Positions 1-64,000 of a stretch of DNA of 64,000 nt are shown piece by piece. Each line of letters begins with the position of its first letter. Positions within the stretch are counted from its first letter, which is position 1. Source of the DNA: Dehalococcoidia bacterium (GTDB taxonomy: Bacteria > Chloroflexota > Dehalococcoidia > GIF9 > AB-539-J10); NCBI GenBank assembly GCA_030612025.1, contig JAUWOR010000005.1, positions 1 to 64,000 of the forward strand, given 5' to 3'. A model generated the notes under the pieces. The model was not told where the DNA came from and did no database searches. It saw nothing but the letters and a program-made list of their open reading frames with translations. The translations under genes and the position numbers were made by a program.

Positions 1-5
1 ACTCC

Positions 6-109
6 TTTCCGTTATCGCCATAGGTCACCCAGCAGAATCTTGCCAAAAGACAAGGAGAAAACTAGACGAGGTAACTTTCACCGATAGGTATGGGAGCCGA
101 TAATGGAAA
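6..109 (-). ncRNA. Candidate structured cis-regulatory leader RNA (family not recognised)
   Basis: Nested complementarity: 6-17 with 98-109, 18-22 with 89-93, and inner stems (TCGTCTAG/CTGGGTGA, CTTGTC/GGCAAG, GGTGA/TTACC) that pair fully only on the minus strand through G-U pairs. It ends in an SD-like GGAAAGGAG pointing out of the window. Confidence 0.4.
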
Positions 110-194
110 TTTTCGTTGAGCCCAGATTGCCTAAATGGCATCATGCTTAAGCCCAGCCAGTGGATTTGGAGAGCAAAACCTGACCTAAGTCCTA

Positions 195-223
195 TTGACA
201 TGGCTTTGCTCTAGTGGTAGAAA
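195..223 (+). promoter_or_regulatory. Putative sigma70 promoter
   Basis: TTGACA-17 nt-TAGAAA with an extended TG, upstream of the ORF at 253. Confidence 0.5.
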
Positions 224-252
224 TATGGGAAATCTTGAATAAGGAGGGTAAT

Positions 253-396
253 ATGGCAACAGCTTATTGTATGAAGTGCAGAACGAAGGTAGTGATAAGG
301 AACCCCAGGCAAGTTACACTCAAAAATAATAGACCAGCAGTTCAAGGTGTCTGTTCTCTTTGTGGCACAAAGGTATTCCGAATAGGAAAGCTTTAG
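253..396 (+). CDS. Small basic Zn-ribbon protein, DUF5679-like (47 aa)
   Basis: AAGGAGG SD before ATG 253; YCMKC...CSLCGTKVFRIG pattern. Confidence 0.8.
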   Translation: MATAYCMKCRTKVVIRNPRQVTLKNNRPAVQGVCSLCGTKVFRIGKL

Positions 397-530
397 ATGC
401 CTGATGAGTAGTTCAGCTACTTGGGTAGAGCAACCTAGAAATACTTCAGCATTTGTATAGCCCAGCCAGTGGGTTTAGGGGGGTTTTCTAGTTAGTGTGA
501 AGGAGCTAAGAGCGAAGAAAGCAATAGCTT

Positions 531-1037
531 TTAATCTGACACAGTTATGTAATCTTTTATTTTGTTAAATGTCCCCTCGCCAATGCCTTTGACACGGAGC
601 AAGTCCTCAATCCGTTTAAAGGGGCCATTTTTATTGCGGTAATCTATGATAGCCTGGGCTCTAATTTCACCTATACCTGGCAGGGCTTCAAGAAGCCAGG
701 CTTCTGCGCGGTTAATGTCTATCTTCTGAGGGGATTGTTTTTCACCTTCCCGTGGAATGTGAATCTTGATATGGCTGAGGTCGGCGTCAGGTTCAACTCC
801 AGTATCTGAGAGAAGAGTGTGTATGGTGTCATCTTCTTTTAGAGAGTAAATGCCGGGATTAGCCACAGCGCCGCTGATATAAACCTCGCCACTTGGCTCA
901 GGAGGCGCAGTTTGTGATAAAACGATTTCCACAGGTTGGCTTCTGCTATGCTTTATTGCTAGCATCACACCGCCAACTATTATGGCAATAACCAGGAAAA
1001 CGGTTATAAATAAGTAAAATCTATTAGCACGACTCAT
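531..1037 (-). CDS. comEA: ComEA family DNA-binding protein (TM + SLBB + helix-hairpin-helix)
   Basis: N-terminal TM segment, ISGAVANPGIY, KIDINRA...LPGIG...VKGIG HhH repeats. Confidence 0.9.
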   Translation of the reverse strand: MSRANRFYLFITVFLVIAIIVGGVMLAIKHSRSQPVEIVLSQTAPPEPSGEVYISGAVANPGIYSLKEDDTIHTLLSDTGVEPDADLSHIKIHIPREGEKQSPQKIDINRAEAWLLEALPGIGEIRAQAIIDYRNKNGPFKRIEDLLRVKGIGEGTFNKIKDYITVSD

Positions 1038-1091
1038 TACACAAATGCTCCTTTCCTTAATGTATAGCTAACCGCAAAATTCCTTATAATT

Positions 1092-1130
1092 CACCCTCAC
1101 CTTAATCCTCTTCCATCGAGGGAGAGGATT
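1092..1130. repeat. Palindromic repeat family B (CCCTCACC..CCTCTCCC..GGGAGAGG)
   Basis: Similar to the copies at 9174, 9717, 17183 and 56599. Confidence 0.75.
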
Positions 1131-1171
1131 TACGACATATTATGCAGAACATTATAAATTACTGCACAACC

Positions 1172-1229
1172 AGATTGCTTCGTCCCGTTCGCTTTGTTCA
1201 GGGCTTCGGCTCACCCATTCAGAATGACA
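1172..1229. repeat. Palindromic repeat family A (GTCATT(G/C)..GAG...GAAG(C/A)ATCT), reverse orientation
   Basis: AGATTGCTTCG...CATTCAGAATGACA. Confidence 0.75.
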
Positions 1230-1258
1230 ACCCTATATTGCAATGATAAAATCTTCAT

Positions 1259-1720
1259 ATGGCAAAAGATTTCAGAACGATAACTGTTAATCGTAAAGCT
1301 TATCACGATTATCATATTCAGGAAATGGTTGAGGTGGGCATTGTGCTTAAGGGTTCTGAGATTAAATCCATCAGGGAGGGCAAGGTGAACTTGCGTGATG
1401 CCTATGCCAGACCGGAAAATGGAGAGCTATGGCTATATAACAGTCACATTGCCTCCTATGATGCTGCCAGCTATAATACTCACGAGCCCACCAGACCTCG
1501 CAAGCTTTTGCTCCACAAGAAAGAGTTTGATAGCCTGGCAGGCAAGGTGACACAACGAGGTTTGACTTTAGTGCCACTTAAGCTGTATATTAAACATGGA
1601 ATAGCTAAAATAGAGCTAGGGGTGGCTAAAGGAAAGAGGATTTATGATAAGCGTGAGGCTATTGCTCGCCGCGAGGTGGGAAGGGAAATAGAGCGAGCGC
1701 TGAAGGTCAAAAGGAGGTGA
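1259..1720 (+). CDS. smpB: SsrA-binding protein SmpB
   Basis: NRKAYHDY, GSEIKSIR, RKLLLHK, YDKRE; directly upstream of the tmRNA. Confidence 0.98.
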   Translation: MAKDFRTITVNRKAYHDYHIQEMVEVGIVLKGSEIKSIREGKVNLRDAYARPENGELWLYNSHIASYDAASYNTHEPTRPRKLLLHKKEFDSLAGKVTQRGLTLVPLKLYIKHGIAKIELGVAKGKRIYDKREAIARREVGREIERALKVKRR

Positions 1721-1743
1721 TAGGAAGGCAAGGTTAGCAATCC

Positions 1744-2096
1744 GGGGGCGCGTGGCTTCGACAGGGGAAGGCCTACAGAATTGCAAGCTGAGGTGCCATT
1801 TACCTCATAAAACAAGTGGCAAAAAACAACTAGCGAACCTGTTTTCGCTTAATGTAGCTTAATTAAAGCTGCACATCCAACCTGACTTCTCCTCGGCGGC
1901 TTGGGATTGGGTGTCACAAAGTCGAGGTGCTCCAATCCTGATGTCGATAGGGATTGGCTAAGAAAGAATCGGCTGGTCTAGCGGGATTCGGTCAGCAGAT
2001 GAAAGCTAGATGAGATAAAAGGAGCTGACTAAGCTTGTAGGATATTCTGGCAACCTTCTTCTGGACGGGGAGTTCGACCCTCCCCCGCCTCCACCA
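1744..2096 (+). ncRNA. ssrA: tmRNA; predicted tag (A)ANLFSLNVA at 1833-1862
   Basis: GGGGGCG/CGCCTCC acceptor stem with G3:U, 3' ACCA, GCTTCGAC and GTTCGA motifs, pk1 (GAGGT/ACCTC, GCCA/TGGC), and a stop codon in the H5 hairpin loop. Confidence 0.97.
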
Positions 2097-2106
2097 GAGA
2101 AGAATC

Positions 2107-2140
2107 AAAAGGCTTCCTTTATCTCGAAGGAAGCTTTTTA
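2107..2140. terminator. Intrinsic terminator, probably bidirectional
   Basis: AAAAGGCTTCCTT...AAGGAAGCTTTTT. Confidence 0.75.
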
Positions 2141-2169
2141 ACTTTGCTGCAGAATAGCAATTGCAGTTG

Positions 2170-2343
2170 CTATTCCCCCTTTTTCTTGTAATCAGGGCAC
2201 CAGGTAGCATTGGGGCGCTCAGGCCGGTGGCAAGCGCTTCTCCAATTCCATTGGCAACTATCGCAGAGGAAGATATTCATGCCCAGGTTCTTCTTGACCT
2301 TGAGCCTAATTTTATCTATCCAACTTGGTCCTTCAGGGCTCAC
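2170..2343 (-). CDS. Small Cys-rich hypothetical protein (start uncertain; GTG 2343 assumed)
   Basis: LCDSCQWNWRSACHRPERPNATWCPDY contains 4 Cys in a metal-binding-like spacing; lies downstream of rho and ends before the terminator. Confidence 0.55.
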   Translation of the reverse strand: MSPEGPSWIDKIRLKVKKNLGMNIFLCDSCQWNWRSACHRPERPNATWCPDYKKKGE

Positions 2344-2455
2344 GAGGAGATTATAAAGTCTTAGTCTATGGAAAGGCAATAGCGTGGAATACAAACTGAC
2401 CTTACTGGCATCATCTTGGTTATGGAAGGAACGTAGCTGAAGGCAAAAGGTAAGC

Positions 2456-3721
<1,266 letters not shown>

Positions 3722-3756
3722 GGAAGCCTCCTTTAAATATCCTTACCCTGTTTAAT

Positions 3757-4437
3757 CTATAATTTCGCCGGGGTTTCTATAATCCTCTCCTCCCCCATAA
3801 CCCTTCTCCAATCATCGGTAAAGCGCTTGACGCCGATATCAGTTAGAGGGTGTTGAATCATTTGTAGTAACACTTTGTATGGTACAGTGGCGATATGTGC
3901 GCCAGCTTTAGCTGCCATAAGGCAATGTTGCGGATGTCTAATGCTGGCAGCTATAACTTGAGTAGATAGTTGATAATAGTCCAAATATTCCACAATGTCA
4001 ACCACCACTTTCATGCCATCCTCACCAATGTCATCAAGTCTGCCCACAAAAGGGCTGATGAAGGTAGCTCCCGCTGCCGCTCCCAGTAAAGCCTGGTTCA
4101 GGGAGAAGCATAAGGTGAAGTTTACCTTTATGTTTTCCTTGGCTAGCACTGAGGTAGCCTTCACCCCTTCCAGGCTAGCCGGTATCTTGACGACAATATT
4201 ATCGGCCCATTTAGCTATTTCTCTAGCTTCGGCTATCATTCCTGAAGCATCTTGGCTTAATACCTCGGTAGATACTGGGCCAGGGACAATGGAGCAAATT
4301 TTCTTAACCAGCTCTTGGTAATTAACTTTGCCTTCCTTGGATACGAGGCTGGGATTAGTGGTCACTCCGCTGATGACCCCCAATTCTACTCCATGACGGA
4401 TATGGTCTATGTTAGCAGTATCCAAGAATAACCTCAT
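3757..4437 (-). CDS. tal: Transaldolase / fructose-6-phosphate aldolase family
   Basis: FLDTAN, GVTTNPSL, VVKIP, SPFVGRLDD, AASIRHP. Confidence 0.9.
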   Translation of the reverse strand: MRLFLDTANIDHIRHGVELGVISGVTTNPSLVSKEGKVNYQELVKKICSIVPGPVSTEVLSQDASGMIAEAREIAKWADNIVVKIPASLEGVKATSVLAKENIKVNFTLCFSLNQALLGAAAGATFISPFVGRLDDIGEDGMKVVVDIVEYLDYYQLSTQVIAASIRHPQHCLMAAKAGAHIATVPYKVLLQMIQHPLTDIGVKRFTDDWRRVMGEERIIETPAKL

Positions 4438-4446
4438 TGCTCCTCC

Positions 4447-6075
4447 TTAACTTATAGGTAGGCTTGGTTGAGCACCTTCGATGAGCGTCTCTTTGGCTGC
4501 TCCAATGAAACCCATAAACAGTGGGTGGGGGCAGTCAAGACGAGATTTAAATTCAGGATGAAATTGACAGGATACCATCCAGGGATGGTCCTTGAGCTCA
4601 GCGATTTCCACCAGTTTGCCATCTGGTGATAGACCACTGGCTGTCATTCCGGCCTCTTCCAATGGTTGGCGAAAAGCATTGTTGAATTCAAAACGGTGAC
4701 GATGACGCTCATAGGCTACTTTGCAATTATAAGCTCGAGCGGCTTTTGTCCCAGATACCAGGTGGCAGGGGTAGGTTCCTAGTCGCATAGTGCCACCTTT
4801 TTGGCTTATGCCACCTTGTTTCGGGAGGAGGTCAATTACAGGATAAGCAGTGTCGGCATCAAATTCAGTAGAATTTGCATTGTTGGTATGGAAAATGTAA
4901 CGAGCAAACTCGATGACCATAATTTGCATTCCCAGGCATAAGCCAAGGTAAGGGATTTCCTTTTCCCTGGCGAATTTAGCTGCTTCTATCATGCCTTCAA
5001 TTTCGCGGTGGCCAAGGCTACTAGGGATGATTATCCCTTGAACTTGCCTGAGCTTGCCATTGGTTGTCACATCCAACTCTTCCGAGTCAAGCCATTCTAT
5101 CCTTACTTCACGATTATAGGCCAGGGCTGCATGACATAATGCTTCACGGACAGAGTAATAAGCATCTTGAAGCCCGACATATTTGCCTACCAAACCAATA
5201 GTTACTAGCTCTTTAGGGGCTTTTAGCTTAGCCAGCATATCTCGCCAATTATCCAGATTGCACTCTGCTGCTTCCAGTTTTAGGCGGTTAACTATGAAAT
5301 CTCCTAATCCGTGTTCCTCTAATAGCAGGGGAACTTCATAGATAGTCTCACCGGTAACCAATGGGATAACTGCTTCTCTGTCAACATCGCAAAATAATGA
5401 TATCTTGTCCTTTATTTCCTCGGATATCTCCTTATCGCTGCGGCACAGGATAACATCAGGCTGGATACCAATTCTCCTTAGTTCGTTAACGCTATGTTGT
5501 GTAGGCTTGGTTTTTATCTCATCAGTGGCGGCGATGTAAGGTAAGAAGGTGACATGGATGTATAGTACGTTGTCCCTGCCTTCTTCCTTCCTCATTTGCC
5601 TTATAGCCTCGAGAAAGGGCTGTCCCTCAATATCACCTACTGTGCCGCCGACCTCGACTATGACCACAGCGGCTTCAGAAATTTCAGCCACTTGTCTGAT
5701 GTGTCTCTTTACCTCGCTGGTAACATGGGGAACTACCTGGATAGTGCCACCTAGAAAATCCCCCCTTCTTTCTCGGGCGATGACTGAGGAATATATCTGG
5801 CCTGAAGTGACACTAGAAGCCTGAGTTAAATCGACCCCAATAAATCTTTCATAGTGCCCTAAATCCAGGTCAGTTTCGGCACCATCCTGGGTAACGAATA
5901 CCTCGCCATGCTGGGCAGGCGACATTGTTCCAGTGTCAACATTAAGATAAGGATCAATTTTCTGCGCTGAGACGGAAATAGAGCGGCTTTTCAATATTCT
6001 GCCAATAGAAGCTACCGAAACTCCCTTACCAACAGAACTAACTACACCACCGGTAACAAAGATATACTTGGCCAT
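4447..6075 (-). CDS. pyrG: CTP synthase (degenerate glutaminase oxyanion strand)
   Basis: [33 protein letters not shown]; ATG 6075 preferred as start. Confidence 0.97.
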
Positions 6076-6152
6076 AGCTTGCTGGGAATATAACAAAGCT
6101 GCAAATTAAGATAGTTTTTTCACAACTGTGAGGTAAAGCTTAGGTTTATTTT

Positions 6153-6181
6153 ATTCTAAAAGGCCGAGGTCGAATTGTCAA
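6153..6181 (-). promoter_or_regulatory. Putative sigma70 promoter of pyrG
   Basis: Minus strand TTGACA-17 nt-TAGAAT. Confidence 0.65.
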
Positions 6182-6191
6182 GCTTTTTGGG

Positions 6192-6220
6192 TTGCGTCAT
6201 TTTTATAAGCATGGTAAAAT
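6192..6220 (+). promoter_or_regulatory. Putative sigma70 promoter of the pyr operon
   Basis: TTGCGT-17 nt-TAAAAT with an extended TG. Confidence 0.6.
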
Positions 6221-6227
6221 TAATCAA

Positions 6228-6322
6228 GCCTTTAAATCAGTCCAGTGAGGCTGGTAAGGGGAAATATGTTAAGGCAAATCGCACTAAAAGCCTCTTGCCA
6301 GTTTGAAGGCGGGAGGTTTTTT
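6228..6322 (+). promoter_or_regulatory. PyrR-binding attenuator plus terminator hairpin overlapping the pyrR SD
   Basis: CCTTTAAATCAGTCCAGTGAGGCTGGTAAGG matches the PyrR binding loop; AAAAGCCTCTTGCC...GGCGGGAGGTTTTTT terminator. Confidence 0.9.
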
Positions 6323-6323
6323 A

Positions 6324-6878
6324 ATGCCTGAAAAGGTCCTCATGGCCTCAGAGGATATGAGCCGAGCTTTGGCTCGTGTTGCCCATGAGATTATAGAAAG
6401 AAACAAGGGTGCTAAAGACATTGTGCTCGTGGGTATGTGGACTCGAGGAGTGCCCTTGGCTCACCGATTAGCTACTGCAATCCAAAGTTATGAAGGAGTC
6501 TCTATTCCTGTAGGCGCCTTGGATATCGGTCTTTACCGCGATGATATTTCTTATCTGGAATTAAAGTCAGCAACTCAAAACACCGATATTCCCACGGACA
6601 TCATTGATAAACAAGTAATTCTGGTTGATGATGTGCTCTATACGGGACGAAGCATTCGAGCAGCTATGGATGCCCTTGTGGATTTGGGGCGTCCCAGATC
6701 CGTTCAGTTGGCTGTGCTTATTGACCGTGGTCATCGAGAGCTTCCTATCCGAGCTGATTATGTGGGTAAGAATATACCAAGCTCCAGAGACGAGGAAATA
6801 CAGGTTCAACTTGAAGAAACCGATGGCGTGGATAGGGTGACAATAAAAGAAAATCAAAATGTAAAAAGCAAAAGGTAA
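6324..6878 (+). CDS. pyrR: Pyrimidine regulatory protein PyrR / uracil PRTase
   Basis: [36 protein letters not shown]. Confidence 0.97.
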
Positions 6879-6917
6879 AGGTAATTTTGAATTTTTATTT
6901 TTAATGTTTGATTTTTT
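6850..6917. repeat. AT-rich 7-nt-period inverted repeat (family H)
   Basis: A-rich heptamers (AAAATCA, AAATGTA, AAAAGCA) followed by T-rich complementary heptamers. Confidence 0.65.
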
Positions 6918-8321
6918 ATGATGAGTCTAGCAAATAGAAGTTTAGTGACCATAGACGATTTATCCAATGGGGAAATCGAGGCATTGTTTTCCCTGGCGGA
7001 TGAAATGGCGGACTCCGTAAATGAGCAGTCTGAGGTATGTCAGGGAAAGATCATGGCGAGCCTGTTTTTCGAGCCAAGCACCAGAACACGGCTGTCTTTC
7101 GAGACTGCTATGCACCGACTTGGGGGGTGTGTCATAAGTGCGGTTGATATCGGTGCCACCTCGCTAGCTAAAGGTGAAAGCATTGCTGATATGGCAAGAG
7201 TAGTTGGGAGTTACGCTGATATAATCGTCATCAGGCATCCTTGGGAGGGGGCAGCCAGGGTAGTTGCCGACTACGCTGGCATACCAGTAATAAATGCTGG
7301 TGATGGGGGTCATGAACATCCAACCCAGACGTTATGTGATCTTTACACCATTAAGAAAGAGAGGCAAACAATTAAGGGCCTGAAAATTGCCCTGTGGGGG
7401 GACTTGAAATACGGGCGAACGGTACACTCCCTAATTTACGCCTTGGCTAGGTTCGGTGCAACTATCCTTTTCCGTCCTGGGTCAGGGCTTGGGATGCCGG
7501 AACACGTTTTAAGGAAGCTAACTACGGAATATAAAGGTGAGCTAAAAAGGTATGAGGCCCTGGATCAGGTGGCTAGAAAGGGACTTTTCCCTATAGATGC
7601 CATATACATAACGCCAAGTAGTCCACATCAACTTGCCATGATGCCTGATATTAGTATTCAAGTCGAGTTGAAGACCGGGGTAGATGCCTTATATGTTACC
7701 AGGCTTCAGAAGGAAAGGCATGCGCCTGCAGTGGAAGGACAGGGGGTGGAGAAGGATTACCCCGTGGTGGATAAGAAACTTCTTAAGGAAAAGGAGTTTA
7801 AGAGAACACTTGTTATGCACCCACTGCCTCGTGTTGATGAGTTGGCCTATGAGCTGGATGCCGACCCCAGGAGCATGTACTTCAAGCAAGCTGCTCGCGG
7901 GGTGCCTGTCAGAATGGCGCTTATAGCCCTACTGTTGGGGGCTAAGGAAGTCACAATTTCCGAAGGAGATGATTCCTTTATTCAAAAGGCGGACTATCCC
8001 ATTTATAGGCGAGATTCTGGAGTCAGGTGCCCTAATCCACTTTGCGTATCAAACCAAGAAACAGAAATAAGGTATATAAAGCCTGAGTTCAAGATAGTAA
8101 GCCTCGAGCCTTTAACTTTGAGGTGCGTCTATTGTGAACATGAGCTTCAGCCTCAATATATCGCCAGTTCAGACTGGCACGAAGGGAAATTGGAGAATAA
8201 GAAATACCATAACGCAGGTAGTTGGCTGGTTCGAAGAATCAAACCAGGAAATCTGATTATTTTTGATACGAAAAACGAAGCTGAGACTCGGGGATTCAAG
8301 CCTAGCAGCTATGTCAGATGA
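6918..8321 (+). CDS. pyrB: Aspartate carbamoyltransferase catalytic chain fused to a PyrI-type Zn domain and an Ada-like C-terminal domain
   Basis: FFEPSTRTR, HEHPTQ, GDLKYGRT, TRLQKER, MHPLPR; C-terminal CPNPLC...CVYC. Confidence 0.95.
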   Translation: MMSLANRSLVTIDDLSNGEIEALFSLADEMADSVNEQSEVCQGKIMASLFFEPSTRTRLSFETAMHRLGGCVISAVDIGATSLAKGESIADMARVVGSYADIIVIRHPWEGAARVVADYAGIPVINAGDGGHEHPTQTLCDLYTIKKERQTIKGLKIALWGDLKYGRTVHSLIYALARFGATILFRPGSGLGMPEHVLRKLTTEYKGELKRYEALDQVARKGLFPIDAIYITPSSPHQLAMMPDISIQVELKTGVDALYVTRLQKERHAPAVEGQGVEKDYPVVDKKLLKEKEFKRTLVMHPLPRVDELAYELDADPRSMYFKQAARGVPVRMALIALLLGAKEVTISEGDDSFIQKADYPIYRRDSGVRCPNPLCVSNQETEIRYIKPEFKIVSLEPLTLRCVYCEHELQPQYIASSDWHEGKLENKKYHNAGSWLVRRIKPGNLIIFDTKNEAETRGFKPSSYVR

Positions 8322-9748
8322 TGAATAATAAATCTATTCCCTTGCTTATCCATGGTGGCCGTATAGTTGACCCTGGCCGGGGTATAGACCAAGTTGGTGA
8401 TTTACTTGTTGACGAGGGCAAGATTATGCAGTTGGGAGGCATTGTCATCCTGAGTGCAGCGAAGGATCTCGAAGCGAAGCAACGTCTGGCAATCGATGCT
8501 ACGGGCTTAGTCATTTGCCCTGGCTTCGTAGACCTTCATTGTCATCTTCGTGAGCCGGGCTTTGAGGATAAGGAAACTATTGCCACTGGGACAAAAGCCG
8601 CCGCCTTAGGCGGCTTTACTACTATCTGTTGTATGGCAAATACGAATCCACCACTGGATAATCGAGTAACTGTAGATTATGTGAAACAGAAGGCAAGCAA
8701 AGAAGGTTTTGTTAATGTTCTCCCTATAGGGTGTATTACCAAAGGGAGGAAAGGCGAAGAAATTTGTCAGATGGCTGAGCTGGCTGAAGCTGGAGTGGTT
8801 GGTTTTAGCGACGATGGCGACCCTGTAATGAGCTCACAAGTTATGCGTAGTGCCATGGATTACAGCCGCGCCCTTGGCTTGCCAGTTATCGACCATTGTG
8901 AAGACAAGGCTTTGAGCCATGGTGGAATCATGAATGAAGGTTGGGTATCTGTAAGGCTGGGGTTAAAGGGGATACCAGCAGCCGCTGAGGAAAGCATGGT
9001 AGCTCGTGACCTCGCTTTGGCAAAGTTAATTGGAGCTAGGGTTCATATTGCCCATGTAAGCACTTGCGGCTCAGTGGAGCTTATACGCCATGCCAAGGAG
9101 AAGGGAATTTTGGTCACTGCTGAGGTTACTCCTCACCACTTAACATTAACTGAAGAAAGAATTATGGGCAGGGCCTCATCTAAACCCTCTCCCTTGAAGG
9201 GAGAGGGAAGGGTGAGGGTGGAGCAAAGCAATCTCAATTCCTTGGCTTATGATACCAACGCTAAAGTAAATCCCCCCTTGCGGACTGGAGATGACATAAA
9301 GTGCTTAGTTAAAGGACTCAAGGACGGAGTAATTGATGCTATCGCTACCGACCATGCTCCCCATACCTTGGCGGACAAAAAATGTGAACTAGATTTAGCT
9401 GCCTTTGGCATTAGCGGGTTTGAAACTGCCTTTGGTTGTCTCATGGGCTTGGTGCATAGAGGAAAAATAAGCTTGATTACGCTGATTTCTAAGCTTACTG
9501 CCGAACCAGCGAAGATAATGGGTAAGGATGACAAATTAGGCACCTTGAAGATAGGTGCTCCAGCCAATATCACTATATTTGATCCTAATCGGGAATGGGT
9601 AGTGGATAGCCGCAATTTTGTCTCTAAAGGCAGGAATACCCCATTCGATGGCTGTAGATTTAAGGGCAAAGTAGTAGCAACTGTAGTTAACGGCAGGATA
9701 GCTTATATGGATGACTCCCTACCCTCTCCCTTGACGGGAGAGGATTGA
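8318..9748 (+). CDS. pyrC: Dihydroorotase with repeat-derived insertions
   Basis: DLHCHLREPG, KVNPPLR, IATDHAPH, SKGRNTPF. Confidence 0.97.
   Translation: MMNNKSIPLLIHGGRIVDPGRGIDQVGDLLVDEGKIMQLGGIVILSAAKDLEAKQRLAIDATGLVICPGFVDLHCHLREPGFEDKETIATGTKAAALGGFTTICCMANTNPPLDNRVTVDYVKQKASKEGFVNVLPIGCITKGRKGEEICQMAELAEAGVVGFSDDGDPVMSSQVMRSAMDYSRALGLPVIDHCEDKALSHGGIMNEGWVSVRLGLKGIPAAAEESMVARDLALAKLIGARVHIAHVSTCGSVELIRHAKEKGILVTAEVTPHHLTLTEERIMGRASSKPSPLKGEGRVRVEQSNLNSLAYDTNAKVNPPLRTGDDIKCLVKGLKDGVIDAIATDHAPHTLADKKCELDLAAFGISGFETAFGCLMGLVHRGKISLITLISKLTAEPAKIMGKDDKLGTLKIGAPANITIFDPNREWVVDSRNFVSKGRNTPFDGCRFKGKVVATVVNGRIAYMDDSLPSPLTGED
8443..8487. repeat. Family A repeat (nested) in-frame in pyrC
   Basis: TGTCATCCTGAGTGCAGCGAAGGATCTC-GAAGCGAAGCAACG encodes VILSAAKDLEAKQR. 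Confidence 0.85.
9174..9235. repeat. Family B+A repeat in-frame in pyrC
   Basis: CCCTCTCCCTTGAAGGGAGAGGG..GGTGAGGGTG-GAGCAAAGCAATCTC encodes PSPLKGEGRVRVEQSNL. Confidence 0.85.
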
Positions 9749-9780
9749 GGTGAGGGTGATGAGCGGAGCGAAGCAATCTC
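9717..9780. repeat. Family B+A repeat forming the pyrC 3' end and the whole pyrC-carA spacer
   Basis: CCCTCTCCCTTGACGGGAGAGGATTGAGGTGAGGGTG..GAGCGGAGCGAAGCAATCTC, immediately followed by the carA ATG. Confidence 0.85.
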
Positions 9781-10911
9781 ATGACTAAGAAAGCGATTTT
9801 AATTCTTGAGGATGGCGCAGTTTACGAGGGCTATTCCTTTGGTGCTGAAACCACCACTTATGGTGAAGTGGTTTTCGATACCAGCATGACTGGCTATCAG
9901 GAAATGCTCACCGACCCCTCATTTGCCGGTCAGATTTTGGTGCCTACTTATCCTTTGATTGGCAACTATGGCATTAACGAATCCGATTTTGAATCCAGGC
10001 AAATTCAGGTGAGAAGTTTAGCCGTTCGAGAATATTGCCTCCAACCAAGTCACTGGCAAAGCACCCGTACCTTACATGAATTTCTGCTGGCTAATGGTAT
10101 ACCTGGCATCAGTGGGATAGATACCCGTGCTTTAACCCGTCACCTACGGACAGTCGGAGTAATGATGGGAATCATTACGTCGGAAATGGCTGTTGAGGAG
10201 GCATTGAAGGAGTTAAAGGATTCGCCTAGATATGACTCTATTGACTTTGTTCACCAAGTTACCACGGAGAAGCCATATGAGTGGCAATCCAATATGCCTG
10301 TCATTGCAAACTTGCCTTCCCTGTCATTGCGAGGAGCATCAGCGACGAAGCAATCTCATATCGCTGTTATCGACTGTGGCCTGAAGTACAACATGTTGCG
10401 GCTATTGAGCCAGTTGGGCTGCCGGGTGACAGTTGTTTCTTGCAACACTTCGGCTGAGGATATCATGGAATTGAAGCCCGATGGCATTGTACTATCACCA
10501 GGCCCGGGCAATCCCGCTCTCCTTGATTACATAGTGGAGACAATAAGAAAACTGCTAGGTAAGAAACCGACTATGGGCATTGGCCTTGGGCAAAATCTAA
10601 TTGGACAAGCCTTCGATGCTAAAAGCTTAAAGCTCAAATTTGGACACCGAGGCAGTTATCCCGTCCGCGATTTGGCCACTGGCAAGGTCTACATAACTGC
10701 TCAGAATCATAGCTATGCTATAGATGCCGATAGTTTGAAAGGGGGGCTTGAGGTCAGTCACCTAAACTTAAACGATGGTACGGTGGAAGGTCTCTGCCAT
10801 CGGGATTTGCCTATCCTGTCTATTCAATACCATCCCGAGGCCTCCCCGGGGCCATTGGATAATGTGTATCTGTTTGAGAGATTTCTGGAGATGGTAAGAG
10901 AGGAGAAGTGA
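9781..10911 (+). CDS. carA: Carbamoyl-phosphate synthase small chain (catalytic Cys absent)
   Basis: GEVVF.T.MTGYQE.LTDPS, GIDTRALT, LSPGPGNP, QNH, QYHPEASPGP; GIGLGQN in place of GICLGHQ. Confidence 0.96.
   Translation: MTKKAILILEDGAVYEGYSFGAETTTYGEVVFDTSMTGYQEMLTDPSFAGQILVPTYPLIGNYGINESDFESRQIQVRSLAVREYCLQPSHWQSTRTLHEFLLANGIPGISGIDTRALTRHLRTVGVMMGIITSEMAVEEALKELKDSPRYDSIDFVHQVTTEKPYEWQSNMPVIANLPSLSLRGASATKQSHIAVIDCGLKYNMLRLLSQLGCRVTVVSCNTSAEDIMELKPDGIVLSPGPGNPALLDYIVETIRKLLGKKPTMGIGLGQNLIGQAFDAKSLKLKFGHRGSYPVRDLATGKVYITAQNHSYAIDADSLKGGLEVSHLNLNDGTVEGLCHRDLPILSIQYHPEASPGPLDNVYLFERFLEMVREEK
10298..10357. repeat. Family A repeat (nested) in-frame in carA
   Basis: CTGTCATTGCAAA...CTGTCATTGCGAGGAGCATCAGCGACGAAGCAATCTC encodes VIANLPSLSLRGASATKQS. 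Confidence 0.88.
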
Positions 10912-10921
10912 GTATTGTCAA

Positions 10922-11004
10922 TGTCATTGCGAGGAGCACGGCGACGAAGCAATCTGGAAGGTGGAGAAAAGATGAGAGTGCTTCGCCTTCGGCTCGCAAT
11001 GACA
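10922..11004. repeat. Family A inverted pair (complete hairpin element)
   Basis: TGTCATTGCGAG..GAAGCAATCT ... GTGCTTCG..CTCGCAATGACA. Confidence 0.88.
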
Positions 11005-11052
11005 CAATAAGGGGGGTGAGGTCTTTAAGTAATCTCTGGTAGGAGTGAATCT

Positions 11053-11949
11053 ATGAAACTAGAGAAAAGGTACTTTAGTCAAAAAGCGCGTCCAAAGGAT
11101 ATCATTGGTTATCTTGAGACAAATTACTTTAAAGCTCGCCAGACCCACTTAAACGAAGACGAACACCAGTATCTTATAGATACTCTTCTACTAATACATG
11201 AAAGAAGGAAAACTCTACCTTCACCTATGCGAGAACTAGGGCTTTGGGAAAAAGAAACCATGTGGAATTCATTAGCTTTCAATGAGACTATGTTGTTTTC
11301 TGTCCTCGATTACCCAGCATCCATTAGAGCATTATCTCTTTATGCTGTGTATAAGAGAATTCCAATGCAATCGTACCAATATGAGGAAGAATACGATAAA
11401 ACAATGACGCCGATTGTGAAAATGTATGAAGCTGGTGTATTTACAGATGTTTATGAAGTCAAAAACCCAAAAGTTATGAAAGGAATGGGTGAAAAGGAAT
11501 ATATTTTCCCAAATATAGAAGAATTGAAACAGATAGGGCTTGAATTGATGGATGAAGAAGCAATTAATATGTTTTACAAACGATTCGGCGAATATTTACG
11601 TAAAGAAGAATTCAAAATGCTTGCTGGAGGCGAGTCGTCTCTATTCACCTGGACCAATCTTAACAACAAGATTAGATGTTTTTGCAAAAAGATTGATAGA
11701 GCTAGGGAAGCGTTAGAGCAATACCAGAAAGACGGCGATATTGAAAGGTTTATCGCCAACTCCGGTATGGTTGACCTAACTAGCGTACAACAAAAGTATG
11801 TTCTGGAGACGTTTGTCCTTGAGAAAGCTCGTCTCGGTCTTCCCGGAGTAGAGTTGGCTACTTCTGGTAATTGGAATGAAACCGGTAAGGAAGATGCTAT
11901 AAAGCAGATTGCCAGAGAGATAACCCTTAATGCTGACTTATTATACTAA
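11053..11949 (+). CDS. Hypothetical protein (orphan, AT-rich)
   Basis: 298-aa ORF with an AGGAG SD; no recognised motif. Confidence 0.7.
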   Translation: MKLEKRYFSQKARPKDIIGYLETNYFKARQTHLNEDEHQYLIDTLLLIHERRKTLPSPMRELGLWEKETMWNSLAFNETMLFSVLDYPASIRALSLYAVYKRIPMQSYQYEEEYDKTMTPIVKMYEAGVFTDVYEVKNPKVMKGMGEKEYIFPNIEELKQIGLELMDEEAINMFYKRFGEYLRKEEFKMLAGGESSLFTWTNLNNKIRCFCKKIDRAREALEQYQKDGDIERFIANSGMVDLTSVQQKYVLETFVLEKARLGLPGVELATSGNWNETGKEDAIKQIAREITLNADLLY

Positions 11950-12037
11950 AGTGCAACCTATGTCAACGCTTCACAGGGAGAGGTAGACTAGAAGACGGTG
12001 AGGGGTTGAAGAATGGCTAAGAAGTGCTAAGAAGTGC

Positions 12038-12544
12038 ATGAAAAAGCGCCTCTTTGAGCAAGCCAAGGAAATTGAGATACAGGCCGAACCTCAAACTATT
12101 ATGCCAATGGTCGACGAGGTAGCAAGAGAATTGTGTTCTCACAATTTCTATTATGAAGCTCGAGGAGCGCCCACTCAAGAGCCAAAAGGGACTTTCGTTC
12201 GGTACAATGTTTTAGTAATGGAAACAGGAAAAGTAGGGGCTATGGCGAAACGACCAATCGGAGCTTTTACTCTCCAATCACTCGGAAGCAATAGCAATCG
12301 AACAATGTTAACAGTGCTCCCTCGCTCACGCTGGGGTAATGGTAACCTTACGCCAATGGAGCAAGCGATAATAGCGTACAGTGGGGATGAGTATGATGAG
12401 TACTTCTGTCAATTTATTAAAAGCCTGGATGACAAACTTACACACTACGGTCTAAAAGTAATGTGGTATAAAAAGGTTTGGTATGAATTAAAGGACTTTT
12501 TAGCAACTGTCATAGCTAAATTCGCAGCGGAAAAAACGAAGTAG
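12038..12544 (+). CDS. Hypothetical protein
   Basis: 168-aa ORF, co-oriented with the operon; no recognised motif. Confidence 0.65.
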   Translation: MKKRLFEQAKEIEIQAEPQTIMPMVDEVARELCSHNFYYEARGAPTQEPKGTFVRYNVLVMETGKVGAMAKRPIGAFTLQSLGSNSNRTMLTVLPRSRWGNGNLTPMEQAIIAYSGDEYDEYFCQFIKSLDDKLTHYGLKVMWYKKVWYELKDFLATVIAKFAAEKTK

Positions 12545-12561
12545 TCACTAAAGGAGCAAAC

Positions 12562-12651
12562 TTGAAACCATCTAAGGTCCTGGTGATTGGCTCGGGGCCG
12601 ATTGTTATCGGGCAGGCGGCGGAATTTGAATTTGAGGAGGTAAAGCTATGA
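12562..12651 (+). pseudogene. Duplicated carB 5' fragment (29-codon ORF)
   Basis: AAGGAG SD, TTG start, encodes [29 protein letters not shown]; TGA overlaps the next ATG. Confidence 0.9.
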
Positions 12652-12962
12652 AATCAAAAATTAGTGTATATGAAAGTTCTTTGGAGTTGCTTAAGAGCAT
12701 GATAAAGGATGTGTTTAAGGGCGAAGATGTTAGGGTTATTTTGTTTGGCTCAAGGGGAAGAGGAGATCACCTCGAAACTTCAGATATGGATGTAGGGATA
12801 CTTTCGAAGGGGGAAGTGAATAAAAGCAAAATCACTTTATTCCGGGACAGGATAGAGAATTCGAACATACCCTATAAAGTGGATGTGGTTGACCTATCCC
12901 GAGCATCCAAAGAGTTCACTCAAGTAGTATTAAAGGAGGGAGTGATAATTTGGCAAAGTTAG
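12648..12962 (+). CDS. Minimal nucleotidyltransferase (MNT) antitoxin-like protein
   Basis: LFGSRGRGD...SDMD (GS-x10-DxD), KVDVVD. Confidence 0.9.
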   Translation: MKSKISVYESSLELLKSMIKDVFKGEDVRVILFGSRGRGDHLETSDMDVGILSKGEVNKSKITLFRDRIENSNIPYKVDVVDLSRASKEFTQVVLKEGVIIWQS

Positions 12963-13351
12963 AACGAAGAATAAAGGACGTGGAGAAAGCTTTGCGAACA
13001 TTGAAGGAGATATCTTGTGAGCCTTATTCGGTAGTGGTCAGGGATGCTGCTATTCAGAGGTTTGAATATACCTTTGAGGCATTCTGGAAATTCTTAAGAG
13101 ACTATCTAAGGGAGGCTGAAGGCATTAGGTGTAACTCACCTAAGTCATGTTTCAGGGAGGCTTTGGGTGCTGGACTTATAAGCGAGGAGAAAACTGTGAC
13201 CTGCCTTGAAATGACCGATAATAGAAATCTGACCTCGCATACTTATATAGAGCAGATAGCTGAGCAAATATATAGAAAGATAGAGCAGTATTACAAACTC
13301 ATGGAGGCTATTTTTAATCTCGCTAAGGCAAAATTGCAAAATAAAAGCTAG
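12950..13351 (+). CDS. HEPN / HI0074-type nucleotidyltransferase substrate-binding protein
   Basis: RDAAIQRFEYTFEAFWK, SPKSCFR, RNLTSHTY (R-x4-H). Confidence 0.9.
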   Translation: MAKLERRIKDVEKALRTLKEISCEPYSVVVRDAAIQRFEYTFEAFWKFLRDYLREAEGIRCNSPKSCFREALGAGLISEEKTVTCLEMTDNRNLTSHTYIEQIAEQIYRKIEQYYKLMEAIFNLAKAKLQNKS

Positions 13352-13375
13352 ATGGAGTCAAAATAGAGTTTAAAA

Positions 13376-16300
13376 GTGTCTAAAATATCTAAAGTCTTAG
13401 TTATTGGTTCAGGGCCGATAATAATCGGGCAGGCGGCGGAGTTCGATTATTCCGGAACTCAGGCGTGCCGGGCTTTGCGAGAGGAGGGCATTACCACGGT
13501 GTTGGTAAATTCGAACCCGGCTACCATCATGACCGATGAGGGCATCGCCGATATTGTCTATATTGAGCCGCTTACTGTGGAAGTTTTGGCTCGCATAATT
13601 GAAAGGGAACGCCCTGATGGATTGCTACCTACCCTTGGAGGACAGACGGGGCTTAATCTGGCAGTGGAGCTGGCAAATGCTGGGATACTTGATAAATATA
13701 GTGTGAAGTCTCTGGGCACACCTATAGAAACGATAAAGAAAGCTGAGGAAAGGTCTTTATTTAAGAAGCTTCTTATCGATATTGGTGAGCCTGTGCCTAC
13801 CAGTGCCACAGTGAAGTCAGTAGAAGAAGCTAAAGGACTGGCAAAGTCCATTGGTTTGCCTCTGATTATCCGGCCCTCTTATACCTTAGGTGGCACTGGG
13901 GGTGGCATCGCCCATACTATGGAGGAACTTGAATCTGTGGTTGCCAACGGCTTGGACAATAGCATGAGCCACGAAGTCTTGGTAGAGCAGTGTGTTTTGG
14001 GCTGGAAGGAAATTGAATTCGAGGTCATGCGGGATGCTGCTGACAATTGCATTGCTGTCTGCAGCATGGAAAATGTTGACCCTATGGGGGTGCATACTGG
14101 GGACAGCATCGTGGTAGCTCCTAGCCAGACTCTTACCGATAAGGAATACCAGATGCTCCGGTCGGCCAGCCTGAGAATTATTAGAGCTTTAGGCATTGAA
14201 GGCGGCTGTAATATACAGTTTGCTCTTACTCCCCATCCTATAGTTGCAGAAAAGTGGGCTCCAGACCAAAAAGGGGTTACGGAAAGCCAGTATTACGTAA
14301 TTGAGGTCAACCCGCGCGTTAGCCGTAGCTCAGCTTTGGCTAGCAAAGCCACTGGCTATCCCATTGCCCGTGTGGCAGCCAAGATAGCCATAGGCAGAAG
14401 ACTTGATGAAATTCCCAATAGGGTTACCGGAAAAACCTTAGCATCTTTTGAGCCGGCTTTGGATTACTGTGTGGTTAAAATTCCAAGGTGGCCCTTTGAT
14501 AAATTTGCTTTGGGTGATCGAGATGTTGGCAGCCAGATGAAAGCCACAGGCGAGGTGATGGCTATTGATAGGTGTTTTGAAGCTGCTTTGCAAAAGGCGG
14601 TCCGCTCTTTGGAATTTGGCAAGCGCACCCTCCTCTGGGAGGATTCAAGATGGAGCAAAGGTGAGGTTGATTCCTACCCACTTCACCCTAACGACTTAAG
14701 AGTATGGGCGATTACGGCGGCGCTGAGAAGGGGAGCTACACCTGAGGAACTCTCTCAACGTACTGGAATAGACCCTTGGTTTATCTACAAGTTTCAGAAT
14801 ATCGTTGACATGGAGAGACGACTTCTCTCTGAGCCATTGAAACCAGAGCTTTTATGGCAGGCAAAGCGGCTCGGTTTCTCTGATGAGCAGATTGGCACTT
14901 TAGCTGATAGATTGCTGGAACAGGTGAGGCGAACTCGCCATGAGTGGCACATTTGTCCGGTATATAAGATGGTGGATACCTGTGCTGCTGAATTTGAGGC
15001 GGAAACTCCCTATTTCTATAGCACCTATGAGAAGGAGAACGAAGCTGAGCCTTTAGAAGGCAGAAAAGCTGTAGTCATCGGCAGTGGTCCCATACGCATT
15101 GGGCAAGGAATTGAGTTTGACTATTGCTGTGTCCACTCAGCCTGGGCACTTCAGGAGGCAGGCATAAAGAGTATCTTGGTTAATTCCAATCCAGAAACGG
15201 TTTCCACTGATTTCGATACCAGCGATCGTCTTTACTTCGAAGCCTTAGATGAGGAGAGCATTCGGGACATACTTGAAAATGAAGGTATTGCGAGCCAAGC
15301 GAAGCAATCTCCCCCCTCCATTGTTCAGTTTGGTGGGCAAACAGCCATCAACATGGTTGAGCCACTGGCTCGGAGTAACATGCCAATACTTGGCTCAGGT
15401 GCTGAGGCCATAGATATAGCTGAAGACCGTCACCGCTTCGAGGATTTCCTAGATAGGTTAGGCATTCTTCAGCCACCAGGGGCTGGTGTGTCATCCATCG
15501 AAGAGGCATTGAGTGTAGCTAAATCTTTGGATTATCCGCTGCTTGTCCGTCCTAGCTATGTCCTTGGTGGCAGAGCTATGGAAATCGTCTACAACGAGGC
15601 TGAGTTAATTCGCCACCTGACATTGGCTTTAGAGCTAGATAGCCAACATAAGGTGCTCATTGATAAATATCTACAAGGTAAGGAGGTTGAGGTGGATGCC
15701 GTGGCTGACGGAGAGAGAGTGCTTATCCCGGGCATAATGGAGCATATTGAAAGGGCTGGCGTGCACAGTGGTGATTCTATAGCTGTCTATCCAGGGGTGA
15801 ATTTGACCATGGACGAAGTGAGTACCATAGTGGATTATGCCACTAGAATTGGGTTAGCTCTTCAAGTTAAAGGCTTGCTGAATATACAAATGGTAATCAT
15901 GAGGGAGAATGGATCTTCATTTATATATGTGCTTGAGGTAAATCCCCGAGCTAGTAGAACTGTTCCTTTTATTTCCAAGGTGACTGGTATGCCCTTAGTG
16001 CGAATTGCTACCAAGGTGATGACTGGTGTTAGCCTTAAAGAGCAAGGTTATGAAGGTGGATTATGGAAGAGGCAAAAGTTAGTTGGTATAAAGGCCCCCG
16101 TTTTCTCTATGTCCAAGCTGATTGGAGTGGATAACTACCTTGGCCCTGAGATGAAATCTACCGGTGAAGTAATGGGCATTGATTATAGTTTTGAGGCTGC
16201 TCTAGCCAAGGCACTTTTAGCCGCTGACTTGATGTTGCCTCAAAAGGGCAGTTTGCTGCTTAGCATCGCAGATAGAGATAAAGCTGAGTCTGTACCACTT

Positions 16301-16663
16301 ATTAAAAAGTTACATTCCCTTCACTATGGTCTCTATGCCACGGAAGGCACAGCGGCCATGATTGACTCCATAGGACTTCCGGTGAGAATGGTAACTAAAA
16401 AGCTAAGTGAAGGACATCCCAATGTCATTGATGTTATTCGGGATAATTCTGTAAGTGGAGTGGTCAATACCGTTACTGGAGGGCGTATCCCGCTAAAGGA
16501 TGGATTTGATATCCGACGTGCCGCGGCAGAAAAGAGGATACCTTGCTTTACTTCACTAGATACCATTCGAGTAACTATAGAAGCGCTGGCGAGTACCAGT
16601 CAGATTTTCCATGTTCAGCCGCTTAAGGAGTATCTAAAGAGCAAAAGTAAAAATGCAAAATGA
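13376..16663 (+). CDS. carB: Carbamoyl-phosphate synthase large chain
   Basis: [28 protein letters not shown], duplicated ATP-grasp halves, C-terminal MGS domain. Confidence 0.98.
15287..15311. repeat. Family A half-site in-frame in carB
   Basis: ATTGCGAGCCAAGCGAAGCAATCTC encodes IASQAKQS just before the conserved VQFGGQT. Confidence 0.8.
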
Positions 16664-16739
16664 CAAGGCAAAATTTAAAAATGAAACTTTTTGCACTTTG
16701 ATTTGTCATTTTGATTTTTCATCTTTGAGTTTTAATTTT
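16637..16739. repeat. AT-rich 7-nt-period inverted repeat (family H)
   Basis: AAAAGTA AAAATGC AAAATGA CAAGGCA ... TTTGTCA TTTTGAT TTTTCAT; supplies the carB tail KSKSKNAK and its stop. Confidence 0.75.
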
Positions 16740-16744
16740 CAGGT

Positions 16745-17638
16745 ATGAAACAATCCCTGTGCGCTATAACTTCTAATGTGGAGATCTCCCCCGGCATACA
16801 CCTTATGTGGCTTGAAGCGCCCGATATAGCTGCCATAGCTCAGCCAGGGCAGTTCATTACAGTGCGCTGTGAAGGTTTAATGTTACGTCGCCCCTTTAGT
16901 GTGCATCAGGCGGATTCGAGCCGAATTGCTCTTCTGTTCAAAATAGTGGGTAAAGGCACTCTTTGGCTGGCGCAACGCCAAGGAGGTGATAAAGTAGATA
17001 TTCTCGGACCTTTGGGTAACGGATTTAGCGTCGGACCAAGTTTGAGGAACCTATTATTAGTGGCTGGAGGCATTGGTATTGCACCGCTCGTTTTTTTGGC
17101 GCAGAGTGCTTCACCGCAACACTCAATAACACTAATTTATGGAGCAAGCACGGCTAAGGAACTCTACGCATTCTCGTCGTTACCTCTCACCTTTAATTCC
17201 CCTCTCTCGAAAGGAGAGGGAAAGAGAAGGTGTGAAGAGCGAAGCAATCTCTTGTCTTTTCCTGACTCCGTTCGATTTATTCGCGTTACCGAGGACGGCA
17301 GTATGGGCAAAAAAGGCGTGGTAACCGATATACTACCTGATTTCCTGGGTTGGGCTGACCAGATATATGCCTGTGGGCCAATAGATATGTATAAGGCGAT
17401 GGCAGACCTAATTTGTCATTCTGAGGGAGCGGAGCGACCGAAGAATCTCGCTCAGGATAAAGTCCGCAAAGAGTCTAAGCTAAAGAGATGTCAGGTTTCT
17501 CTTGAAGTGCGAATGGGATGTGGCATTGGAGCTTGCTATGGCTGCACCATAAATACAAGGAAAGGACTAAAGAAGGTGTGTCACGATGGGCCAGTATTTG
17601 CATTAGACGATATTCTATGGGAGGAGGTAAGAATATGA
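16745..17638 (+). CDS. pyrK: Dihydroorotate dehydrogenase electron transfer subunit
   Basis: LRRPFS, GPLGNGF, AGGIGIAP, YACGP, MGCGIGACYGC, CHDGPVF. Confidence 0.93.
   Translation: MKQSLCAITSNVEISPGIHLMWLEAPDIAAIAQPGQFITVRCEGLMLRRPFSVHQADSSRIALLFKIVGKGTLWLAQRQGGDKVDILGPLGNGFSVGPSLRNLLLVAGGIGIAPLVFLAQSASPQHSITLIYGASTAKELYAFSSLPLTFNSPLSKGEGKRRCEERSNLLSFPDSVRFIRVTEDGSMGKKGVVTDILPDFLGWADQIYACGPIDMYKAMADLICHSEGAERPKNLAQDKVRKESKLKRCQVSLEVRMGCGIGACYGCTINTRKGLKKVCHDGPVFALDDILWEEVRI
17183..17251. repeat. Degenerate family B+A repeat in-frame in pyrK
   Basis: CCTCTCACC..CCCTCTCTCGAAAGGAGAGGG..GAGCGAAGCAATCTC encodes PLTFNSPLSKGEGKRRCEERSNL. Confidence 0.8.
17414..17476. repeat. Family A repeat in-frame in pyrK
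   Basis: TGTCATTCTGAGGGAGCGGAGCGACCGAAGAATCTCGCTCAGG encodes CHSEGAERPKNLAQDK. Confidence 0.88.
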
Positions 17639-17647
17639 CGACGCACC

Positions 17648-17712
17648 CTGTCATTGCGAGCTTTTCCTTGTCATTCTGAGCGAAGCGAAGAATCTTAAAG
17701 CGAAGCAATCTC
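17648..17712. repeat. Nested family A repeat (intergenic)
   Basis: GTCATTGCGAG[..GTCATTCTGAGCGAAGCGAAGAATCT..]AGCGAAGCAATCTC. Confidence 0.88.
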
Positions 17713-17731
17713 TTTGGAAGGAGGTAGGAAT

Positions 17732-18151
17732 ATGGCCGTAGTTACTAAAGATATCATATTGCAAACAAAGGGAAATTGCGACATCCTCGATATAACCTCT
17801 CAGGTGACGAAAAAGGTGGAGGAATCGGGGGTTAACAGCGGCACAGTAACTTTGTTCATAAGTGGCTCAACAGCAGGAGTAACAACTATCGAATATGAAC
17901 CAAGGCTTCTTTCTGATTTTAAAAGCATGTGGGATAGAGTAATACCTCAAAATATCCCCTATGAGCACAACAAAACTTGGGGAGATGGAAATGGCCATTC
18001 CCATGTCCGTGCCTCTATGCTCGGAGCCTCACTGACCATACCTTTTGTAAACAAAAGATTGACCTTGGGCACCTGGCAGCAGATAGTTTTCCTCGACTTT
18101 GATAATCGCCCAAGGTCGCGTAAGATGGTGCTCCAGATTATGGGCGAATGA
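17732..18151 (+). CDS. YjbQ/UPF0047 family protein
   Basis: GSTAGVTTIE, DGNGHSH, LGTWQQI...DFD; AAGGAGGT SD. Confidence 0.92.
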   Translation: MAVVTKDIILQTKGNCDILDITSQVTKKVEESGVNSGTVTLFISGSTAGVTTIEYEPRLLSDFKSMWDRVIPQNIPYEHNKTWGDGNGHSHVRASMLGASLTIPFVNKRLTLGTWQQIVFLDFDNRPRSRKMVLQIMGE

Positions 18152-18663
18152 AACCGGGCTAGAATATGCCTATCTCACCGGTGCCGTGCTCACCAGCATT
18201 GCTTCTGTAACCGCGGCGATTCGCTAATTTCATATCTGGGGCGATGCAGATACCAGAAACACTGGCTGCGATTCTCTCAGATTACTGGGAGGTAATCGCA
18301 CAAAATACAGGTTTGTCCTTGAACCAGGTTGCAGAGCAGGCATTGGTGGCACCAGCCAGATGCTGTCTTAAAAGACACAGGTCAAGTTAGCACAGGCACT
18401 GAAATAGCGGAAAAACGCCAGGTTTCCAGCATCGAAGAAGGGCTTGTTGAGAAAGCGTTTGCCTTCTTGCCGGAGCTCTCACGGATACTCAGAGATAAAT
18501 ATGGTTTGTGAAAAGGGTAGAGTGTCGATGCATAAGCTACCTTTGGTGGCAGTTTGATTTCTCCCCCAAAAGTGTTTGACAATTTAGTGTAAAATAAACA
18601 TTAGAGCGGTTGGGAAGCGGGAGAGGCAACAATAATTCTCCCATCTCTAGTAAGGAGCGTAAC

Positions 18664-19317
18664 ATGAAAGTATTAGGTATCATGGGTAGCCCCAGAAGGC
18701 AAAGCAACACTGAGATTCTTCTTGACAAGGCACTCGAAGGTGCCACGGAGGTGGGAGCAGAGGTGGAAAAGGTAGCAGTTTCGGGACTCAAAATCTCACC
18801 ATGCCGGGAAATATATGCTTGTCTCGAAGACGGCCACTGTGCCATTAAGGATGATATGCAATGGCTCTACGAGAAGCTTCTGGAAGCAGACCATATTGTT
18901 TTTGCTTCGCCTATATTCTTCTATGGCATTACCAGCCAGGCAAAGGCGGTAGTGGATAGATGCCAAGCGCTTTGGGTGGGAAGACATGTGCTGGGTATAG
19001 GGAAGGAGGACAGCCGAATAAGGAGAGGAGTCTTTATCTCAGTGGGCGCTACCCGAGGTGAAAAACTCTTTGATGGCGCAGTGCTCACGGTAAAATACTT
19101 CTTTGATGCCATTGGTGTGAAATATGCCGGTGACTTGTTAATTAAAGGAATTGATGGCAAAGCTCAAATTAAGGAGCATCCTATGGCTTTGCAGGATGCC
19201 TTCCATCTTGGTCAGCAGCTTGTGCATCCAGATAGCATATTGAAGGATTACCACCAATGCTCAGCGCCGAATTGCAACGAGCTGTTGAAGCCAGCGAAAG
19301 GGAAATCATGCAGATAG
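18664..19317 (+). CDS. Flavodoxin-fold NAD(P)H-dependent FMN reductase / iron-sulfur flavoprotein-like protein
   Basis: GSPRRQSNT, PCREIYAC.....C..KDDM, ASPIFF; AAGGAG SD. Confidence 0.88.
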   Translation: MKVLGIMGSPRRQSNTEILLDKALEGATEVGAEVEKVAVSGLKISPCREIYACLEDGHCAIKDDMQWLYEKLLEADHIVFASPIFFYGITSQAKAVVDRCQALWVGRHVLGIGKEDSRIRRGVFISVGATRGEKLFDGAVLTVKYFFDAIGVKYAGDLLIKGIDGKAQIKEHPMALQDAFHLGQQLVHPDSILKDYHQCSAPNCNELLKPAKGKSCR

Positions 19318-19376
19318 GGCTATAGAAATAAAACACAACGAATGAGCTTAGAAGAAGTAAAAGTAGGAGGTGAATA

Positions 19377-20066
19377 ATGAATCTCAAAGCTCTTTTTAAA
19401 TTAGGTTACGGTTTGTATGTTGTGGGTTCTAGAATGGAAGGCAAGCTCAATTGTCAAATTGCCAACACAGTCTTCCAAATTACATCTGCGCCACCTGTTG
19501 TTGCTGTGAGCATCAACAAGGAAAATTTAACTCACGAGTTTATTGCCGGAAGTAAAGTATTTACCGTTTCAATTCTTTCCCAGGATGCACCTTTAAGTTT
19601 CATCGGTCATTTTGGTTTCAAATCAGGCAGGGAAGTAGACAAACTCAAAGATGTCAATTATAAGCTTGGTGAAACCAAGGCTCCCGTAGTACTTGACCAT
19701 ACCTTGGCTTATCTTGAAGCCAAGGTAGTTAATCAACTAGATGTCGGAACGCACACTATCTTTATAGGAGAGCTTGCGGAGGCGGATGTTATGAAAGAAG
19801 GCGAGCCTATGACTTATGCTTATTATCATCAGGTCAAAAGAGGCACCACTCCCAAGACAGCTCCCAGCTATATTGAGGAGAAAAAGCCGGCAGCACCAAA
19901 AATAGCGAAATACAAGTGCACTGTTTGTGATTATATCTATGACCCAGAACTGGGTGACCCCGATGGCGGAATAAAGCCTGGAACCCCCTTTGAACAAATA
20001 CCCGATGGTTGGGTGTGTCCCGTCTGCGGGGCAAGCAAGGATAAATTTGAGAAAATAGAGGAGTGA
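19377..20066 (+). CDS. High-molecular-weight rubredoxin (flavin reductase + rubredoxin)
   Basis: [14 protein letters not shown]; C-terminal [10 protein letters not shown]...WVCPVCG. Confidence 0.92.
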
Positions 20067-20079
20067 CGGAGGTGTAACA

Positions 20080-20487
20080 ATGATACAAAACCTGAGCAAA
20101 GAACAATTAGAAGGGATATTAGAAGCAATCCCGGTAGAAATTTCTTTCGTGGATGAAAATGATTTAGTTAAATTTTGGAATAAACACGAAACGCGAATTT
20201 TTAAACGGCCGGTTTCTGTGATTGGGAAATCAGTGCAAAATTGTCACCCAAAGCGCAGTGTGGATAAAGTAAACCAAATATTGTCCGATTTTAAGAGTGG
20301 TAAAAGAGAGATGGCGGAAATTTGGATAAATCTCGGGGAGAGGAAGGTATATATAAGATATTTTGCTGTGCGGGACAAAGCAGGCAGGTATCTGGGCACA
20401 TTGGAAGCTACCCAGGATATCACAAAGATAAAAGAGATTGAAGGAGAAAAAAGACTTTTAGAATTTAGAATATTGAAGGAGGAGTAA
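20080..20487 (+). CDS. Stand-alone PAS-fold protein (PAS_10-like)
   Basis: PVEISFVDEND, IGKSVQNCHP, YLGTLEATQDIT. Confidence 0.8.
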   Translation: MIQNLSKEQLEGILEAIPVEISFVDENDLVKFWNKHETRIFKRPVSVIGKSVQNCHPKRSVDKVNQILSDFKSGKREMAEIWINLGERKVYIRYFAVRDKAGRYLGTLEATQDITKIKEIEGEKRLLEFRILKEE

Positions 20488-21672
20488 ATGAAAGCAAGAG
20501 AAATAAGACCTAAAATCTACTCGGTTGGAGCAATTGACTGGGATAGAAGGTTATTTGATGAACTCATACCGCTTCCTGATGGAACAAGCTATAACGCATA
20601 TTTGGTGAAAGGTAGCGAAAAAATAGCGTTGATAGACACGGTGGACCCGACTATGGAGGGTGTGCTGATGAATCATCTGAGTCAACTTGGGGTTGAGAAT
20701 ATAGACTATGTTATTGCCAATCACGCTGAGCAAGATCACTCTGGCACAATTCCTCGGATTCTAGAGGTATATTCCAATGCTAAAGTAGTGACAACACCCA
20801 AAGGCAAGGGCATGCTTATGGATCTACTACTTATTGCAGAGGATAGGTTCATCACTGTAAGCGATGGTGAGACTTTGTCCCTGGGGAATAAGACTTTAGA
20901 ATTTATCCATGCCCCCTGGGTTCACTGGCCAGAGACCATGCTTACATATTTAAGGGAAGACAAGATACTTTTTACCTGTGATTTTCTTGGTTCTCATCTG
21001 GCAACAAGCGCTCTGTTTGTGACCGATGAGGCAACGGTCTATGAGGCAGCTAAGAGATACTACGCCGAAATCATGATGCCGTTCAGGACAACAATTAAGA
21101 AAAACCTGGAGAAGATAAAAGATCTGGAGATAGAGATAATCGCACCAAGTCATGGTCCAGCCTATGATAAGCCGGACTTTATTCTCAATGCTTACAGGGA
21201 GTGGACTTCTGACGAGGTAAAGAATGAAGTGGTTATACCTTACATCTCAATGCATGGCAGCACTCAAAAGATGGTAGAATATCTCGTTGGAGCTTTAGCT
21301 GATAGAGGTGTTACAGTTAAACAATTCAATTTAGTCGCAGCCGATGTCGGAAAATTGGCCATAGCATTGGTGGATGCAGCCACTATAGTCATTGGCACTC
21401 CTACCGTTCTCGTTGGTCCGCATCCCAATGTGGCTTATGCGGCATTTTTAGCCAATGCCTTAAGACCTAAACTTCGGTTCGTCTCCGTAATCGGCTCCTA
21501 TGGCTGGGGCAGTAAGGCTGTAGAGCAGCTCAGTGGAATGATTCCCAATCTCAAGGTAGAAGTATTAGACCCTGTAATCAGCAGGGGATTCCCCAAAGAA
21601 GCGGATTTCAAGGCTCTGGATAACTTAGCCAACACCATTGCAGAAAAGCATAAAGGGCATGGCTTTGCTTGA
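20488..21672 (+). CDS. fprA: Flavodiiron protein (O2/NO reductase)
   Basis: HAEQDH, HWPE, CDFLG, PSHG, flavodoxin domain with GSYGW. Confidence 0.95.
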   Translation: MKAREIRPKIYSVGAIDWDRRLFDELIPLPDGTSYNAYLVKGSEKIALIDTVDPTMEGVLMNHLSQLGVENIDYVIANHAEQDHSGTIPRILEVYSNAKVVTTPKGKGMLMDLLLIAEDRFITVSDGETLSLGNKTLEFIHAPWVHWPETMLTYLREDKILFTCDFLGSHLATSALFVTDEATVYEAAKRYYAEIMMPFRTTIKKNLEKIKDLEIEIIAPSHGPAYDKPDFILNAYREWTSDEVKNEVVIPYISMHGSTQKMVEYLVGALADRGVTVKQFNLVAADVGKLAIALVDAATIVIGTPTVLVGPHPNVAYAAFLANALRPKLRFVSVIGSYGWGSKAVEQLSGMIPNLKVEVLDPVISRGFPKEADFKALDNLANTIAEKHKGHGFA

Positions 21673-21705
21673 TAATGTTTTACTGAAAGGGAAAGGAGGT
21701 GAAAA

Positions 21706-22149
21706 ATGCCCAAAGTAATAATAATTTATGACACCAGAAGTGGCAGTACAGGAATGATGGCGAAAGCGGTGGAAGAGGGGATGAAGCAAGCTGGAGGTGA
21801 AGTCCTATCGAAAAGGAGTGTCAGTGCAAAGGCAGATGACCTTGCAGATATTGATGCTGTAGTTCTTGGCGCTCCGACCTATCATCATGACCTGATAGGT
21901 TCGATGAAGACATTCCTTTTCGAGATGGAGAAGGCAGACTTAAAAGGGAAGGCTGGAGCAGCATTTGGGTCCTATGGATGGAGCGGCGAATCCGTCCAGA
22001 TGATGACTGATACCATGAAGCATATCTTTGGAATGAACGTGATAGAGCCGGGATTGAAAATGCTGCGCCGACCGAGTGAGCGCGGCTTAGAGCAATGCCA
22101 AGAATTCGGAAGAACAGTTGTTGAGAAAGTACAAGAAACGAAAAGTTAG
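21706..22149 (+). CDS. Flavodoxin
   Basis: YDTRSGST, GAPTY, FGSYGWSGE. Confidence 0.9.
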   Translation: MPKVIIIYDTRSGSTGMMAKAVEEGMKQAGGEVLSKRSVSAKADDLADIDAVVLGAPTYHHDLIGSMKTFLFEMEKADLKGKAGAAFGSYGWSGESVQMMTDTMKHIFGMNVIEPGLKMLRRPSERGLEQCQEFGRTVVEKVQETKS

Positions 22150-22155
22150 GGGGCG

Positions 22156-22431
22156 ATGGGAGTCATGCTTGGTGGATGTCCGGGAGCCGATAAAATTAAA
22201 AATCCCGTTCCTTATTATAAGAAGTGTTCTCGATGTGGCGAGGATGTTGAGATATGGAGTGATGAATTCTATGCTAAGTGTCCTAAGTGTGGGGAAATTG
22301 TGCTTGGGGAAAATGTTCCTTCCTGTGTAGAGTGGTGCAAATATGCCAGGGAGTGTCTTGGGTTAAGGAGATATAATCGCTTGATGGAAGAAAAGAAAGT
22401 GTACGACAGATTAATTCGAGAAAGAAGTTAA
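22156..22431 (+). CDS. Small Cys-rich double Zn-ribbon-like protein
   Basis: CPG...CSRCG...EIWSDE...CPKCG...SCVEWCKYARECLG (8 Cys). Confidence 0.8.
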   Translation: MGVMLGGCPGADKIKNPVPYYKKCSRCGEDVEIWSDEFYAKCPKCGEIVLGENVPSCVEWCKYARECLGLRRYNRLMEEKKVYDRLIRERS

Positions 22432-22440
22432 GGAGTAAGA

Positions 22441-22830
22441 ATGAGTGAGGTAAGAGATCTATTAAAGAAATCAGGATATTCAGATAAAGCGATAGAATAT
22501 TATGAAAAAAGGGTAAATGTTGGAGACATAAAAAATCCTGATGCATATTTTTCTTACACTGGTCCGTGTGGCGACACGATGGAGATTTATTTAAAAATTG
22601 AGTCTAGTGTAATCATTGATGCAAAATTCAGAGCAATAGGATGTGCCGGCTCTTTCGTATCTGGTTCTGCTCTTACTGAAATGATAAAAGGGAAGACATT
22701 GGAAGAAGCAGAAGAAATAGATGAAGGAGATATATTAAACCATCTTGAAGGTGTCCCAGCACCAAAAGTTCATTGTGCTTGCTTAACTAAGAGGACTTTG
22801 CAAAAAACGATTAAACGATATAAGGGGTAA
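22441..22830 (+). CDS. IscU/NifU-N type Fe-S scaffold protein
   Basis: GPCGD, IGCAG, KVHCA. Confidence 0.9.
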   Translation: MSEVRDLLKKSGYSDKAIEYYEKRVNVGDIKNPDAYFSYTGPCGDTMEIYLKIESSVIIDAKFRAIGCAGSFVSGSALTEMIKGKTLEEAEEIDEGDILNHLEGVPAPKVHCACLTKRTLQKTIKRYKG

Positions 22831-22870
22831 GAAACGGATTAAGAAGGATATAAATAAAGGAGGTGAAAAA

Positions 22871-23218
22871 ATGAAGTTTGGAGACGTTCTAAAAAGCAAA
22901 GAGGCTGAGGGGAAGGAAAAACATGTCCCAATAATCGAGGTCGGCAAGGGGAGGGGAGAGGCAGGTGCAGACATCGTACACGTAGTAGTGGGGAAGGAAA
23001 CTCCTCATCCCAACACCTTGGAACATCATATTGCCTGGATAGAGCTGTATGGGGTGAAAAAGGATGGACAGGTAATAAACCTCGGTCGTTCTACCTTTGC
23101 GCCTTCCTATACCAATCCCAACGTCAGGTTTCAGGTGCCAGTGCAAGAATTTAAGTCCTTCTGTGCTCTTTCCTATTGCAACATACATGGTGTATGGGAA
23201 AACTGTTTGGAAGTTTAG
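22871..23218 (+). CDS. Superoxide reductase (neelaredoxin type)
   Basis: EKHVP, HPNTLEHHI, YCNIHG. Confidence 0.93.
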   Translation: MKFGDVLKSKEAEGKEKHVPIIEVGKGRGEAGADIVHVVVGKETPHPNTLEHHIAWIELYGVKKDGQVINLGRSTFAPSYTNPNVRFQVPVQEFKSFCALSYCNIHGVWENCLEV

Positions 23219-23308
23219 GCAGGGTTAATAAAAAAGGAGGGTTAATAATATGTAGGCTGGGCAAGTAGGTCACTGAGAGAAAGAAGCTAAAAACAAGGGA
23301 GGTACAAA

Positions 23309-23959
23309 ATGGAAGAAGTAGGAGAGCGAGTAATCAGTCTACCTCGGCTAGGTGAGCCAGCACCAGCTTTTGAAGTAGTAACCACTCACGGGGTGCTCAA
23401 GCTGGAGGATTTCAGGGGAAGCTGGCTGATTCTCTTTTCCCACCCGGCGGATTTTACCCCAGTGTGCACCACTGAGTTCATGGCTTTCGCCGAGATCTAT
23501 CCAGAACTGCAGAAGCGTGGTGCGGAGCTTCTGGGCTTGAGTGTGGACAGCGTTTCCTCGCATATTGCCTGGGTGCGCAATATAGAGGAGAAAACAGGGG
23601 TAAAGATACCATTCCCGATTATCGCTGACCTGAGCAAGGAGGTTTCTCTCGCCTATGGTATGATTCACCCGGGTCAGAGCAAGACCGAGACTGTCAGGTG
23701 CGTGTTCATAATCGACCCTAACCAGATTATCAGGACAATACTCTATTACCCGCTGACAACGGGCAGGAATATGGATGAAATACTGAGAATAATAGACGCG
23801 CTGCAAACAACAGACAAAAATGCGGTAGCTACTCCAGCTAACTGGCGACCGGGTGATACGGTAGTAGTTCCACCACCAAACACGCAGGAAATGGCTGAAG
23901 AGAGACTCAAGCAAGGGTACGAGTGTATTGATTGGTATCTCTGTAAGAAAAAGCTTTAG
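23309..23959 (+). CDS. Peroxiredoxin (Prx6 type)
   Basis: FSHPADFTPVCTTE, TPANW. Confidence 0.95.
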   Translation: MEEVGERVISLPRLGEPAPAFEVVTTHGVLKLEDFRGSWLILFSHPADFTPVCTTEFMAFAEIYPELQKRGAELLGLSVDSVSSHIAWVRNIEEKTGVKIPFPIIADLSKEVSLAYGMIHPGQSKTETVRCVFIIDPNQIIRTILYYPLTTGRNMDEILRIIDALQTTDKNAVATPANWRPGDTVVVPPPNTQEMAEERLKQGYECIDWYLCKKKL

Positions 23960-23978
23960 GCAAAAATAGGAGGGTAAT

Positions 23979-24200
23979 ATGGCATGCATTAGCCCTGACG
24001 GAAAACCTACAGAGTCAGGCACTAGGATGCTCCGTGCACTACAATCGGGACTGAGGTCTCCCGAAGAAATTGCCGAGGAGGCTAGTCTCCCGCTATTCAG
24101 AGTGAGGAGTGGGCTTCGCGAACTTATCCAAGCTGGATTAGCTAACCAAAAAGCTGAGGAGTACGAGCTTACTGAAAAGGGAACTGAGCTGATAAAGTAG
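23979..24200 (+). CDS. Small winged-helix protein
   Basis: GGAGG SD; PEEIAEEASLPLFRVRSGLREL...YELTEKG. Confidence 0.75.
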   Translation: MACISPDGKPTESGTRMLRALQSGLRSPEEIAEEASLPLFRVRSGLRELIQAGLANQKAEEYELTEKGTELIK

Positions 24201-24382
24201 CATCTCAGGCGAGACTTCATAACGACGGTTAGTTGTTTCTATCTTATATAATGATTTATATCTTCCTGGCCAATGTCTCGTTGTTGGGCATACGCCTCTG
24301 CATTTGCCACGCCGACTACTAGCGTCAGAACTAAGCTAAACGCTGCTCCTGAGCTACATTCAGATTGTCAGATTTATAGCAC

Positions 24383-24412
24383 TTGACAAATTAGTAAGAA
24401 AAATCATACAAT
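24383..24412 (+). promoter_or_regulatory. Putative sigma70 promoter
   Basis: TTGACA-18 nt-TACAAT. Confidence 0.55.
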
Positions 24413-24439
24413 ACTGACATAACTTTTCAGGAGGCAAAT

Positions 24440-24730
24440 ATGGAGCAGGAGCATAAAGGCCTAATAGGTAAGTGCTTTGGTTCTACCACAGTTGGTCCTC
24501 GAGGACAGCTGGTGATTCCGGTAGAAGCCCGGAAGGAACTGAGCATAGATGTGGGTACCAAGCTTTTGGTTTTCAGTCACTTTGGAGGTAGGGGACTTAT
24601 CTTTGTCAAGGTTGGGGCAGTGGAAGAGCTACTTAATATCATGAGCCGCCGGCTCACGGAGTTTACCAAGTTGCTCACGGAAACTGAAACTGCCGATATT
24701 GGGACAGAGAATGAAGGCAAGCGAGGTTAA
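24440..24730 (+). CDS. AbrB/MazE/SpoVT family DNA-binding protein
   Basis: TTVGPRGQLVIPVEARKEL. Confidence 0.88.
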   Translation: MEQEHKGLIGKCFGSTTVGPRGQLVIPVEARKELSIDVGTKLLVFSHFGGRGLIFVKVGAVEELLNIMSRRLTEFTKLLTETETADIGTENEGKRG

Positions 24731-24831
24731 TAGCCTGACCAAAACACATAGTGCAGTTATTTTTGCCAGATACTATAAAATTGCTGTTATAATGAGTGAT
24801 TTGTCAAAATAGAGAAGGGGTAAAAACAAAA

Positions 24832-26058
24832 ATGAAGAAATGGCTAAGTCTAATAGTGTCAATTTGCTTGTTGGGTGCAGTTTTCACTGGTTGTGCTAGG
24901 TCGCAGAATGTACCTCAAGAAACCGCTGAGGTTATCCGAGGTGACTTGACCATAAGTGTTTCTGTCAGCGGTAACTTAGAAACGCCACAGAAGACGGATT
25001 TATCCTTCGGTACTGCAGGCATGGTGGCAGAGGTATTGGTGGATGAAGGGGATAGGGTAGTAAAAGGCCAACTACTAGCTAAGCTCGAAGCTAGCTCCTT
25101 GGAATTAAGTGTAGAAATGGCACAGGCTAGATATGAATTGGCACAGACCGACTACGAAATAGCTCAAAATCAGCTAATGCGAACGATCTATCCTCTCTAC
25201 ACCAATGCTTATATCAGCGATTTACCGGGGACATGGCTGGCTCTGGAGGAAGCTCTAGATGACCTGGAAGAGGCGCAAAGGCTTATGGAGCAAGGAAAAG
25301 CTGAGGAGGTGCAAGCTCAATTAGAATTGGTTAAGGCAAGTCTAGCTAAGGCTAAAGAGAAATTGCACTCCAAAAGATGGGCCTTTCCCCTTTCAGTTAA
25401 GTTAATAGAGCTACAGACAGATCAAGCCAAGACAGCTTTAGACATGGCTGAGCTAGAGTTAGCCAAGGCCAGGGTTGAATTAGGTAAAGCAACAATCACC
25501 GCTTCTTTCGATGGCATTGTAACTGACATTTATATAAATGAAGGACAGCAGCTTTCATCCATGACATACGCCAATCCGGCAATCTGCTTACTTGACCCCA
25601 GCGAGATAAAAATGAATGGCGTCATTGATGAGATGGACATCTCCAAGCTGAAGCTAGGACAGGAGGCAGATATCATTTTAGATGCTTTGCCTGATAAAGA
25701 AGTAAAGGGCAGGGTAACTTTTATCTCCCAAGCGGGAACGATTCAGGCAGGAGTGGTATCCTACAAAACCACGGTAACTTTGGAAAATCCTGATGAAGAG
25801 CTCAGGGATGGCATGAGCGCTACTGCTGAAATCATCATTGACCACCACGAGAATGTATTGCTGATACCAAATCGAGCTATCCAGGGTAGTTGGGATAGTC
25901 CGTGGGTGGAAGTTCTTGCAGATGAACAAGTCGAGCAAAGGCGAGTTGAGTTGGGCTTGAGCGACGGGATAAAGACTGAGGTACTATCCGGGCTGGAGGA
26001 AGGAGAAAGTGTAATCTTTGCTGAGTCACAGTTGCCCTTCAGGATGTTTGGTGGCTGA
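24832..26058 (+). CDS. Efflux membrane-fusion (MacA-like) lipoprotein
   Basis: Lipobox FTGC, lipoyl halves (GMVAEVLVDEGDRV, ITASFDG), coiled coil, LLIPNRAI. Confidence 0.9.
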   Translation: MKKWLSLIVSICLLGAVFTGCARSQNVPQETAEVIRGDLTISVSVSGNLETPQKTDLSFGTAGMVAEVLVDEGDRVVKGQLLAKLEASSLELSVEMAQARYELAQTDYEIAQNQLMRTIYPLYTNAYISDLPGTWLALEEALDDLEEAQRLMEQGKAEEVQAQLELVKASLAKAKEKLHSKRWAFPLSVKLIELQTDQAKTALDMAELELAKARVELGKATITASFDGIVTDIYINEGQQLSSMTYANPAICLLDPSEIKMNGVIDEMDISKLKLGQEADIILDALPDKEVKGRVTFISQAGTIQAGVVSYKTTVTLENPDEELRDGMSATAEIIIDHHENVLLIPNRAIQGSWDSPWVEVLADEQVEQRRVELGLSDGIKTEVLSGLEEGESVIFAESQLPFRMFGG

Positions 26059-26061
26059 TAG

Positions 26062-26724
26062 ATGGTTGAGCTTGAGAGTATAACAAAAGTGTATAAAGCA
26101 GGTCGAACGGAGGTTCCTGCTCTGCGGGGAATAAGTTGTCGCATCAAGCCAGGGGAAATTGTAGCTATTATGGGGCCTTCTGGATCGGGGAAATCCACCC
26201 TGATGAATATCATCGGATGCCTTGATAAAGCTACTTCGGGGCAATATCGATTAGATGGTATTGAAGTAAGTAAGCTCAGTGATAATAAGTTAGCTGAGAT
26301 AAGAAATAAAAAGATAGGTTTTGTCTTTCAAAGCTTCAACTTATTGCCCCGGACTACGGCTCTGGCAAATGTGGAATTGCCGCTTATTTATAGTGGAAGT
26401 GGTAACCGGCGTCAAAGGGCTTTACAAGCTCTGGAATCTGTGGGACTAGCTCATCGAATTAAGCATAGGCCAAGCGAACTAGCCGGTGGAGAGCAACAGA
26501 GAGTGGCCATTGCTCGGGCTTTAGTAAATGACCCTGCGCTTATTTTGGCTGATGAGCCTACAGGTAACCTTGATACCACCACTAGCAAGGAACTTATGCT
26601 TCTGTTTAAGCAACTAAACCAGCGGGGGATAACAATCGTTTTGGTTACTCATGAGCCATATATTGCTGCTTATACCCAACGTACTATCAGGATTCGTGAC
26701 GGTCAAATTGAGGCGTCAGGATGA
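26062..26724 (+). CDS. ABC transporter ATP-binding protein (MacB/LolD type)
   Basis: [28 protein letters not shown]. Confidence 0.95.
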
Positions 26725-27968
26725 AGATCGGGGTTTGTTTCGCCACTGCATTGAAGACTTTGTTAAGTCACAAAATGCGTTCAATCTTGACCATGTTGGG
26801 CATTTTGATTGGCGTGGCTGCAGTTATCTCCATGGTATCCTTGGTCAGAGCAGAGCAGGCTATGGTGCAGCAATCATTCGAGTCGTTGGGTACTAATCTT
26901 ATATTTGTCACTCCTGGTGCCCCTAGTGGTAGGATGGGAATGGGGGGCGTGCTCGGCACCACCCAAACGTTAACTTTAGAGGATGCTGAAGCAATCGCCC
27001 GTGATGCACCTTCTGTATCGATGGTGGCACCGATGACGCAAACCACGACTCAGATAGTGGCTGGAGGGGAAAATATTGGCTGCCTGACCCTTGGTGTAAC
27101 CCCTGAGTATCAGCATGTGCGTAACTTTGAAGTTGACCAAGGTTCCTTTATCACTGAGCAAGATTACAAGGGAAGAGCTAGAGTAATTGTTTTGGGGAAC
27201 CAGCTAGCTAAAACTCTTTTTGGGCAAATATCCCCGGTGGGTCAAAGTGTAAGAATTAACGGACGCCAATTTAGAGTTATTGGTGTTCTTAAGGGTAAAG
27301 GAGAGGTTTTTGGGGTTGAGGACCAGTCAGCGATGGTTCCTCTAAGCACAGCACAGGCGGTTATATCGTCTGAGCGTGCTGGCAGCGGTGGACATACTGT
27401 TCAGTCGATTTCTGTCCAGGCGCGAAGTAAGGAAGCAATAGACGCGGCGCATTGGGAGATTAGCAACATTTTGCGGCAGCGCCATCGCATCATAGAAGGG
27501 GAGGATGATGACTTCACCGTTATGAGTATGGATGCCCTATTAGGCACCGCTGACCAGATGTATGTGATAGGAGAGCTTATTATGGGGGCTATAGCTGGCA
27601 TTTCATTGCTTGTTGGTGGCATCGGCATAATGAATATCATGCTTGTCTCGGTAACCGAGCGCACCAGAGAAATTGGTCTTCGTAAGGCGGTAGGGGCAAA
27701 GCGTCGTGATATTACCACTCAGTTTCTTACTGAAGCTACTGTGTTAAGTTTTTGTGGTGGTGCTATGGGGGTGGGCTTGGGATGGCTTATAGTTAGAGTC
27801 AGTGCTAATGCGTTGGCAAATATGGGGCTTCCCTTTCCAGCTATAGTTCCGAGTGATGTCATTGCTCTGGCGGTAGGGGTAGCAATCTTGGTTGGACTTG
27901 TCTCTGGCATTTATCCCGCGATTAGAGCTGCTAGGCTTGACCCCATTGAAGCCTTGCGCCACGAGTAA
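26721..27968 (+). CDS. MacB/FtsX-like ABC permease
   Basis: [32 protein letters not shown]. Confidence 0.95.
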
Positions 27969-28056
27969 AAAATTAAAACTCAAAGATAAGAAATCAAAAT
28001 GTAAAACTTTTTAATTTTTGCTCTGTATTTTTGCCTTTTGCCTTTTAATCTTTTAT
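27966..28056. repeat. AT-rich 7-nt-period inverted repeat (family H) between convergent genes
   Basis: AAAACTC AAAGATA AGAAATC AAAATGT ... TTTTGCC TTTTGCC TTTTAAT. Confidence 0.7.
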
Positions 28057-28626
28057 TTAGCTTTTCCCTTGAATTAAGGACAAAAACTCAGAGCGGGTAA
28101 CTGCTTTACTGCGAAAAGTTCCCCTCATTGCTGAGGTTATCACATTCGTCCCCGGCTTTTTTATCCCTCGCATAATCATGCATAAATGCTCTGCTTGAAT
28201 AACCACACCTACGCCATCAGGTTGAAGAGCTTCGAAGATCGCATCAGCAATCTGCTTAGTCATTCTTTCTTGAAGCTGAGGGCGCCTGGCAAAGATCTCT
28301 ACTACTCTGGCTAGCTTACTTATCCCTACCACTTTACCATCTGCGCCAGGGATATAGCCTACGTGAGCCACTCCGTAAAAGGGAAGCAAATGATGCTCAC
28401 ACATAGAATAGAAAGGGATATCCCTCAAAATTACCAACTCTTTGTGTCTTTCCTCAAAGCCCACTGTTAGCTCAGTTTTTGGGTCGGCATCCAAGCCAGA
28501 AAAAAGCTCAGCATACATTTCAGCGATGCGCTGCGGGGTATCTTTCATAGCTTCTCTAGAGATATCCTCCCCGATGGCCTCAATTATAGAGACTGCCGCA
28601 AGCTTGATTTTATCCTGGTTAACCAT
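28057..28626 (-). CDS. folE: GTP cyclohydrolase I
   Basis: [26 protein letters not shown]. Confidence 0.97.
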
Positions 28627-29197
28627 TTAAATCCCCCCTTTTGATAAGCTGAAGGCTATCTTTATCTGTTGTGGCATAAAATTCTTCTGAACCAAGGTAA
28701 AGAATTGGCTTTATCTTAGCAAGGTCGAGAATTTCCTCTGAGGTGAAGGCTTCTTCAAGGAAATGCAGAGCGACAATCTCACCAACCACCCAAATATGGT
28801 CACCGTAAGACTTACTATCCACAAGTTTACATTCATAAGCGGCATAAGCATCTTTCAATATAGGTATCTCAGTTCTTAAGGGCTTCTCCTTCTCAATAGC
28901 AAACCTTTCAAATTTATCTGTTTCCTGTCCTGAGGTGCCGCCAACTTTGGCAGCAAGGGAAGCTTTTTGCCAGGGCATAAAATTAATGCCAAACTCCTTG
29001 CTCTCAGTGATAAGCTGGTAGGTAAATCTCTTAGGTGAGATGGAGACGCCGTAAAGAGGTGGATGGCGAGAAATTGAGCTGTGCCAGGCAGCAGTCATGG
29101 CATTATCTTTGCCGCGAGCACTGGCAGTAACTATGACCGCTATTTTAGGGTAATGCTGGCTAAATTTTCCCACTTTCTCCGTAACAATCTTCGGCAT
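28619..29197 (-). CDS. Flavin reductase-like (flavoredoxin) protein
   Basis: NAMTAAW, SG...DKF, YECKL, GDH. Confidence 0.88.
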
Positions 29198-29221
29198 ATT
29201 TGAACCTCCTTTTTCTTTTAA

Positions 29222-29247
29222 GCACGAGGCTAAAGCCTCGCACTACA
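29222..29247. repeat. GTAG-type REP palindrome
   Basis: Minus strand TGTAGTGCGAGGCTTTAGCCTCGTGC. Confidence 0.75.
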
Positions 29248-29249
29248 CA

Positions 29250-30299
29250 TTATCCCCAACCTAGAGCTTTCTCAACCGCAGCTAAGTCGGCCGGGAGCTC
29301 CATTGGAGGTTTAGCATATTTAGCTGGCACGCCAGGGTCTTTCAGCCCTGTTCCAGTAATAATGCAAACCACTCTTTTGCCGGAAAAGTCTTGTTTTTGT
29401 GATAGCTTAATAAGTCCAGCTAAAGAGGCAGCTGAGGCTGGCTCGCCAAAGATGCCCTCCCTAGTTGCTGCCAATCGGTAGGCATGCATAATTTCATCAT
29501 CAGTGACGCAATCGATGATGCCCCTCGACTCGTCTCTGGCTGCCACTGCCTTGTGCCAGCTAGCAGGGTTGCCAATGCGAATGGCGGTAGCAATTGTCTT
29601 GGGCCGCTTGACAACTTCCCCCTGTACTATAGGAGCTGCTCCAGCAGCCTGGAAACCCATCATCTTGGGAGTATGGCTTGCTTTGCCAATCCGGTTATAC
29701 TCCACAAACCCCTTCCAGTAGGCAGTAATGTTACCAGCGTTGCCTACAGGTATAAAGAGATAATCGGGAGCATCGCCCAGGTCATCCACAATTTCAAAGG
29801 CAGCTGTCTTTTGCCCTTCAATCCGATGGGGATTTATTGAGTTAACTAAGGTGACTGGGTATTTTTCACTTAAAGTGCGGACTATTTGAAGTGCTTGGTC
29901 GAAATTACCCCTTATGCCTATAATCTGGGCACCATAAGCTATAGCTTGAGCTAGTTTTCCCAGAGCTATTTTCCCCTTAGGGATGATGACAATAGCTCTC
30001 AGCCCAAATTTAGCTCCATAAGCGGCCGCTGAGGCACTGGTATTACCGGTGGAAGCACAGATGATACTGGAGCTACCTTTTTCTACTGCCTTAGCCACCG
30101 CTACCACCATACCACGGTCTTTAAAGGAGCCTGTGGGGTTGCAACTTTCAAGCTTAAAATAAAGTTCAGCACAATTAAGCTCTTTCTCCAGTGTTTGTGA
30201 CCTTACTAAAGGTGTATCACCTTCACCAAGTGTAATCAGAGGGGTTGCTGGAGTAACCGGGAGGAGGTCACGATATCTATTTAGAACGCCTTGCTTCAT
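29250..30299 (-). CDS. thrC: Threonine synthase
   Basis: NPTGSFKDRG, ASTGNTS, PVGNAGN, TGTGLKD. Confidence 0.96.
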   Translation of the reverse strand: MKQGVLNRYRDLLPVTPATPLITLGEGDTPLVRSQTLEKELNCAELYFKLESCNPTGSFKDRGMVVAVAKAVEKGSSSIICASTGNTSASAAAYGAKFGLRAIVIIPKGKIALGKLAQAIAYGAQIIGIRGNFDQALQIVRTLSEKYPVTLVNSINPHRIEGQKTAAFEIVDDLGDAPDYLFIPVGNAGNITAYWKGFVEYNRIGKASHTPKMMGFQAAGAAPIVQGEVVKRPKTIATAIRIGNPASWHKAVAARDESRGIIDCVTDDEIMHAYRLAATREGIFGEPASAASLAGLIKLSQKQDFSGKRVVCIITGTGLKDPGVPAKYAKPPMELPADLAAVEKALGWG

Positions 30300-31588
30300 C
30301 CTTCAACCCTGATGAAATTGCTGATTTCTTTCACCATTGTCAGCCGTCTTATTTTCCCTAGAGCCTCTTGTACTGCCTTCTCCTTTGCTGGATGAGTCAT
30401 AATGACAATCACAGCAGTTTGAGATATTGGGTTGCTCTCCTTTTGAATCACGGATGAGATGCTGATGGAATTGTCACCCAAAACTTTTGAGATTTGAGCT
30501 AAAACGCCAGGACGGTCAGCCACATTCAGCCTGAAATAATAGCGTGTCTTTATATTGGTCATAGGCTTAACAAGTAGTTTCTGGTTTAACTCTACTTTGG
30601 GAACATTGGTTACTCCGTGGCAAATGTTCCTGGCTATAGTTAACACATCTGCTATAATGGCGCTAGAAGCTGGCAAAGCTCCTGCTCCTTGTCCATAAAA
30701 GACCAACTTGCCAGCTAAGTCACCTTCCACTTGAATGGCATTATAAACGCCGTTAACCTTGGCTAATTGAGAATCCTCGGGAATGAAAACAGGGTGGACA
30801 CGCAACTCAATAGCTTCGTCCACTCGCTTGGCAATAGCCAGAAGCTTGATAGCATAACCAAATTCTTTGGCATACCTGAAATCGCTGACCTGAAGACGAG
30901 AAACCCCCTCGCAATATATATCTTGGGGCTTTACCGCGGTGTGGAAGGCTAAACTGGACAAAATAGCTAATTTATAAGCAGCATCTATGCCTTCAATATC
31001 ATTAGCCGGATTGGCTTCAGCATAACCTAGTTCCTGAGCTTGCTTTAAAGCTAAAGAGAAATCCAATCCTTCTTGTGACATCCGGGTCAGAATATAGTTG
31101 GTAGTGCCGTTAAGGATGGCATAGATGGCTGAGATGTCATTAGCGGCCAAATCTTGCTGGAAAGGGGAGATAAGTGGTATGCCGCTACCCACGCTTGCCT
31201 CATAGCGAAGAGCAACATTGTATTTCTGAGCTAAGGATAATAGCTCATATCCATACTTGGCTATTACTTCCTTGTTGGCAGTAACCACATGCTTACCGTT
31301 AGTGATAGCTTGTTTTATATATTCAAAGGCAGGATGCTCTCCCCCAATAACCTCGATCACTATATCCACTTTGGGGTCAGTGATGATTTCGTCAATATGA
31401 TTAGCGAGCATGCGAGGTTTAAGCTTTAGTGCACGCGGTTTAGTTATGTCGCGCTCCAGCACTTTTTGCAAAACTAGTGAAGCCCCTGCTTGTTCTGCTA
31501 GGCTGCTAGTTTTGTCGCGTAGAACCCTGGCTACACCACTGCCTACAGTACCTAGCCCCAATAAACCGATGCCAATATCCTTCATCAT
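30296..31588 (-). CDS. hom: Homoserine dehydrogenase with ACT domain
   Basis: GLGTVG, VVTANK, LNGTTNYIL, DRPGVL. Confidence 0.96.
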   Translation of the reverse strand: MMKDIGIGLLGLGTVGSGVARVLRDKTSSLAEQAGASLVLQKVLERDITKPRALKLKPRMLANHIDEIITDPKVDIVIEVIGGEHPAFEYIKQAITNGKHVVTANKEVIAKYGYELLSLAQKYNVALRYEASVGSGIPLISPFQQDLAANDISAIYAILNGTTNYILTRMSQEGLDFSLALKQAQELGYAEANPANDIEGIDAAYKLAILSSLAFHTAVKPQDIYCEGVSRLQVSDFRYAKEFGYAIKLLAIAKRVDEAIELRVHPVFIPEDSQLAKVNGVYNAIQVEGDLAGKLVFYGQGAGALPASSAIIADVLTIARNICHGVTNVPKVELNQKLLVKPMTNIKTRYYFRLNVADRPGVLAQISKVLGDNSISISSVIQKESNPISQTAVIVIMTHPAKEKAVQEALGKIRRLTMVKEISNFIRVEG

Positions 31589-31592
31589 AGTG

Positions 31593-32819
31593 CTATCTCC
31601 CTTTCAAAACTCTGTCCACAGCCCAGGCTCTCTTTTCTTCGTCGAGATAATTGTTAATGGTGCTATTTTCCCTTTGCTCCTGAAGCCACTGAGTAAAGTT
31701 GTTGCTTGTGAGCCTCTCCTTAATCTCCTCACTGAGCTTGTGCTCACCTTTCTGCAGAACCTTAGTTATCCAACAACCACCCTTAGTTTGAACTGCTTCA
31801 TCCTTAACCGGCTCACTCACCCTGTTGAGGGACAGGTTAAACGCAATCTCATCGAAAGCCTCGCTGTTCATATCCCCTTGTTTTAACCAGCCAAGCTCAC
31901 CCCCATCATCTTTGCTACCATGCTGGGAATATTCTTTTGCCAACACGGCAAAGTCTTCATCTTTATCAAGCTTGCTCTTAATTTCCAGCGCTTCCTGTTC
32001 ATTACCCAGTAGTATGGCTCTGGCTTTTATCCCCCCATCTTCATTCTTATCAGTAATCTCTATAAGCCAATAACCGATGTTTTTGGTTGCTGACTCATCA
32101 TAAATCTTGCTTGTCTCTCCAGGCTCAAGGCTGAAAGCAACCTCTCCAATAAGGGATTCGGGCATTAATTCTCGGGGCAGCCAGCCTAAATCACCCTCGA
32201 TTTGGGGATTGCAGGAGAACTCATCAACCAAGGCAGTGAAATTCCCGCTGCTTTCGATTTTAGCCATTACCACATCGGCCATTTCTTGACTCTCCACAAG
32301 CATCACTTGAACATGTGCCTGCTCCATTGTATCAGGTAACTCAGAGTCAAAATATTCTTGAAGTTTTTCCCCTAATAAGCCAACGGCTACTATATCACAA
32401 TATATTCTATCCTTGGGCAATTCATTCTCCTCAATTTCCTTATCTATCTCCTTGTCTGTAACCTCGATTCCCAAGCTATTGGCTCCTTGCCTAATCAGCT
32501 CATCTTGCACAATTTGATTGGTAATAATGTCGGGCATATAGTAAAGTCGAGACGGTTCCATACCCTTGGTATAGGCGTCGAACGTCTTTACATAACAATC
32601 CATATTAAACGAGGTATCATTTACCTCAATTACAATCTCGTGAAAAGGCTTAATTTCACTATTATAGTATCCATAGCCCACATAACCCAAAATGCCAGCT
32701 AGAAAAATAGCGACGGCGATTATTATAATATGGCGCATCCTCGCCTGGCGTTGCCATTTGGAGAGCTGACGTTTGGTAGGGACTTGCTTGGGTTTATTTT
32801 CCTTTTGCTTCTTAGCCAA
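31593..32819 (-). CDS. Membrane-anchored parvulin-type PPIase/foldase (PrsA/SurA-like)
   Basis: TM anchor and two parvulin domains (GDLGW; FAVLAKEYS...GGELGW). Confidence 0.85.
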   Translation of the reverse strand: MAKKQKENKPKQVPTKRQLSKWQRQARMRHIIIIAVAIFLAGILGYVGYGYYNSEIKPFHEIVIEVNDTSFNMDCYVKTFDAYTKGMEPSRLYYMPDIITNQIVQDELIRQGANSLGIEVTDKEIDKEIEENELPKDRIYCDIVAVGLLGEKLQEYFDSELPDTMEQAHVQVMLVESQEMADVVMAKIESSGNFTALVDEFSCNPQIEGDLGWLPRELMPESLIGEVAFSLEPGETSKIYDESATKNIGYWLIEITDKNEDGGIKARAILLGNEQEALEIKSKLDKDEDFAVLAKEYSQHGSKDDGGELGWLKQGDMNSEAFDEIAFNLSLNRVSEPVKDEAVQTKGGCWITKVLQKGEHKLSEEIKERLTSNNFTQWLQEQRENSTINNYLDEEKRAWAVDRVLKGR

Positions 32820-32835
32820 GGCTATGAATCCTGTA

Positions 32836-32898
32836 TGTCATTCCGAGCCCTATGGGCGAAGAATCTCTTGTATGGACTCCTCGCTTCGCTCAGAGTAA
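32836..32898. repeat. Family A inverted pair, degenerate
   Basis: TGTCATTCCGAG..GCGAAGAATCTC ... GGACTCCTCGCTTCGCTCAGAGTAA. Confidence 0.75.
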
Positions 32899-32966
32899 AA
32901 TTTCTCAGTTAGTAATTGTTGCCCTAGTAGCTCTATTATGATAGCATATGAGGAAAGGTTAAGCGA

Positions 32967-33040
32967 CGGGGTGTAGCGCAGTCTGGTAGCGCACCTGAAT
33001 GGGGTTCAGGTGGTCGGAGGTTCAAATCCTCTCACCCCGA
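32967..33040 (+). tRNA. tRNA-Pro(GGG), CCA not encoded
   Basis: CGGGGTG/CACCCCG acceptor stem, CCTGA-ATGGGGT-TCAGG anticodon arm, GGTTCAAATCC T arm. Confidence 0.96.
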
Positions 33041-33260
33041 TATAGAAATTTTTCGACAGGATTTTCGAACAAAGATTTACTAACTCGATTCGCACGAGGT
33101 ATCGAGTCCAAGCTGGATAAGTTTTACCAAACTTATGAGGAGAAAAGGAGCCCCCAACAAGTTGATCCTCTTAGAAAGTTATTACCTCATACGGCTAAGG
33201 CTATTTATGATGCCACAACCTGAAGTTGGGTTACCTACTTAAATGATTTGCCACGGATGG

Positions 33261-33289
33261 TTGACAGCCTTTGGGAGAGGTAGTAGCCT
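33261..33289 (+). promoter_or_regulatory. Putative sigma70 promoter of the etf operon
   Basis: TTGACA-17 nt-TAGCCT. Confidence 0.45.
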
Positions 33290-33388
33290 ATGGCGAATAT
33301 GGTAGCTTATGGCTGTCACAGAGTTCCTGGGCTGGAATAGTCCGGAGCCCCGGGGAAGTGTTAGCTTTTTGACATGCTACTAAGTTTG

Positions 33389-33565
33389 AGGGTGTTTGAA
33401 AATGCAGTGCGGGGCTTTAGCCCTGTGTAGTAGCGAAGATTACTACACGGGGTAGCCTCGTGCACGACCCTAAAGGGTCGCACTACGAGAATCTTGGGGG
33501 TGAATGGGTATTAAAACTGGATGAGGCAAATCTAGTTTTGAATCTGAGGCAAAATTAAACAACCT
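33389..33565. mobile_element. MITE-like element with imperfect TIRs enclosing GTAG-type REP palindromes
   Basis: AGGGTGTTTGA...TTAAACAACCT ends; shares TTGGGGGTGAA and CAAAATTAAACA with 42420-42551. Confidence 0.6.
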
Positions 33566-33587
33566 AAAAATTTTATTTGGAGGTGAT

Positions 33588-34394
33588 ATGCTGAAAATCG
33601 TAGTGCCTATTAAACAAGTACCTGATATTGGGCGAGTGAAGTTTGATACTGAGAAAGGTAGGGTAGATAGAACCTCGGCGCCAGCGGAAATCAATCCCTT
33701 TGACTTAAATGCTTTAGAAGCGGCGGTTCAAATCAAGGATAAACTAGGTGGCACGATTACCACCATAAGTATGGGGCCTCCGCAAGCAGAATCAGCGCTG
33801 AAGGACGCCTTATCCCGAGGAGCGGATGAGGCTGTTTTGCTGGTGGATAGGGAATTTGCTGGTGCTGATACCTTGGCTACCTCATACACGCTTGCCAGCG
33901 CCATTAGAAAACTAGGCGGATTCGACTTGATTATATGCGGAGAGAAGACCGTTGATGGAGATACAGGTCAAGTTGGGCCTGAGATTGCTGAGCACCTAGG
34001 CATACCACATGTGGCTTATGTATCAAAGGTGGAAGAGGTTGGGGAAAAGATAACAGTTGTCTGTGATATGGAAGGTGACCGTTACTTAATAGAGTCGGGT
34101 TTTCCTATGCTAATCACAGTAAGTAAAGATATCAATACGCCACGACTACCAACCTTCAGTGATAAATTAAAAGCAAGAAAAGCAAAAGTTGAAATATGGA
34201 CTGCTGCTGACCTTTCTTCTATTGCTGACCAGGCAAGATTTGGGTCGCAGGGTTCAGCAACAGCAGTTCGCAAGGTCGTAGTGCCAAGCGAAGAGGCTAG
34301 AAAAGGAAAGATTTTCCGAGGTATTGTGGATGAAGAGGTAGGGGGAATTATAGATGCCCTGGAGGAAGGACGAATACTGGAGGGTATAAAATGA
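33588..34394 (+). CDS. etfB: Electron transfer flavoprotein beta subunit (bifurcating type)
   Basis: IKQVPD, NPFD, SMGP, GADTLAT, DGDTGQVGP. Confidence 0.95.
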   Translation: MLKIVVPIKQVPDIGRVKFDTEKGRVDRTSAPAEINPFDLNALEAAVQIKDKLGGTITTISMGPPQAESALKDALSRGADEAVLLVDREFAGADTLATSYTLASAIRKLGGFDLIICGEKTVDGDTGQVGPEIAEHLGIPHVAYVSKVEEVGEKITVVCDMEGDRYLIESGFPMLITVSKDINTPRLPTFSDKLKARKAKVEIWTAADLSSIADQARFGSQGSATAVRKVVVPSEEARKGKIFRGIVDEEVGGIIDALEEGRILEGIK

Positions 34395-35374
34395 AGGAAT
34401 ATAAAGGCTTAATGGTTTTTGCTGAGCAAAGGGAGGGTAGAATTCACCCAATTTCATATGAATTGCTGGGTAAGGGGAAGGAGATAGCGGACAGGCTTGG
34501 TGTGGAACTTTCTAGCGTTTTATTAGGCCACCAAATGGAGGAAGAGGCCAAGGAGCTCATTTATTATGGGGCAGACAAGGTATTTTTGTATGACCATCCA
34601 GCTTTTAAGGATTTTGATTTATTAAATTACAAGCACAATATCGCGAGATTAGTAAGGGAAGTTAAACCTGAGATTTTCCTTTTTGGGGCGACCCGTCTGG
34701 GAAGGTCATTGGGGCCCAGAGTAGCTGTGGCATTAGACACGGGATTGACAGCAGATTGCACTGGCTTAGACTTGGATGAAGATGGTAATTTAATCCAGAT
34801 TCGTCCGGCGTTTACCGGCAATATCCTGGCCCATATAAAAACGGCGACAAGACCACAAATGTCAACCATTAGATACAAGGTGATGCAGAAGAAGGTTCGA
34901 GATGCGAATAGAAGGGGGGAAATAATAAAGAAAGATGCTGAGCTCGTGCCCTCGCTGCTAACAATTAAAAAGAAAGAGAAGTTGGGTGGAGTCAACATAG
35001 CGGAGGCCGATGTGATTGTTTCCGGTGGTAGGGGATTAAAGAAGGCAGAAGATTTCGGCATTTTAGCCGCTTTAGCAGAGCTTTTGGGGGGGGTAGTCGG
35101 GTCCAGCAGGCCGCTGGTGGATGATGGGTGGATAGGTAAAGAGCACCAAGTTGGCTTTAGTGGTAATACGGTTAAGCCGAAACTCTATGTTGCCTGTGGT
35201 ATCTCGGGGAGTCCTCAGCATTTGGCAGGCATGAGGGATTCGGATGTTATTATCGCCATAAACAGTGACCCGTCGGCACCGATATTTAAACTGGCCGATT
35301 ATGGAATTGTGGGAGACCTGTATGAAGTGGTGCCGAGGTTAACAAACGAAATTAAAGGGAGGCGTGCAGGATGA
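34391..35374 (+). CDS. etfA: Electron transfer flavoprotein alpha subunit
   Basis: GLTADCT, RPAF, SGGRG, QVG, GISGSPQH. Confidence 0.95.
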   Translation: MKEYKGLMVFAEQREGRIHPISYELLGKGKEIADRLGVELSSVLLGHQMEEEAKELIYYGADKVFLYDHPAFKDFDLLNYKHNIARLVREVKPEIFLFGATRLGRSLGPRVAVALDTGLTADCTGLDLDEDGNLIQIRPAFTGNILAHIKTATRPQMSTIRYKVMQKKVRDANRRGEIIKKDAELVPSLLTIKKKEKLGGVNIAEADVIVSGGRGLKKAEDFGILAALAELLGGVVGSSRPLVDDGWIGKEHQVGFSGNTVKPKLYVACGISGSPQHLAGMRDSDVIIAINSDPSAPIFKLADYGIVGDLYEVVPRLTNEIKGRRAG

Positions 35375-36738
35375 ATGTGGAAAAACTACAGGATATTGTA
35401 GGTCAGGACTGGGTTATAACCAAGCGAGAGCAAATGGAGAGCTATCTAGTAGATGAAACGGCTCTAGCGGTAAGACCTAAGCCGGCTGATAATGTTGTTG
35501 TGGTAAAGCCGGCCAATAGCAAGGAAATATCAGAGATTTTAAAACTGGCCAATAGAGAGAAAACCCCTGTTTTCATTAGAGGTGGAGGGACAGGATTATG
35601 TGGGGGTGCTATGCCTACTGTGGATGGCATAGTTCTTTCTATGGAAAGGCTGGACAAGGTTGAGGAAGTAGACAAAGATAACTTAATGATAGTTGTTGAG
35701 GGTGGTGTTACGCTGGAAACAATGTTAAAAGCAGTAGAAGATGCTGGTCTGTTTTTCCCACCACATCCTGGAGATGAGGGGGCCTATATTGGAGGTCTGG
35801 TTGCCTGCAATGCTGGTGGCGCCAGGGCGGTAAAATATGGTGTCATAAGAAACTATGTCAAAGGCATGGAGGTTGTGCTTCCTACTGGAGAGATAATGAA
35901 TGTGGGAGGAAAGCTAATCAAGAATAACCAAGGGCTTGATTTGCTCCATTTGCTAATACACAGCGAAGGAATTTTAGGGGTGATAACCAAGGTAATTTTC
36001 CGCTTATATCCTAGGGTCGCTAGTAGCGGTACCATGGTCATATCATATGATACTCGACACGACGCCATGGATAGCGTTCCCAAGATATTGCGCAGCGGTG
36101 TAATACCCTTAGCGGTAGAATATGTAGACCGCGATGTAATTGAAATGTCAGCCGAGTATCTCGGTATGAAGTGGCCAGCTACAAAGGGAAGCGCTCATGT
36201 GATCGTAATTGTGACCGGTGCGAATGAGGATGAGGTATATTTGCAAGCGGAGCGGGTATCTGATATCTGCCAGAAATCTAATGCCATCGATATTTTAATT
36301 GCGGAGAGGAGAGATGAGCAGGCTAATATTCTAAAGATGAGAAGTGAGATATATTCAGCCATAAAGGACAAATCGGCCGATATTTTGGATGTAACAGTAC
36401 CACCAGCCAGTGTGGGACTCATTATGGATAAGTGTGATGAAATCGCAAAGCGATATAATACCACTATTCCCTTTTATGGGCATATTGGAGATGGCAATTT
36501 CCATCCCCACCTGATGAATGACCTACGAGATAGGGGGATAGTGAGAGAAGTGAAGAGGGAGGTATATAAGGAGGCCATCAAGTTAGGTGGAGTTATAACC
36601 GGCGAGCATGGTGTCGGTGTAGTCAGGGTTCCGGAACTTGATCTGTGCCCAGACGGCAAGATGTGGGAGTTGATGAGAGGAATTAAAAGCGTCTTTGACC
36701 CCAACAATATATTGAATCCGGGGGTTGGCATATTATAA
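35371..36738 (+). CDS. FAD-dependent D-2-hydroxyacid dehydrogenase (LctD/GlcD family)
   Basis: RGGGTGLCGG, NAGG, HIGDGNFH, GEHGVG, FDPNNILNPG. Confidence 0.93.
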   Translation: MNVEKLQDIVGQDWVITKREQMESYLVDETALAVRPKPADNVVVVKPANSKEISEILKLANREKTPVFIRGGGTGLCGGAMPTVDGIVLSMERLDKVEEVDKDNLMIVVEGGVTLETMLKAVEDAGLFFPPHPGDEGAYIGGLVACNAGGARAVKYGVIRNYVKGMEVVLPTGEIMNVGGKLIKNNQGLDLLHLLIHSEGILGVITKVIFRLYPRVASSGTMVISYDTRHDAMDSVPKILRSGVIPLAVEYVDRDVIEMSAEYLGMKWPATKGSAHVIVIVTGANEDEVYLQAERVSDICQKSNAIDILIAERRDEQANILKMRSEIYSAIKDKSADILDVTVPPASVGLIMDKCDEIAKRYNTTIPFYGHIGDGNFHPHLMNDLRDRGIVREVKREVYKEAIKLGGVITGEHGVGVVRVPELDLCPDGKMWELMRGIKSVFDPNNILNPGVGIL

Positions 36739-38018
36739 TGAGCACCGAAGAAATTGAGTTTCCCTATGGCGATTCTTCTATAAAAGCTAGAATACCCACT
36801 AAGAACATAACTTGTATTTTAAGCTCAAAGTATGTAAAAGGGCTTGAAAATGAGAGGGAGGCTATCACCAATAGCCTGAGGTCTCCGATAGGATGTTCAC
36901 CCCTTCGAGATTGTGTTACTAAAAATGATAAAGTTGTAGTTCTGGTTACGGATAATACCAGGCCATGTCCCGACGATAGGCTGCTTCCTCCAATATTGGC
37001 TGAGTTAGAAGAAAAAGTGCCTCGGGAGAACATAACCATAATAATTGCTCTCGGTTTGCACCCGCTTTTAAACAAAGATGAGCTAGTCAAATTGCTCGGC
37101 CGGGATATAGTTGAGAACTACAACGTGGTAAATCATGACGTTAACCAAACTGTATATATCGGCACGACATCCCGGGGTACTCCGGTTGACATAAATACCA
37201 AGGTGATGGAGGCGGATTTCCGAATCAGCACTGGGTATATTGAGCCTCACTTTTTCGCTGGTTTCTCTGGCGGTAGGAAAAGTATAGCCCCTGGTGTATT
37301 CAGCGTCAGGTCAGCTTATAAGAACCACAGTTATAAAATGATAGAGCATCCGCGTACTAGAGCTGGGATTCTCAAGGGAAATCAACTCCACGAAGACTTG
37401 ATGGAGCAGGCGAAAATGGCTAAACTAGATTTTATAGTTAACGTGCTTTTAAACTGGTCTATTCGCTACCGGGAGAGGCAAATTACGCATGTAGTAGCTG
37501 GGGATTTCGTAAAGGCTCATGAAAGGGGCTGTGAGCTAGAGAGGGCTATTGCCGAGGTAAAAGTTGACCATAAGGCAGACATAACCATTACCACAAACAC
37601 CGGAGCGCCACTGGACTTGGATTTGTATCAAAGTTGTAAGGGAATAGATACCGCCGCAGAGATAACCCGGGATGGAGGGATCGTAATAGTAGCTGCGTCT
37701 TGCTTCGCCGGAGTTGGGCCGGAAGCATTTAGGGAAGTGCATGCCTCTTGTAGCCGTCCTATAGAGGTTCTGCAGAAAGTAAGGCGCGAAGAGCCGCTAG
37801 GCGTTCAATGGGAAAATCAAGTATTAGCCCGCACCCAATTGAAGAATGATGTTTACCTGGTGTCAAATCTGGAAGATAGCGTGGTTAAAGATATGATGAT
37901 AACACCCATCCGCACGATAGAGGAAGGTTTAGAGAAAGCATTTAAAGTTCTGGGAAGCGATGTTGAGATTGCTGTGATTCCAGAAGGTCCATTAGTGATT
38001 CCTTTGCTGCAAGATTGA
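36738..38018 (+). CDS. larA: Nickel-pincer lactate racemase family protein
   Basis: DNTRP, GLH, EPHFFAGFSGGRKS, NH, YQSCKG. Confidence 0.92.
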   Translation: MSTEEIEFPYGDSSIKARIPTKNITCILSSKYVKGLENEREAITNSLRSPIGCSPLRDCVTKNDKVVVLVTDNTRPCPDDRLLPPILAELEEKVPRENITIIIALGLHPLLNKDELVKLLGRDIVENYNVVNHDVNQTVYIGTTSRGTPVDINTKVMEADFRISTGYIEPHFFAGFSGGRKSIAPGVFSVRSAYKNHSYKMIEHPRTRAGILKGNQLHEDLMEQAKMAKLDFIVNVLLNWSIRYRERQITHVVAGDFVKAHERGCELERAIAEVKVDHKADITITTNTGAPLDLDLYQSCKGIDTAAEITRDGGIVIVAASCFAGVGPEAFREVHASCSRPIEVLQKVRREEPLGVQWENQVLARTQLKNDVYLVSNLEDSVVKDMMITPIRTIEEGLEKAFKVLGSDVEIAVIPEGPLVIPLLQD

Positions 38019-38034
38019 AGTAAGCGCCGTTGCC

Positions 38035-38156
38035 TTGACATCGGGAACATAATCTGGTATAACATTTACGCTTTTTAGCTAAGCTAAAAAACTAACCTTT
38101 AAGTGCAACCGAAGAGCCCTTGCCCTCTTGACAGGGGAGCGGGGCAAGAATAACAT
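38035..38156 (+). promoter_or_regulatory. Tandem sigma70 promoters for the TRAP genes
   Basis: TTGACA-17-TATAAC (38035-38063) and TTGACA-17-TAACAT (38128-38156); palindrome TTTTTAGCT-A-AGCTAAAAA between them. Confidence 0.6.
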
Positions 38157-38281
38157 ATTATTTATCGCTTAAGAAGGAAGCCTTTTCCAGAAATGATAAG
38201 GCTAAAAAGGAGGTGGTTATATAAGGGTATAATGCTAGCATTAGGGGTGTTATCTGGAAAAATCTTATATGGGAGGGAAAA

Positions 38282-39439
38282 GTGAAAAAGAAAATATTGT
38301 TAGTTCCTTTGGCGTTTTTGTTAGCCATTAGCTTGGTTGCTGTAGCTTGTGCACCCGCGCCAACCCCGACCCCAACACCAACACCGACACCGGCACCGGA
38401 AAAAGAAGTTTACACGCTTAGGGTGCAGGAAGCCTATCCTGCCGGGATTGCGGGGTTCCGCATCTTCGAGAGGTGGGCAGCTGATATGAAGACGATAAGT
38501 GACGGGCAAATTGACATCAAGCCCTTTCCCGAAGGGGGGGTAGTAGCTACCTTTGATGCCTTTGATGCCGTCTCAACCGGTGTTCTTGACGGATTCATTA
38601 GTTGGCCCCAGTACTGGCCAGGTAAGCATGCTTTAGCTGTCTACATCTCTTCTTTCCCCTACGGTCTTGATATGGCGTATATGTGGGAAGTCTGGTTCTA
38701 CGAATGTGGTGGTATTGAGCTGGCTCAAGATGATTATGCGCGGTTCGGTATTCATTATGTTGCTCCGATACAGACTGGTCCAAATTATGCCCACTGCGTA
38801 TACGAGCTTGAGAAAATGGAAGACTGGGACGGGCTAAAGTGTCGATACCCCGGTGGTATGATTGCTGAAATTTATGCCAAAATGGGAGCTTCGGTAATCA
38901 TTCTGCCTGGCGGTGAGATTTACACTGCCATGGCCACGGGTGTTATCGAGCTGGGCGAGTATATCGGGCATGCCATGAACAAGGAGCTTGGTCTGAATGA
39001 GGTTGGCAAGTATATTATCGGCCCGGGAAAAATGCACCAGCCGGTAGACATACAAGCCTTTGTACTAAATAAGGATGTCTGGGATGGGATACCGGCACAC
39101 CTCCAGCGTTTACTTGAGGTTGGATCTAGGGAGCTGTCCTGGAGCTTGCATACCAATATCATCGGTTACGATCTCGTTGCCCTTGAGTGGATGGTGGAGG
39201 AATATGGCAATGTCTATGTAGAGATATCAGAGGAGGAGCGAGCCAGGATGAGGATGGTAGCTATCGAGCTGTGGCAGAAGTGGGCCACTGAGCCTAATGC
39301 CGTGGAGGCAATAGAATCACAAATCTTGCTTATGCGGGAGTTTGGGCTTCTGGAGTTCCCTGGAATTAGCGAGGAAGTAGAAAAATACTTCCCCGGCCTA
39401 CTTGCCGAACCGATAGCCGGTCACGTTGTGGAACGATAA
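38282..39439 (+). CDS. dctP: TRAP substrate-binding lipoprotein DctP with Pro/Thr linker
   Basis: Lipobox AVAC, PT linker, DAVSTGVLD, YWPG, GLKCRYPG, LPGGEIY. Confidence 0.92.
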   Translation: MKKKILLVPLAFLLAISLVAVACAPAPTPTPTPTPTPAPEKEVYTLRVQEAYPAGIAGFRIFERWAADMKTISDGQIDIKPFPEGGVVATFDAFDAVSTGVLDGFISWPQYWPGKHALAVYISSFPYGLDMAYMWEVWFYECGGIELAQDDYARFGIHYVAPIQTGPNYAHCVYELEKMEDWDGLKCRYPGGMIAEIYAKMGASVIILPGGEIYTAMATGVIELGEYIGHAMNKELGLNEVGKYIIGPGKMHQPVDIQAFVLNKDVWDGIPAHLQRLLEVGSRELSWSLHTNIIGYDLVALEWMVEEYGNVYVEISEEERARMRMVAIELWQKWATEPNAVEAIESQILLMREFGLLEFPGISEEVEKYFPGLLAEPIAGHVVER

Positions 39440-39478
39440 TGGTGTAAGCCTCTCGTCCTGACGGCGAGGGATAGACGG

Positions 39479-39526
39479 CTGAGAAGGTGGGGGAGAGGAA
39501 GGGTAGCCAATCCCCCACCTTCTCAG
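39479..39526. other. Perfect 16-bp hairpin after dctP (possible mRNA-stabilising element)
   Basis: CTGAGAAGGTGGGGGA / TCCCCCACCTTCTCAG, with no U-tract. Confidence 0.7.
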
Positions 39527-39562
39527 AAGCGTGCCACGAAGAAACACAAGATGGGGACAAAG

Positions 39563-39709
39563 ATGAAATTCGACGCAATGCAGCCACTCACTATGTGGAG
39601 GCAAATGCCTACCCCGCAAAAAATCGCCTTGGTGATAGCAGTCATACTAACCGTTAGTTACCCGGCAGCAATATGGATACATTTTGCTTTCATTCGGGTA
39701 ACTTTTTAG
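39563..39709 (+). CDS. Putative 48-aa single-TM protein (below the ORF track cutoff)
   Basis: GGGGA SD; MKFDAMQPLTMWRQMPTPQKIALVIAVILTVSYPAAIWIHFAFIRVTF. Confidence 0.55.
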   Translation: MKFDAMQPLTMWRQMPTPQKIALVIAVILTVSYPAAIWIHFAFIRVTF

Positions 39710-39754
39710 AAGCCGCTTTCGGGGCTATATTGCTAAATAAGGGGTATAGTTAGC

Positions 39755-40288
39755 ATGAAGAAGATGAAGTCTTTATTGTCTTTTATTGATGCCACCAGTG
39801 AGTATACCGGGAAGTTTTTCGGTGTCATGTTGATACTGGCACTAGTGGGGATGATAGTTGTTGAGGTAGTAAGGAGGTACGTCTTTGACGACCCGATAAT
39901 GGGCATTCAGGATGTACAGTGTGCCTATTTTGGTGCTTATTACATGATGGCGTCGGCCTATTGCTATTTAGTGGGAGGGCATGTCAGGGTAGATGTGGTT
40001 CATGCGCGCTTTTCACCGCGGGGAAGAGCCATTTTAGACCTGATTACCTTTCCCCTTGGCCTTCTCTTTATCTGCGTACTAATCTGGAGCGGCTGGAAAT
40101 TCGCCATGGACGCCACCTGGATGAAAGGTGTCGGCTGGGTCTTGGAAGTGGACCAATCCCATCTGCGCCTGCCCATGTACCTGGTAAAGTGGACCATACC
40201 CATAGGCACCTTCCTGTTACTTCTTCAGGCATTGGCTAAATTCTTTCGCGACCTCTATTTTGTTGTCACCAGGAAGGAGCTAGTATGA
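39755..40288 (+). CDS. dctQ: TRAP small permease DctQ
   Basis: Four TM segments, EVVRRY, GHVRVD. Confidence 0.93.
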   Translation: MKKMKSLLSFIDATSEYTGKFFGVMLILALVGMIVVEVVRRYVFDDPIMGIQDVQCAYFGAYYMMASAYCYLVGGHVRVDVVHARFSPRGRAILDLITFPLGLLFICVLIWSGWKFAMDATWMKGVGWVLEVDQSHLRLPMYLVKWTIPIGTFLLLLQALAKFFRDLYFVVTRKELV

Positions 40289-41616
40289 GCATTGAGCTTA
40301 TTACCATACTCATGTTCGGTGGCCTTATTTTTCTCTTGATTTTAGGGATGCCGGTTTTCCTTGCCACCGGTAGCCTGGCGGTGATATTTATCACTTTCCT
40401 GTGGAGTCCGGCGGCTTTAGGTGTCGTTGCTATGCGCGTCTTTGGTCAGATGTATCAATACCTTCTCTTTGCTATTCCCCTGTTTATCTTTCTGGCAAGT
40501 ATGATGCAGCAGGCTGGTATCATCGAGGACATGTTTACCACGTTTCGGGAGTGGACAGGTCGGCTGGGAGGTGGATTGGCATCGGCGACGGTGCTGGTGG
40601 GTACTCTTTTGGCAGCTGTAGTTGGCGTTATCGGTGCCGCCGTGGTTACCATGGGAATCATCGCCCTGCCGGCTATGCTGAAACGCAAATACAGCAAGGA
40701 GATAGCCCTGGGGTCTATTATGGCCGGGGGAACTCTGGGAATCCTTATTCCTCCCAGCATATTGTTCATCCTTTATGCCCTGGTGGCTGGGGAATCGTGC
40801 GGAAAACTGTTTATCGGTGGTATCCTGCCTGGTTTGGTCCTTTCCGCTCTTTTTATTATCTATATAACTATAAGGTGCTGGCGCAAGCCGGAACTTGGTC
40901 CACCTCTTACCAAGGAAGAGTTGGCGGAGCTTACCTGGAAGCGGAAATTAATTGACCTGAAGGGTATAGCCTTCCCTATCGGCCTCATCATCCTAATTTT
41001 TGGCTCAATTTTCTTTGGGCTGGCTAGCATCACCGAGGCCGCTGGTGTTGGTGCTTTCGGTGCCATGGTGTGTGCTGCGACAAAGCGCCAGCTTACCTGG
41101 AAAAATGTGAAGGCAGCCAGCCACCAGACGGCAATTGTTACCTGCATGGTTCTATGGACCATCTTCGGCGCCCAGGCTTTCGTCACTTTCTACCTGGCTG
41201 TAGGCGGCGGCGAATTTATAAGCGGGCTGATATTGGGCACAGGGCTGGGTCCATATGGCATCCTATTCATAATAATGGGCATCCTCATTGTCCTGGGGAT
41301 GTTCCTGGACTGGGTAGGCATTATGCTCCTGTGCGTGCCTATCTTTCTTCCCATAATCAAGATGCTGGGTTTTGACCCATTATGGTTCGGCATCCTTTAC
41401 AACGTCAATATGCAGATGTCTTTCTTGAGTCCCCCTTTTGGTTACGCCCTGTTTTATCTCAAAGGAGTAGCCCCTCCAGGAATAAGTATGGAGGACATCA
41501 TCAAGGCTGCCTTACCCTTCCTCGGCCTTCAGTTTATCGGCCTGCTTATTTGTATTAAGTGGCCTATAATATGTTTATATCTTCCCGGTTTGATGTTTGT
41601 TGGCTTTGCGAAGTAG
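40285..41616 (+). CDS. dctM: TRAP large permease DctM
   Basis: AIPLF, GTLGILIPPS, SPPFG. Confidence 0.95.
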   Translation: MSIELITILMFGGLIFLLILGMPVFLATGSLAVIFITFLWSPAALGVVAMRVFGQMYQYLLFAIPLFIFLASMMQQAGIIEDMFTTFREWTGRLGGGLASATVLVGTLLAAVVGVIGAAVVTMGIIALPAMLKRKYSKEIALGSIMAGGTLGILIPPSILFILYALVAGESCGKLFIGGILPGLVLSALFIIYITIRCWRKPELGPPLTKEELAELTWKRKLIDLKGIAFPIGLIILIFGSIFFGLASITEAAGVGAFGAMVCAATKRQLTWKNVKAASHQTAIVTCMVLWTIFGAQAFVTFYLAVGGGEFISGLILGTGLGPYGILFIIMGILIVLGMFLDWVGIMLLCVPIFLPIIKMLGFDPLWFGILYNVNMQMSFLSPPFGYALFYLKGVAPPGISMEDIIKAALPFLGLQFIGLLICIKWPIICLYLPGLMFVGFAK

Positions 41617-41690
41617 ACGTCTTGCCGGAAAGAAAATCCGTAGTTATTAATGGGTTAGACTCTTTATTACTGTCGCTGCGAACTCAACAA

Positions 41691-41789
41691 AAGGAAATAG
41701 GATTTGATGGGGTATTTACCCCCGGGGCGACCAGGGAAGAAATAGTATCATCTATACCTGAAATTGTATCTAGCAGAATTGCTAGCTAA
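41691..41789 (+). pseudogene. Possible remnant of the C-terminus of a B12-binding (acyl-CoA mutase small subunit) domain
   Basis: KEIGFDGVFTPGATREEIVSSI resembles the LKExGxDxVFxPGxxxEEI terminus; no N-terminal DxH motif. Confidence 0.5.
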
Positions 41790-41943
41790 TTTAGAGTTCA
41801 TAATCTTGCCTTTCAGCGCTACTTGTTCAGTAGTTCTAATAGTGCTATCTTGAATCGATGTTGTAATTCTAGTGGTATTTGTACCACCAATTAAAGTGAG
41901 AGAGTTTTTTGCTGAGGAGCCGAGTAATGGGGGCATATATAAG

Positions 41944-42345
41944 ATGAGCAGGCATTTATTCCATGATTTTTTAGCCAGTGATGATACTCTCTGGGTGTAT
42001 AGTGGGGATAGGCTTTTGTTTACCTCAGCTAAAGATGGCTTGCTGCCATTACTTGATTATATTGATAAGTTTGCTCCTTACGAGGAGGGAGTTACAGTTT
42101 TTGACCGAATTGTGGGTAATGCTGCTGCTTTACTACTGGTTAAGGCTGCTGGCAAGAAAGTTTATAGCCCTTTAGGTAGTGAACTTGCCGCCAGGACATT
42201 GGGCAACTACACTGTTGAATATCACTTTAGTGAAGCTGTGCCATATATTCGCAATCCTAGTGGGCAGGATATGTGTCCAATGGAGAAATTATCTTTAAAT
42301 AAAAGTCCTGAGGAGTTTTACGAGCTAATGAAGCTCTCGTATTAG
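41944..42345 (+). CDS. DUF1893 (TM1506-like) protein
   Basis: GLLPL, DRIVGNAAA, IRN....DMCPMEK. Confidence 0.85.
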   Translation: MSRHLFHDFLASDDTLWVYSGDRLLFTSAKDGLLPLLDYIDKFAPYEEGVTVFDRIVGNAAALLLVKAAGKKVYSPLGSELAARTLGNYTVEYHFSEAVPYIRNPSGQDMCPMEKLSLNKSPEEFYELMKLSY

Positions 42346-42363
42346 ATGAGTTAAATTGCCTTA

Positions 42364-42392
42364 TTGACAAGACAGAATCCTTTTCTTAAGAT
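42364..42392 (+). promoter_or_regulatory. Putative sigma70 promoter of the CoA-ligase operon
   Basis: TTGACA-17 nt-TAAGAT. Confidence 0.6.
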
Positions 42393-42419
42393 TAGAATAA
42401 AAATAAATTCCATTAGTTG

Positions 42420-42551
42420 AGGCCGTTTAAAAATGTAGTTGCCCAATTTATTGGGCGACTGTGCCTGATAAATCAGGCAACTACAAAAATTTGGGGGTGA
42501 AATACCTCTGAGATGGCTGAAATTGAACGGAGAATCAAAATTAAACAGCCT
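42420..42551. mobile_element. MITE-like element with TIRs enclosing a GTAG REP doublet
   Basis: AGGCCGTTTAA...TTAAACAGCCT (10/11 inverted match); TGTAGTTGCC...GGCAACTACA doublet at 42434-42485. Confidence 0.65.
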
Positions 42552-42572
42552 ATGGTTTTAAAGGAGGTGTAA

Positions 42573-43820
42573 ATGGCTAGGTTATTTGAATACCAAGGGA
42601 AAGAGTTTCTCAAAGATGTTGGGATTGCGATTCCAAATGGGGGAGTTGCCTCTACGGCGCAAGAGGCGCATGAGATTGCTGCCAGAATAGGTAAACCCGT
42701 GGCGTTGAAAGCTCAAGTTTGGGTTGGAGGGCGTGGGAAGGCAGGGGCAATAAAGTTTGCTGATACTCCTGAGGAAGCAGAAAAGGCAGCCAGTGCTATT
42801 TTAGGAATGGAAGTAAGAGGATTTCCAGTCCGGAAGGTGCTAGTAGAGGAGAAACTGGATATCGAGAAAGAATATTACGTAGGTGTAATTCCCGATGCTT
42901 CCTGGGATTGTAGAGCTCCGGTAATCATGTTCAGCCCCGAAGGAGGGATAGATATAGAAGAAGTCCCAGAGGATAAAATTTTCCGAGCCAGGGTTGATTA
43001 CCTTAAAGGTTTTCCTTTCTATGATGCCTTGGATCTGGCTAGCAGTGCAGGCATCCCTAGTAAGTTGCTAAGGGAAATGGCGGGGGTTATTTCTAAAGTG
43101 GTGGAAGTCTTTAAGAAACGTGATTGCAATATCCTGGAGATCAATCCTTTGGTATTGACTCGAGAGGGCAAAGTGATTGCCGGAGACTGTCGTATGGGTA
43201 TTGATGATAGTTCAACCTTCCGTCACCCTGAGATGGGGATCGCTATCCCCAGGGAATTTCCCTGGGAGCCCACAGATTTTGACATGGTTGGCTGGGGAAT
43301 TGAAGAAACAGACCTTCGTGGTTCAGGATTTGTTATGAAGATGAGCCTGGATGAAACAAGTCCTGGTTTCATCGGTTTCCATGCCATTGGTGGTGGGGGA
43401 GCCATGGTAGGGATGGACGCACTTAGTCGGGTAGGTCTCAAACCGGCAAATTTTGCTGACACGAGTGGCAATCCAGTGGCTTCCAAAATTTATCGAGTGG
43501 CCAAAGTAATTCTATCCCAGCCCAATATTGAAGGTTACCTGCTGGCCGGCTTCCTAATCGCCAACCAGGAGCAGTGGCATCACGCCCATGCTATAGTCAA
43601 GGCCTTGAGAGAAGAACTTCCCAAAAGACCGGGGTTTCCTTGTGTCCTTCTTCTGGCTGGGAATAAGGAGGAAGAGTCTTTGCAAATACTAAGAGAGGGT
43701 CTGAAAGATGTGCCTGGGCGTATCGAAATTTATGGAAGCGAACGTGTAGAGGATAGCGATTTCATTGGGGAAAGGATGCTGGCGTTAGTGAAAGAATACC
43801 ATGAAGAGAAAGGAAAATAA
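42573..43820 (+). CDS. ADP-forming acyl-CoA ligase beta subunit (SucC / citryl-CoA synthetase superfamily)
   Basis: LFEYQGK, KAQV..GGRGKAG, LEINPL; atypical GGGGAM and PANFADTSGNP. Confidence 0.9.
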   Translation: MARLFEYQGKEFLKDVGIAIPNGGVASTAQEAHEIAARIGKPVALKAQVWVGGRGKAGAIKFADTPEEAEKAASAILGMEVRGFPVRKVLVEEKLDIEKEYYVGVIPDASWDCRAPVIMFSPEGGIDIEEVPEDKIFRARVDYLKGFPFYDALDLASSAGIPSKLLREMAGVISKVVEVFKKRDCNILEINPLVLTREGKVIAGDCRMGIDDSSTFRHPEMGIAIPREFPWEPTDFDMVGWGIEETDLRGSGFVMKMSLDETSPGFIGFHAIGGGGAMVGMDALSRVGLKPANFADTSGNPVASKIYRVAKVILSQPNIEGYLLAGFLIANQEQWHHAHAIVKALREELPKRPGFPCVLLLAGNKEEESLQILREGLKDVPGRIEIYGSERVEDSDFIGERMLALVKEYHEEKGK

Positions 43821-43830
43821 GGGAGGTTCT

Positions 43831-44124
43831 ATGTCCATGGAATTTGAAGAAAGAACCATTAAGGTAATCATTGATACCGATAAATGCCCGGATTGCCTAA
43901 GCAAAGCTTGCATAGAGGCCTGTAAGGTTTACAGTCGGGCTATTTTGCAATTAAGTGACGGGAGGCCCTCTGTAAGTCATCTTAGCCCTGAGGAGCTAAG
44001 ACGGAGAGGCACAGAATGTTTAGCCTGCGAGTATGAATGTTGGCAGCGTGGCAATAATGCTATCTATATCGAGATTCCTATTAAAGGTTTGGATGACTAT
44101 CTGAAGAAACGCAGTCTTAAATAG
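43831..44124 (+). CDS. Small ferredoxin-like protein (7 Cys)
   Basis: GGGAGG SD; CPDCLSKACIEAC...CLACEYEC. Confidence 0.78.
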   Translation: MSMEFEERTIKVIIDTDKCPDCLSKACIEACKVYSRAILQLSDGRPSVSHLSPEELRRRGTECLACEYECWQRGNNAIYIEIPIKGLDDYLKKRSLK

Positions 44125-44133
44125 GGGGTAAAA

Positions 44134-45030
44134 ATGGCGATTATTATTGATGAAAATACCAAGGTAATTGTTCAAGGAATAACGGGACGAGAGGGCTCTC
44201 TTCGATCCAAGTATATGAAAGGTTATGGCACTAAGCTAGTAGCGGGTACTTCTCCTGGACGAGGTGGAGAGGAAGTGGATGGAATTCCGGTCTATAATAC
44301 TGTTAAGGAAGCGGTGAGGGCTCAGGGCGCGATAGATATGAGCGTTACCTTTATTCCCGGCCCGGGACTGAAAACGGCGGTATTGGAAGCTATTGACTCT
44401 GGTGTCAAATATATTGTTGCTCCAGTAGAGCGGGTGCCTCTTCATGATATCATGGAGATGGTCTCGGTAGCCAGTAAGTCAGGAGTGATGATAATCGGGC
44501 CGGGGTCGATTGGTATCATGAGCCCGGGGAAGGCTGTGGCAGGATGGTTAGGTGGGAATGTCCAGTGGGCGAATAAGCTATTTCAGCCTGGTCCAATTGG
44601 AGTCTTATCTCGGAGTGGCGGGGAGTCTGGGACAGTGCCATGGGTTCTCAAGAACGGAGGGTTTGGTGTAAGTACAGCCATTCATACAGGTACCGAACCA
44701 ATTCTTGGGGTGTCCTTTGCTGACCTTCTTCTCCTGTTTGAAAAAGACGAACAGACTCTTGCTGTGGCTGCATTTGGCGAGATTGGCGGCAGTCAGGAGG
44801 AGGAGGCAGCCGAGGTTATCAAAGCTGGTAAAGTTACCAAACCTTTCATTATCTATATTGCCGGAACAGCGGCTCCTGAAGGACAACGCTTCTCCCATGC
44901 ATCTGCTATAGTAGAGCGAGGGCGTGGTTCGGTGCAAAGCAAAGTAAAAGTCCTTCGTGAGGCAGGGGCTTATCCCGTGGAAACGCCTAAAGAAATCGTC
45001 CCTACGCTTAAAAAACTGTTGAAGTTATAG
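44134..45030 (+). CDS. ADP-forming acyl-CoA ligase alpha subunit (SucD-like)
   Basis: VQGITGREG, IGPGS, SRSG, GEIGG, phospho-His in RFSHAS. Confidence 0.92.
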   Translation: MAIIIDENTKVIVQGITGREGSLRSKYMKGYGTKLVAGTSPGRGGEEVDGIPVYNTVKEAVRAQGAIDMSVTFIPGPGLKTAVLEAIDSGVKYIVAPVERVPLHDIMEMVSVASKSGVMIIGPGSIGIMSPGKAVAGWLGGNVQWANKLFQPGPIGVLSRSGGESGTVPWVLKNGGFGVSTAIHTGTEPILGVSFADLLLLFEKDEQTLAVAAFGEIGGSQEEEAAEVIKAGKVTKPFIIYIAGTAAPEGQRFSHASAIVERGRGSVQSKVKVLREAGAYPVETPKEIVPTLKKLLKL

Positions 45031-45111
45031 GGGGTGTAATATGTAGAGTGGTTGTTATGTTGGGGTCTTTTTCCAGGTAGTCAAAAAATTAAATCTATAG
45101 GAGGTAAGAAA

Positions 45112-46011
45112 ATGCCAGTTTTGAGGTCAGTGTTTTATGTTCCAGGAAATAAGGAGGAGTTGATTGCCAAGATTCCGAGGATAGCGGCGGATGTTATTAC
45201 ACTGGATATTGAGGATTCGGTGCCGCCGGCAGAGAAACAAAAAGCTCGAGAATTGAGCCATAAGAATCTCAAATTTGCGGCATCATCTGGCGCCGACGTT
45301 TATGTTCGTATCAACAACTGGGAAACGGGTATGACCAATGCAGATTGTGAAGCGGTGGTTGATGAAGGGCTTGTGGCTATTTGTCTGGCTAAGTGTGGGG
45401 GAGCAGATCATGTAAAGCGTTTGGCTTGGAAACTAGAAGAATTGGAACAGAGAAAGGGGTTAGAGGTAGGGAGCATAAAAATTCAGCTATTGATTGAAAC
45501 TGCTAAAGGCATGATGAATGTTTATGAAGCGGCTACTGCCAGTGAAAGAGTTAATTCGCTGATTTTTGGGGCGGTGGATTATACTACCGATATGAGGGTT
45601 ACCCTGACCCAGCCGATAGGTGAGGAACAGAAATGGGCTAGGGCGCGCATGGCCTGTGCCGCTAGAGCGGCCGGTATTATAGCTATTGACTGTCCTTATG
45701 TAGCCTTCAGAGACACTGAGGGCTTTGAGAAAGATACACTCTACGGTCGGCAGTTAGGCATGGAAGGAAGAATGCTGATTCATCCCAGCCAGATTGAGCC
45801 TTCTCACAGGATTTACACTCCGGCACCTGAGAGGGTAGAGTGGGCTAGAGAGGTTGTTAAGGTGTTTGAAGAGGAAGGAATCGCCAAGGGGTCGGCAGCA
45901 GTGTCATACAAAGGCAAGATGGTGGATACGCCTGTTTACGTCGGAGCTAAGAAGATCCTTGATACTATGGCGGAGATCGAAGCCAGGGAAAGAAAGCGCG
46001 CCGGAAAGTAG
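45112..46011 (+). CDS. CitE / malyl-CoA lyase-like CoA-ester lyase
   Basis: RSVFYVPG, LDIEDSV, VRIN, LIETAKG, FGAVDY, IHPSQI, GKMVD. Confidence 0.93.
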   Translation: MPVLRSVFYVPGNKEELIAKIPRIAADVITLDIEDSVPPAEKQKARELSHKNLKFAASSGADVYVRINNWETGMTNADCEAVVDEGLVAICLAKCGGADHVKRLAWKLEELEQRKGLEVGSIKIQLLIETAKGMMNVYEAATASERVNSLIFGAVDYTTDMRVTLTQPIGEEQKWARARMACAARAAGIIAIDCPYVAFRDTEGFEKDTLYGRQLGMEGRMLIHPSQIEPSHRIYTPAPERVEWAREVVKVFEEEGIAKGSAAVSYKGKMVDTPVYVGAKKILDTMAEIEARERKRAGK

Positions 46012-46088
46012 TGCAGTTGTAAAACAGCCAAGTGTTAACTAGTGCCAAAGCTAGCACTAGCAAACGAAATTAGAAGGAGGCGTTCATA

Positions 46089-47465
46089 ATGGATGTCAAA
46101 AAATTGCAGGATATCGTGGGTAGAGATTGGGTGGTAACGAAACCGGAACAAATGGTGGACTATATGCAGGATGCAGTGATGGGAGCTGTAATACCTAAGC
46201 CGGCAAAAAATGTCATCCTGGTAAAACCGGCTAATGCGCAAGAGATATCGGGGATATTGAAGCTGGCGAATAAGGAGAAATTCCCGGTCATTGTTAGGGG
46301 TGGAGGAAGTGGAATGGCTGGCGGTGCTGTACCAAATATAGACTGTGTACTTCTCTCGCTAGAAAGGCTTAACAAGATTGTAGAGCTAAGCAAAGAGGAT
46401 TTAATGGTCACTGTTGAGGCAGGAGTTCCTTACGGTGAGATGTGCGGAGTAGTAGAAGCCGAGGGCATGTTCTTCGCCCCAAGGCCGGGGGATGTGGGTG
46501 CTCATTGTGGCGGTATAGTTGCCACCAATGCCGGCGGTGCCAGAGCAGTAAAGTATGGTGTCACCAGGGCCTTTGTCAAGGGCCTTGAAGTGGTAACTCC
46601 CACCGGGGAAATACTGCATCTTGGTGGCAAGCTACTTAAGTACTCCATGGGTCTTGATTTGCTGCATTTGTTTGTAGGCAGCAAAGGGGTTTTAGGTGTG
46701 ATAACTAAAGTAACCTTCAGGCTTGCTTTGAAGCCGCCCTTTACTTCGCTTATGCTGGCGTCATATGATGAGCGTCTTGATGCCATGAAAGTTGCTCCAC
46801 ATGTAACTGAAGCGATGATAATTCCATTAGCCGGAGAGTATATCGATCACGACCTAGCCGTCGATACTGCTAAGTATCTGGGCATTGAATGGCCGGCCAA
46901 GAAAGGCAAGGCTCACATATTTTTTGTCAGTGAAGGCGCAAGTGAGGATGTAGTGTATTCGGAGCTTGAGAAAATATCCAAGATATGCGAGGAACACGGG
47001 GCACTCGATATAGTAATGGCAGAGAGAAAAGAAGAACAAGATGTTATTTTAAAGTCAAGAGGTGAGACAGGCTCAATGCAAAAGGCGGCCGGTAATATAG
47101 GGGACTTCATGGACGTAGCTGTGCCTCCATCGCGTGTGGCGGATCTCTTTGAGGGAATATTAGAAATCGAGAAGAAATACAATACCTGGATCCCTACCTG
47201 TGGACATGCAAGCGATGGTAATTTACATCCTACGCCTTTGAAGGAACTTGCCGATAGGGGTGTGCTCGAGGATTGTAAGACTGATATATATAAGAAAACT
47301 GTCGAGTTAGGCGGAGTTTTAACTGGTGAACATGGTATAGGAACAATCAGACTTCATAATACTCCTTTGTGGCCCGAGCCCCAAATATGGGAGTACATGA
47401 GAGGAATCAAAAAGGTATTTGACCCGAACAACATATTAAATCCGCACCGTGAAATCCCAGATTGA
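46089..47465 (+). CDS. Second FAD-dependent 2-hydroxyacid dehydrogenase (GlcD/LctD family)
   Basis: Paralogue of 35371-36738; RGGGSG, NAGG, HASDGNLH, GEHGIG. Confidence 0.93.
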   Translation: MDVKKLQDIVGRDWVVTKPEQMVDYMQDAVMGAVIPKPAKNVILVKPANAQEISGILKLANKEKFPVIVRGGGSGMAGGAVPNIDCVLLSLERLNKIVELSKEDLMVTVEAGVPYGEMCGVVEAEGMFFAPRPGDVGAHCGGIVATNAGGARAVKYGVTRAFVKGLEVVTPTGEILHLGGKLLKYSMGLDLLHLFVGSKGVLGVITKVTFRLALKPPFTSLMLASYDERLDAMKVAPHVTEAMIIPLAGEYIDHDLAVDTAKYLGIEWPAKKGKAHIFFVSEGASEDVVYSELEKISKICEEHGALDIVMAERKEEQDVILKSRGETGSMQKAAGNIGDFMDVAVPPSRVADLFEGILEIEKKYNTWIPTCGHASDGNLHPTPLKELADRGVLEDCKTDIYKKTVELGGVLTGEHGIGTIRLHNTPLWPEPQIWEYMRGIKKVFDPNNILNPHREIPD

Positions 47466-47586
47466 TCTTCTCTATTTTTGTTTGCCAAGTAATACTACCG
47501 CTGAAGTGAGCTGAGGAATGGATGGCGCATGTTTGGTCATCCTGCTGTCCGGTGGTTATGGTTGTACTCCGTATCATTATTAATTT

Positions 47587-47642
47587 CCTTAGCCCCTCCT
47601 CTTTCACTAAGCCTTAAAAAAGGGAGGGGCTAAGGTATTTTT
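47587..47642 (+). terminator. Intrinsic terminator
   Basis: CCTTAGCCCCTCC...GGAGGGGCTAAGG followed by TATTTTT. Confidence 0.7.
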
Positions 47643-47786
47643 ATAGCACCTCCAGTTTTCGAGGAATTTAATCTGCTGAACTATAAACATAATATAGCGA
47701 AGTTGGCAAGGGGGGTTAAACCTATGTTAAAGCAATGGCCGCCCAGATTCGTATTGTAAGGCAAGTCAATTGTCATTTCCTTGTAT

Positions 47787-48611
47787 TTAGGGCATTTTAT
47801 GGTGTAACTCTTCAATGCGGTAGCTAAATGTGCCAGCAGGGGCGATGACTTCAATTGTTTGTCCTCTTTCTTTGCCTAAAAGGGCTTTGCCTATAGGTGA
47901 TGCGATGGAAATTCTGCCCTTGGTTGGATTTGATTCCCGGGGGTAGACTAGGATGTAGTGGAGCTGCTTATCTGAAGAGAAGTCGTAAAGCATCACTGTG
48001 TCACCGCTTTTTATCTTCGATGTGCCTTGATTTTCAGCCATAATTGTGGCTGATTTTAAAGTTGCCTCTAACTCTTGGATTCTTCCTTCTAGATGTGCTT
48101 TATGTTCTCGAGCTGCTGCCAGTGGAGCATTTTCTCGGAAGTCTTTATCAGCTGCCGCTCTACGTATTTCCTCGGTGACCTCAGAGCGCTGACTCTTCAA
48201 ATCAGCCAACTCTTTTTCAAGTTTGGCATAACCTTGTGCCGTTAGAGTAGTTTGGGCTGGGAGATTTTGCTGAGGTGAAGCTCCCTTGTGGGATATTTTT
48301 TTCACTCGGAGGTGGACAGCTAAATTCACCTTGCTGAATCCTTTTCTGCGAATATAGGTAAGGAAAGACTTAACCGGCTTTGTCTCCGAGGGGGTGATTT
48401 GCTCAGCGTAGATAGCTATATCGAGAGGACTAAGCTCGTCTACTTTTCTGTGTAGGCCAAGCCAGCGGATAAATTTATATATTTCCCTCTGTGCCTTTTC
48501 TCTGTCTTGCGGGGGTAGACTAATTAAATAATCAGCAGCTACTTCAACTACTGTAGAATCTGGACTAGTGATATTACTCACAGAATAACTAATGATAAGA
48601 TGAAAGGGCAA
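47787..48611 (-). CDS. greA: GreA/GreB factor with an extra N-terminal helical domain (start uncertain)
   Basis: LTAQGYAKLEKEL, DFRENA, ISIASPIGKALLG, APAG. Confidence 0.9.
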   Translation of the reverse strand: MPFHLIISYSVSNITSPDSTVVEVAADYLISLPPQDREKAQREIYKFIRWLGLHRKVDELSPLDIAIYAEQITPSETKPVKSFLTYIRRKGFSKVNLAVHLRVKKISHKGASPQQNLPAQTTLTAQGYAKLEKELADLKSQRSEVTEEIRRAAADKDFRENAPLAAAREHKAHLEGRIQELEATLKSATIMAENQGTSKIKSGDTVMLYDFSSDKQLHYILVYPRESNPTKGRISIASPIGKALLGKERGQTIEVIAPAGTFSYRIEELHHKMP

Positions 48612-48626
48612 GCAGTGTCAATTGAT

Positions 48627-49745
48627 TTAGGGTCTTAATTTCATTTCTAAGTCAACTCGCGTGCGAAGAAAACGATTTAGGTCTTCTCGGTTCAATATGC
48701 CGATAACCTTTCCCTCTTCTACCACCGGTATGTGGTCTGTTTTCCCTATCTCCTGTAGCAGACTTAAGATATCTTGATTAGGGTGGGCTGTTTTCAACTT
48801 GTTAACCGGAGTCATTATATCTCGCACCGTGGTGGTATCCCAATGGGGTGGGGGGATTTTCTTTATGGCACTTAGGGTTATCATGCCTTCTAATAAGGTT
48901 TCCCTGGCTACCGGGAAACAATTCCGTCCTGTAGGCAGAATATACTCTTGAACCAACCTCTCCAAAGTAAGCTCAGGAGTGACAAGGGGGCAGCTATAAT
49001 CGGTAACATGGTGTACTTTAACACCGGAGAGGGAGTCACGTAGCAGGGTCTGTTGATAGGTAGCTCTAGCGGCATCGTGCAAGAACCAACCGATGAAGAT
49101 AAGCCACAGTCCATTCAACCATAAGTGGGCCACAAAAATAATTACCACACCACCAGCGACAAAGGCATAAGCTATACCTTGTCCTACCTTGGTAGCGAGG
49201 CGTGTTGCCCGGTGGTAATTACCCGTTCTCCGCCATATAATGGCACGAAATACTCTGCCTCCATCCAAAGGGAAGCCAGGGATTAGGTTGAACAAAGCTA
49301 AGATCACATTGATTATAGCCAGCCACCGCATTGAGTCGGCTATTAGGGTTTGTTGAGCTTGTGCTAGCAGAATGGACAACCCGTAAAAGATGCCGGCCAT
49401 AGCTAAGCTGGCTAATGGACCAACTACGGCTATCAAAAGCTCTGTGTTTGGGCGGGTTGCCTCTTTAGTTATCTGGGAAATACCGCCGAAGACAAAAAGA
49501 GTAATTTCTTTCACCGGGATGCCATTGCGAATAGCAAGGATACTGTGAGCCAGCTCGTGGATAATTATGGAAGCGAAGAAAAGGATACTGGTTAATATGC
49601 CAAAAGCTATTCGTTCTACGGTAGGATAATCGCCAGGGAAGTAAAGCACTAATGAGGTGGTTACTAGAGCGAAGATAATGAACCAGGTGTAATGGAGCCG
49701 TAGTGGGATGCCAAAAATTTTACCTAGGCTTATGCTACTTTTCAT
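48627..49745 (-). CDS. Site-2 protease (M50) with CBS domains
   Basis: HELAH, FNLIPGFPLDGGR, C-terminal CBS pair. Confidence 0.95.
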   Translation of the reverse strand: MKSSISLGKIFGIPLRLHYTWFIIFALVTTSLVLYFPGDYPTVERIAFGILTSILFFASIIIHELAHSILAIRNGIPVKEITLFVFGGISQITKEATRPNTELLIAVVGPLASLAMAGIFYGLSILLAQAQQTLIADSMRWLAIINVILALFNLIPGFPLDGGRVFRAIIWRRTGNYHRATRLATKVGQGIAYAFVAGGVVIIFVAHLWLNGLWLIFIGWFLHDAARATYQQTLLRDSLSGVKVHHVTDYSCPLVTPELTLERLVQEYILPTGRNCFPVARETLLEGMITLSAIKKIPPPHWDTTTVRDIMTPVNKLKTAHPNQDILSLLQEIGKTDHIPVVEEGKVIGILNREDLNRFLRTRVDLEMKLRP

Positions 49746-50635
49746 CGCTTATCTTGTGGTATAGCGTAGCCTATAAGCTTATAAACCAGTTTGGCCAACA
49801 GAAAAGCACAAGAAGCTGGACCCTCTTGAGGGCAGAACTCCATTAAATCAAAGCCAACTATGTGCCTATGAAGGGCTACCAACCTCAGCAGATTTAAGAC
49901 TTCCTGCCATTGCATGCCCTCAGGTTCAGGAGTGCCCACTGCTGGCATAATTGAGGGGTCAAAGACATCCACGTCTATGGTTAGATAAACGTTTTCGCTG
50001 AGCGTGGCTGTTATTTGCTCGGCGGAAGCTGCACTTGATGCCAAATCAGACATATAGAAAGGTGTCATCTTGTGCTGGTTTAAGAATTGTTTCTCTTCCC
50101 AGCTAAGGCTGCGCACTCCAACTTGAACAATGGGGCAAAGCTCGAAGATGCGACGCATAACGCAAGCCTGGCTATATTTGGTTCCTAGATATTTATGGCG
50201 AAGGTCGGCATGAGCATCCAGTTGCAGCACGGAAAGCTCGGAGAATGTTTCCTTGAAAGCCTGGACTGCTCCTAAAGAGAGCGAGTGTTCCCCACCCAGC
50301 ATTACCACAAATTTCCCCTTTTGTATTAATCCCCTGGTTATATGATAGACCCTGTCTATCATATCTTTGGGGCTGCTCATCACAGACTCTACTTCTGGCA
50401 GAGTATGAATGCCAACTTTATATATCTCCCGGTTTAGCTCTAAGTCATAAAGTTCCAGGTATTGTGAGGCATCAATGATAGCTTGTGAGCCATGACGGGT
50501 GCCACCTCGCCACTCAGTTGTGTTCTCGTAGGGGATGGGTAGGATGGCTACTTTGGCCTTTTCCAAATCAAAGTAAGGTGGTGCTAATCCCGCGAAGACT
50601 CGTCGTGGCAGGAATACCTCTTCTTTATTCCCCAT
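49742..50635 (-). CDS. speB: Agmatinase
   Basis: GGEHS, DAHAD, DVDVFD, GTPEP. Confidence 0.92.
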   Translation of the reverse strand: MGNKEEVFLPRRVFAGLAPPYFDLEKAKVAILPIPYENTTEWRGGTRHGSQAIIDASQYLELYDLELNREIYKVGIHTLPEVESVMSSPKDMIDRVYHITRGLIQKGKFVVMLGGEHSLSLGAVQAFKETFSELSVLQLDAHADLRHKYLGTKYSQACVMRRIFELCPIVQVGVRSLSWEEKQFLNQHKMTPFYMSDLASSAASAEQITATLSENVYLTIDVDVFDPSIMPAVGTPEPEGMQWQEVLNLLRLVALHRHIVGFDLMEFCPQEGPASCAFLLAKLVYKLIGYAIPQDKR

Positions 50636-51023
50636 GGTAAACAAAATTCGGGGGATTAGCTACCGCAGCAAATTCTGCTGACCCTTCCCTATTAATAAGG
50701 CAAGTCCTCAGTTTAGCTAACTGAAATTTATCTCGCAAATCTTTAATTGCTTTATCCGCATCAAAATCCCTGCAGGAAAAGATATCTATATTGACATAAT
50801 TGCTCTCAACAAAGGTATGGACGCTAATATGGCTCTCAGCAATAAAAACAAATCCAGACATCCCCCAATCCTCTGACTTTGATCCTACATACCTAAGCAC
50901 GTAAGGTGGTGAAATTCTTGTCATGCCAATTTCAGAGGGGTAAGTTTCCAACCAATGCTTAAGAGAATCCATGTCTTGAAGAATTTTTTGGTTAGCGGAA
51001 TAACCATCTATAATCAAATGCAT
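50625..51023 (-). CDS. speD: SpeD-family pyruvoyl decarboxylase proenzyme
   Basis: MHLIIDG, IAESHISVHTF, DIFSC. Confidence 0.88.
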   Translation of the reverse strand: MHLIIDGYSANQKILQDMDSLKHWLETYPSEIGMTRISPPYVLRYVGSKSEDWGMSGFVFIAESHISVHTFVESNYVNIDIFSCRDFDADKAIKDLRDKFQLAKLRTCLINREGSAEFAAVANPPNFVYHGE

Positions 51024-51074
51024 CAGACTTCCTTCATAAGACGAGGATGACCCCCGCCATTATGGTTGTTTACC

Positions 51075-51287
51075 GTAGGGTCGGGGCTTGTCTCCGACCG
51101 GCACTTTAACAATATTAGCTCCCAGCCCCTCACTTCTTGTCATTCTGAGGGAGAGAAGCGACCCAAGAATCTCCTCTTCACGGAGCCTGCCCTGAGCACT
51201 AAGAGATTCTTCGCTATGCTCAGAATGACACCAAGCGAAGGGTTCAGAGCTTTGGCTCATCAGGACAAGCTCCGCAATGCAGCCATC
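51075..51287. repeat. Cluster of a GTAG REP and nested family A repeats
   Basis: GTAGGGTCGGGG..CTCCGACC; TGTCATTCTGAG..AAGAATCTC; GAGCCTGCCCTGAGC[..GAGATTCTTCG..CAGAATGACA]..AGCGAAGGG. Confidence 0.85.
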
Positions 51288-51289
51288 AA

Positions 51290-52585
51290 TTAGCATTTAA
51301 TTGCCGAAACACCTAAGTATTTTTCTACTATTGCCATGGCACAATATTTGCCACACATGCTGCAAGTTTCTCCTGCTGTGGGAATCTTACTATGAATTCG
51401 CTTTGAAAGCTCTGGATCCAAGGACAATTCAATTTGAGTGGCCCAATCAAGATTCTTGCGAGCCCGGGACATTCTTTCATCCCACTCCTTGGCACCCTTT
51501 ACCCCCTTAACAATGTCACCAGCATGAGCAGCTATGCGAGAGGCTATCACTCCTTGCTTTACATCTTCTATATTGGGAAGGGAAAGGTGTTCCGTGGGAG
51601 TGACGTAGCACAAGAAATCTGCCCCAGCGGCGGCAGCAATGGCACCTCCGATAGCACCAGTAATGTGGTCGTAGCCAGCACCTATATCAGTTACCAATGG
51701 ACCCAGGACATAGAAAGGCGCTCCGTGGCACAAGCTTTTTTCTAATTGAACATTGCTGGCTACTTGATCCAGGGGTAAATGTCCTGGCCCTTCGACAAAA
51801 ACTTGAATTTCAGCTTCCCTAGCGCGCTTTACTAATTCACCTTGGATGATTAACTCCTCGATTTGAGCCCTATCGGTGGCATCGGCGATACTTCCTGGAC
51901 GCAAGCTATCTCCCAAGCTTAAGGCAAAATCACATTTATGGGCTAAATCTAACAAGCGGTCATAATATTGATATAGAGGATTTTCTTCCTCGTTATGTAG
52001 CATCCAGCCAGTGAGGAAGGCGCCTCCCCGAGAAACTATATCAGTTGTTCTACCTTGGTTTTTTAGCCGTGCTATGGATGCCCGAGTTACACCACAATGA
52101 ACGGTCATGAAATCAACGCCGTCTCTAGCTTGCTCCTCAACCACGTCAAAGATCTCGTCAACAGTCATGTTCAGGATAGCTCCGTGCTTCTCAATAGCCT
52201 CAATCCCAGCTTGATAAATGGGCACAGTTCCCATGGGCAAGGGGCTAGCGTTGATGATGGCTCTTCTGATGGCTGAAATATCACCTCCGGTGCTCAAATC
52301 CATCACTGTATCGCTGCCAGAATCAATGGCGGCTTGTAGTTTCTTAAGTTCTGTGTCTAAATCAAAAAAGTCCGATGATGTACCTATATTGGCATTAATT
52401 TTAGTCCTTAGTCCCTTGCCTATGCCACAAGGGACTAGGTTTGCATGATTAGGATTGGCTGGAATTACGATTGAGCCCTCAACCAAGCCTTGAAGAACAA
52501 AGTTTACCTCTACCCTTTCCTGCTCAGCTACATGTTTTACCTGGGGCGAAACAACACCACTTCGAGCCAGTTCTAGTTGAGTCAT
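51290..52585 (-). CDS. thiC: ThiC-family radical SAM protein (phosphomethylpyrimidine synthase or Bza-like paralogue)
   Basis: [33 protein letters not shown]. Confidence 0.9.
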
Positions 52586-52721
52586 CTTGCTATATACCTC
52601 TATATTAAATTAAGTTTAGATGGCAAATTTAACATGGGACGATTCTGAATGCAAGTCTGAAAAGCTTGAATAAGCTAGCTAAATAGCTACCAAGAGCAGG
52701 GCCTTTAATTGTTGAGATACT

Positions 52722-54404
52722 TCACATTCTTTCCGGAGCTGTCATGCCCATGAGGTGAAGGGTCTTGGCTAGGACAATTTGAGTTGCCTTGACCAGTTTG
52801 AGCCGAGCTCTGGTTAATGCCTCATCTTGGGAAACTACCCGGCACTGCTTGTAGAAGCTATGGAAGGCAGTGGCCAAATCCTGGGCATAGTAAGGCAAAT
52901 GGTGAGGCTCGAGAGTATTTACTATCTCCTCTATTACTTCGGGTAGGAGGATTAAGCGGCGAATTAAGGTTAGCTCTGGCTCAGTAATAAGCAGGGAAAC
53001 ATCACCTTGGCTGTAATCAATTCCCTTTTGGTTGGCTAAGCGAAGGATACTGGCAATCCTGGCATGGGCATATTGAACATAATAGACAGGGTTATCTAGT
53101 GACTGTTTCTTAGCTAGCTCTAGGTCGAAGTCCATCTGGCTATCAGCGGAGCGAGAGAGGAAGAAAAAGCGGCAGGCATCTGCCCCTACCTCCTCTACTA
53201 CCTCCCGCAGGGTAATAATATCGCCGCTACGCTTGGATGCTCTAATTACCTCCTCCCCACGCCGTAAGGTGACTAACTGGCAGATTATTACTTTGAGCTG
53301 TTCAGGGTCCTTTCCCAGGGCTTTCATTACCGCCTTCATACGGGGCACATGCCCTTGGTGATCAGCACCCCAGATATCAATCACGGTGTCAAATTTTCGT
53401 TTTATGAACTTGTTGTAATGGTAGGCAATATCGGAGGCAAAATAAGTAGGGGAGCCATCACTACGCACCAGCACGTTATCTTTATCCTCACCCAAGGCAC
53501 TTGATTCAAACCAGATGGCATTATCCCTTTTAGTTACATAGCCTTCTCCTTGTAATAACTCCATAGCTCGGTGGTATTGCTTATTGTGATAAAGGCTTTT
53601 TTCGCTAAACCAAGCGTCGAACTCCACGCCTAAAAGCTCGAGGTCAGACCTTATCCACTTAATAATCTTACCCTGTCCAATTTTGCCTATTTCTTGAACA
53701 GGATATTTCCCCTCAAAACTAATCTCCGCTATTTTACAAATTGCCTTCTCTTTTCCCCCTTGTTCAGCAATAATTTCCCTTGCCAGCTCTATCATATAGT
53801 CACCGAGGTAGCCATCTTTTGGCATCTCAGCAGAGATTTCCAAAAGCTGCAGATAGCGAGCATGGAGAGAGCGGTTGAAAGCATCTATCTGGCTACCGGC
53901 GTCGTTGATATAGTATTCCTTTTCCACATAATAGCCAGCAGCAGTGAGAACGTTGGCTAGAGTACTACCTAAGACAGCACCACGACCATGACCTACGTGA
54001 AGAGGTCCGGTGGGATTGACGCTAACGAACTCAATTTGAGTGTGACTGCCTTTGCCTAGAGTAAGGTTACCGTATGACTCACCAGCAGCCGAAACAAATT
54101 CTGCTTGTTCGGCTAGCCAATCATCTCGCAGGGTGAAATTAATGAAGCCCGGTGGAGCGATGGCAAACCTATCAATTTCCGGAGGGAGTGATATATGCTT
54201 AGCTACTTTCTCAGCTATAACCAGAGGGGGCTCTTTAGCTGTTCGAGCTAGCTTTAGGGGAAGTCCTGAGGCGAAATCTCCATGCTCGGGATTCTGGGGG
54301 TGCTCTATAACTACTTCGGGCAGCGTTACAACAACGAGACTGCCCTCTCGTTGTGCCTCAGTTACAGCCTGCTGCAAACAAGTGGCTAACCTTTTCTTAA
54401 CCAT
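52722..54404 (-). CDS. argS: Arginyl-tRNA synthetase
   Basis: EFVSVNPTGPLHVGH, WGADH, YVQYAHAR, APERM. Confidence 0.98.
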   Translation of the reverse strand: MVKKRLATCLQQAVTEAQREGSLVVVTLPEVVIEHPQNPEHGDFASGLPLKLARTAKEPPLVIAEKVAKHISLPPEIDRFAIAPPGFINFTLRDDWLAEQAEFVSAAGESYGNLTLGKGSHTQIEFVSVNPTGPLHVGHGRGAVLGSTLANVLTAAGYYVEKEYYINDAGSQIDAFNRSLHARYLQLLEISAEMPKDGYLGDYMIELAREIIAEQGGKEKAICKIAEISFEGKYPVQEIGKIGQGKIIKWIRSDLELLGVEFDAWFSEKSLYHNKQYHRAMELLQGEGYVTKRDNAIWFESSALGEDKDNVLVRSDGSPTYFASDIAYHYNKFIKRKFDTVIDIWGADHQGHVPRMKAVMKALGKDPEQLKVIICQLVTLRRGEEVIRASKRSGDIITLREVVEEVGADACRFFFLSRSADSQMDFDLELAKKQSLDNPVYYVQYAHARIASILRLANQKGIDYSQGDVSLLITEPELTLIRRLILLPEVIEEIVNTLEPHHLPYYAQDLATAFHSFYKQCRVVSQDEALTRARLKLVKATQIVLAKTLHLMGMTAPERM

Positions 54405-54405
54405 A

Positions 54406-54434
54406 GAGATTGCTTCGCTCCGCTCGCAATGACA
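54406..54434. repeat. Family A half-site forming the recG-argS spacer
   Basis: Minus strand TGTCATTGCGAGCGGAGCGAAGCAATCTC-T-ATG. Confidence 0.88.
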
Positions 54435-54437
54435 TTA

Positions 54438-56933
54438 CTAGCTCCATTCAGCGCTTTTAGACCACACTTGAGATAATTGCTGTCTTAGAAGGCGATGTTC
54501 GGGTTTTCCCAAATTACTGTCACTTTGAAAAAGGGCTATTGCCTCCTGCCGAGCCAGCTCTAGGAGGCGTAAATTTGATAGTTTAGCTATTTTAAGGTCA
54601 GGTAGGCCACTTTGGTGTGTGCCAAAAAATTCTCCCGGGCCTCTTAGCTCTAGATCCTTCTCGGCTAAAGCAAAACCATCGTGAGTTTTCTCCATTAGCT
54701 GAAGGCGGTCTCTTGCTTCAGGTGTGGTTGCTTCGCTTCGCTCGCAATGACAGGAAGGGATAAGTAGGCAATAAGCTTGCTCTTTATCTCGGCCCACTCG
54801 CCCTCTAAATTGATGGAGCTGTGATAGCCCGAAGCGCTCAGCGCCCTCCACTAACATTACTGTGGCGTTAGGTATATCAATGCCCACTTCTACCACCGAT
54901 GTTGACACTAGAATATCAAGCATACCTTCTCGGAAGCGGCGCATTACCTTTTCTTTATCACCAGGGGGCATTCGCCCATGGAGTAACCCCAATTTTAAAT
55001 CTGGGAAAATTTCTCTGGATAGATACTCGTATTCACTTGTAGCGGCTTTTGCCTCAAGTGTTTCTGATTCTTCAATCAGAGGACAGATAATGAAAGCTTG
55101 CTTACCATTACTGACCTGGCGACGGAGGAAGCTATAAGCTTTTTCTGTGTACTGGGGCTCAAGGAATCTTGTTTTCACTTCCTGTCGTCCTGGAGGCAGC
55201 TCGTCAATAACTGAGAGGTCGAGGTCACCGTAAAGTGTCAGTGCCATAGTTCGCGGGATAGGGGTGGCGGTCATAACCAATATATGAGGGTTAAAGCCTT
55301 TTTGACGCAATGCAGAACGTTGTAAAACACCGAATCTTTGTTGCTCATCTGTCACTGCTAACCCTAGCTGGTAAAATTCTACCTCTTTTTGGATAAGGGC
55401 GTGGGTGCCAATGACAATATCAATTTCACCCTGCTTAATTTTACGATGTAAATCCTCCTTCACGCTATCTTTAAGGCTGCCGATGAGCAAAGCGATAGTA
55501 AGTGGCTGGGAGAGAAAGCCTATATAGCATTCAACATTATTGCCTATTTTCTCTTTCTGCGTGCTGGCGTTAGACAAATAATCACAGATATTGCTGAAAT
55601 GCTGCTCAGCCAGCACTTCAGTGGGCGCCATCAACGCTCCTTGGTAGCTGTTGGCCGCTGCCATTAATAAAGCCAAAGTAGCAATCACGGTCTTGCCACT
55701 CCCTACTTCGCCTTGAAGAAGGCGTGACATAGCTCTGGGTTGCTTAAGGTCAGCTAAAATTTCCCATAGTACTCGCTCCTGAGCTCGGGTCAAAGTGAAG
55801 GGTAAACAATGTAAGAACCCGTCAATAACCTCCTGATATATATTAAAGGCATGGCCTGGCTGGCTTTCTTGCCAATCCCGCTTTCTTGCCAGCACGCCTA
55901 ATTGAAGTAAGAATAGCTCATCAAAGGCTACCCTCTCCTTTGCCCTCCCCGCTATTAAGTGGCCGTCAGGATAGTGGATTTGAGCAATCGCTTCAGGAAG
56001 ATTTAATAGCTGGTAGCGGTTTTTTATCTCCAAGGGTAAGAAATCGCTCACTCGCCATGCCCAACCATCAATGGCTTCTTTCGTCCATTTCCTCACTTGC
56101 CGGGGATACAAGCCTTGAGTAAGAGGATAAATGGGGACCAAGCGGCCAGTGTGGATCAGTTCTTTATTCTCAAGCAATTCCCATTCAGGAGACTGGAAGA
56201 CTTTTTGACCCTTGAATAAACTGACTGTACCACTAATTACTACCTTGGCGTTGGTGGGAAATCTTTTAGCCAGATAAGGTTGGTTGAACCAGACTACTTT
56301 GATGTTCCCAGTCTCATCGCTCACTATTGCCTCAGTGCCTTGCCGATTACCAAAAGTAGCTATCCTAGCTTGCCATATTGTAGCTACAATAGTTTGCTCC
56401 TCACCTTCCTTAAGTTCAGAGATAGGTTTCCTCTGGCTGTAATCGACATACCTCCGGGGGAAAAAATAAAGTAAATCATGCATTGTTCTCACATCTAGCT
56501 TGGCAAATTTAGTGGCTACACGGGGTGTAATGCCTTTGATAATAGTTATAGGGGAATTTAATCCTTCGCTTCTTTTCCCAGGGCGTGACGTAACTGTTAC
56601 CCTCACCTTATTCCTCTCTTGTAAGGAAGAAGAGAATTCATTACATAGAGGAGAGGTGAGGGTGCCTTGCTTTACTTCTTCCAGCTTGCTTAGCCAGTCG
56701 AAGAGACGCATTACACATTTCTTACGCTCGTCTACATCACAGGAGCCGTAATTGGAGTTAGCTAAATTGAGTTTATCGAATTCAGCTAAAAGTTGCTGGT
56801 TATTTACGCCTTGCCTGATTTGTCCTGCCTGTTTGTGAAGATATTTATCCAAACCACCGATTACTGCTTTATCGGTATATCCTTGCTTACGCTCCAGTTC
56901 AAGGATTTTTCTTAGTGAATCGGTAGTTATCAC
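54438..56933 (-). CDS. recG: ATP-dependent DNA helicase RecG
   Basis: GSGKT, MTATPIPRT, QFRGRVGR, DLELRGPGE, wedge domain (WFNQPY). Confidence 0.97.
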   Translation of the reverse strand: MITTDSLRKILELERKQGYTDKAVIGGLDKYLHKQAGQIRQGVNNQQLLAEFDKLNLANSNYGSCDVDERKKCVMRLFDWLSKLEEVKQGTLTSPLCNEFSSSLQERNKVRVTVTSRPGKRSEGLNSPITIIKGITPRVATKFAKLDVRTMHDLLYFFPRRYVDYSQRKPISELKEGEEQTIVATIWQARIATFGNRQGTEAIVSDETGNIKVVWFNQPYLAKRFPTNAKVVISGTVSLFKGQKVFQSPEWELLENKELIHTGRLVPIYPLTQGLYPRQVRKWTKEAIDGWAWRVSDFLPLEIKNRYQLLNLPEAIAQIHYPDGHLIAGRAKERVAFDELFLLQLGVLARKRDWQESQPGHAFNIYQEVIDGFLHCLPFTLTRAQERVLWEILADLKQPRAMSRLLQGEVGSGKTVIATLALLMAAANSYQGALMAPTEVLAEQHFSNICDYLSNASTQKEKIGNNVECYIGFLSQPLTIALLIGSLKDSVKEDLHRKIKQGEIDIVIGTHALIQKEVEFYQLGLAVTDEQQRFGVLQRSALRQKGFNPHILVMTATPIPRTMALTLYGDLDLSVIDELPPGRQEVKTRFLEPQYTEKAYSFLRRQVSNGKQAFIICPLIEESETLEAKAATSEYEYLSREIFPDLKLGLLHGRMPPGDKEKVMRRFREGMLDILVSTSVVEVGIDIPNATVMLVEGAERFGLSQLHQFRGRVGRDKEQAYCLLIPSCHCERSEATTPEARDRLQLMEKTHDGFALAEKDLELRGPGEFFGTHQSGLPDLKIAKLSNLRLLELARQEAIALFQSDSNLGKPEHRLLRQQLSQVWSKSAEWS
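54728..54752. repeat. Family A half-site in-frame in recG
   Basis: Minus strand TGTCATTGCGAGCGAAGCGAAGCAA encodes CHCERSEA. Confidence 0.88.
56599..56664. repeat. Degenerate family B repeat in-frame in the recG N-terminal linker
   Basis: ACCCTCACCTTATTCCTCTC...GAGGAGAGGTGAGGGTG encodes TLTSPL...ERNKVRV. Confidence 0.75.
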
Positions 56934-56945
56934 TTTGCGAAGGCG

Positions 56946-57227
56946 TCACTTAATTATGCTAAGGTTACAGCACTTATAGAATATCACATTTGTCTCTTTA
57001 GATAATTTAGTAAAAAGCTCAGCAAAGAAATCCGGGGGCACAGTTGAGGTGGTGGGGATAATCTTGCCTCTTTCTAGCCTATAATAGAATTCCTCTGTGC
57101 TTATATCAACATTATCGCGGTAAGCCTCGCTACCAAAATTGACATACAACGGCACCATTGTAATCCCAAACTTCTGAGCTAGTTGAGGAGTAATATTAGA
57201 GAGGCTATCAGTTACAGCTTTAACCAT
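56946..57227 (-). pseudogene. Truncated DegV/FakB family gene
   Basis: VTDS, VPL.V.FG, EEFY, PTTS match the DegV N-terminus, but the ORF ends at 93 aa while the family is about three times longer. Confidence 0.8.
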
Positions 57228-57235
57228 TACTCTCT

Positions 57236-57264
57236 GCCCCTGAAAAACTTAGTTTTTCAGGGGC
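57236..57264. other. Perfect 14-bp inverted repeat between fakA and the degV fragment
   Basis: GCCCCTGAAAAACT-T-AGTTTTTCAGGGGC. Confidence 0.6.
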
Positions 57265-57270
57265 CCGAGG

Positions 57271-58899
57271 TTATTCCAGCGAGATTATATAATTATAATG
57301 TGGTTGCCCACCCTGGACCACTTCAACCTCAAGGTGATATTCCTCCCGGATTTTCTGGGCTATATCCTCCGCTTCAATGGCTTGAGCTTCAGCAGCGTAA
57401 TAAATAGTTACCATTTCTGTGTTTTCAATATTGGCTTTCGTTAGAGCTTGAAAAATAACATCTAACATATTATTGCCACCAGCTATTAAATCCTCATCAT
57501 TTAGAATAGCAATAGGTTGCCCCTTCTTTATTTCTTGGCCGTTCATCCGTGTCTTACGCACTGCTTTAGTAACTCCTATGGTCTTTACTGCGGTCATCGC
57601 CTCTTCCATAGCTCGAGTATTTTCCTCTAAGTCCATGTCATAACTAAAGGCGAGGGATGCGGCTATGCCCTGGGGGATAGTCCTGGTAGGGATTACCTTC
57701 ACCCTCTTTGAAGTTAAAGACTCAACCTGCGAAGCTGTGTGGATGATATTCTTGTTATTGGGCAATAGAATAATATTGTCCGAGGGTGCTGCTTCTACAG
57801 CCTTCAATAACTCGCGAACGCTGGGATTCATTGTTTGACCGCCAGGAACAATAATTGTAGCCCCTAGGCTATTAAACACCTCAAAAAAGCCATCTCCAGC
57901 GGCGACTGTTACTATAGCGATGTCGACCCTGGGCATTCTTTCTTTTTGTATCTTAATAAATTCTGCATATTGATCATCCATATTGTTGACCTTTACCTGA
58001 TGTAGTGTGCCTAAGTGGGTAGCATAATCAAGAATTTCACCGGGCTTAAAGCTGTGGATATGAATTCTAACCATGGAGCAGTTGCCAGCAACAATTAGGG
58101 ATTGCCCTTTCTTCTTTAACTTTTTCTTGATCTTGCTCAAATTAAGTTTTTGCCCCTCCAGTAGAAACTCGAGGCAATATCCATAAGGCACTTCTACCTC
58201 AGCCGTTGGAGCCATTTTAGAAGCTAGGGGTAAGTTGGCAGAGACTAGCTGAGGTTTCCGGCCTTTCATTTTATCGGCTTCTCCTTTAAGGAAGTGCCGG
58301 GCACCATCGAGCAATACATATAAACCTTGCCCCCCGGCATCTACTACCCCAGCTTCACGTAATACTGGTAGCAAGTCAGGTGTCCGAGCCACTGAATCCC
58401 TAGCTGCCTCTGTGGCAGTTTCTACTACGGAAAGCAAGTTTTCAGAATCGGTTTTGGCGGCTATATCGGCCGCGTTAGCGGCATCTTTAAGCACCGTCAG
58501 TATAGTTCCTTCTACCGGGTGCATGATTCCTTCGTAAGCAACTTGCGATGCTTCAGCTAGGGCCTTGGCAAAATCTTTGCCATTGAAGGATTTCTTGTCT
58601 TCCAATCCCTTGGCCAAGCCACGCAGGAATTGGGATAGGATAACTCCTGAATTACCTCGTGCTCCCATTAAAGCACCATAAGCCATTGATTTGGCTACTG
58701 AAGAAGCATCGCTATCTGTGTTCTGTTTTGCCTCTTGCATAGCAGAGTGCATAGTAAGCAACATGTTGGTTCCTGTATCCCCATCGGGGACCGGGAAAAC
58801 ATTTATAGCGTTGATTTCGGGAACACATTTCTCAATCCAGGTTGTACCTAGGGCAAACATCTTTCTCAATATCTTGCCATCAGCTAATTTAGCTCCCAT
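57271..58899 (-). CDS. DAK2-domain fatty acid kinase subunit A (FakA/YloV)
   Basis: NVFPVPDGDTGTNM, GARGNSG, VVDAGG, YGYC.E, GGQTMNPS. Confidence 0.94.
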   Translation of the reverse strand: MGAKLADGKILRKMFALGTTWIEKCVPEINAINVFPVPDGDTGTNMLLTMHSAMQEAKQNTDSDASSVAKSMAYGALMGARGNSGVILSQFLRGLAKGLEDKKSFNGKDFAKALAEASQVAYEGIMHPVEGTILTVLKDAANAADIAAKTDSENLLSVVETATEAARDSVARTPDLLPVLREAGVVDAGGQGLYVLLDGARHFLKGEADKMKGRKPQLVSANLPLASKMAPTAEVEVPYGYCLEFLLEGQKLNLSKIKKKLKKKGQSLIVAGNCSMVRIHIHSFKPGEILDYATHLGTLHQVKVNNMDDQYAEFIKIQKERMPRVDIAIVTVAAGDGFFEVFNSLGATIIVPGGQTMNPSVRELLKAVEAAPSDNIILLPNNKNIIHTASQVESLTSKRVKVIPTRTIPQGIAASLAFSYDMDLEENTRAMEEAMTAVKTIGVTKAVRKTRMNGQEIKKGQPIAILNDEDLIAGGNNMLDVIFQALTKANIENTEMVTIYYAAEAQAIEAEDIAQKIREEYHLEVEVVQGGQPHYNYIISLE

Positions 58900-59006
58900 T
58901 TCTCTTCGCCTACCTTGGTACAATTGCTGCTATGACTTTAGTATGATAGCATTACTATAATACCCCGGGTATCATTTATAGTAAAGGGGGTTAAAAGAAT
59001 TTTCCC

Positions 59007-59189
59007 ATGAAGTGCGATATTTGTGGCAAAAGAGTTCAATTTGGACAGAGTGTAAGTCATTCTAAAAAGAGTACTAAACGGAAGTGGTTACCCAATATTC
59101 ATAGGGTTACAATTGTTGTGGGTGGGAAGAAGCAGAAAGTTAATATTTGCACCAGGTGTCTGCGTAGCCAATACAAAGCAGCCCATTAG
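59007..59189 (+). CDS. rpmB: 50S ribosomal protein L28 (Zn-ribbon form)
   Basis: CDICGK, VSHS, KWLPN, CTRCL. Confidence 0.96.
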   Translation: MKCDICGKRVQFGQSVSHSKKSTKRKWLPNIHRVTIVVGGKKQKVNICTRCLRSQYKAAH

Positions 59190-59851
59190 CTTATTGCTTC
59201 CCTGATTTTTTGTAATGCTTGGCTCATTCCTTCTTTAGCATTAAACACACTTGTGCCGACAACTAGAACTCTACCACCAGCCTTAACTATGCTAGATGCA
59301 TTGTTAATGGTAATACCTCCATCAACTTCGAGCTCGGCATCCACCTTTCTGCTATCAAGCATCCGGCGCAAGCGACTTATCTTTTCTAGTGTTTCAGGGA
59401 TGAAAACTTGTCCGCCGAAACCAGGGTCAACGCTCATAATAAGAATCAAATCAACCTGAGGCATAATCTCGTCTACCATGCTTAAAGAACTCGCTGGATT
59501 TAAAGCCACCCCGGCTTTTACCCCAAGTTCCTTTATTACTTGAATCGTTCGGTGGAGATGAGGGCAAGCTTCCGCATGCACGGTAATGATATCAGCGCCA
59601 GAATCGACAAAGTGGGAAATATGCCGCTCAGGCTGTTCTATCATCAAGTGGACATCTAAAGGCAAGTGTGTCCAGCTACGAAGGGAAGCCACTACTGGAG
59701 CCCCGATAGTGATATTGGGCACGAAATGTCCATCCATGACATCAATATGAATATAGTCAGCCCCTGCTTTAGTAGCCTCAGCTACTTGCTCCCCAAGGCG
59801 AGCAAAATCAGCAGAAAGGATTGATGGTGCTAGCTTAATTTTGTCCTTCAT
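59186..59851 (-). CDS. rpe: Ribulose-phosphate 3-epimerase
   Basis: APSILSADF, HIDVMDGHFVPN, PGFGGQ, EVDGG. Confidence 0.97.
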   Translation of the reverse strand: MKDKIKLAPSILSADFARLGEQVAEATKAGADYIHIDVMDGHFVPNITIGAPVVASLRSWTHLPLDVHLMIEQPERHISHFVDSGADIITVHAEACPHLHRTIQVIKELGVKAGVALNPASSLSMVDEIMPQVDLILIMSVDPGFGGQVFIPETLEKISRLRRMLDSRKVDAELEVDGGITINNASSIVKAGGRVLVVGTSVFNAKEGMSQALQKIREAIS

Positions 59852-59868
59852 TTTTTACTCCTCTGAGT

Positions 59869-59939
59869 GAGATTCTTCATTCCACTTCGTTCCATTCAGA
59901 ATGACATACTTTGTCATTCTGAGCGTAGCGAAGAATCTC
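59869..59939. repeat. Back-to-back family A pair forming the argH 3' end
   Basis: GAGATTCTTC..CAGAATGACA-TACTT-TGTCATTCTGAGCGTAGCGAAGAATCTC encodes EILRYAQNDKVCHSEWNEVE-stop. Confidence 0.9.
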
Positions 59940-61292
59940 CCTTGCTCTGGTTAATGCTGCTTCTACCTGTTGGGGGGAAGTGCCGCCGACAATATTTCGA
60001 GCCGCCACAGATGATTCTAAGGTTATATTATATACATCTTCACTGAAAAGAGGGGAAAAATTGCGATATTCACTTAAGCTAAGCTCATGGAAGCCTTTGG
60101 CTTTGTTAACGGCGTATTCGCTAAGTTTAGCCACCACGCTATGCGCTTCCCTAAATGGCGTGCCTTTCCTCACCAGATAGTCAGCTAAATCGGTAGCCAA
60201 AATGTAATCCTTTTTAATAGCGTCACGAACACGCTTTACATTGACCTTGATTGTTTTTACCATTTCAGCAAATACTCTTAGAGTAGAGTGTAACGTATCC
60301 ACAGTATCAAAAAGCCCTTCCTTATCCTCTTGCGTATCCCGGTTATAGGCTAGAGGCAAAGCTTTCATGGTAGTTAGAATGGCTATCAGATTTCCATATA
60401 CTCGGCCTGTTTTACCTCTGGCGAGCTCCGCTACATCGGGATTTTTTTTCTGTGGCATGATGCTACTGCCAGTGGTAAAGGCTTCGCCAATCTCTATAAA
60501 GCCAAACTCGATGGATGACCATAGGACGATCTCCTCAGCTAATCGTGAGAGGTGCATCATAGTAAGAGCAGCCGAGGCCTGAAACTCTGCTACGAAGTCT
60601 TTATCAGAAACAGCGTCAAGGCTGTTAGTGCTTACTTTGCTAAAACCTAGGTCTCGGGCAACAAATTCCCGGTCTACAGGATAAGAAACGCCAGCCAAAG
60701 CACCGCTACCCAAAGGTAAGACGTCAGTGCGTTTGAAACAATCACAGAACCTCTCCTTATCCCGTTGAAACATCTCAAAATAAGCCAACAGATGGTGAGC
60801 GAGAAGCACTGGCTGAGCTTGCTGTAAATGGGTATAGCCAGGCATGATGACATCTTTATTTGCCTCAGCTAGTTCCACTAGCGAACGCTGCAAGGTTTTT
60901 AACTCATCAATGGTTTTCAAAATTTCCTCTTTAATAAAAAGGCGCAGATCTAAAGCTATTTGGTCATTTCGGGAGCGAGCGGTGTGGAGTTTCCCAGCCA
61001 CATCTCCAATCTTCTCAAAGAGCCTTGTTTCGATATTCATATGTATGTCTTCGAGTTCGATCCTAAATGGGAATTTTTCTTGCTCAATTTCCGCCCGAAT
61101 AGAAGTAAGTCCAGCAATTATACTTTTAGCATCGCTATTAGTTATTATCCCTTGCTTTGCTAGCATCTTAACATGAGCGATACTTCCTTCGATGTCATGA
61201 CGATATAAGCGTTGGTCGAAAGGAATAGAAGCGACATAATCTTGCGCCAGTTTATTAGCCTCTTTCTGAAAACGATGGTGTAAGTAATTCAT
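59877..61292 (-). CDS. argH: Argininosuccinate lyase
   Basis: EDIH, HTARSRNDQ, PGYTHLQ, TGSSIMPQKKNPD. Confidence 0.98.
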   Translation of the reverse strand: MNYLHHRFQKEANKLAQDYVASIPFDQRLYRHDIEGSIAHVKMLAKQGIITNSDAKSIIAGLTSIRAEIEQEKFPFRIELEDIHMNIETRLFEKIGDVAGKLHTARSRNDQIALDLRLFIKEEILKTIDELKTLQRSLVELAEANKDVIMPGYTHLQQAQPVLLAHHLLAYFEMFQRDKERFCDCFKRTDVLPLGSGALAGVSYPVDREFVARDLGFSKVSTNSLDAVSDKDFVAEFQASAALTMMHLSRLAEEIVLWSSIEFGFIEIGEAFTTGSSIMPQKKNPDVAELARGKTGRVYGNLIAILTTMKALPLAYNRDTQEDKEGLFDTVDTLHSTLRVFAEMVKTIKVNVKRVRDAIKKDYILATDLADYLVRKGTPFREAHSVVAKLSEYAVNKAKGFHELSLSEYRNFSPLFSEDVYNITLESSVAARNIVGGTSPQQVEAALTRAREILRYAQNDKVCHSEWNEVE

Positions 61293-61651
61293 CTAAATCT
61301 GCCTCAAGTATCAAAGTGAAATCTTGATACTTTCTTTCCCTATTTGTCAACCAGTTTTCACTAAATAAGCGATTTTCATTGGTTAGGAAAAAGGTAATTT
61401 TTGTTGAATTAAGTCTCAGCATGGAAAACAAATAGGCGATGTTGTATTTATAGAGGGAACAGAAAGTGCCGTTTTCAGATTCTGGGTCTCAGATATCATT
61501 GCACACTACTCGCTATCTATAACCTCTTTGGTGAGTATCTAATTATAAAAAGCAGCCTTATGCTCAAATACTTATATCTCTCCAGTTTGTTTGGGGTAGT
61601 GCTGAGTGGTGTCACATTTGGATTCGTCGACTGGGAGAGAGCTTGATTATC

Positions 61652-62197
61652 TCACCCACCCCTTTTACATTCGTACTCGCCTGTCAGAAACTCGTGGCTA
61701 ATGCCATTCTGGATTGTTATTTCATCACCCACTACTGTTATCGTGGAGTGCCCTACGGTGACATCGCCGTATATATCATCAAAGTACTCCCAGCCCTTAG
61801 GCCAAAGGCCTTCCTCTGAGGGCCTTGATTTCCCATCGATAACACTATCACCATCCCAATCACAAAAGCGGATATAATTCACTCGTTCGCTATCCCGATA
61901 GTACTCAATTTCGGCGACAAGGCCGCTTGGACTTAGCGATTCAACAGTGATCTTGATAGTTTGGGTATATGTACCTGCACTGCATCCCGAGAATAGAATT
62001 ACCACTGTAGTTAATACCGAAGCTACAATTACCAAAGCATGTAGTTTCCCTTTCCATATGCCATTCTTTATCATGTTAGGCTTTCTTTCCATTTGAAAAT
62101 TCTCCTGGGATTCTTCGCTCCACATTGGAACAGCAGTCTCACTGCTTGCGGTAATCTCTGCAACGCTTGTAAGGTATGCTGCGCCTAGAGTTGCCAT
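61652..62197 (-). CDS. Hypothetical lipoprotein (start probably downstream of 62197)
   Basis: Hydrophobic stretch ending in FSGC; acidic DWDGDSVID motif. Confidence 0.55.
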   Translation of the reverse strand: MATLGAAYLTSVAEITASSETAVPMWSEESQENFQMERKPNMIKNGIWKGKLHALVIVASVLTTVVILFSGCSAGTYTQTIKITVESLSPSGLVAEIEYYRDSERVNYIRFCDWDGDSVIDGKSRPSEEGLWPKGWEYFDDIYGDVTVGHSTITVVGDEITIQNGISHEFLTGEYECKRGG

Positions 62198-62574
62198 TAT
62201 TCTACCACATGGTTCCGGCTTCTTGAAAGAGGATCTCCTGTTTGCACATTGTTGGTTTTGGCTTTTGTTTACGAACTATCACCATTATAAGCTTTCACTA
62301 TGAGCGGTTACTGGATCCAGCTAAACAATATGAGGGTTTATTGGGAATGCCCAGGTCTCCCTAACCAGCTGGTGAAATATTCTCCCGACAACCACGCAGA
62401 CTCTGGCTGATAGCGGGAGTAGTTTTCACCGAGCACGGCTTTGCTCTATAAGGATGGATGTGTTATTGTGTTGCTTATACTGGCTTCAGGTTCGTTCAAT
62501 AATCTATGTGAGATGGAAGCCAGCGAGTAGTGTAACCATGTCAGCTATGGTTTAGAAAGGTTGGGTAGAATAGA

Positions 62575-64000
62575 TTGAGTTCATTTGATCAGAGGAAATG
62601 GCAACGCTGGTTTTCCAAGATCGGAGGCGAGGAACCTGTACGACCTGCCCGGCGCGGAGGCGCCCCCAAGGCAATCATAATCATAGCCGTTGTCTTGGCT
62701 TTATTCATTGTCTTGGGTATAGCAAAGGGGTTCTACACTGACTGGTTATGGTTTAGCAGCCTGGGTTATGGCAGTGTCTATACCACTATCTTGAGAACCA
62801 GAATATTGCTCTTCTTCTCCGCGGCTATCATCTTTTGCATCTTGCTTTTAGGGAACCTAGTCCTGGCTACGCGCCTGGCACCCAAGACTGAAGCACATTT
62901 CTGGCCTTGGGCTATAGTACGTCGGCTACAACAGACCCTCAAGTTAGGTGTTATCTTGGGAACAGCACTGCTCAGTATAATATTTGGACTGGTGGCCCAG
63001 GGCAACTGGGAGGTTGTGCTGCGGTTCTTCAGCAGGCAGCCATTTGGCATCACTGACCCAATCTTCCATAAGGAGATTGGCTTCTACGTCTTCTCGTTGC
63101 CTTTCCTTAACATGCTGCGAAGTTGGGTCCTGGGCGCGCTGATAATCACCCTTCTTGGCAGTGCTGGAGTATATCTTCTGAGCTATGCGGCGCAGCGGCT
63201 TAAGTTCGACTTTGCCAGGCCGGTGCTAGCCCATGTTGGTGGACTGGCCATGGCTATACTTGGCCTTTTCGCCTGGGGTTACTGGCTTGGCATCTGGGAG
63301 TTAGTCTTCTCCGAACGAGGAGTGGTCTTCGGCGCCAGCTATGCTGATATGCATGCCAAACTTCCAGCGCAGTGGATACTCTTGGTAGTGGTGCTCGTGG
63401 TCATGGGAGTCATGCTGGTTTCTGTATTGAAACACAAATTTCGCTGGCCTCTCTACGCCATTGGGGGATGGATAGCAGCAGCCATCATCGCTGGAGGGAT
63501 ATTCCCCGCCGTGGTACAGCGTCTTCAAGTGGAGCCCAACGAGCTGGCCCGCGAGAGGCCCTACATCGAGTACAATATCCAATCCACCAGAGAGGCCTTC
63601 GCCCTGAGCCGGATTGAGGAGGAGCCCTTTCCTGCGGAGGGAACTCCGAGTTACCAGGATATAGTCCAAAATGAGGAGACCATCAATAACATCAGGCTCT
63701 GGGACCCACGCCCGCTAAAGGACACCTATAACCAGATCCAGTCCTTTCGGCTTTACTATGACTTCCATGATGTTGATATCGACCGCTATATCATTGATGG
63801 TGAGTACCGGCAGGTCATGCTATCGGGTCGGGAATTATCGGCGGAGAAATTGGCCGAGGAGGCGCAGACCTGGGTCAACCGTCGGTTACAGTTTACCCAT
63901 GGCTATGGTGTTGCCCTGAGTCCGGTAAATGAGGTCACTGTTGAGGGGCTGCCGGTATTGCTGGTAAAGGATATCCCCCCCGTTGGTAACTTCGATATAG
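62575..64000 (+). CDS. UPF0182 family membrane protein (partial, runs off the window)
   Basis: Open frame with YTDWLWFSSLGY, DPIF..EIGFYVF.LP, GASYAD, NIRLWDP, DVDIDRY, FTHGYG; TTG start inferred. Confidence 0.93.
   Translation, partial: MSSFDQRKWQRWFSKIGGEEPVRPARRGGAPKAIIIIAVVLALFIVLGIAKGFYTDWLWFSSLGYGSVYTTILRTRILLFFSAAIIFCILLLGNLVLATRLAPKTEAHFWPWAIVRRLQQTLKLGVILGTALLSIIFGLVAQGNWEVVLRFFSRQPFGITDPIFHKEIGFYVFSLPFLNMLRSWVLGALIITLLGSAGVYLLSYAAQRLKFDFARPVLAHVGGLAMAILGLFAWGYWLGIWELVFSERGVVFGASYADMHAKLPAQWILLVVVLVVMGVMLVSVLKHKFRWPLYAIGGWIAAAIIAGGIFPAVVQRLQVEPNELARERPYIEYNIQSTREAFALSRIEEEPFPAEGTPSYQDIVQNEETINNIRLWDPRPLKDTYNQIQSFRLYYDFHDVDIDRYIIDGEYRQVMLSGRELSAEKLAEEAQTWVNRRLQFTHGYGVALSPVNEVTVEGLPVLLVKDIPPVGNFDI

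Follow-up and report, generated by a model that had tools for sequence, protein, structure and literature searches.

Short palindromic repeats stand in frame within six housekeeping genes of an uncultured Dehalococcoidia bacterium, are, among the orthologues compared, restricted to its genus and related genera of its family, vary in presence or absence between members of the genus and, in relatives, adjoin genes for Ssn-like GIY-YIG nucleases. We consider it probable that one of two repeat families, family A, is an NTS/SRM-like element that multiplied, that an Ssn-like nuclease drove its spread and that selection left in-frame copies in tolerant loops.

The DNA analyzed (positions 1 to 64,000 of the forward strand of contig JAUWOR010000005.1, assembly GCA_030612025.1; called the window below) belongs to a metagenome-assembled genome of 1.40 Mb (GTDB Chloroflexota; Dehalococcoidia; GIF9; AB-539-J10), labeled G000 in the comparisons. 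Host genes in the window (pyrC, carA, carB, pyrK, recG and argH) were identified by NCBIfam profile matches, and orthologues came from 30 relatives of the same genus, of same-family genera and of other families of the order.

Anatomy and positions of the repeats

Family A is a directional hairpin of 27-38 nt in which TGTC is followed by a 5-nt arm, GAG, an inner hairpin, GA(A), the complementary arm and CTC; the inner hairpin is either small, with a GAA loop, or longer. The TGTC 5′ of the first arm and the C(TC) 3′ of the second were kept in both the seed alignment and the census, and in copies with a right arm the two arms covary (ATTGC/GCAAT in 54 of 57, ATTCT/AGAAT in 58 of 60 and ATCCT/AGGAT in 3 of 3). 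The stem is present in fold predictions and weak (nearest-neighbor energy of -1.9 kcal/mol, z ~0 relative to shuffles). None of the three sense frames contains a stop, and all encode hydrophilic peptides.

Family B is a separate, independent hairpin family. The two are mostly independent modules, as a family A right arm lies within 30 nt after 5 of 55 family B units, three of these in the window. Overall, the repeat units are 27-45 nt long, modular and stackable, and the exact 27-28-nt unit recurs without any change in many phyla. Among the 12-mers of the genome, TGTCATTCTGAG (79 copies) and TGTCATTGCGAG (78 copies) rank highest.

When the window was searched with GTCATTSNGAG, allowing at most one mismatch, 18 family A matches were found, compared with 6.36 expected, and this number was reached in 0 of 100 shuffles. 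For family B, the pattern CCTCTCCC-N5-GGGAGAGG with at most three mismatches gave 4 matches against 0.19 expected (0 of 100 shuffles). An earlier note on this DNA had placed such repeats inside the six genes; all 10 sites were confirmed (Table 1), and the peptides it quoted, including the antisense EILRYAQND, were reproduced by in-frame translation. The tail repeat that it reported for argH is real, but its coordinate, 59869, falls just after the stop. Here the final ~19 codons and the stop come from two units, and the third pyrC repeat comprises the last pyrC codons, the stop and the entire spacer, abutting the carA ATG. The crude caller puts a 78-aa ORF across the gap that holds the inverted pair at 51137..51230.

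Table 1. Host genes and repeat copies in the window
Feature	Position	Strand	Description
Family B unit	1091..1130	+	intergenic
pyrC	8318..9748	+	dihydroorotase; NCBIfam dihydroorotase E 4.5e-182; aligned with 21 orthologues; three repeat sites
pyrC site 1	8442..8487	+	family A, ATCCT/AGGAT stem variant plus extra right-arm-like piece; translation VILSAAKDLEAKQR; nhmmer E 0.0018
pyrC site 2	9171..9240	+	family B hairpin, then family A right arm (GAGCAAAGCAATCTC); translation SKPSPLKGEGRVRVEQSNL
pyrC tail/carA spacer	9717..9780	+	family B unit plus family A right arm
carA	9781..10911	+	carbamoyl-phosphate synthase small subunit; TIGR01368 E 1.3e-138
carA inter-domain linker	10298..10357	+	left-arm stub (without right arm) plus full family A unit; translation PVIANLPSLSLRGASATKQS; nhmmer E 1.2e-06
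Family A inverted pair	10922..11004	.	intergenic, downstream of carA
carB	13376..16663	+	carbamoyl-phosphate synthase large subunit; NF003671, 1481.9 bits
carB site	15285..15311	+	partial family A unit (ATTGCGAGCCAAGCGAAGCAATCTC); translation GIASQAKQS; naturally variable loop
pyrK	16745..17638	+	dihydroorotate dehydrogenase electron-transfer subunit; NF000798 E 3e-47
pyrK site 3	17180..17251	+	family B hairpin with outer stem plus family A right arm; translation LPLTFNSPLSKGEGKRRCEERSNL
pyrK site 4	17413..17480	+	family A, long central hairpin plus 3′ extension; translation CHSEGAERPKNLAQDKVRKES; nhmmer E 2.7e-07
Stub, full family A unit and extra right arm	17648..17713	+	intergenic, downstream of pyrK
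Family A unit	32836..32866	+	intergenic
Family A inverted pair	51137..51230	.	gap between long ORFs 50625-51023 and 51290-52585
Family A unit	54406..54434	-	intergenic, directly downstream of recG stop
recG	54438..56933	-	ATP-dependent DNA helicase; NF008168 E 5.4e-296
recG family A site	54726..54753	-	translation SCHCERSEA; clean 21-nt net insertion
recG N-terminal linker	56596..56664	-	family B-type palindrome; translation TSPLCNEFSSSLQERNKVRVT
argH tail	59868..59939	.	two family A units, inverted orientation; tail EILRYAQNDKVCHSEWNEVE plus stop codon
argH	59877..61292	-	argininosuccinate lyase; TIGR00838 E 2.9e-189

Coding copies compared with orthologues and across the genome

In orthologue alignments of the six genes, each of the 10 sites maps to a variable loop, to a linker or to the C terminus. 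The ends of the inserts coincide with repeat boundaries, as in recG, where the clean 21-nt insertion is present in all 4 aligned members of the genus and absent from the remaining 21 aligned orthologues. The 18-nt center of the recG N-terminal linker repeat is missing in two members of the same genus (G003 and G001). In pyrC, the site 1 copy is 83% identical to the intergenic sequence at 17668-17713 and makes its loop 8 residues longer than in the Aquifex DHOase (6gde). This loop reads VILSE..AKQ or VIASGAKQS in other genera and is short in other families. At site 2, query residues 285-311 are unmatched in 6gde, falling between its chain residues 271 and 273, and the model has a pLDDT below 50 across residues 283-319. 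The C-terminal tails of pyrC products also vary in relatives (VIARSEVTKQS, VIASEAKQS and PSPLTGED).

The carA linker carries family B, VILSEAKNL or IIASAAKQS variants in other genera of the same family and is short and repeat-free in other families of the order. The carB unit is 92% complementary to 54406-54430, and its loop holds far longer repeat arrays in G002 and G018 and is shorter in three f1 genera (G007, G009 and G015). In distant orthologues this loop is variable and about equally long, so the carB copy represents replaced residues and no net insertion.

In pyrK, the family B part of site 3 is lacking in G004 and G001 of the same genus (DNA alignment), contigs of two sequencing runs (X5 and X7) skip 17156-17237, the Lactococcus protein (L. 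lactis PyrK) is 23 residues shorter, and the model has a pLDDT below 50 over residues 144-166. Site 4 lies between the NAD and Fe-S domains, where ~20 residues have no counterpart in 5ksw_B; within the genus it has the ATTGC subtype in G003 and ~100 nt of additional units in G002. Mapped on structures, the inserts fall between structural elements of the solved homologues of DHOase and PyrK and are modeled as low-confidence coil.

In a nucleotide tally of the orthologues, which come from phylogenetically linked genomes and not from independent samples, recognizable copies were present in 18 of 27 from the genus, 16 of 65 from other genera of the same family and 0 of 61 from other families of the order; the last carry neither the peptides nor the repeats. 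The finding of different variants in the same loops across genera, together with presence or absence within the genus, indicates that insertion or replacement has been recurrent. Thus, the proposal of a non-autonomous repeat system that adds loop peptides to essential enzymes of this lineage is supported by the alignments and by the lineage restriction.

Genome-wide, with crude gene calls (longest ORF, greedy), 33 of 145 family A copies were inside ORFs of at least 150 aa; a second count placed 30 of 160 within long ORFs, so that 19-23% overall are internal. Further host genes include SecA, PolA, UvrA, Mfd, TopA, ValRS and IleRS, and outside the window 25 of 26 ORFs with internal copies match Pfam families. 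The internal copies are in sense in 27 of 33 cases (binomial p 0.0066 versus 0.6 expected from stop codons alone), and between co-directional genes 23 intergenic copies are co-oriented and 15 anti-oriented.

Nuclease genes and related repeat systems

Seven Ssn-like ORFs were found in six relatives. They are 96-104 aa long (two read 131 and 168 aa from stop to stop, including upstream repeat sequence), match PF01541 with 50-65 bits and have as their closest solved relative 1zg2, a UPF0213 GIY-YIG protein. Family A-like hairpins lie at or beside the stop or start of all 7 (5 by regular expression, loci L088 and L094 by eye). Intact small GIY-YIG genes are present in 8 of the 30 relatives, all of them repeat-carrying, and in 0 of the 8 relatives with three or fewer copies. 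In searches of the relatives, an Ssn-like gene was not found in several repeat-rich genomes (G009, 98% complete with 168 copies, and four incomplete members of the genus), and among 80 element-centered loci from other phyla there was an Ssn-like ORF in one, 304 nt from the element. In G000 itself, the gene is a 5′-truncated remnant (PF01541 E 0.0057, profile positions 22-74 of 78) with an antisense family A unit at its stop, so the copies in this genome would be non-autonomous relics. As had been noted, the window holds no nuclease or transposase of these kinds; every Y1_Tnp, GIY-YIG and DUF559 match is on another contig. Family B has no candidate enzyme and no known mobilizer. In relatives, Ssn-type GIY-YIG nuclease genes have family A as their partner hairpin.

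NTS/SRM are the hairpin targets of Ssn proteins, single-domain GIY-YIG nucleases specific for single-stranded DNA (Chenal et al., Nat Commun 2025, PMC11893778). According to that report, the cognate Ssn (cd10448, ~94 aa) binds its motif in single-stranded form and cleaves a few nucleotides 5′ of it; for NTS, cleavage depends chiefly on the three bases that precede the palindrome, and binding on the C that follows it; and transposition by Ssn is, in its discussion, not demonstrated. Family A resembles these elements as they are described there in being a directional hairpin of 20-50 nt with GTC(A/T) directly 5′ of the stem and C directly 3′, in its hundreds of copies per genome and, in relatives, in the motif-gene-motif arrangement around a nuclease gene of ~95-105 aa. 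It differs in the fraction of copies inside long ORFs (19-23%, against the 2% given for NTS in Neisseria meningitidis in PMC11893778, the main text of which uses neither "in-frame" nor "intragenic") and in its host, since G000 is a free-living sediment organism rather than a symbiont and retains a truncated nuclease gene. Family A also does not match the published degenerate SRM search sequence, HGTCWYN(0-2)YYVSBRHN(0-5)WNVSBRGN(0-2)RNCYNB, because its stem is not pyrimidine-rich: 0 of 145 copies overlap a match, and the genome has 5 matches compared with a mean of 5.6 in 10 shuffles.

The earlier note had likened the repeats to Rickettsia palindromic elements (RPE; Ogata et al. 2000 and 2002), which a review describes as ~150 bp long, in ten families (PMC10969869). 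The analogy of behavior holds but membership does not. As RPE are described there, families A and B share with them a palindromic sequence, in-frame presence in many unrelated housekeeping genes, translation, compatibility with the protein fold and the lack of an encoded transposase, and are set apart by size (27-45 nt versus ~100-150 bp) and by their Dehalococcoidia host; modularity, the reading of all three sense frames, occurrence in many phyla and the link to GIY-YIG genes in relatives are further differences. We conclude that this is RPE-like behavior of Ssn-type repeats, a selfish-DNA behavior of known type that occurs here at unusually high density.

Origin of the coding copies

On the explanation that we favor, family A would have multiplied to ~150 copies in this genus and several sister genera, with copies landing or being copied genome-wide and the gene-breaking ones purged by selection. 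The survivors within genes are in frame, mostly in sense, and confined to loops, linkers and tails that tolerate 7-27 extra disordered residues, and the same tolerant loops have been hit or rewritten repeatedly. The spread or exchange would be driven by an Ssn-like nuclease, which plausibly cuts single-stranded DNA immediately 5′ of a hairpin already in place, after which repair would use a different copy as template. We know of no strand-joining activity in GIY-YIG nucleases.

Alternatively, host processes alone, such as replication slippage, template switching at hairpins or homologous or microhomology recombination between copies, possibly with uptake of foreign DNA, could suffice without a dedicated enzyme. 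The repeat-rich genomes with no detectable Ssn-like gene, the swaps of subtype at one site and the occurrence of the exact unit in many phyla are consistent with this, as is the failure to find defined ends or target-site duplications at the insertion sites compared in orthologue DNA alignments, recG included; the recG target, GAAAAATTTTCA, resembles the right end of the element, which fits microhomology. However, the strictly conserved directional flank (TGTC...C) would be hard to keep without a protein that reads the sequence, and hairpins flank every Ssn-like gene found, with no such gene in relatives that have few copies. We therefore regard this alternative as unlikely.

Mobilization as REPs by the RAYT (IS200/IS605-like Y1) transposases of the genome appears improbable. 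Family A does resemble REP/BIME/REPIN sequences in being a short hairpin in hundreds of copies that brackets a gene for an enzyme recognizing single-strand hairpins, and copies of both families lie within a few hundred bases of the two Y1_Tnp genes (C4:187854-188141 and C18:19629-19946). Both RAYT genes, however, are directly bracketed by a third family, C, of GTAG-tagged hairpins (GTAGTTGCC... and GTAGTGCGA...), whereas family A brackets genes for a different class of enzyme, a GIY-YIG nuclease rather than a Y1 transposase. The RAYT-linked repeats also avoid genes, which family A does not; 3 of 125 and 2 of 108 family C copies (~2%) are internal to long ORFs.

It is very doubtful that selection maintains the inserted peptides for a function, for example as interaction or regulatory loops, instead of tolerating them as junk. 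The recG insert in 4 aligned members of the genus, that of pyrC site 1 in 3 of 3 full-length genus orthologues and a sense bias beyond what stop codons explain would agree with such a role, but one and the same repeat yields unrelated peptides from its three sense frames and from the antisense strand, close relatives differ in presence and in variant, the inserts are modeled as coil, and identical units abound between genes.

Finally, although short-read contigs end at the repeats, over which depth rises 10- to 100-fold, assembly or binning artefacts are scarcely credible as a source of the inserts, since separately assembled genomes of the genus carry the same inserts in the same codons (G002, G003 and G004 in pyrC; G001-G003 in recG) with point differences accumulated between them, a 737-nt contig of another run (X2) covers 8588-9324, and with it pyrC site 2, with 0 differences, and all frames are open.

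Anatomy and genomic load of the repeats

The genome under study (G000) comprises 1.40 Mb in 19 contigs, of which contig C1 begins with the 64 kb of the window, and the metagenome runs containing the stretch are from cold seeps and marine sediment. The two repeat families that the earlier note had proposed for the window are real. There are 18 matches to the family A left arm there (6.4 expected) and 4 to the family B hairpin (0.19 expected), neither count was reached by any shuffle, and the two most frequent 12-mers of the entire genome are TGTCATTCTGAG (n = 79) and TGTCATTGCGAG (n = 78).

A family A unit consists of (Y)TGTC, a 5-nt arm, GAG, an inner hairpin, GA(A), the complementary arm, and CTC. 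The inner hairpin is most commonly GC-GAA-GC and is longer at times (e.g. GGCAC-AAA-GTGCC). The arms fall into self-complementary subtypes: among the copies having a right arm, ATTGC copies pair with GCAAT (54 of 57), ATTCT copies with AGAAT (58 of 60), and ATCCT copies with AGGAT (3 of 3). Because the nearest-neighbor energy of the small family A hairpin is unremarkable (-1.9 kcal/mol, z ∼0), the case for a stem is based on the covariation of the arms, not on stability. Family B, which is CCTCTCCC-N5-GGGAGAGG with a GGTGAGGGTG tail on one side, forms a stable hairpin (-13.5 kcal/mol, z -3.7). The idea that family B is cargo within family A is true of the coding copies in the window, but it was rejected, as only 5-6 of the 55 family B units genome-wide adjoin a family A arm.

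Genome-wide, 28 left-arm stubs of family A (20-26 nt, mostly 24, typically TGTCATTCTGAGCCCTTCGCnnCnT) have no right arm; examples in the window are at 10298-10357 (the carA copy) and 17648-17696. All 28 are directly 5′ of another family A unit, and the upstream unit has its own right arm in none of them. As the stubs are always 5′ of another unit, family A arrays have a fixed polarity.

A profile search of the genome (E ≤0.05) identified 145 family A copies, which were placed on a gene map of crude longest-ORF calls (88% coding). On this map, 69 copies are intergenic, 33 are internal to ORFs of at least 150 aa, 9 are at or across the 3′ ends of such ORFs, 1 is across a 5′ end, 5 are in the uncertain first 30 codons, and 28 are in ORFs of 60-149 aa that are possibly not genes. 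Family A is commoner than expected between genes, yet about a quarter of the copies are intragenic. By these crude calls, ∼30 of some 1,570 long ORFs contain a copy. Outside the window, the host ORFs number 26, and 25 have a Pfam family. The hosts include SecA, DNA polymerase I, IspH, NadC, PurH, HypD, ValRS, IleRS, TilS, PGI, RuvX, chorismate synthase, Dxr, Mfd, UvrA, topoisomerase I, a LeuC-type aconitase, PurC, and HisG. Of the 33 internal copies, 27 are in the sense orientation, and all three frames occur (VIASEAKQS, SLRAKRSN, and CHSE/HCERSEA). The antisense strand has a stop codon in one frame, and the sense bias is above the expectation from this (p = 0.0066), which suggests selection on the peptide; the orientation of intergenic copies is only 23 versus 15.

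A third abundant family, the GTAG-tagged family C hairpins (GTAGTTGCCTGATTTATCAGGC, GCCCAATAAATTGGGCAACTAC, and GTAGTGCGAGGCTTTAGCCTCG), rarely lies within long ORFs (3 of 125 and 2 of 108 copies), whereas the same method places 30 of 160 family A left arms there. The repeats that flank the RAYT (Y1_Tnp transposase) genes belong to family C, so RAYT was rejected as the mobilizer of families A and B.

Repeat units at ten coding sites

The same six host genes that had been named from the sequence (pyrC, carA, carB, pyrK, recG, and argH) were identified in our analysis, and the quoted peptides were reproduced by in-frame translation. The sites were compared with orthologs from 30 relatives, namely 4 genomes of the same genus (G001-G004), 14 from other genera of the family, and 12 from other families of the order.

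Coding sites of the repeats in the window (window coordinates) and genes examined on other contigs
Gene	Position	Observation
pyrC (site 1)	8442	8 residues more than Aquifex dihydroorotase
pyrC (site 2)	9171	∼26 residues extra
pyrC	9717	gene end inside family B unit; trailing A arm of the unit abuts the carA start codon
carA	10298	linker between two domains filled by repeats
carB	15285	partial A unit; loop variable everywhere, with long arrays in G002 and G018 (another genus)
pyrK (site 3)	17180	∼23 residues more than L. lactis PyrK; modeled as coil, pLDDT <50
pyrK (site 4)	17413	∼20 residues extra; helix end into coil, pLDDT near 54 (block 231-240)
recG	54726	clean 21-nt insertion; in the 4 aligned genus members, 0/21 other orthologs
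recG	56596	N-terminal linker; palindrome of family B type
argH	59868	tail replaced by two inverted A units, which also supply the stop codon
RAYT	C4:187854-188141	between GTAG-tagged family C doublets
RAYT	C18:19629-19946	between GTAG-tagged family C doublets
GIY-YIG remnant	C4:187460-187699	C-terminal 80 residues of a small GIY-YIG protein, N-terminal part missing; PF01541 match E 0.0057, profile positions 22-74 of 78

When copies were counted at the nucleotide level (family A at ≥15 bits, or family B), recognizable units were present in 18 of 27 orthologs from the genus, 16 of 65 from other genera of the family, and 0 of 61 from other families. The repeat-free relatives are without the peptides, and no repeat-free ortholog carrying the same peptides was seen. 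In the structure models, the site 3 insert of PyrK is coil, and the site 2 insert of PyrC is within low-confidence residues 283-319 of a model that is weaker overall (mean pLDDT 67.5). The in-frame reading, the tolerant positions, and the lack of units in orthologs from other families support the proposal that non-autonomous repeats add loop peptides to essential enzymes.

Repeat ends also occur at translation signals. A family A right arm (...AATCTC) is directly before the carA ATG (9776-9783), and downstream of the argH tail unit are GAGGAG and the next gene start (59851-59880).

Turnover at the same loops and a candidate nuclease

Comparison of the loops among relatives indicates that the insertions are recurrent events, not a single old insertion. 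Site 1 of pyrC encodes VILSAAKDL, VILSE-AKQ, or VIASGAKQS, and the carA linker encodes SLRGASATKQS, SPLKGEDKGEGEAKQS, VILSEAKNL..., or IIASAAKQS, depending on the genus. At pyrK site 3, the family B part is present in G000, G002, and G003 and missing in G004 and G001, and at pyrK site 4 there is an ATTCT subtype with an extension in G000, a plain ATTGC unit in G003, and ∼100 nt of extra units in G002. One loop holds a consensus-perfect unit in G003 alone and is empty in the other four genomes of the genus. In addition, positions 17156-17237 are skipped by contigs from two other studies; this comparison used assembled contigs, whose holes and joints count as evidence only for the pieces cited. 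Directional hairpin repeats are present inside genes, in frame and in tolerant places, and they turn over there. No convincing target-site duplications were found at the insertion sites, and the recG target GAAAAATTTTCA is similar to the right end of the element.

G018 has the exact G000 variants of the recG linker (CNEFSSSLQERN) and argH tail (EILRQTQNDKVCHSEWNKVE) (loci L099 and L124), both of which are missing in G003 and G001 of the same genus. This sharing may reflect recombination between lineages or an issue of taxonomy.

In agreement with the earlier note, the window contains no cognate nuclease or transposase gene. The note had also suggested looking elsewhere for repeat-flanked GIY-YIG, DUF559, or RAYT genes; of these genes, a GIY-YIG remnant has an antisense family A unit that begins at its stop codon, the RAYT genes are flanked by family C, and the DUF559 gene is not flanked by family B. 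Full-length homologs of the remnant, which resemble the single-domain GIY-YIG single-strand DNA nuclease Ssn, were found as 7 ORFs of 96-104 aa in 6 relatives, two of them longer from stop to stop as a result of upstream repeat sequence. A-like hairpins are at the stop, the start, or both of all 7 ORFs (5 by regular expression and two by eye). In a family search, small GIY-YIG genes were intact in 8 of 30 relatives and broken in 2, and they were present in 0 of the 8 relatives with ≤3 family A copies, a comparison that does not amount to a statistical test, as these genomes are kin. Among solved structures, the UPF0213 protein 1zg2 is the closest relative of the Ssn-like protein, whose NCBIfam matches were all sub-threshold.

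The remnant locus holds three repeat systems within 1 kb, with a family C element just upstream, in place of the N-terminal part, and a RAYT gene 150 nt downstream. Another small GIY-YIG ORF (C8:118805-118954) was rejected; it is between aconitase-type genes and has no adjoining repeats. The DUF559 gene at C11:36626-36892 was rejected as the family B enzyme because only generic A-type composites are upstream of it and family B does not flank it, which leaves family B without a candidate enzyme. Upstream of this gene, composite family A elements bracket a small ORF (MTVNIKIGDVVRLRKPHPCGSYEWEV..., C11:37400-37720), which we take to be DUF951-like.

In Neisseria, the Ssn target (NTS) has the motif CGTCATTCCCGCGMAVGCGGGAATCYRG. 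Ssn binds this motif in single-stranded form only and cleaves a few bases upstream of it; for cleavage, the three bases preceding the palindrome matter most, and for binding, the C that follows it (PMC11893778). Family A has GTC and C at the same flank positions, and the Ssn-like gene in relatives is flanked by hairpins, as described for Ssn and its NTS/SRM targets (PMC11893778). The published degenerate SRM search sequence (PMC11893778) does not find family A, so we call the repeats SRM-like, not a demonstrated member. They also differ from NTS in that 19-23% of family A copies are intragenic here, compared with 2% for NTS in N. meningitidis (PMC11893778), and the main text of that paper does not mention in-frame or intragenic copies.

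We infer that an Ssn-type nuclease may act on family A hairpins, where cleavage 5′ of a resident hairpin followed by templated repair would lead to spread or exchange; the G000 copies would then be relics of a now-lost enzyme. Such cutting and repair fits the polarity seen in the stubs, and also pyrK site 3, where a conserved right arm has additions on its 5′ side. A live rival is that host recombination alone accounts for the spread. Against the nuclease, Ssn has no known transposition activity in the published description (PMC11893778), some repeat-rich genomes show no Ssn-like gene, and family B has no candidate enzyme. A bolder version of the nuclease reading, which we consider rather improbable, is that the hairpins are not just debris tolerated passively but form, with an Ssn-type nuclease, a cut-and-copy cassette exchange. 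Single-stranded DNA would be nicked just 5′ of a resident hairpin, repair off other copies would stack or swap modules, and fixed surface loops of essential enzymes would be repeatedly rewritten by an element with a 27-28-nt core that is identical across bacterial phyla. This version is hinted at by the placement of the 28 stubs, by subtypes being swapped and modules added, at one codon position, on the 5′ side of a conserved right arm, and by the different variants that the same loops carry in different genera.

Distribution, related systems, and side effects

The exact 27-28-nt family A unit is present in at least 119 genome stretches; the matches listed include Nitrospirales, Acidobacteriota, Bacteroidales, Clostridia, Planctomycetota, Saccharimonadales, Cyanobacteria, and Alpha- and Gammaproteobacteria, among others. 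Cultured Calothrix sp. PCC 7716 and Mucilaginibacter sp. SG564 are also among the matches listed. An Ssn-like ORF was found at 1 of the 80 cross-phylum loci examined out of these stretches (L213-L292), and 18 of 87 cross-phylum copies are within stop-to-stop ORFs of at least 150 aa (unvalidated as genes).

Rickettsia palindromic elements (RPE) behave alike, but they are ∼150 bp long and are elements of Rickettsia (PMC10969869). Our literature search found no paper on the family A peptides or DNA strings or on in-frame copies in Dehalococcoidia, and nothing relevant on COG2827; the supplement of PMC11893778, which gives SRM counts per genome, might cover Chloroflexota. The data support a case of RPE-like colonization of housekeeping genes by SRM-like hairpin repeats in a free-living lineage. 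The phenomenon of selfish palindromes translated in essential genes, which was one of the obligate intracellular Rickettsia, is thereby extended to a small-genome sediment lineage, and it is connected with the Ssn nuclease-hairpin system, which was described recently. In PyrC, PyrK, CarA, and RecG, which are well understood, the lineage provides a natural set of sites that are empty, filled, or swapped, with which repeat movement, the tolerance of enzymes to loop insertion, and any gain of function by repeat-derived peptides can be studied. We consider its interest moderate, chiefly as a natural system to test the movement of these repeats.

In practice, the repeats produce spurious similarity among unrelated proteins; an initial similarity search with PyrK returned 30 candidates in G000. 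Short-read assemblies break at the repeats. In four sediment or cold-seep runs, the summed contig depth of the repeat-bearing bins 10184-10497, 10812-11125, and 17406-17700 is 10-100× that of their neighbors, indicating that the repeats are highly abundant among the organisms there.

A separate rearrangement is seen at carB, where a 65-nt, 80% identical copy of the 5′ end (12565-12629, compared with 13382-13446) is 817 nt upstream of the real start, just before a MntA-like/HepT-like (HI0074 family) toxin-antitoxin pair (12648-13351). From this arrangement, it looks as if a toxin-antitoxin cassette was inserted at the carB start and its target was duplicated.
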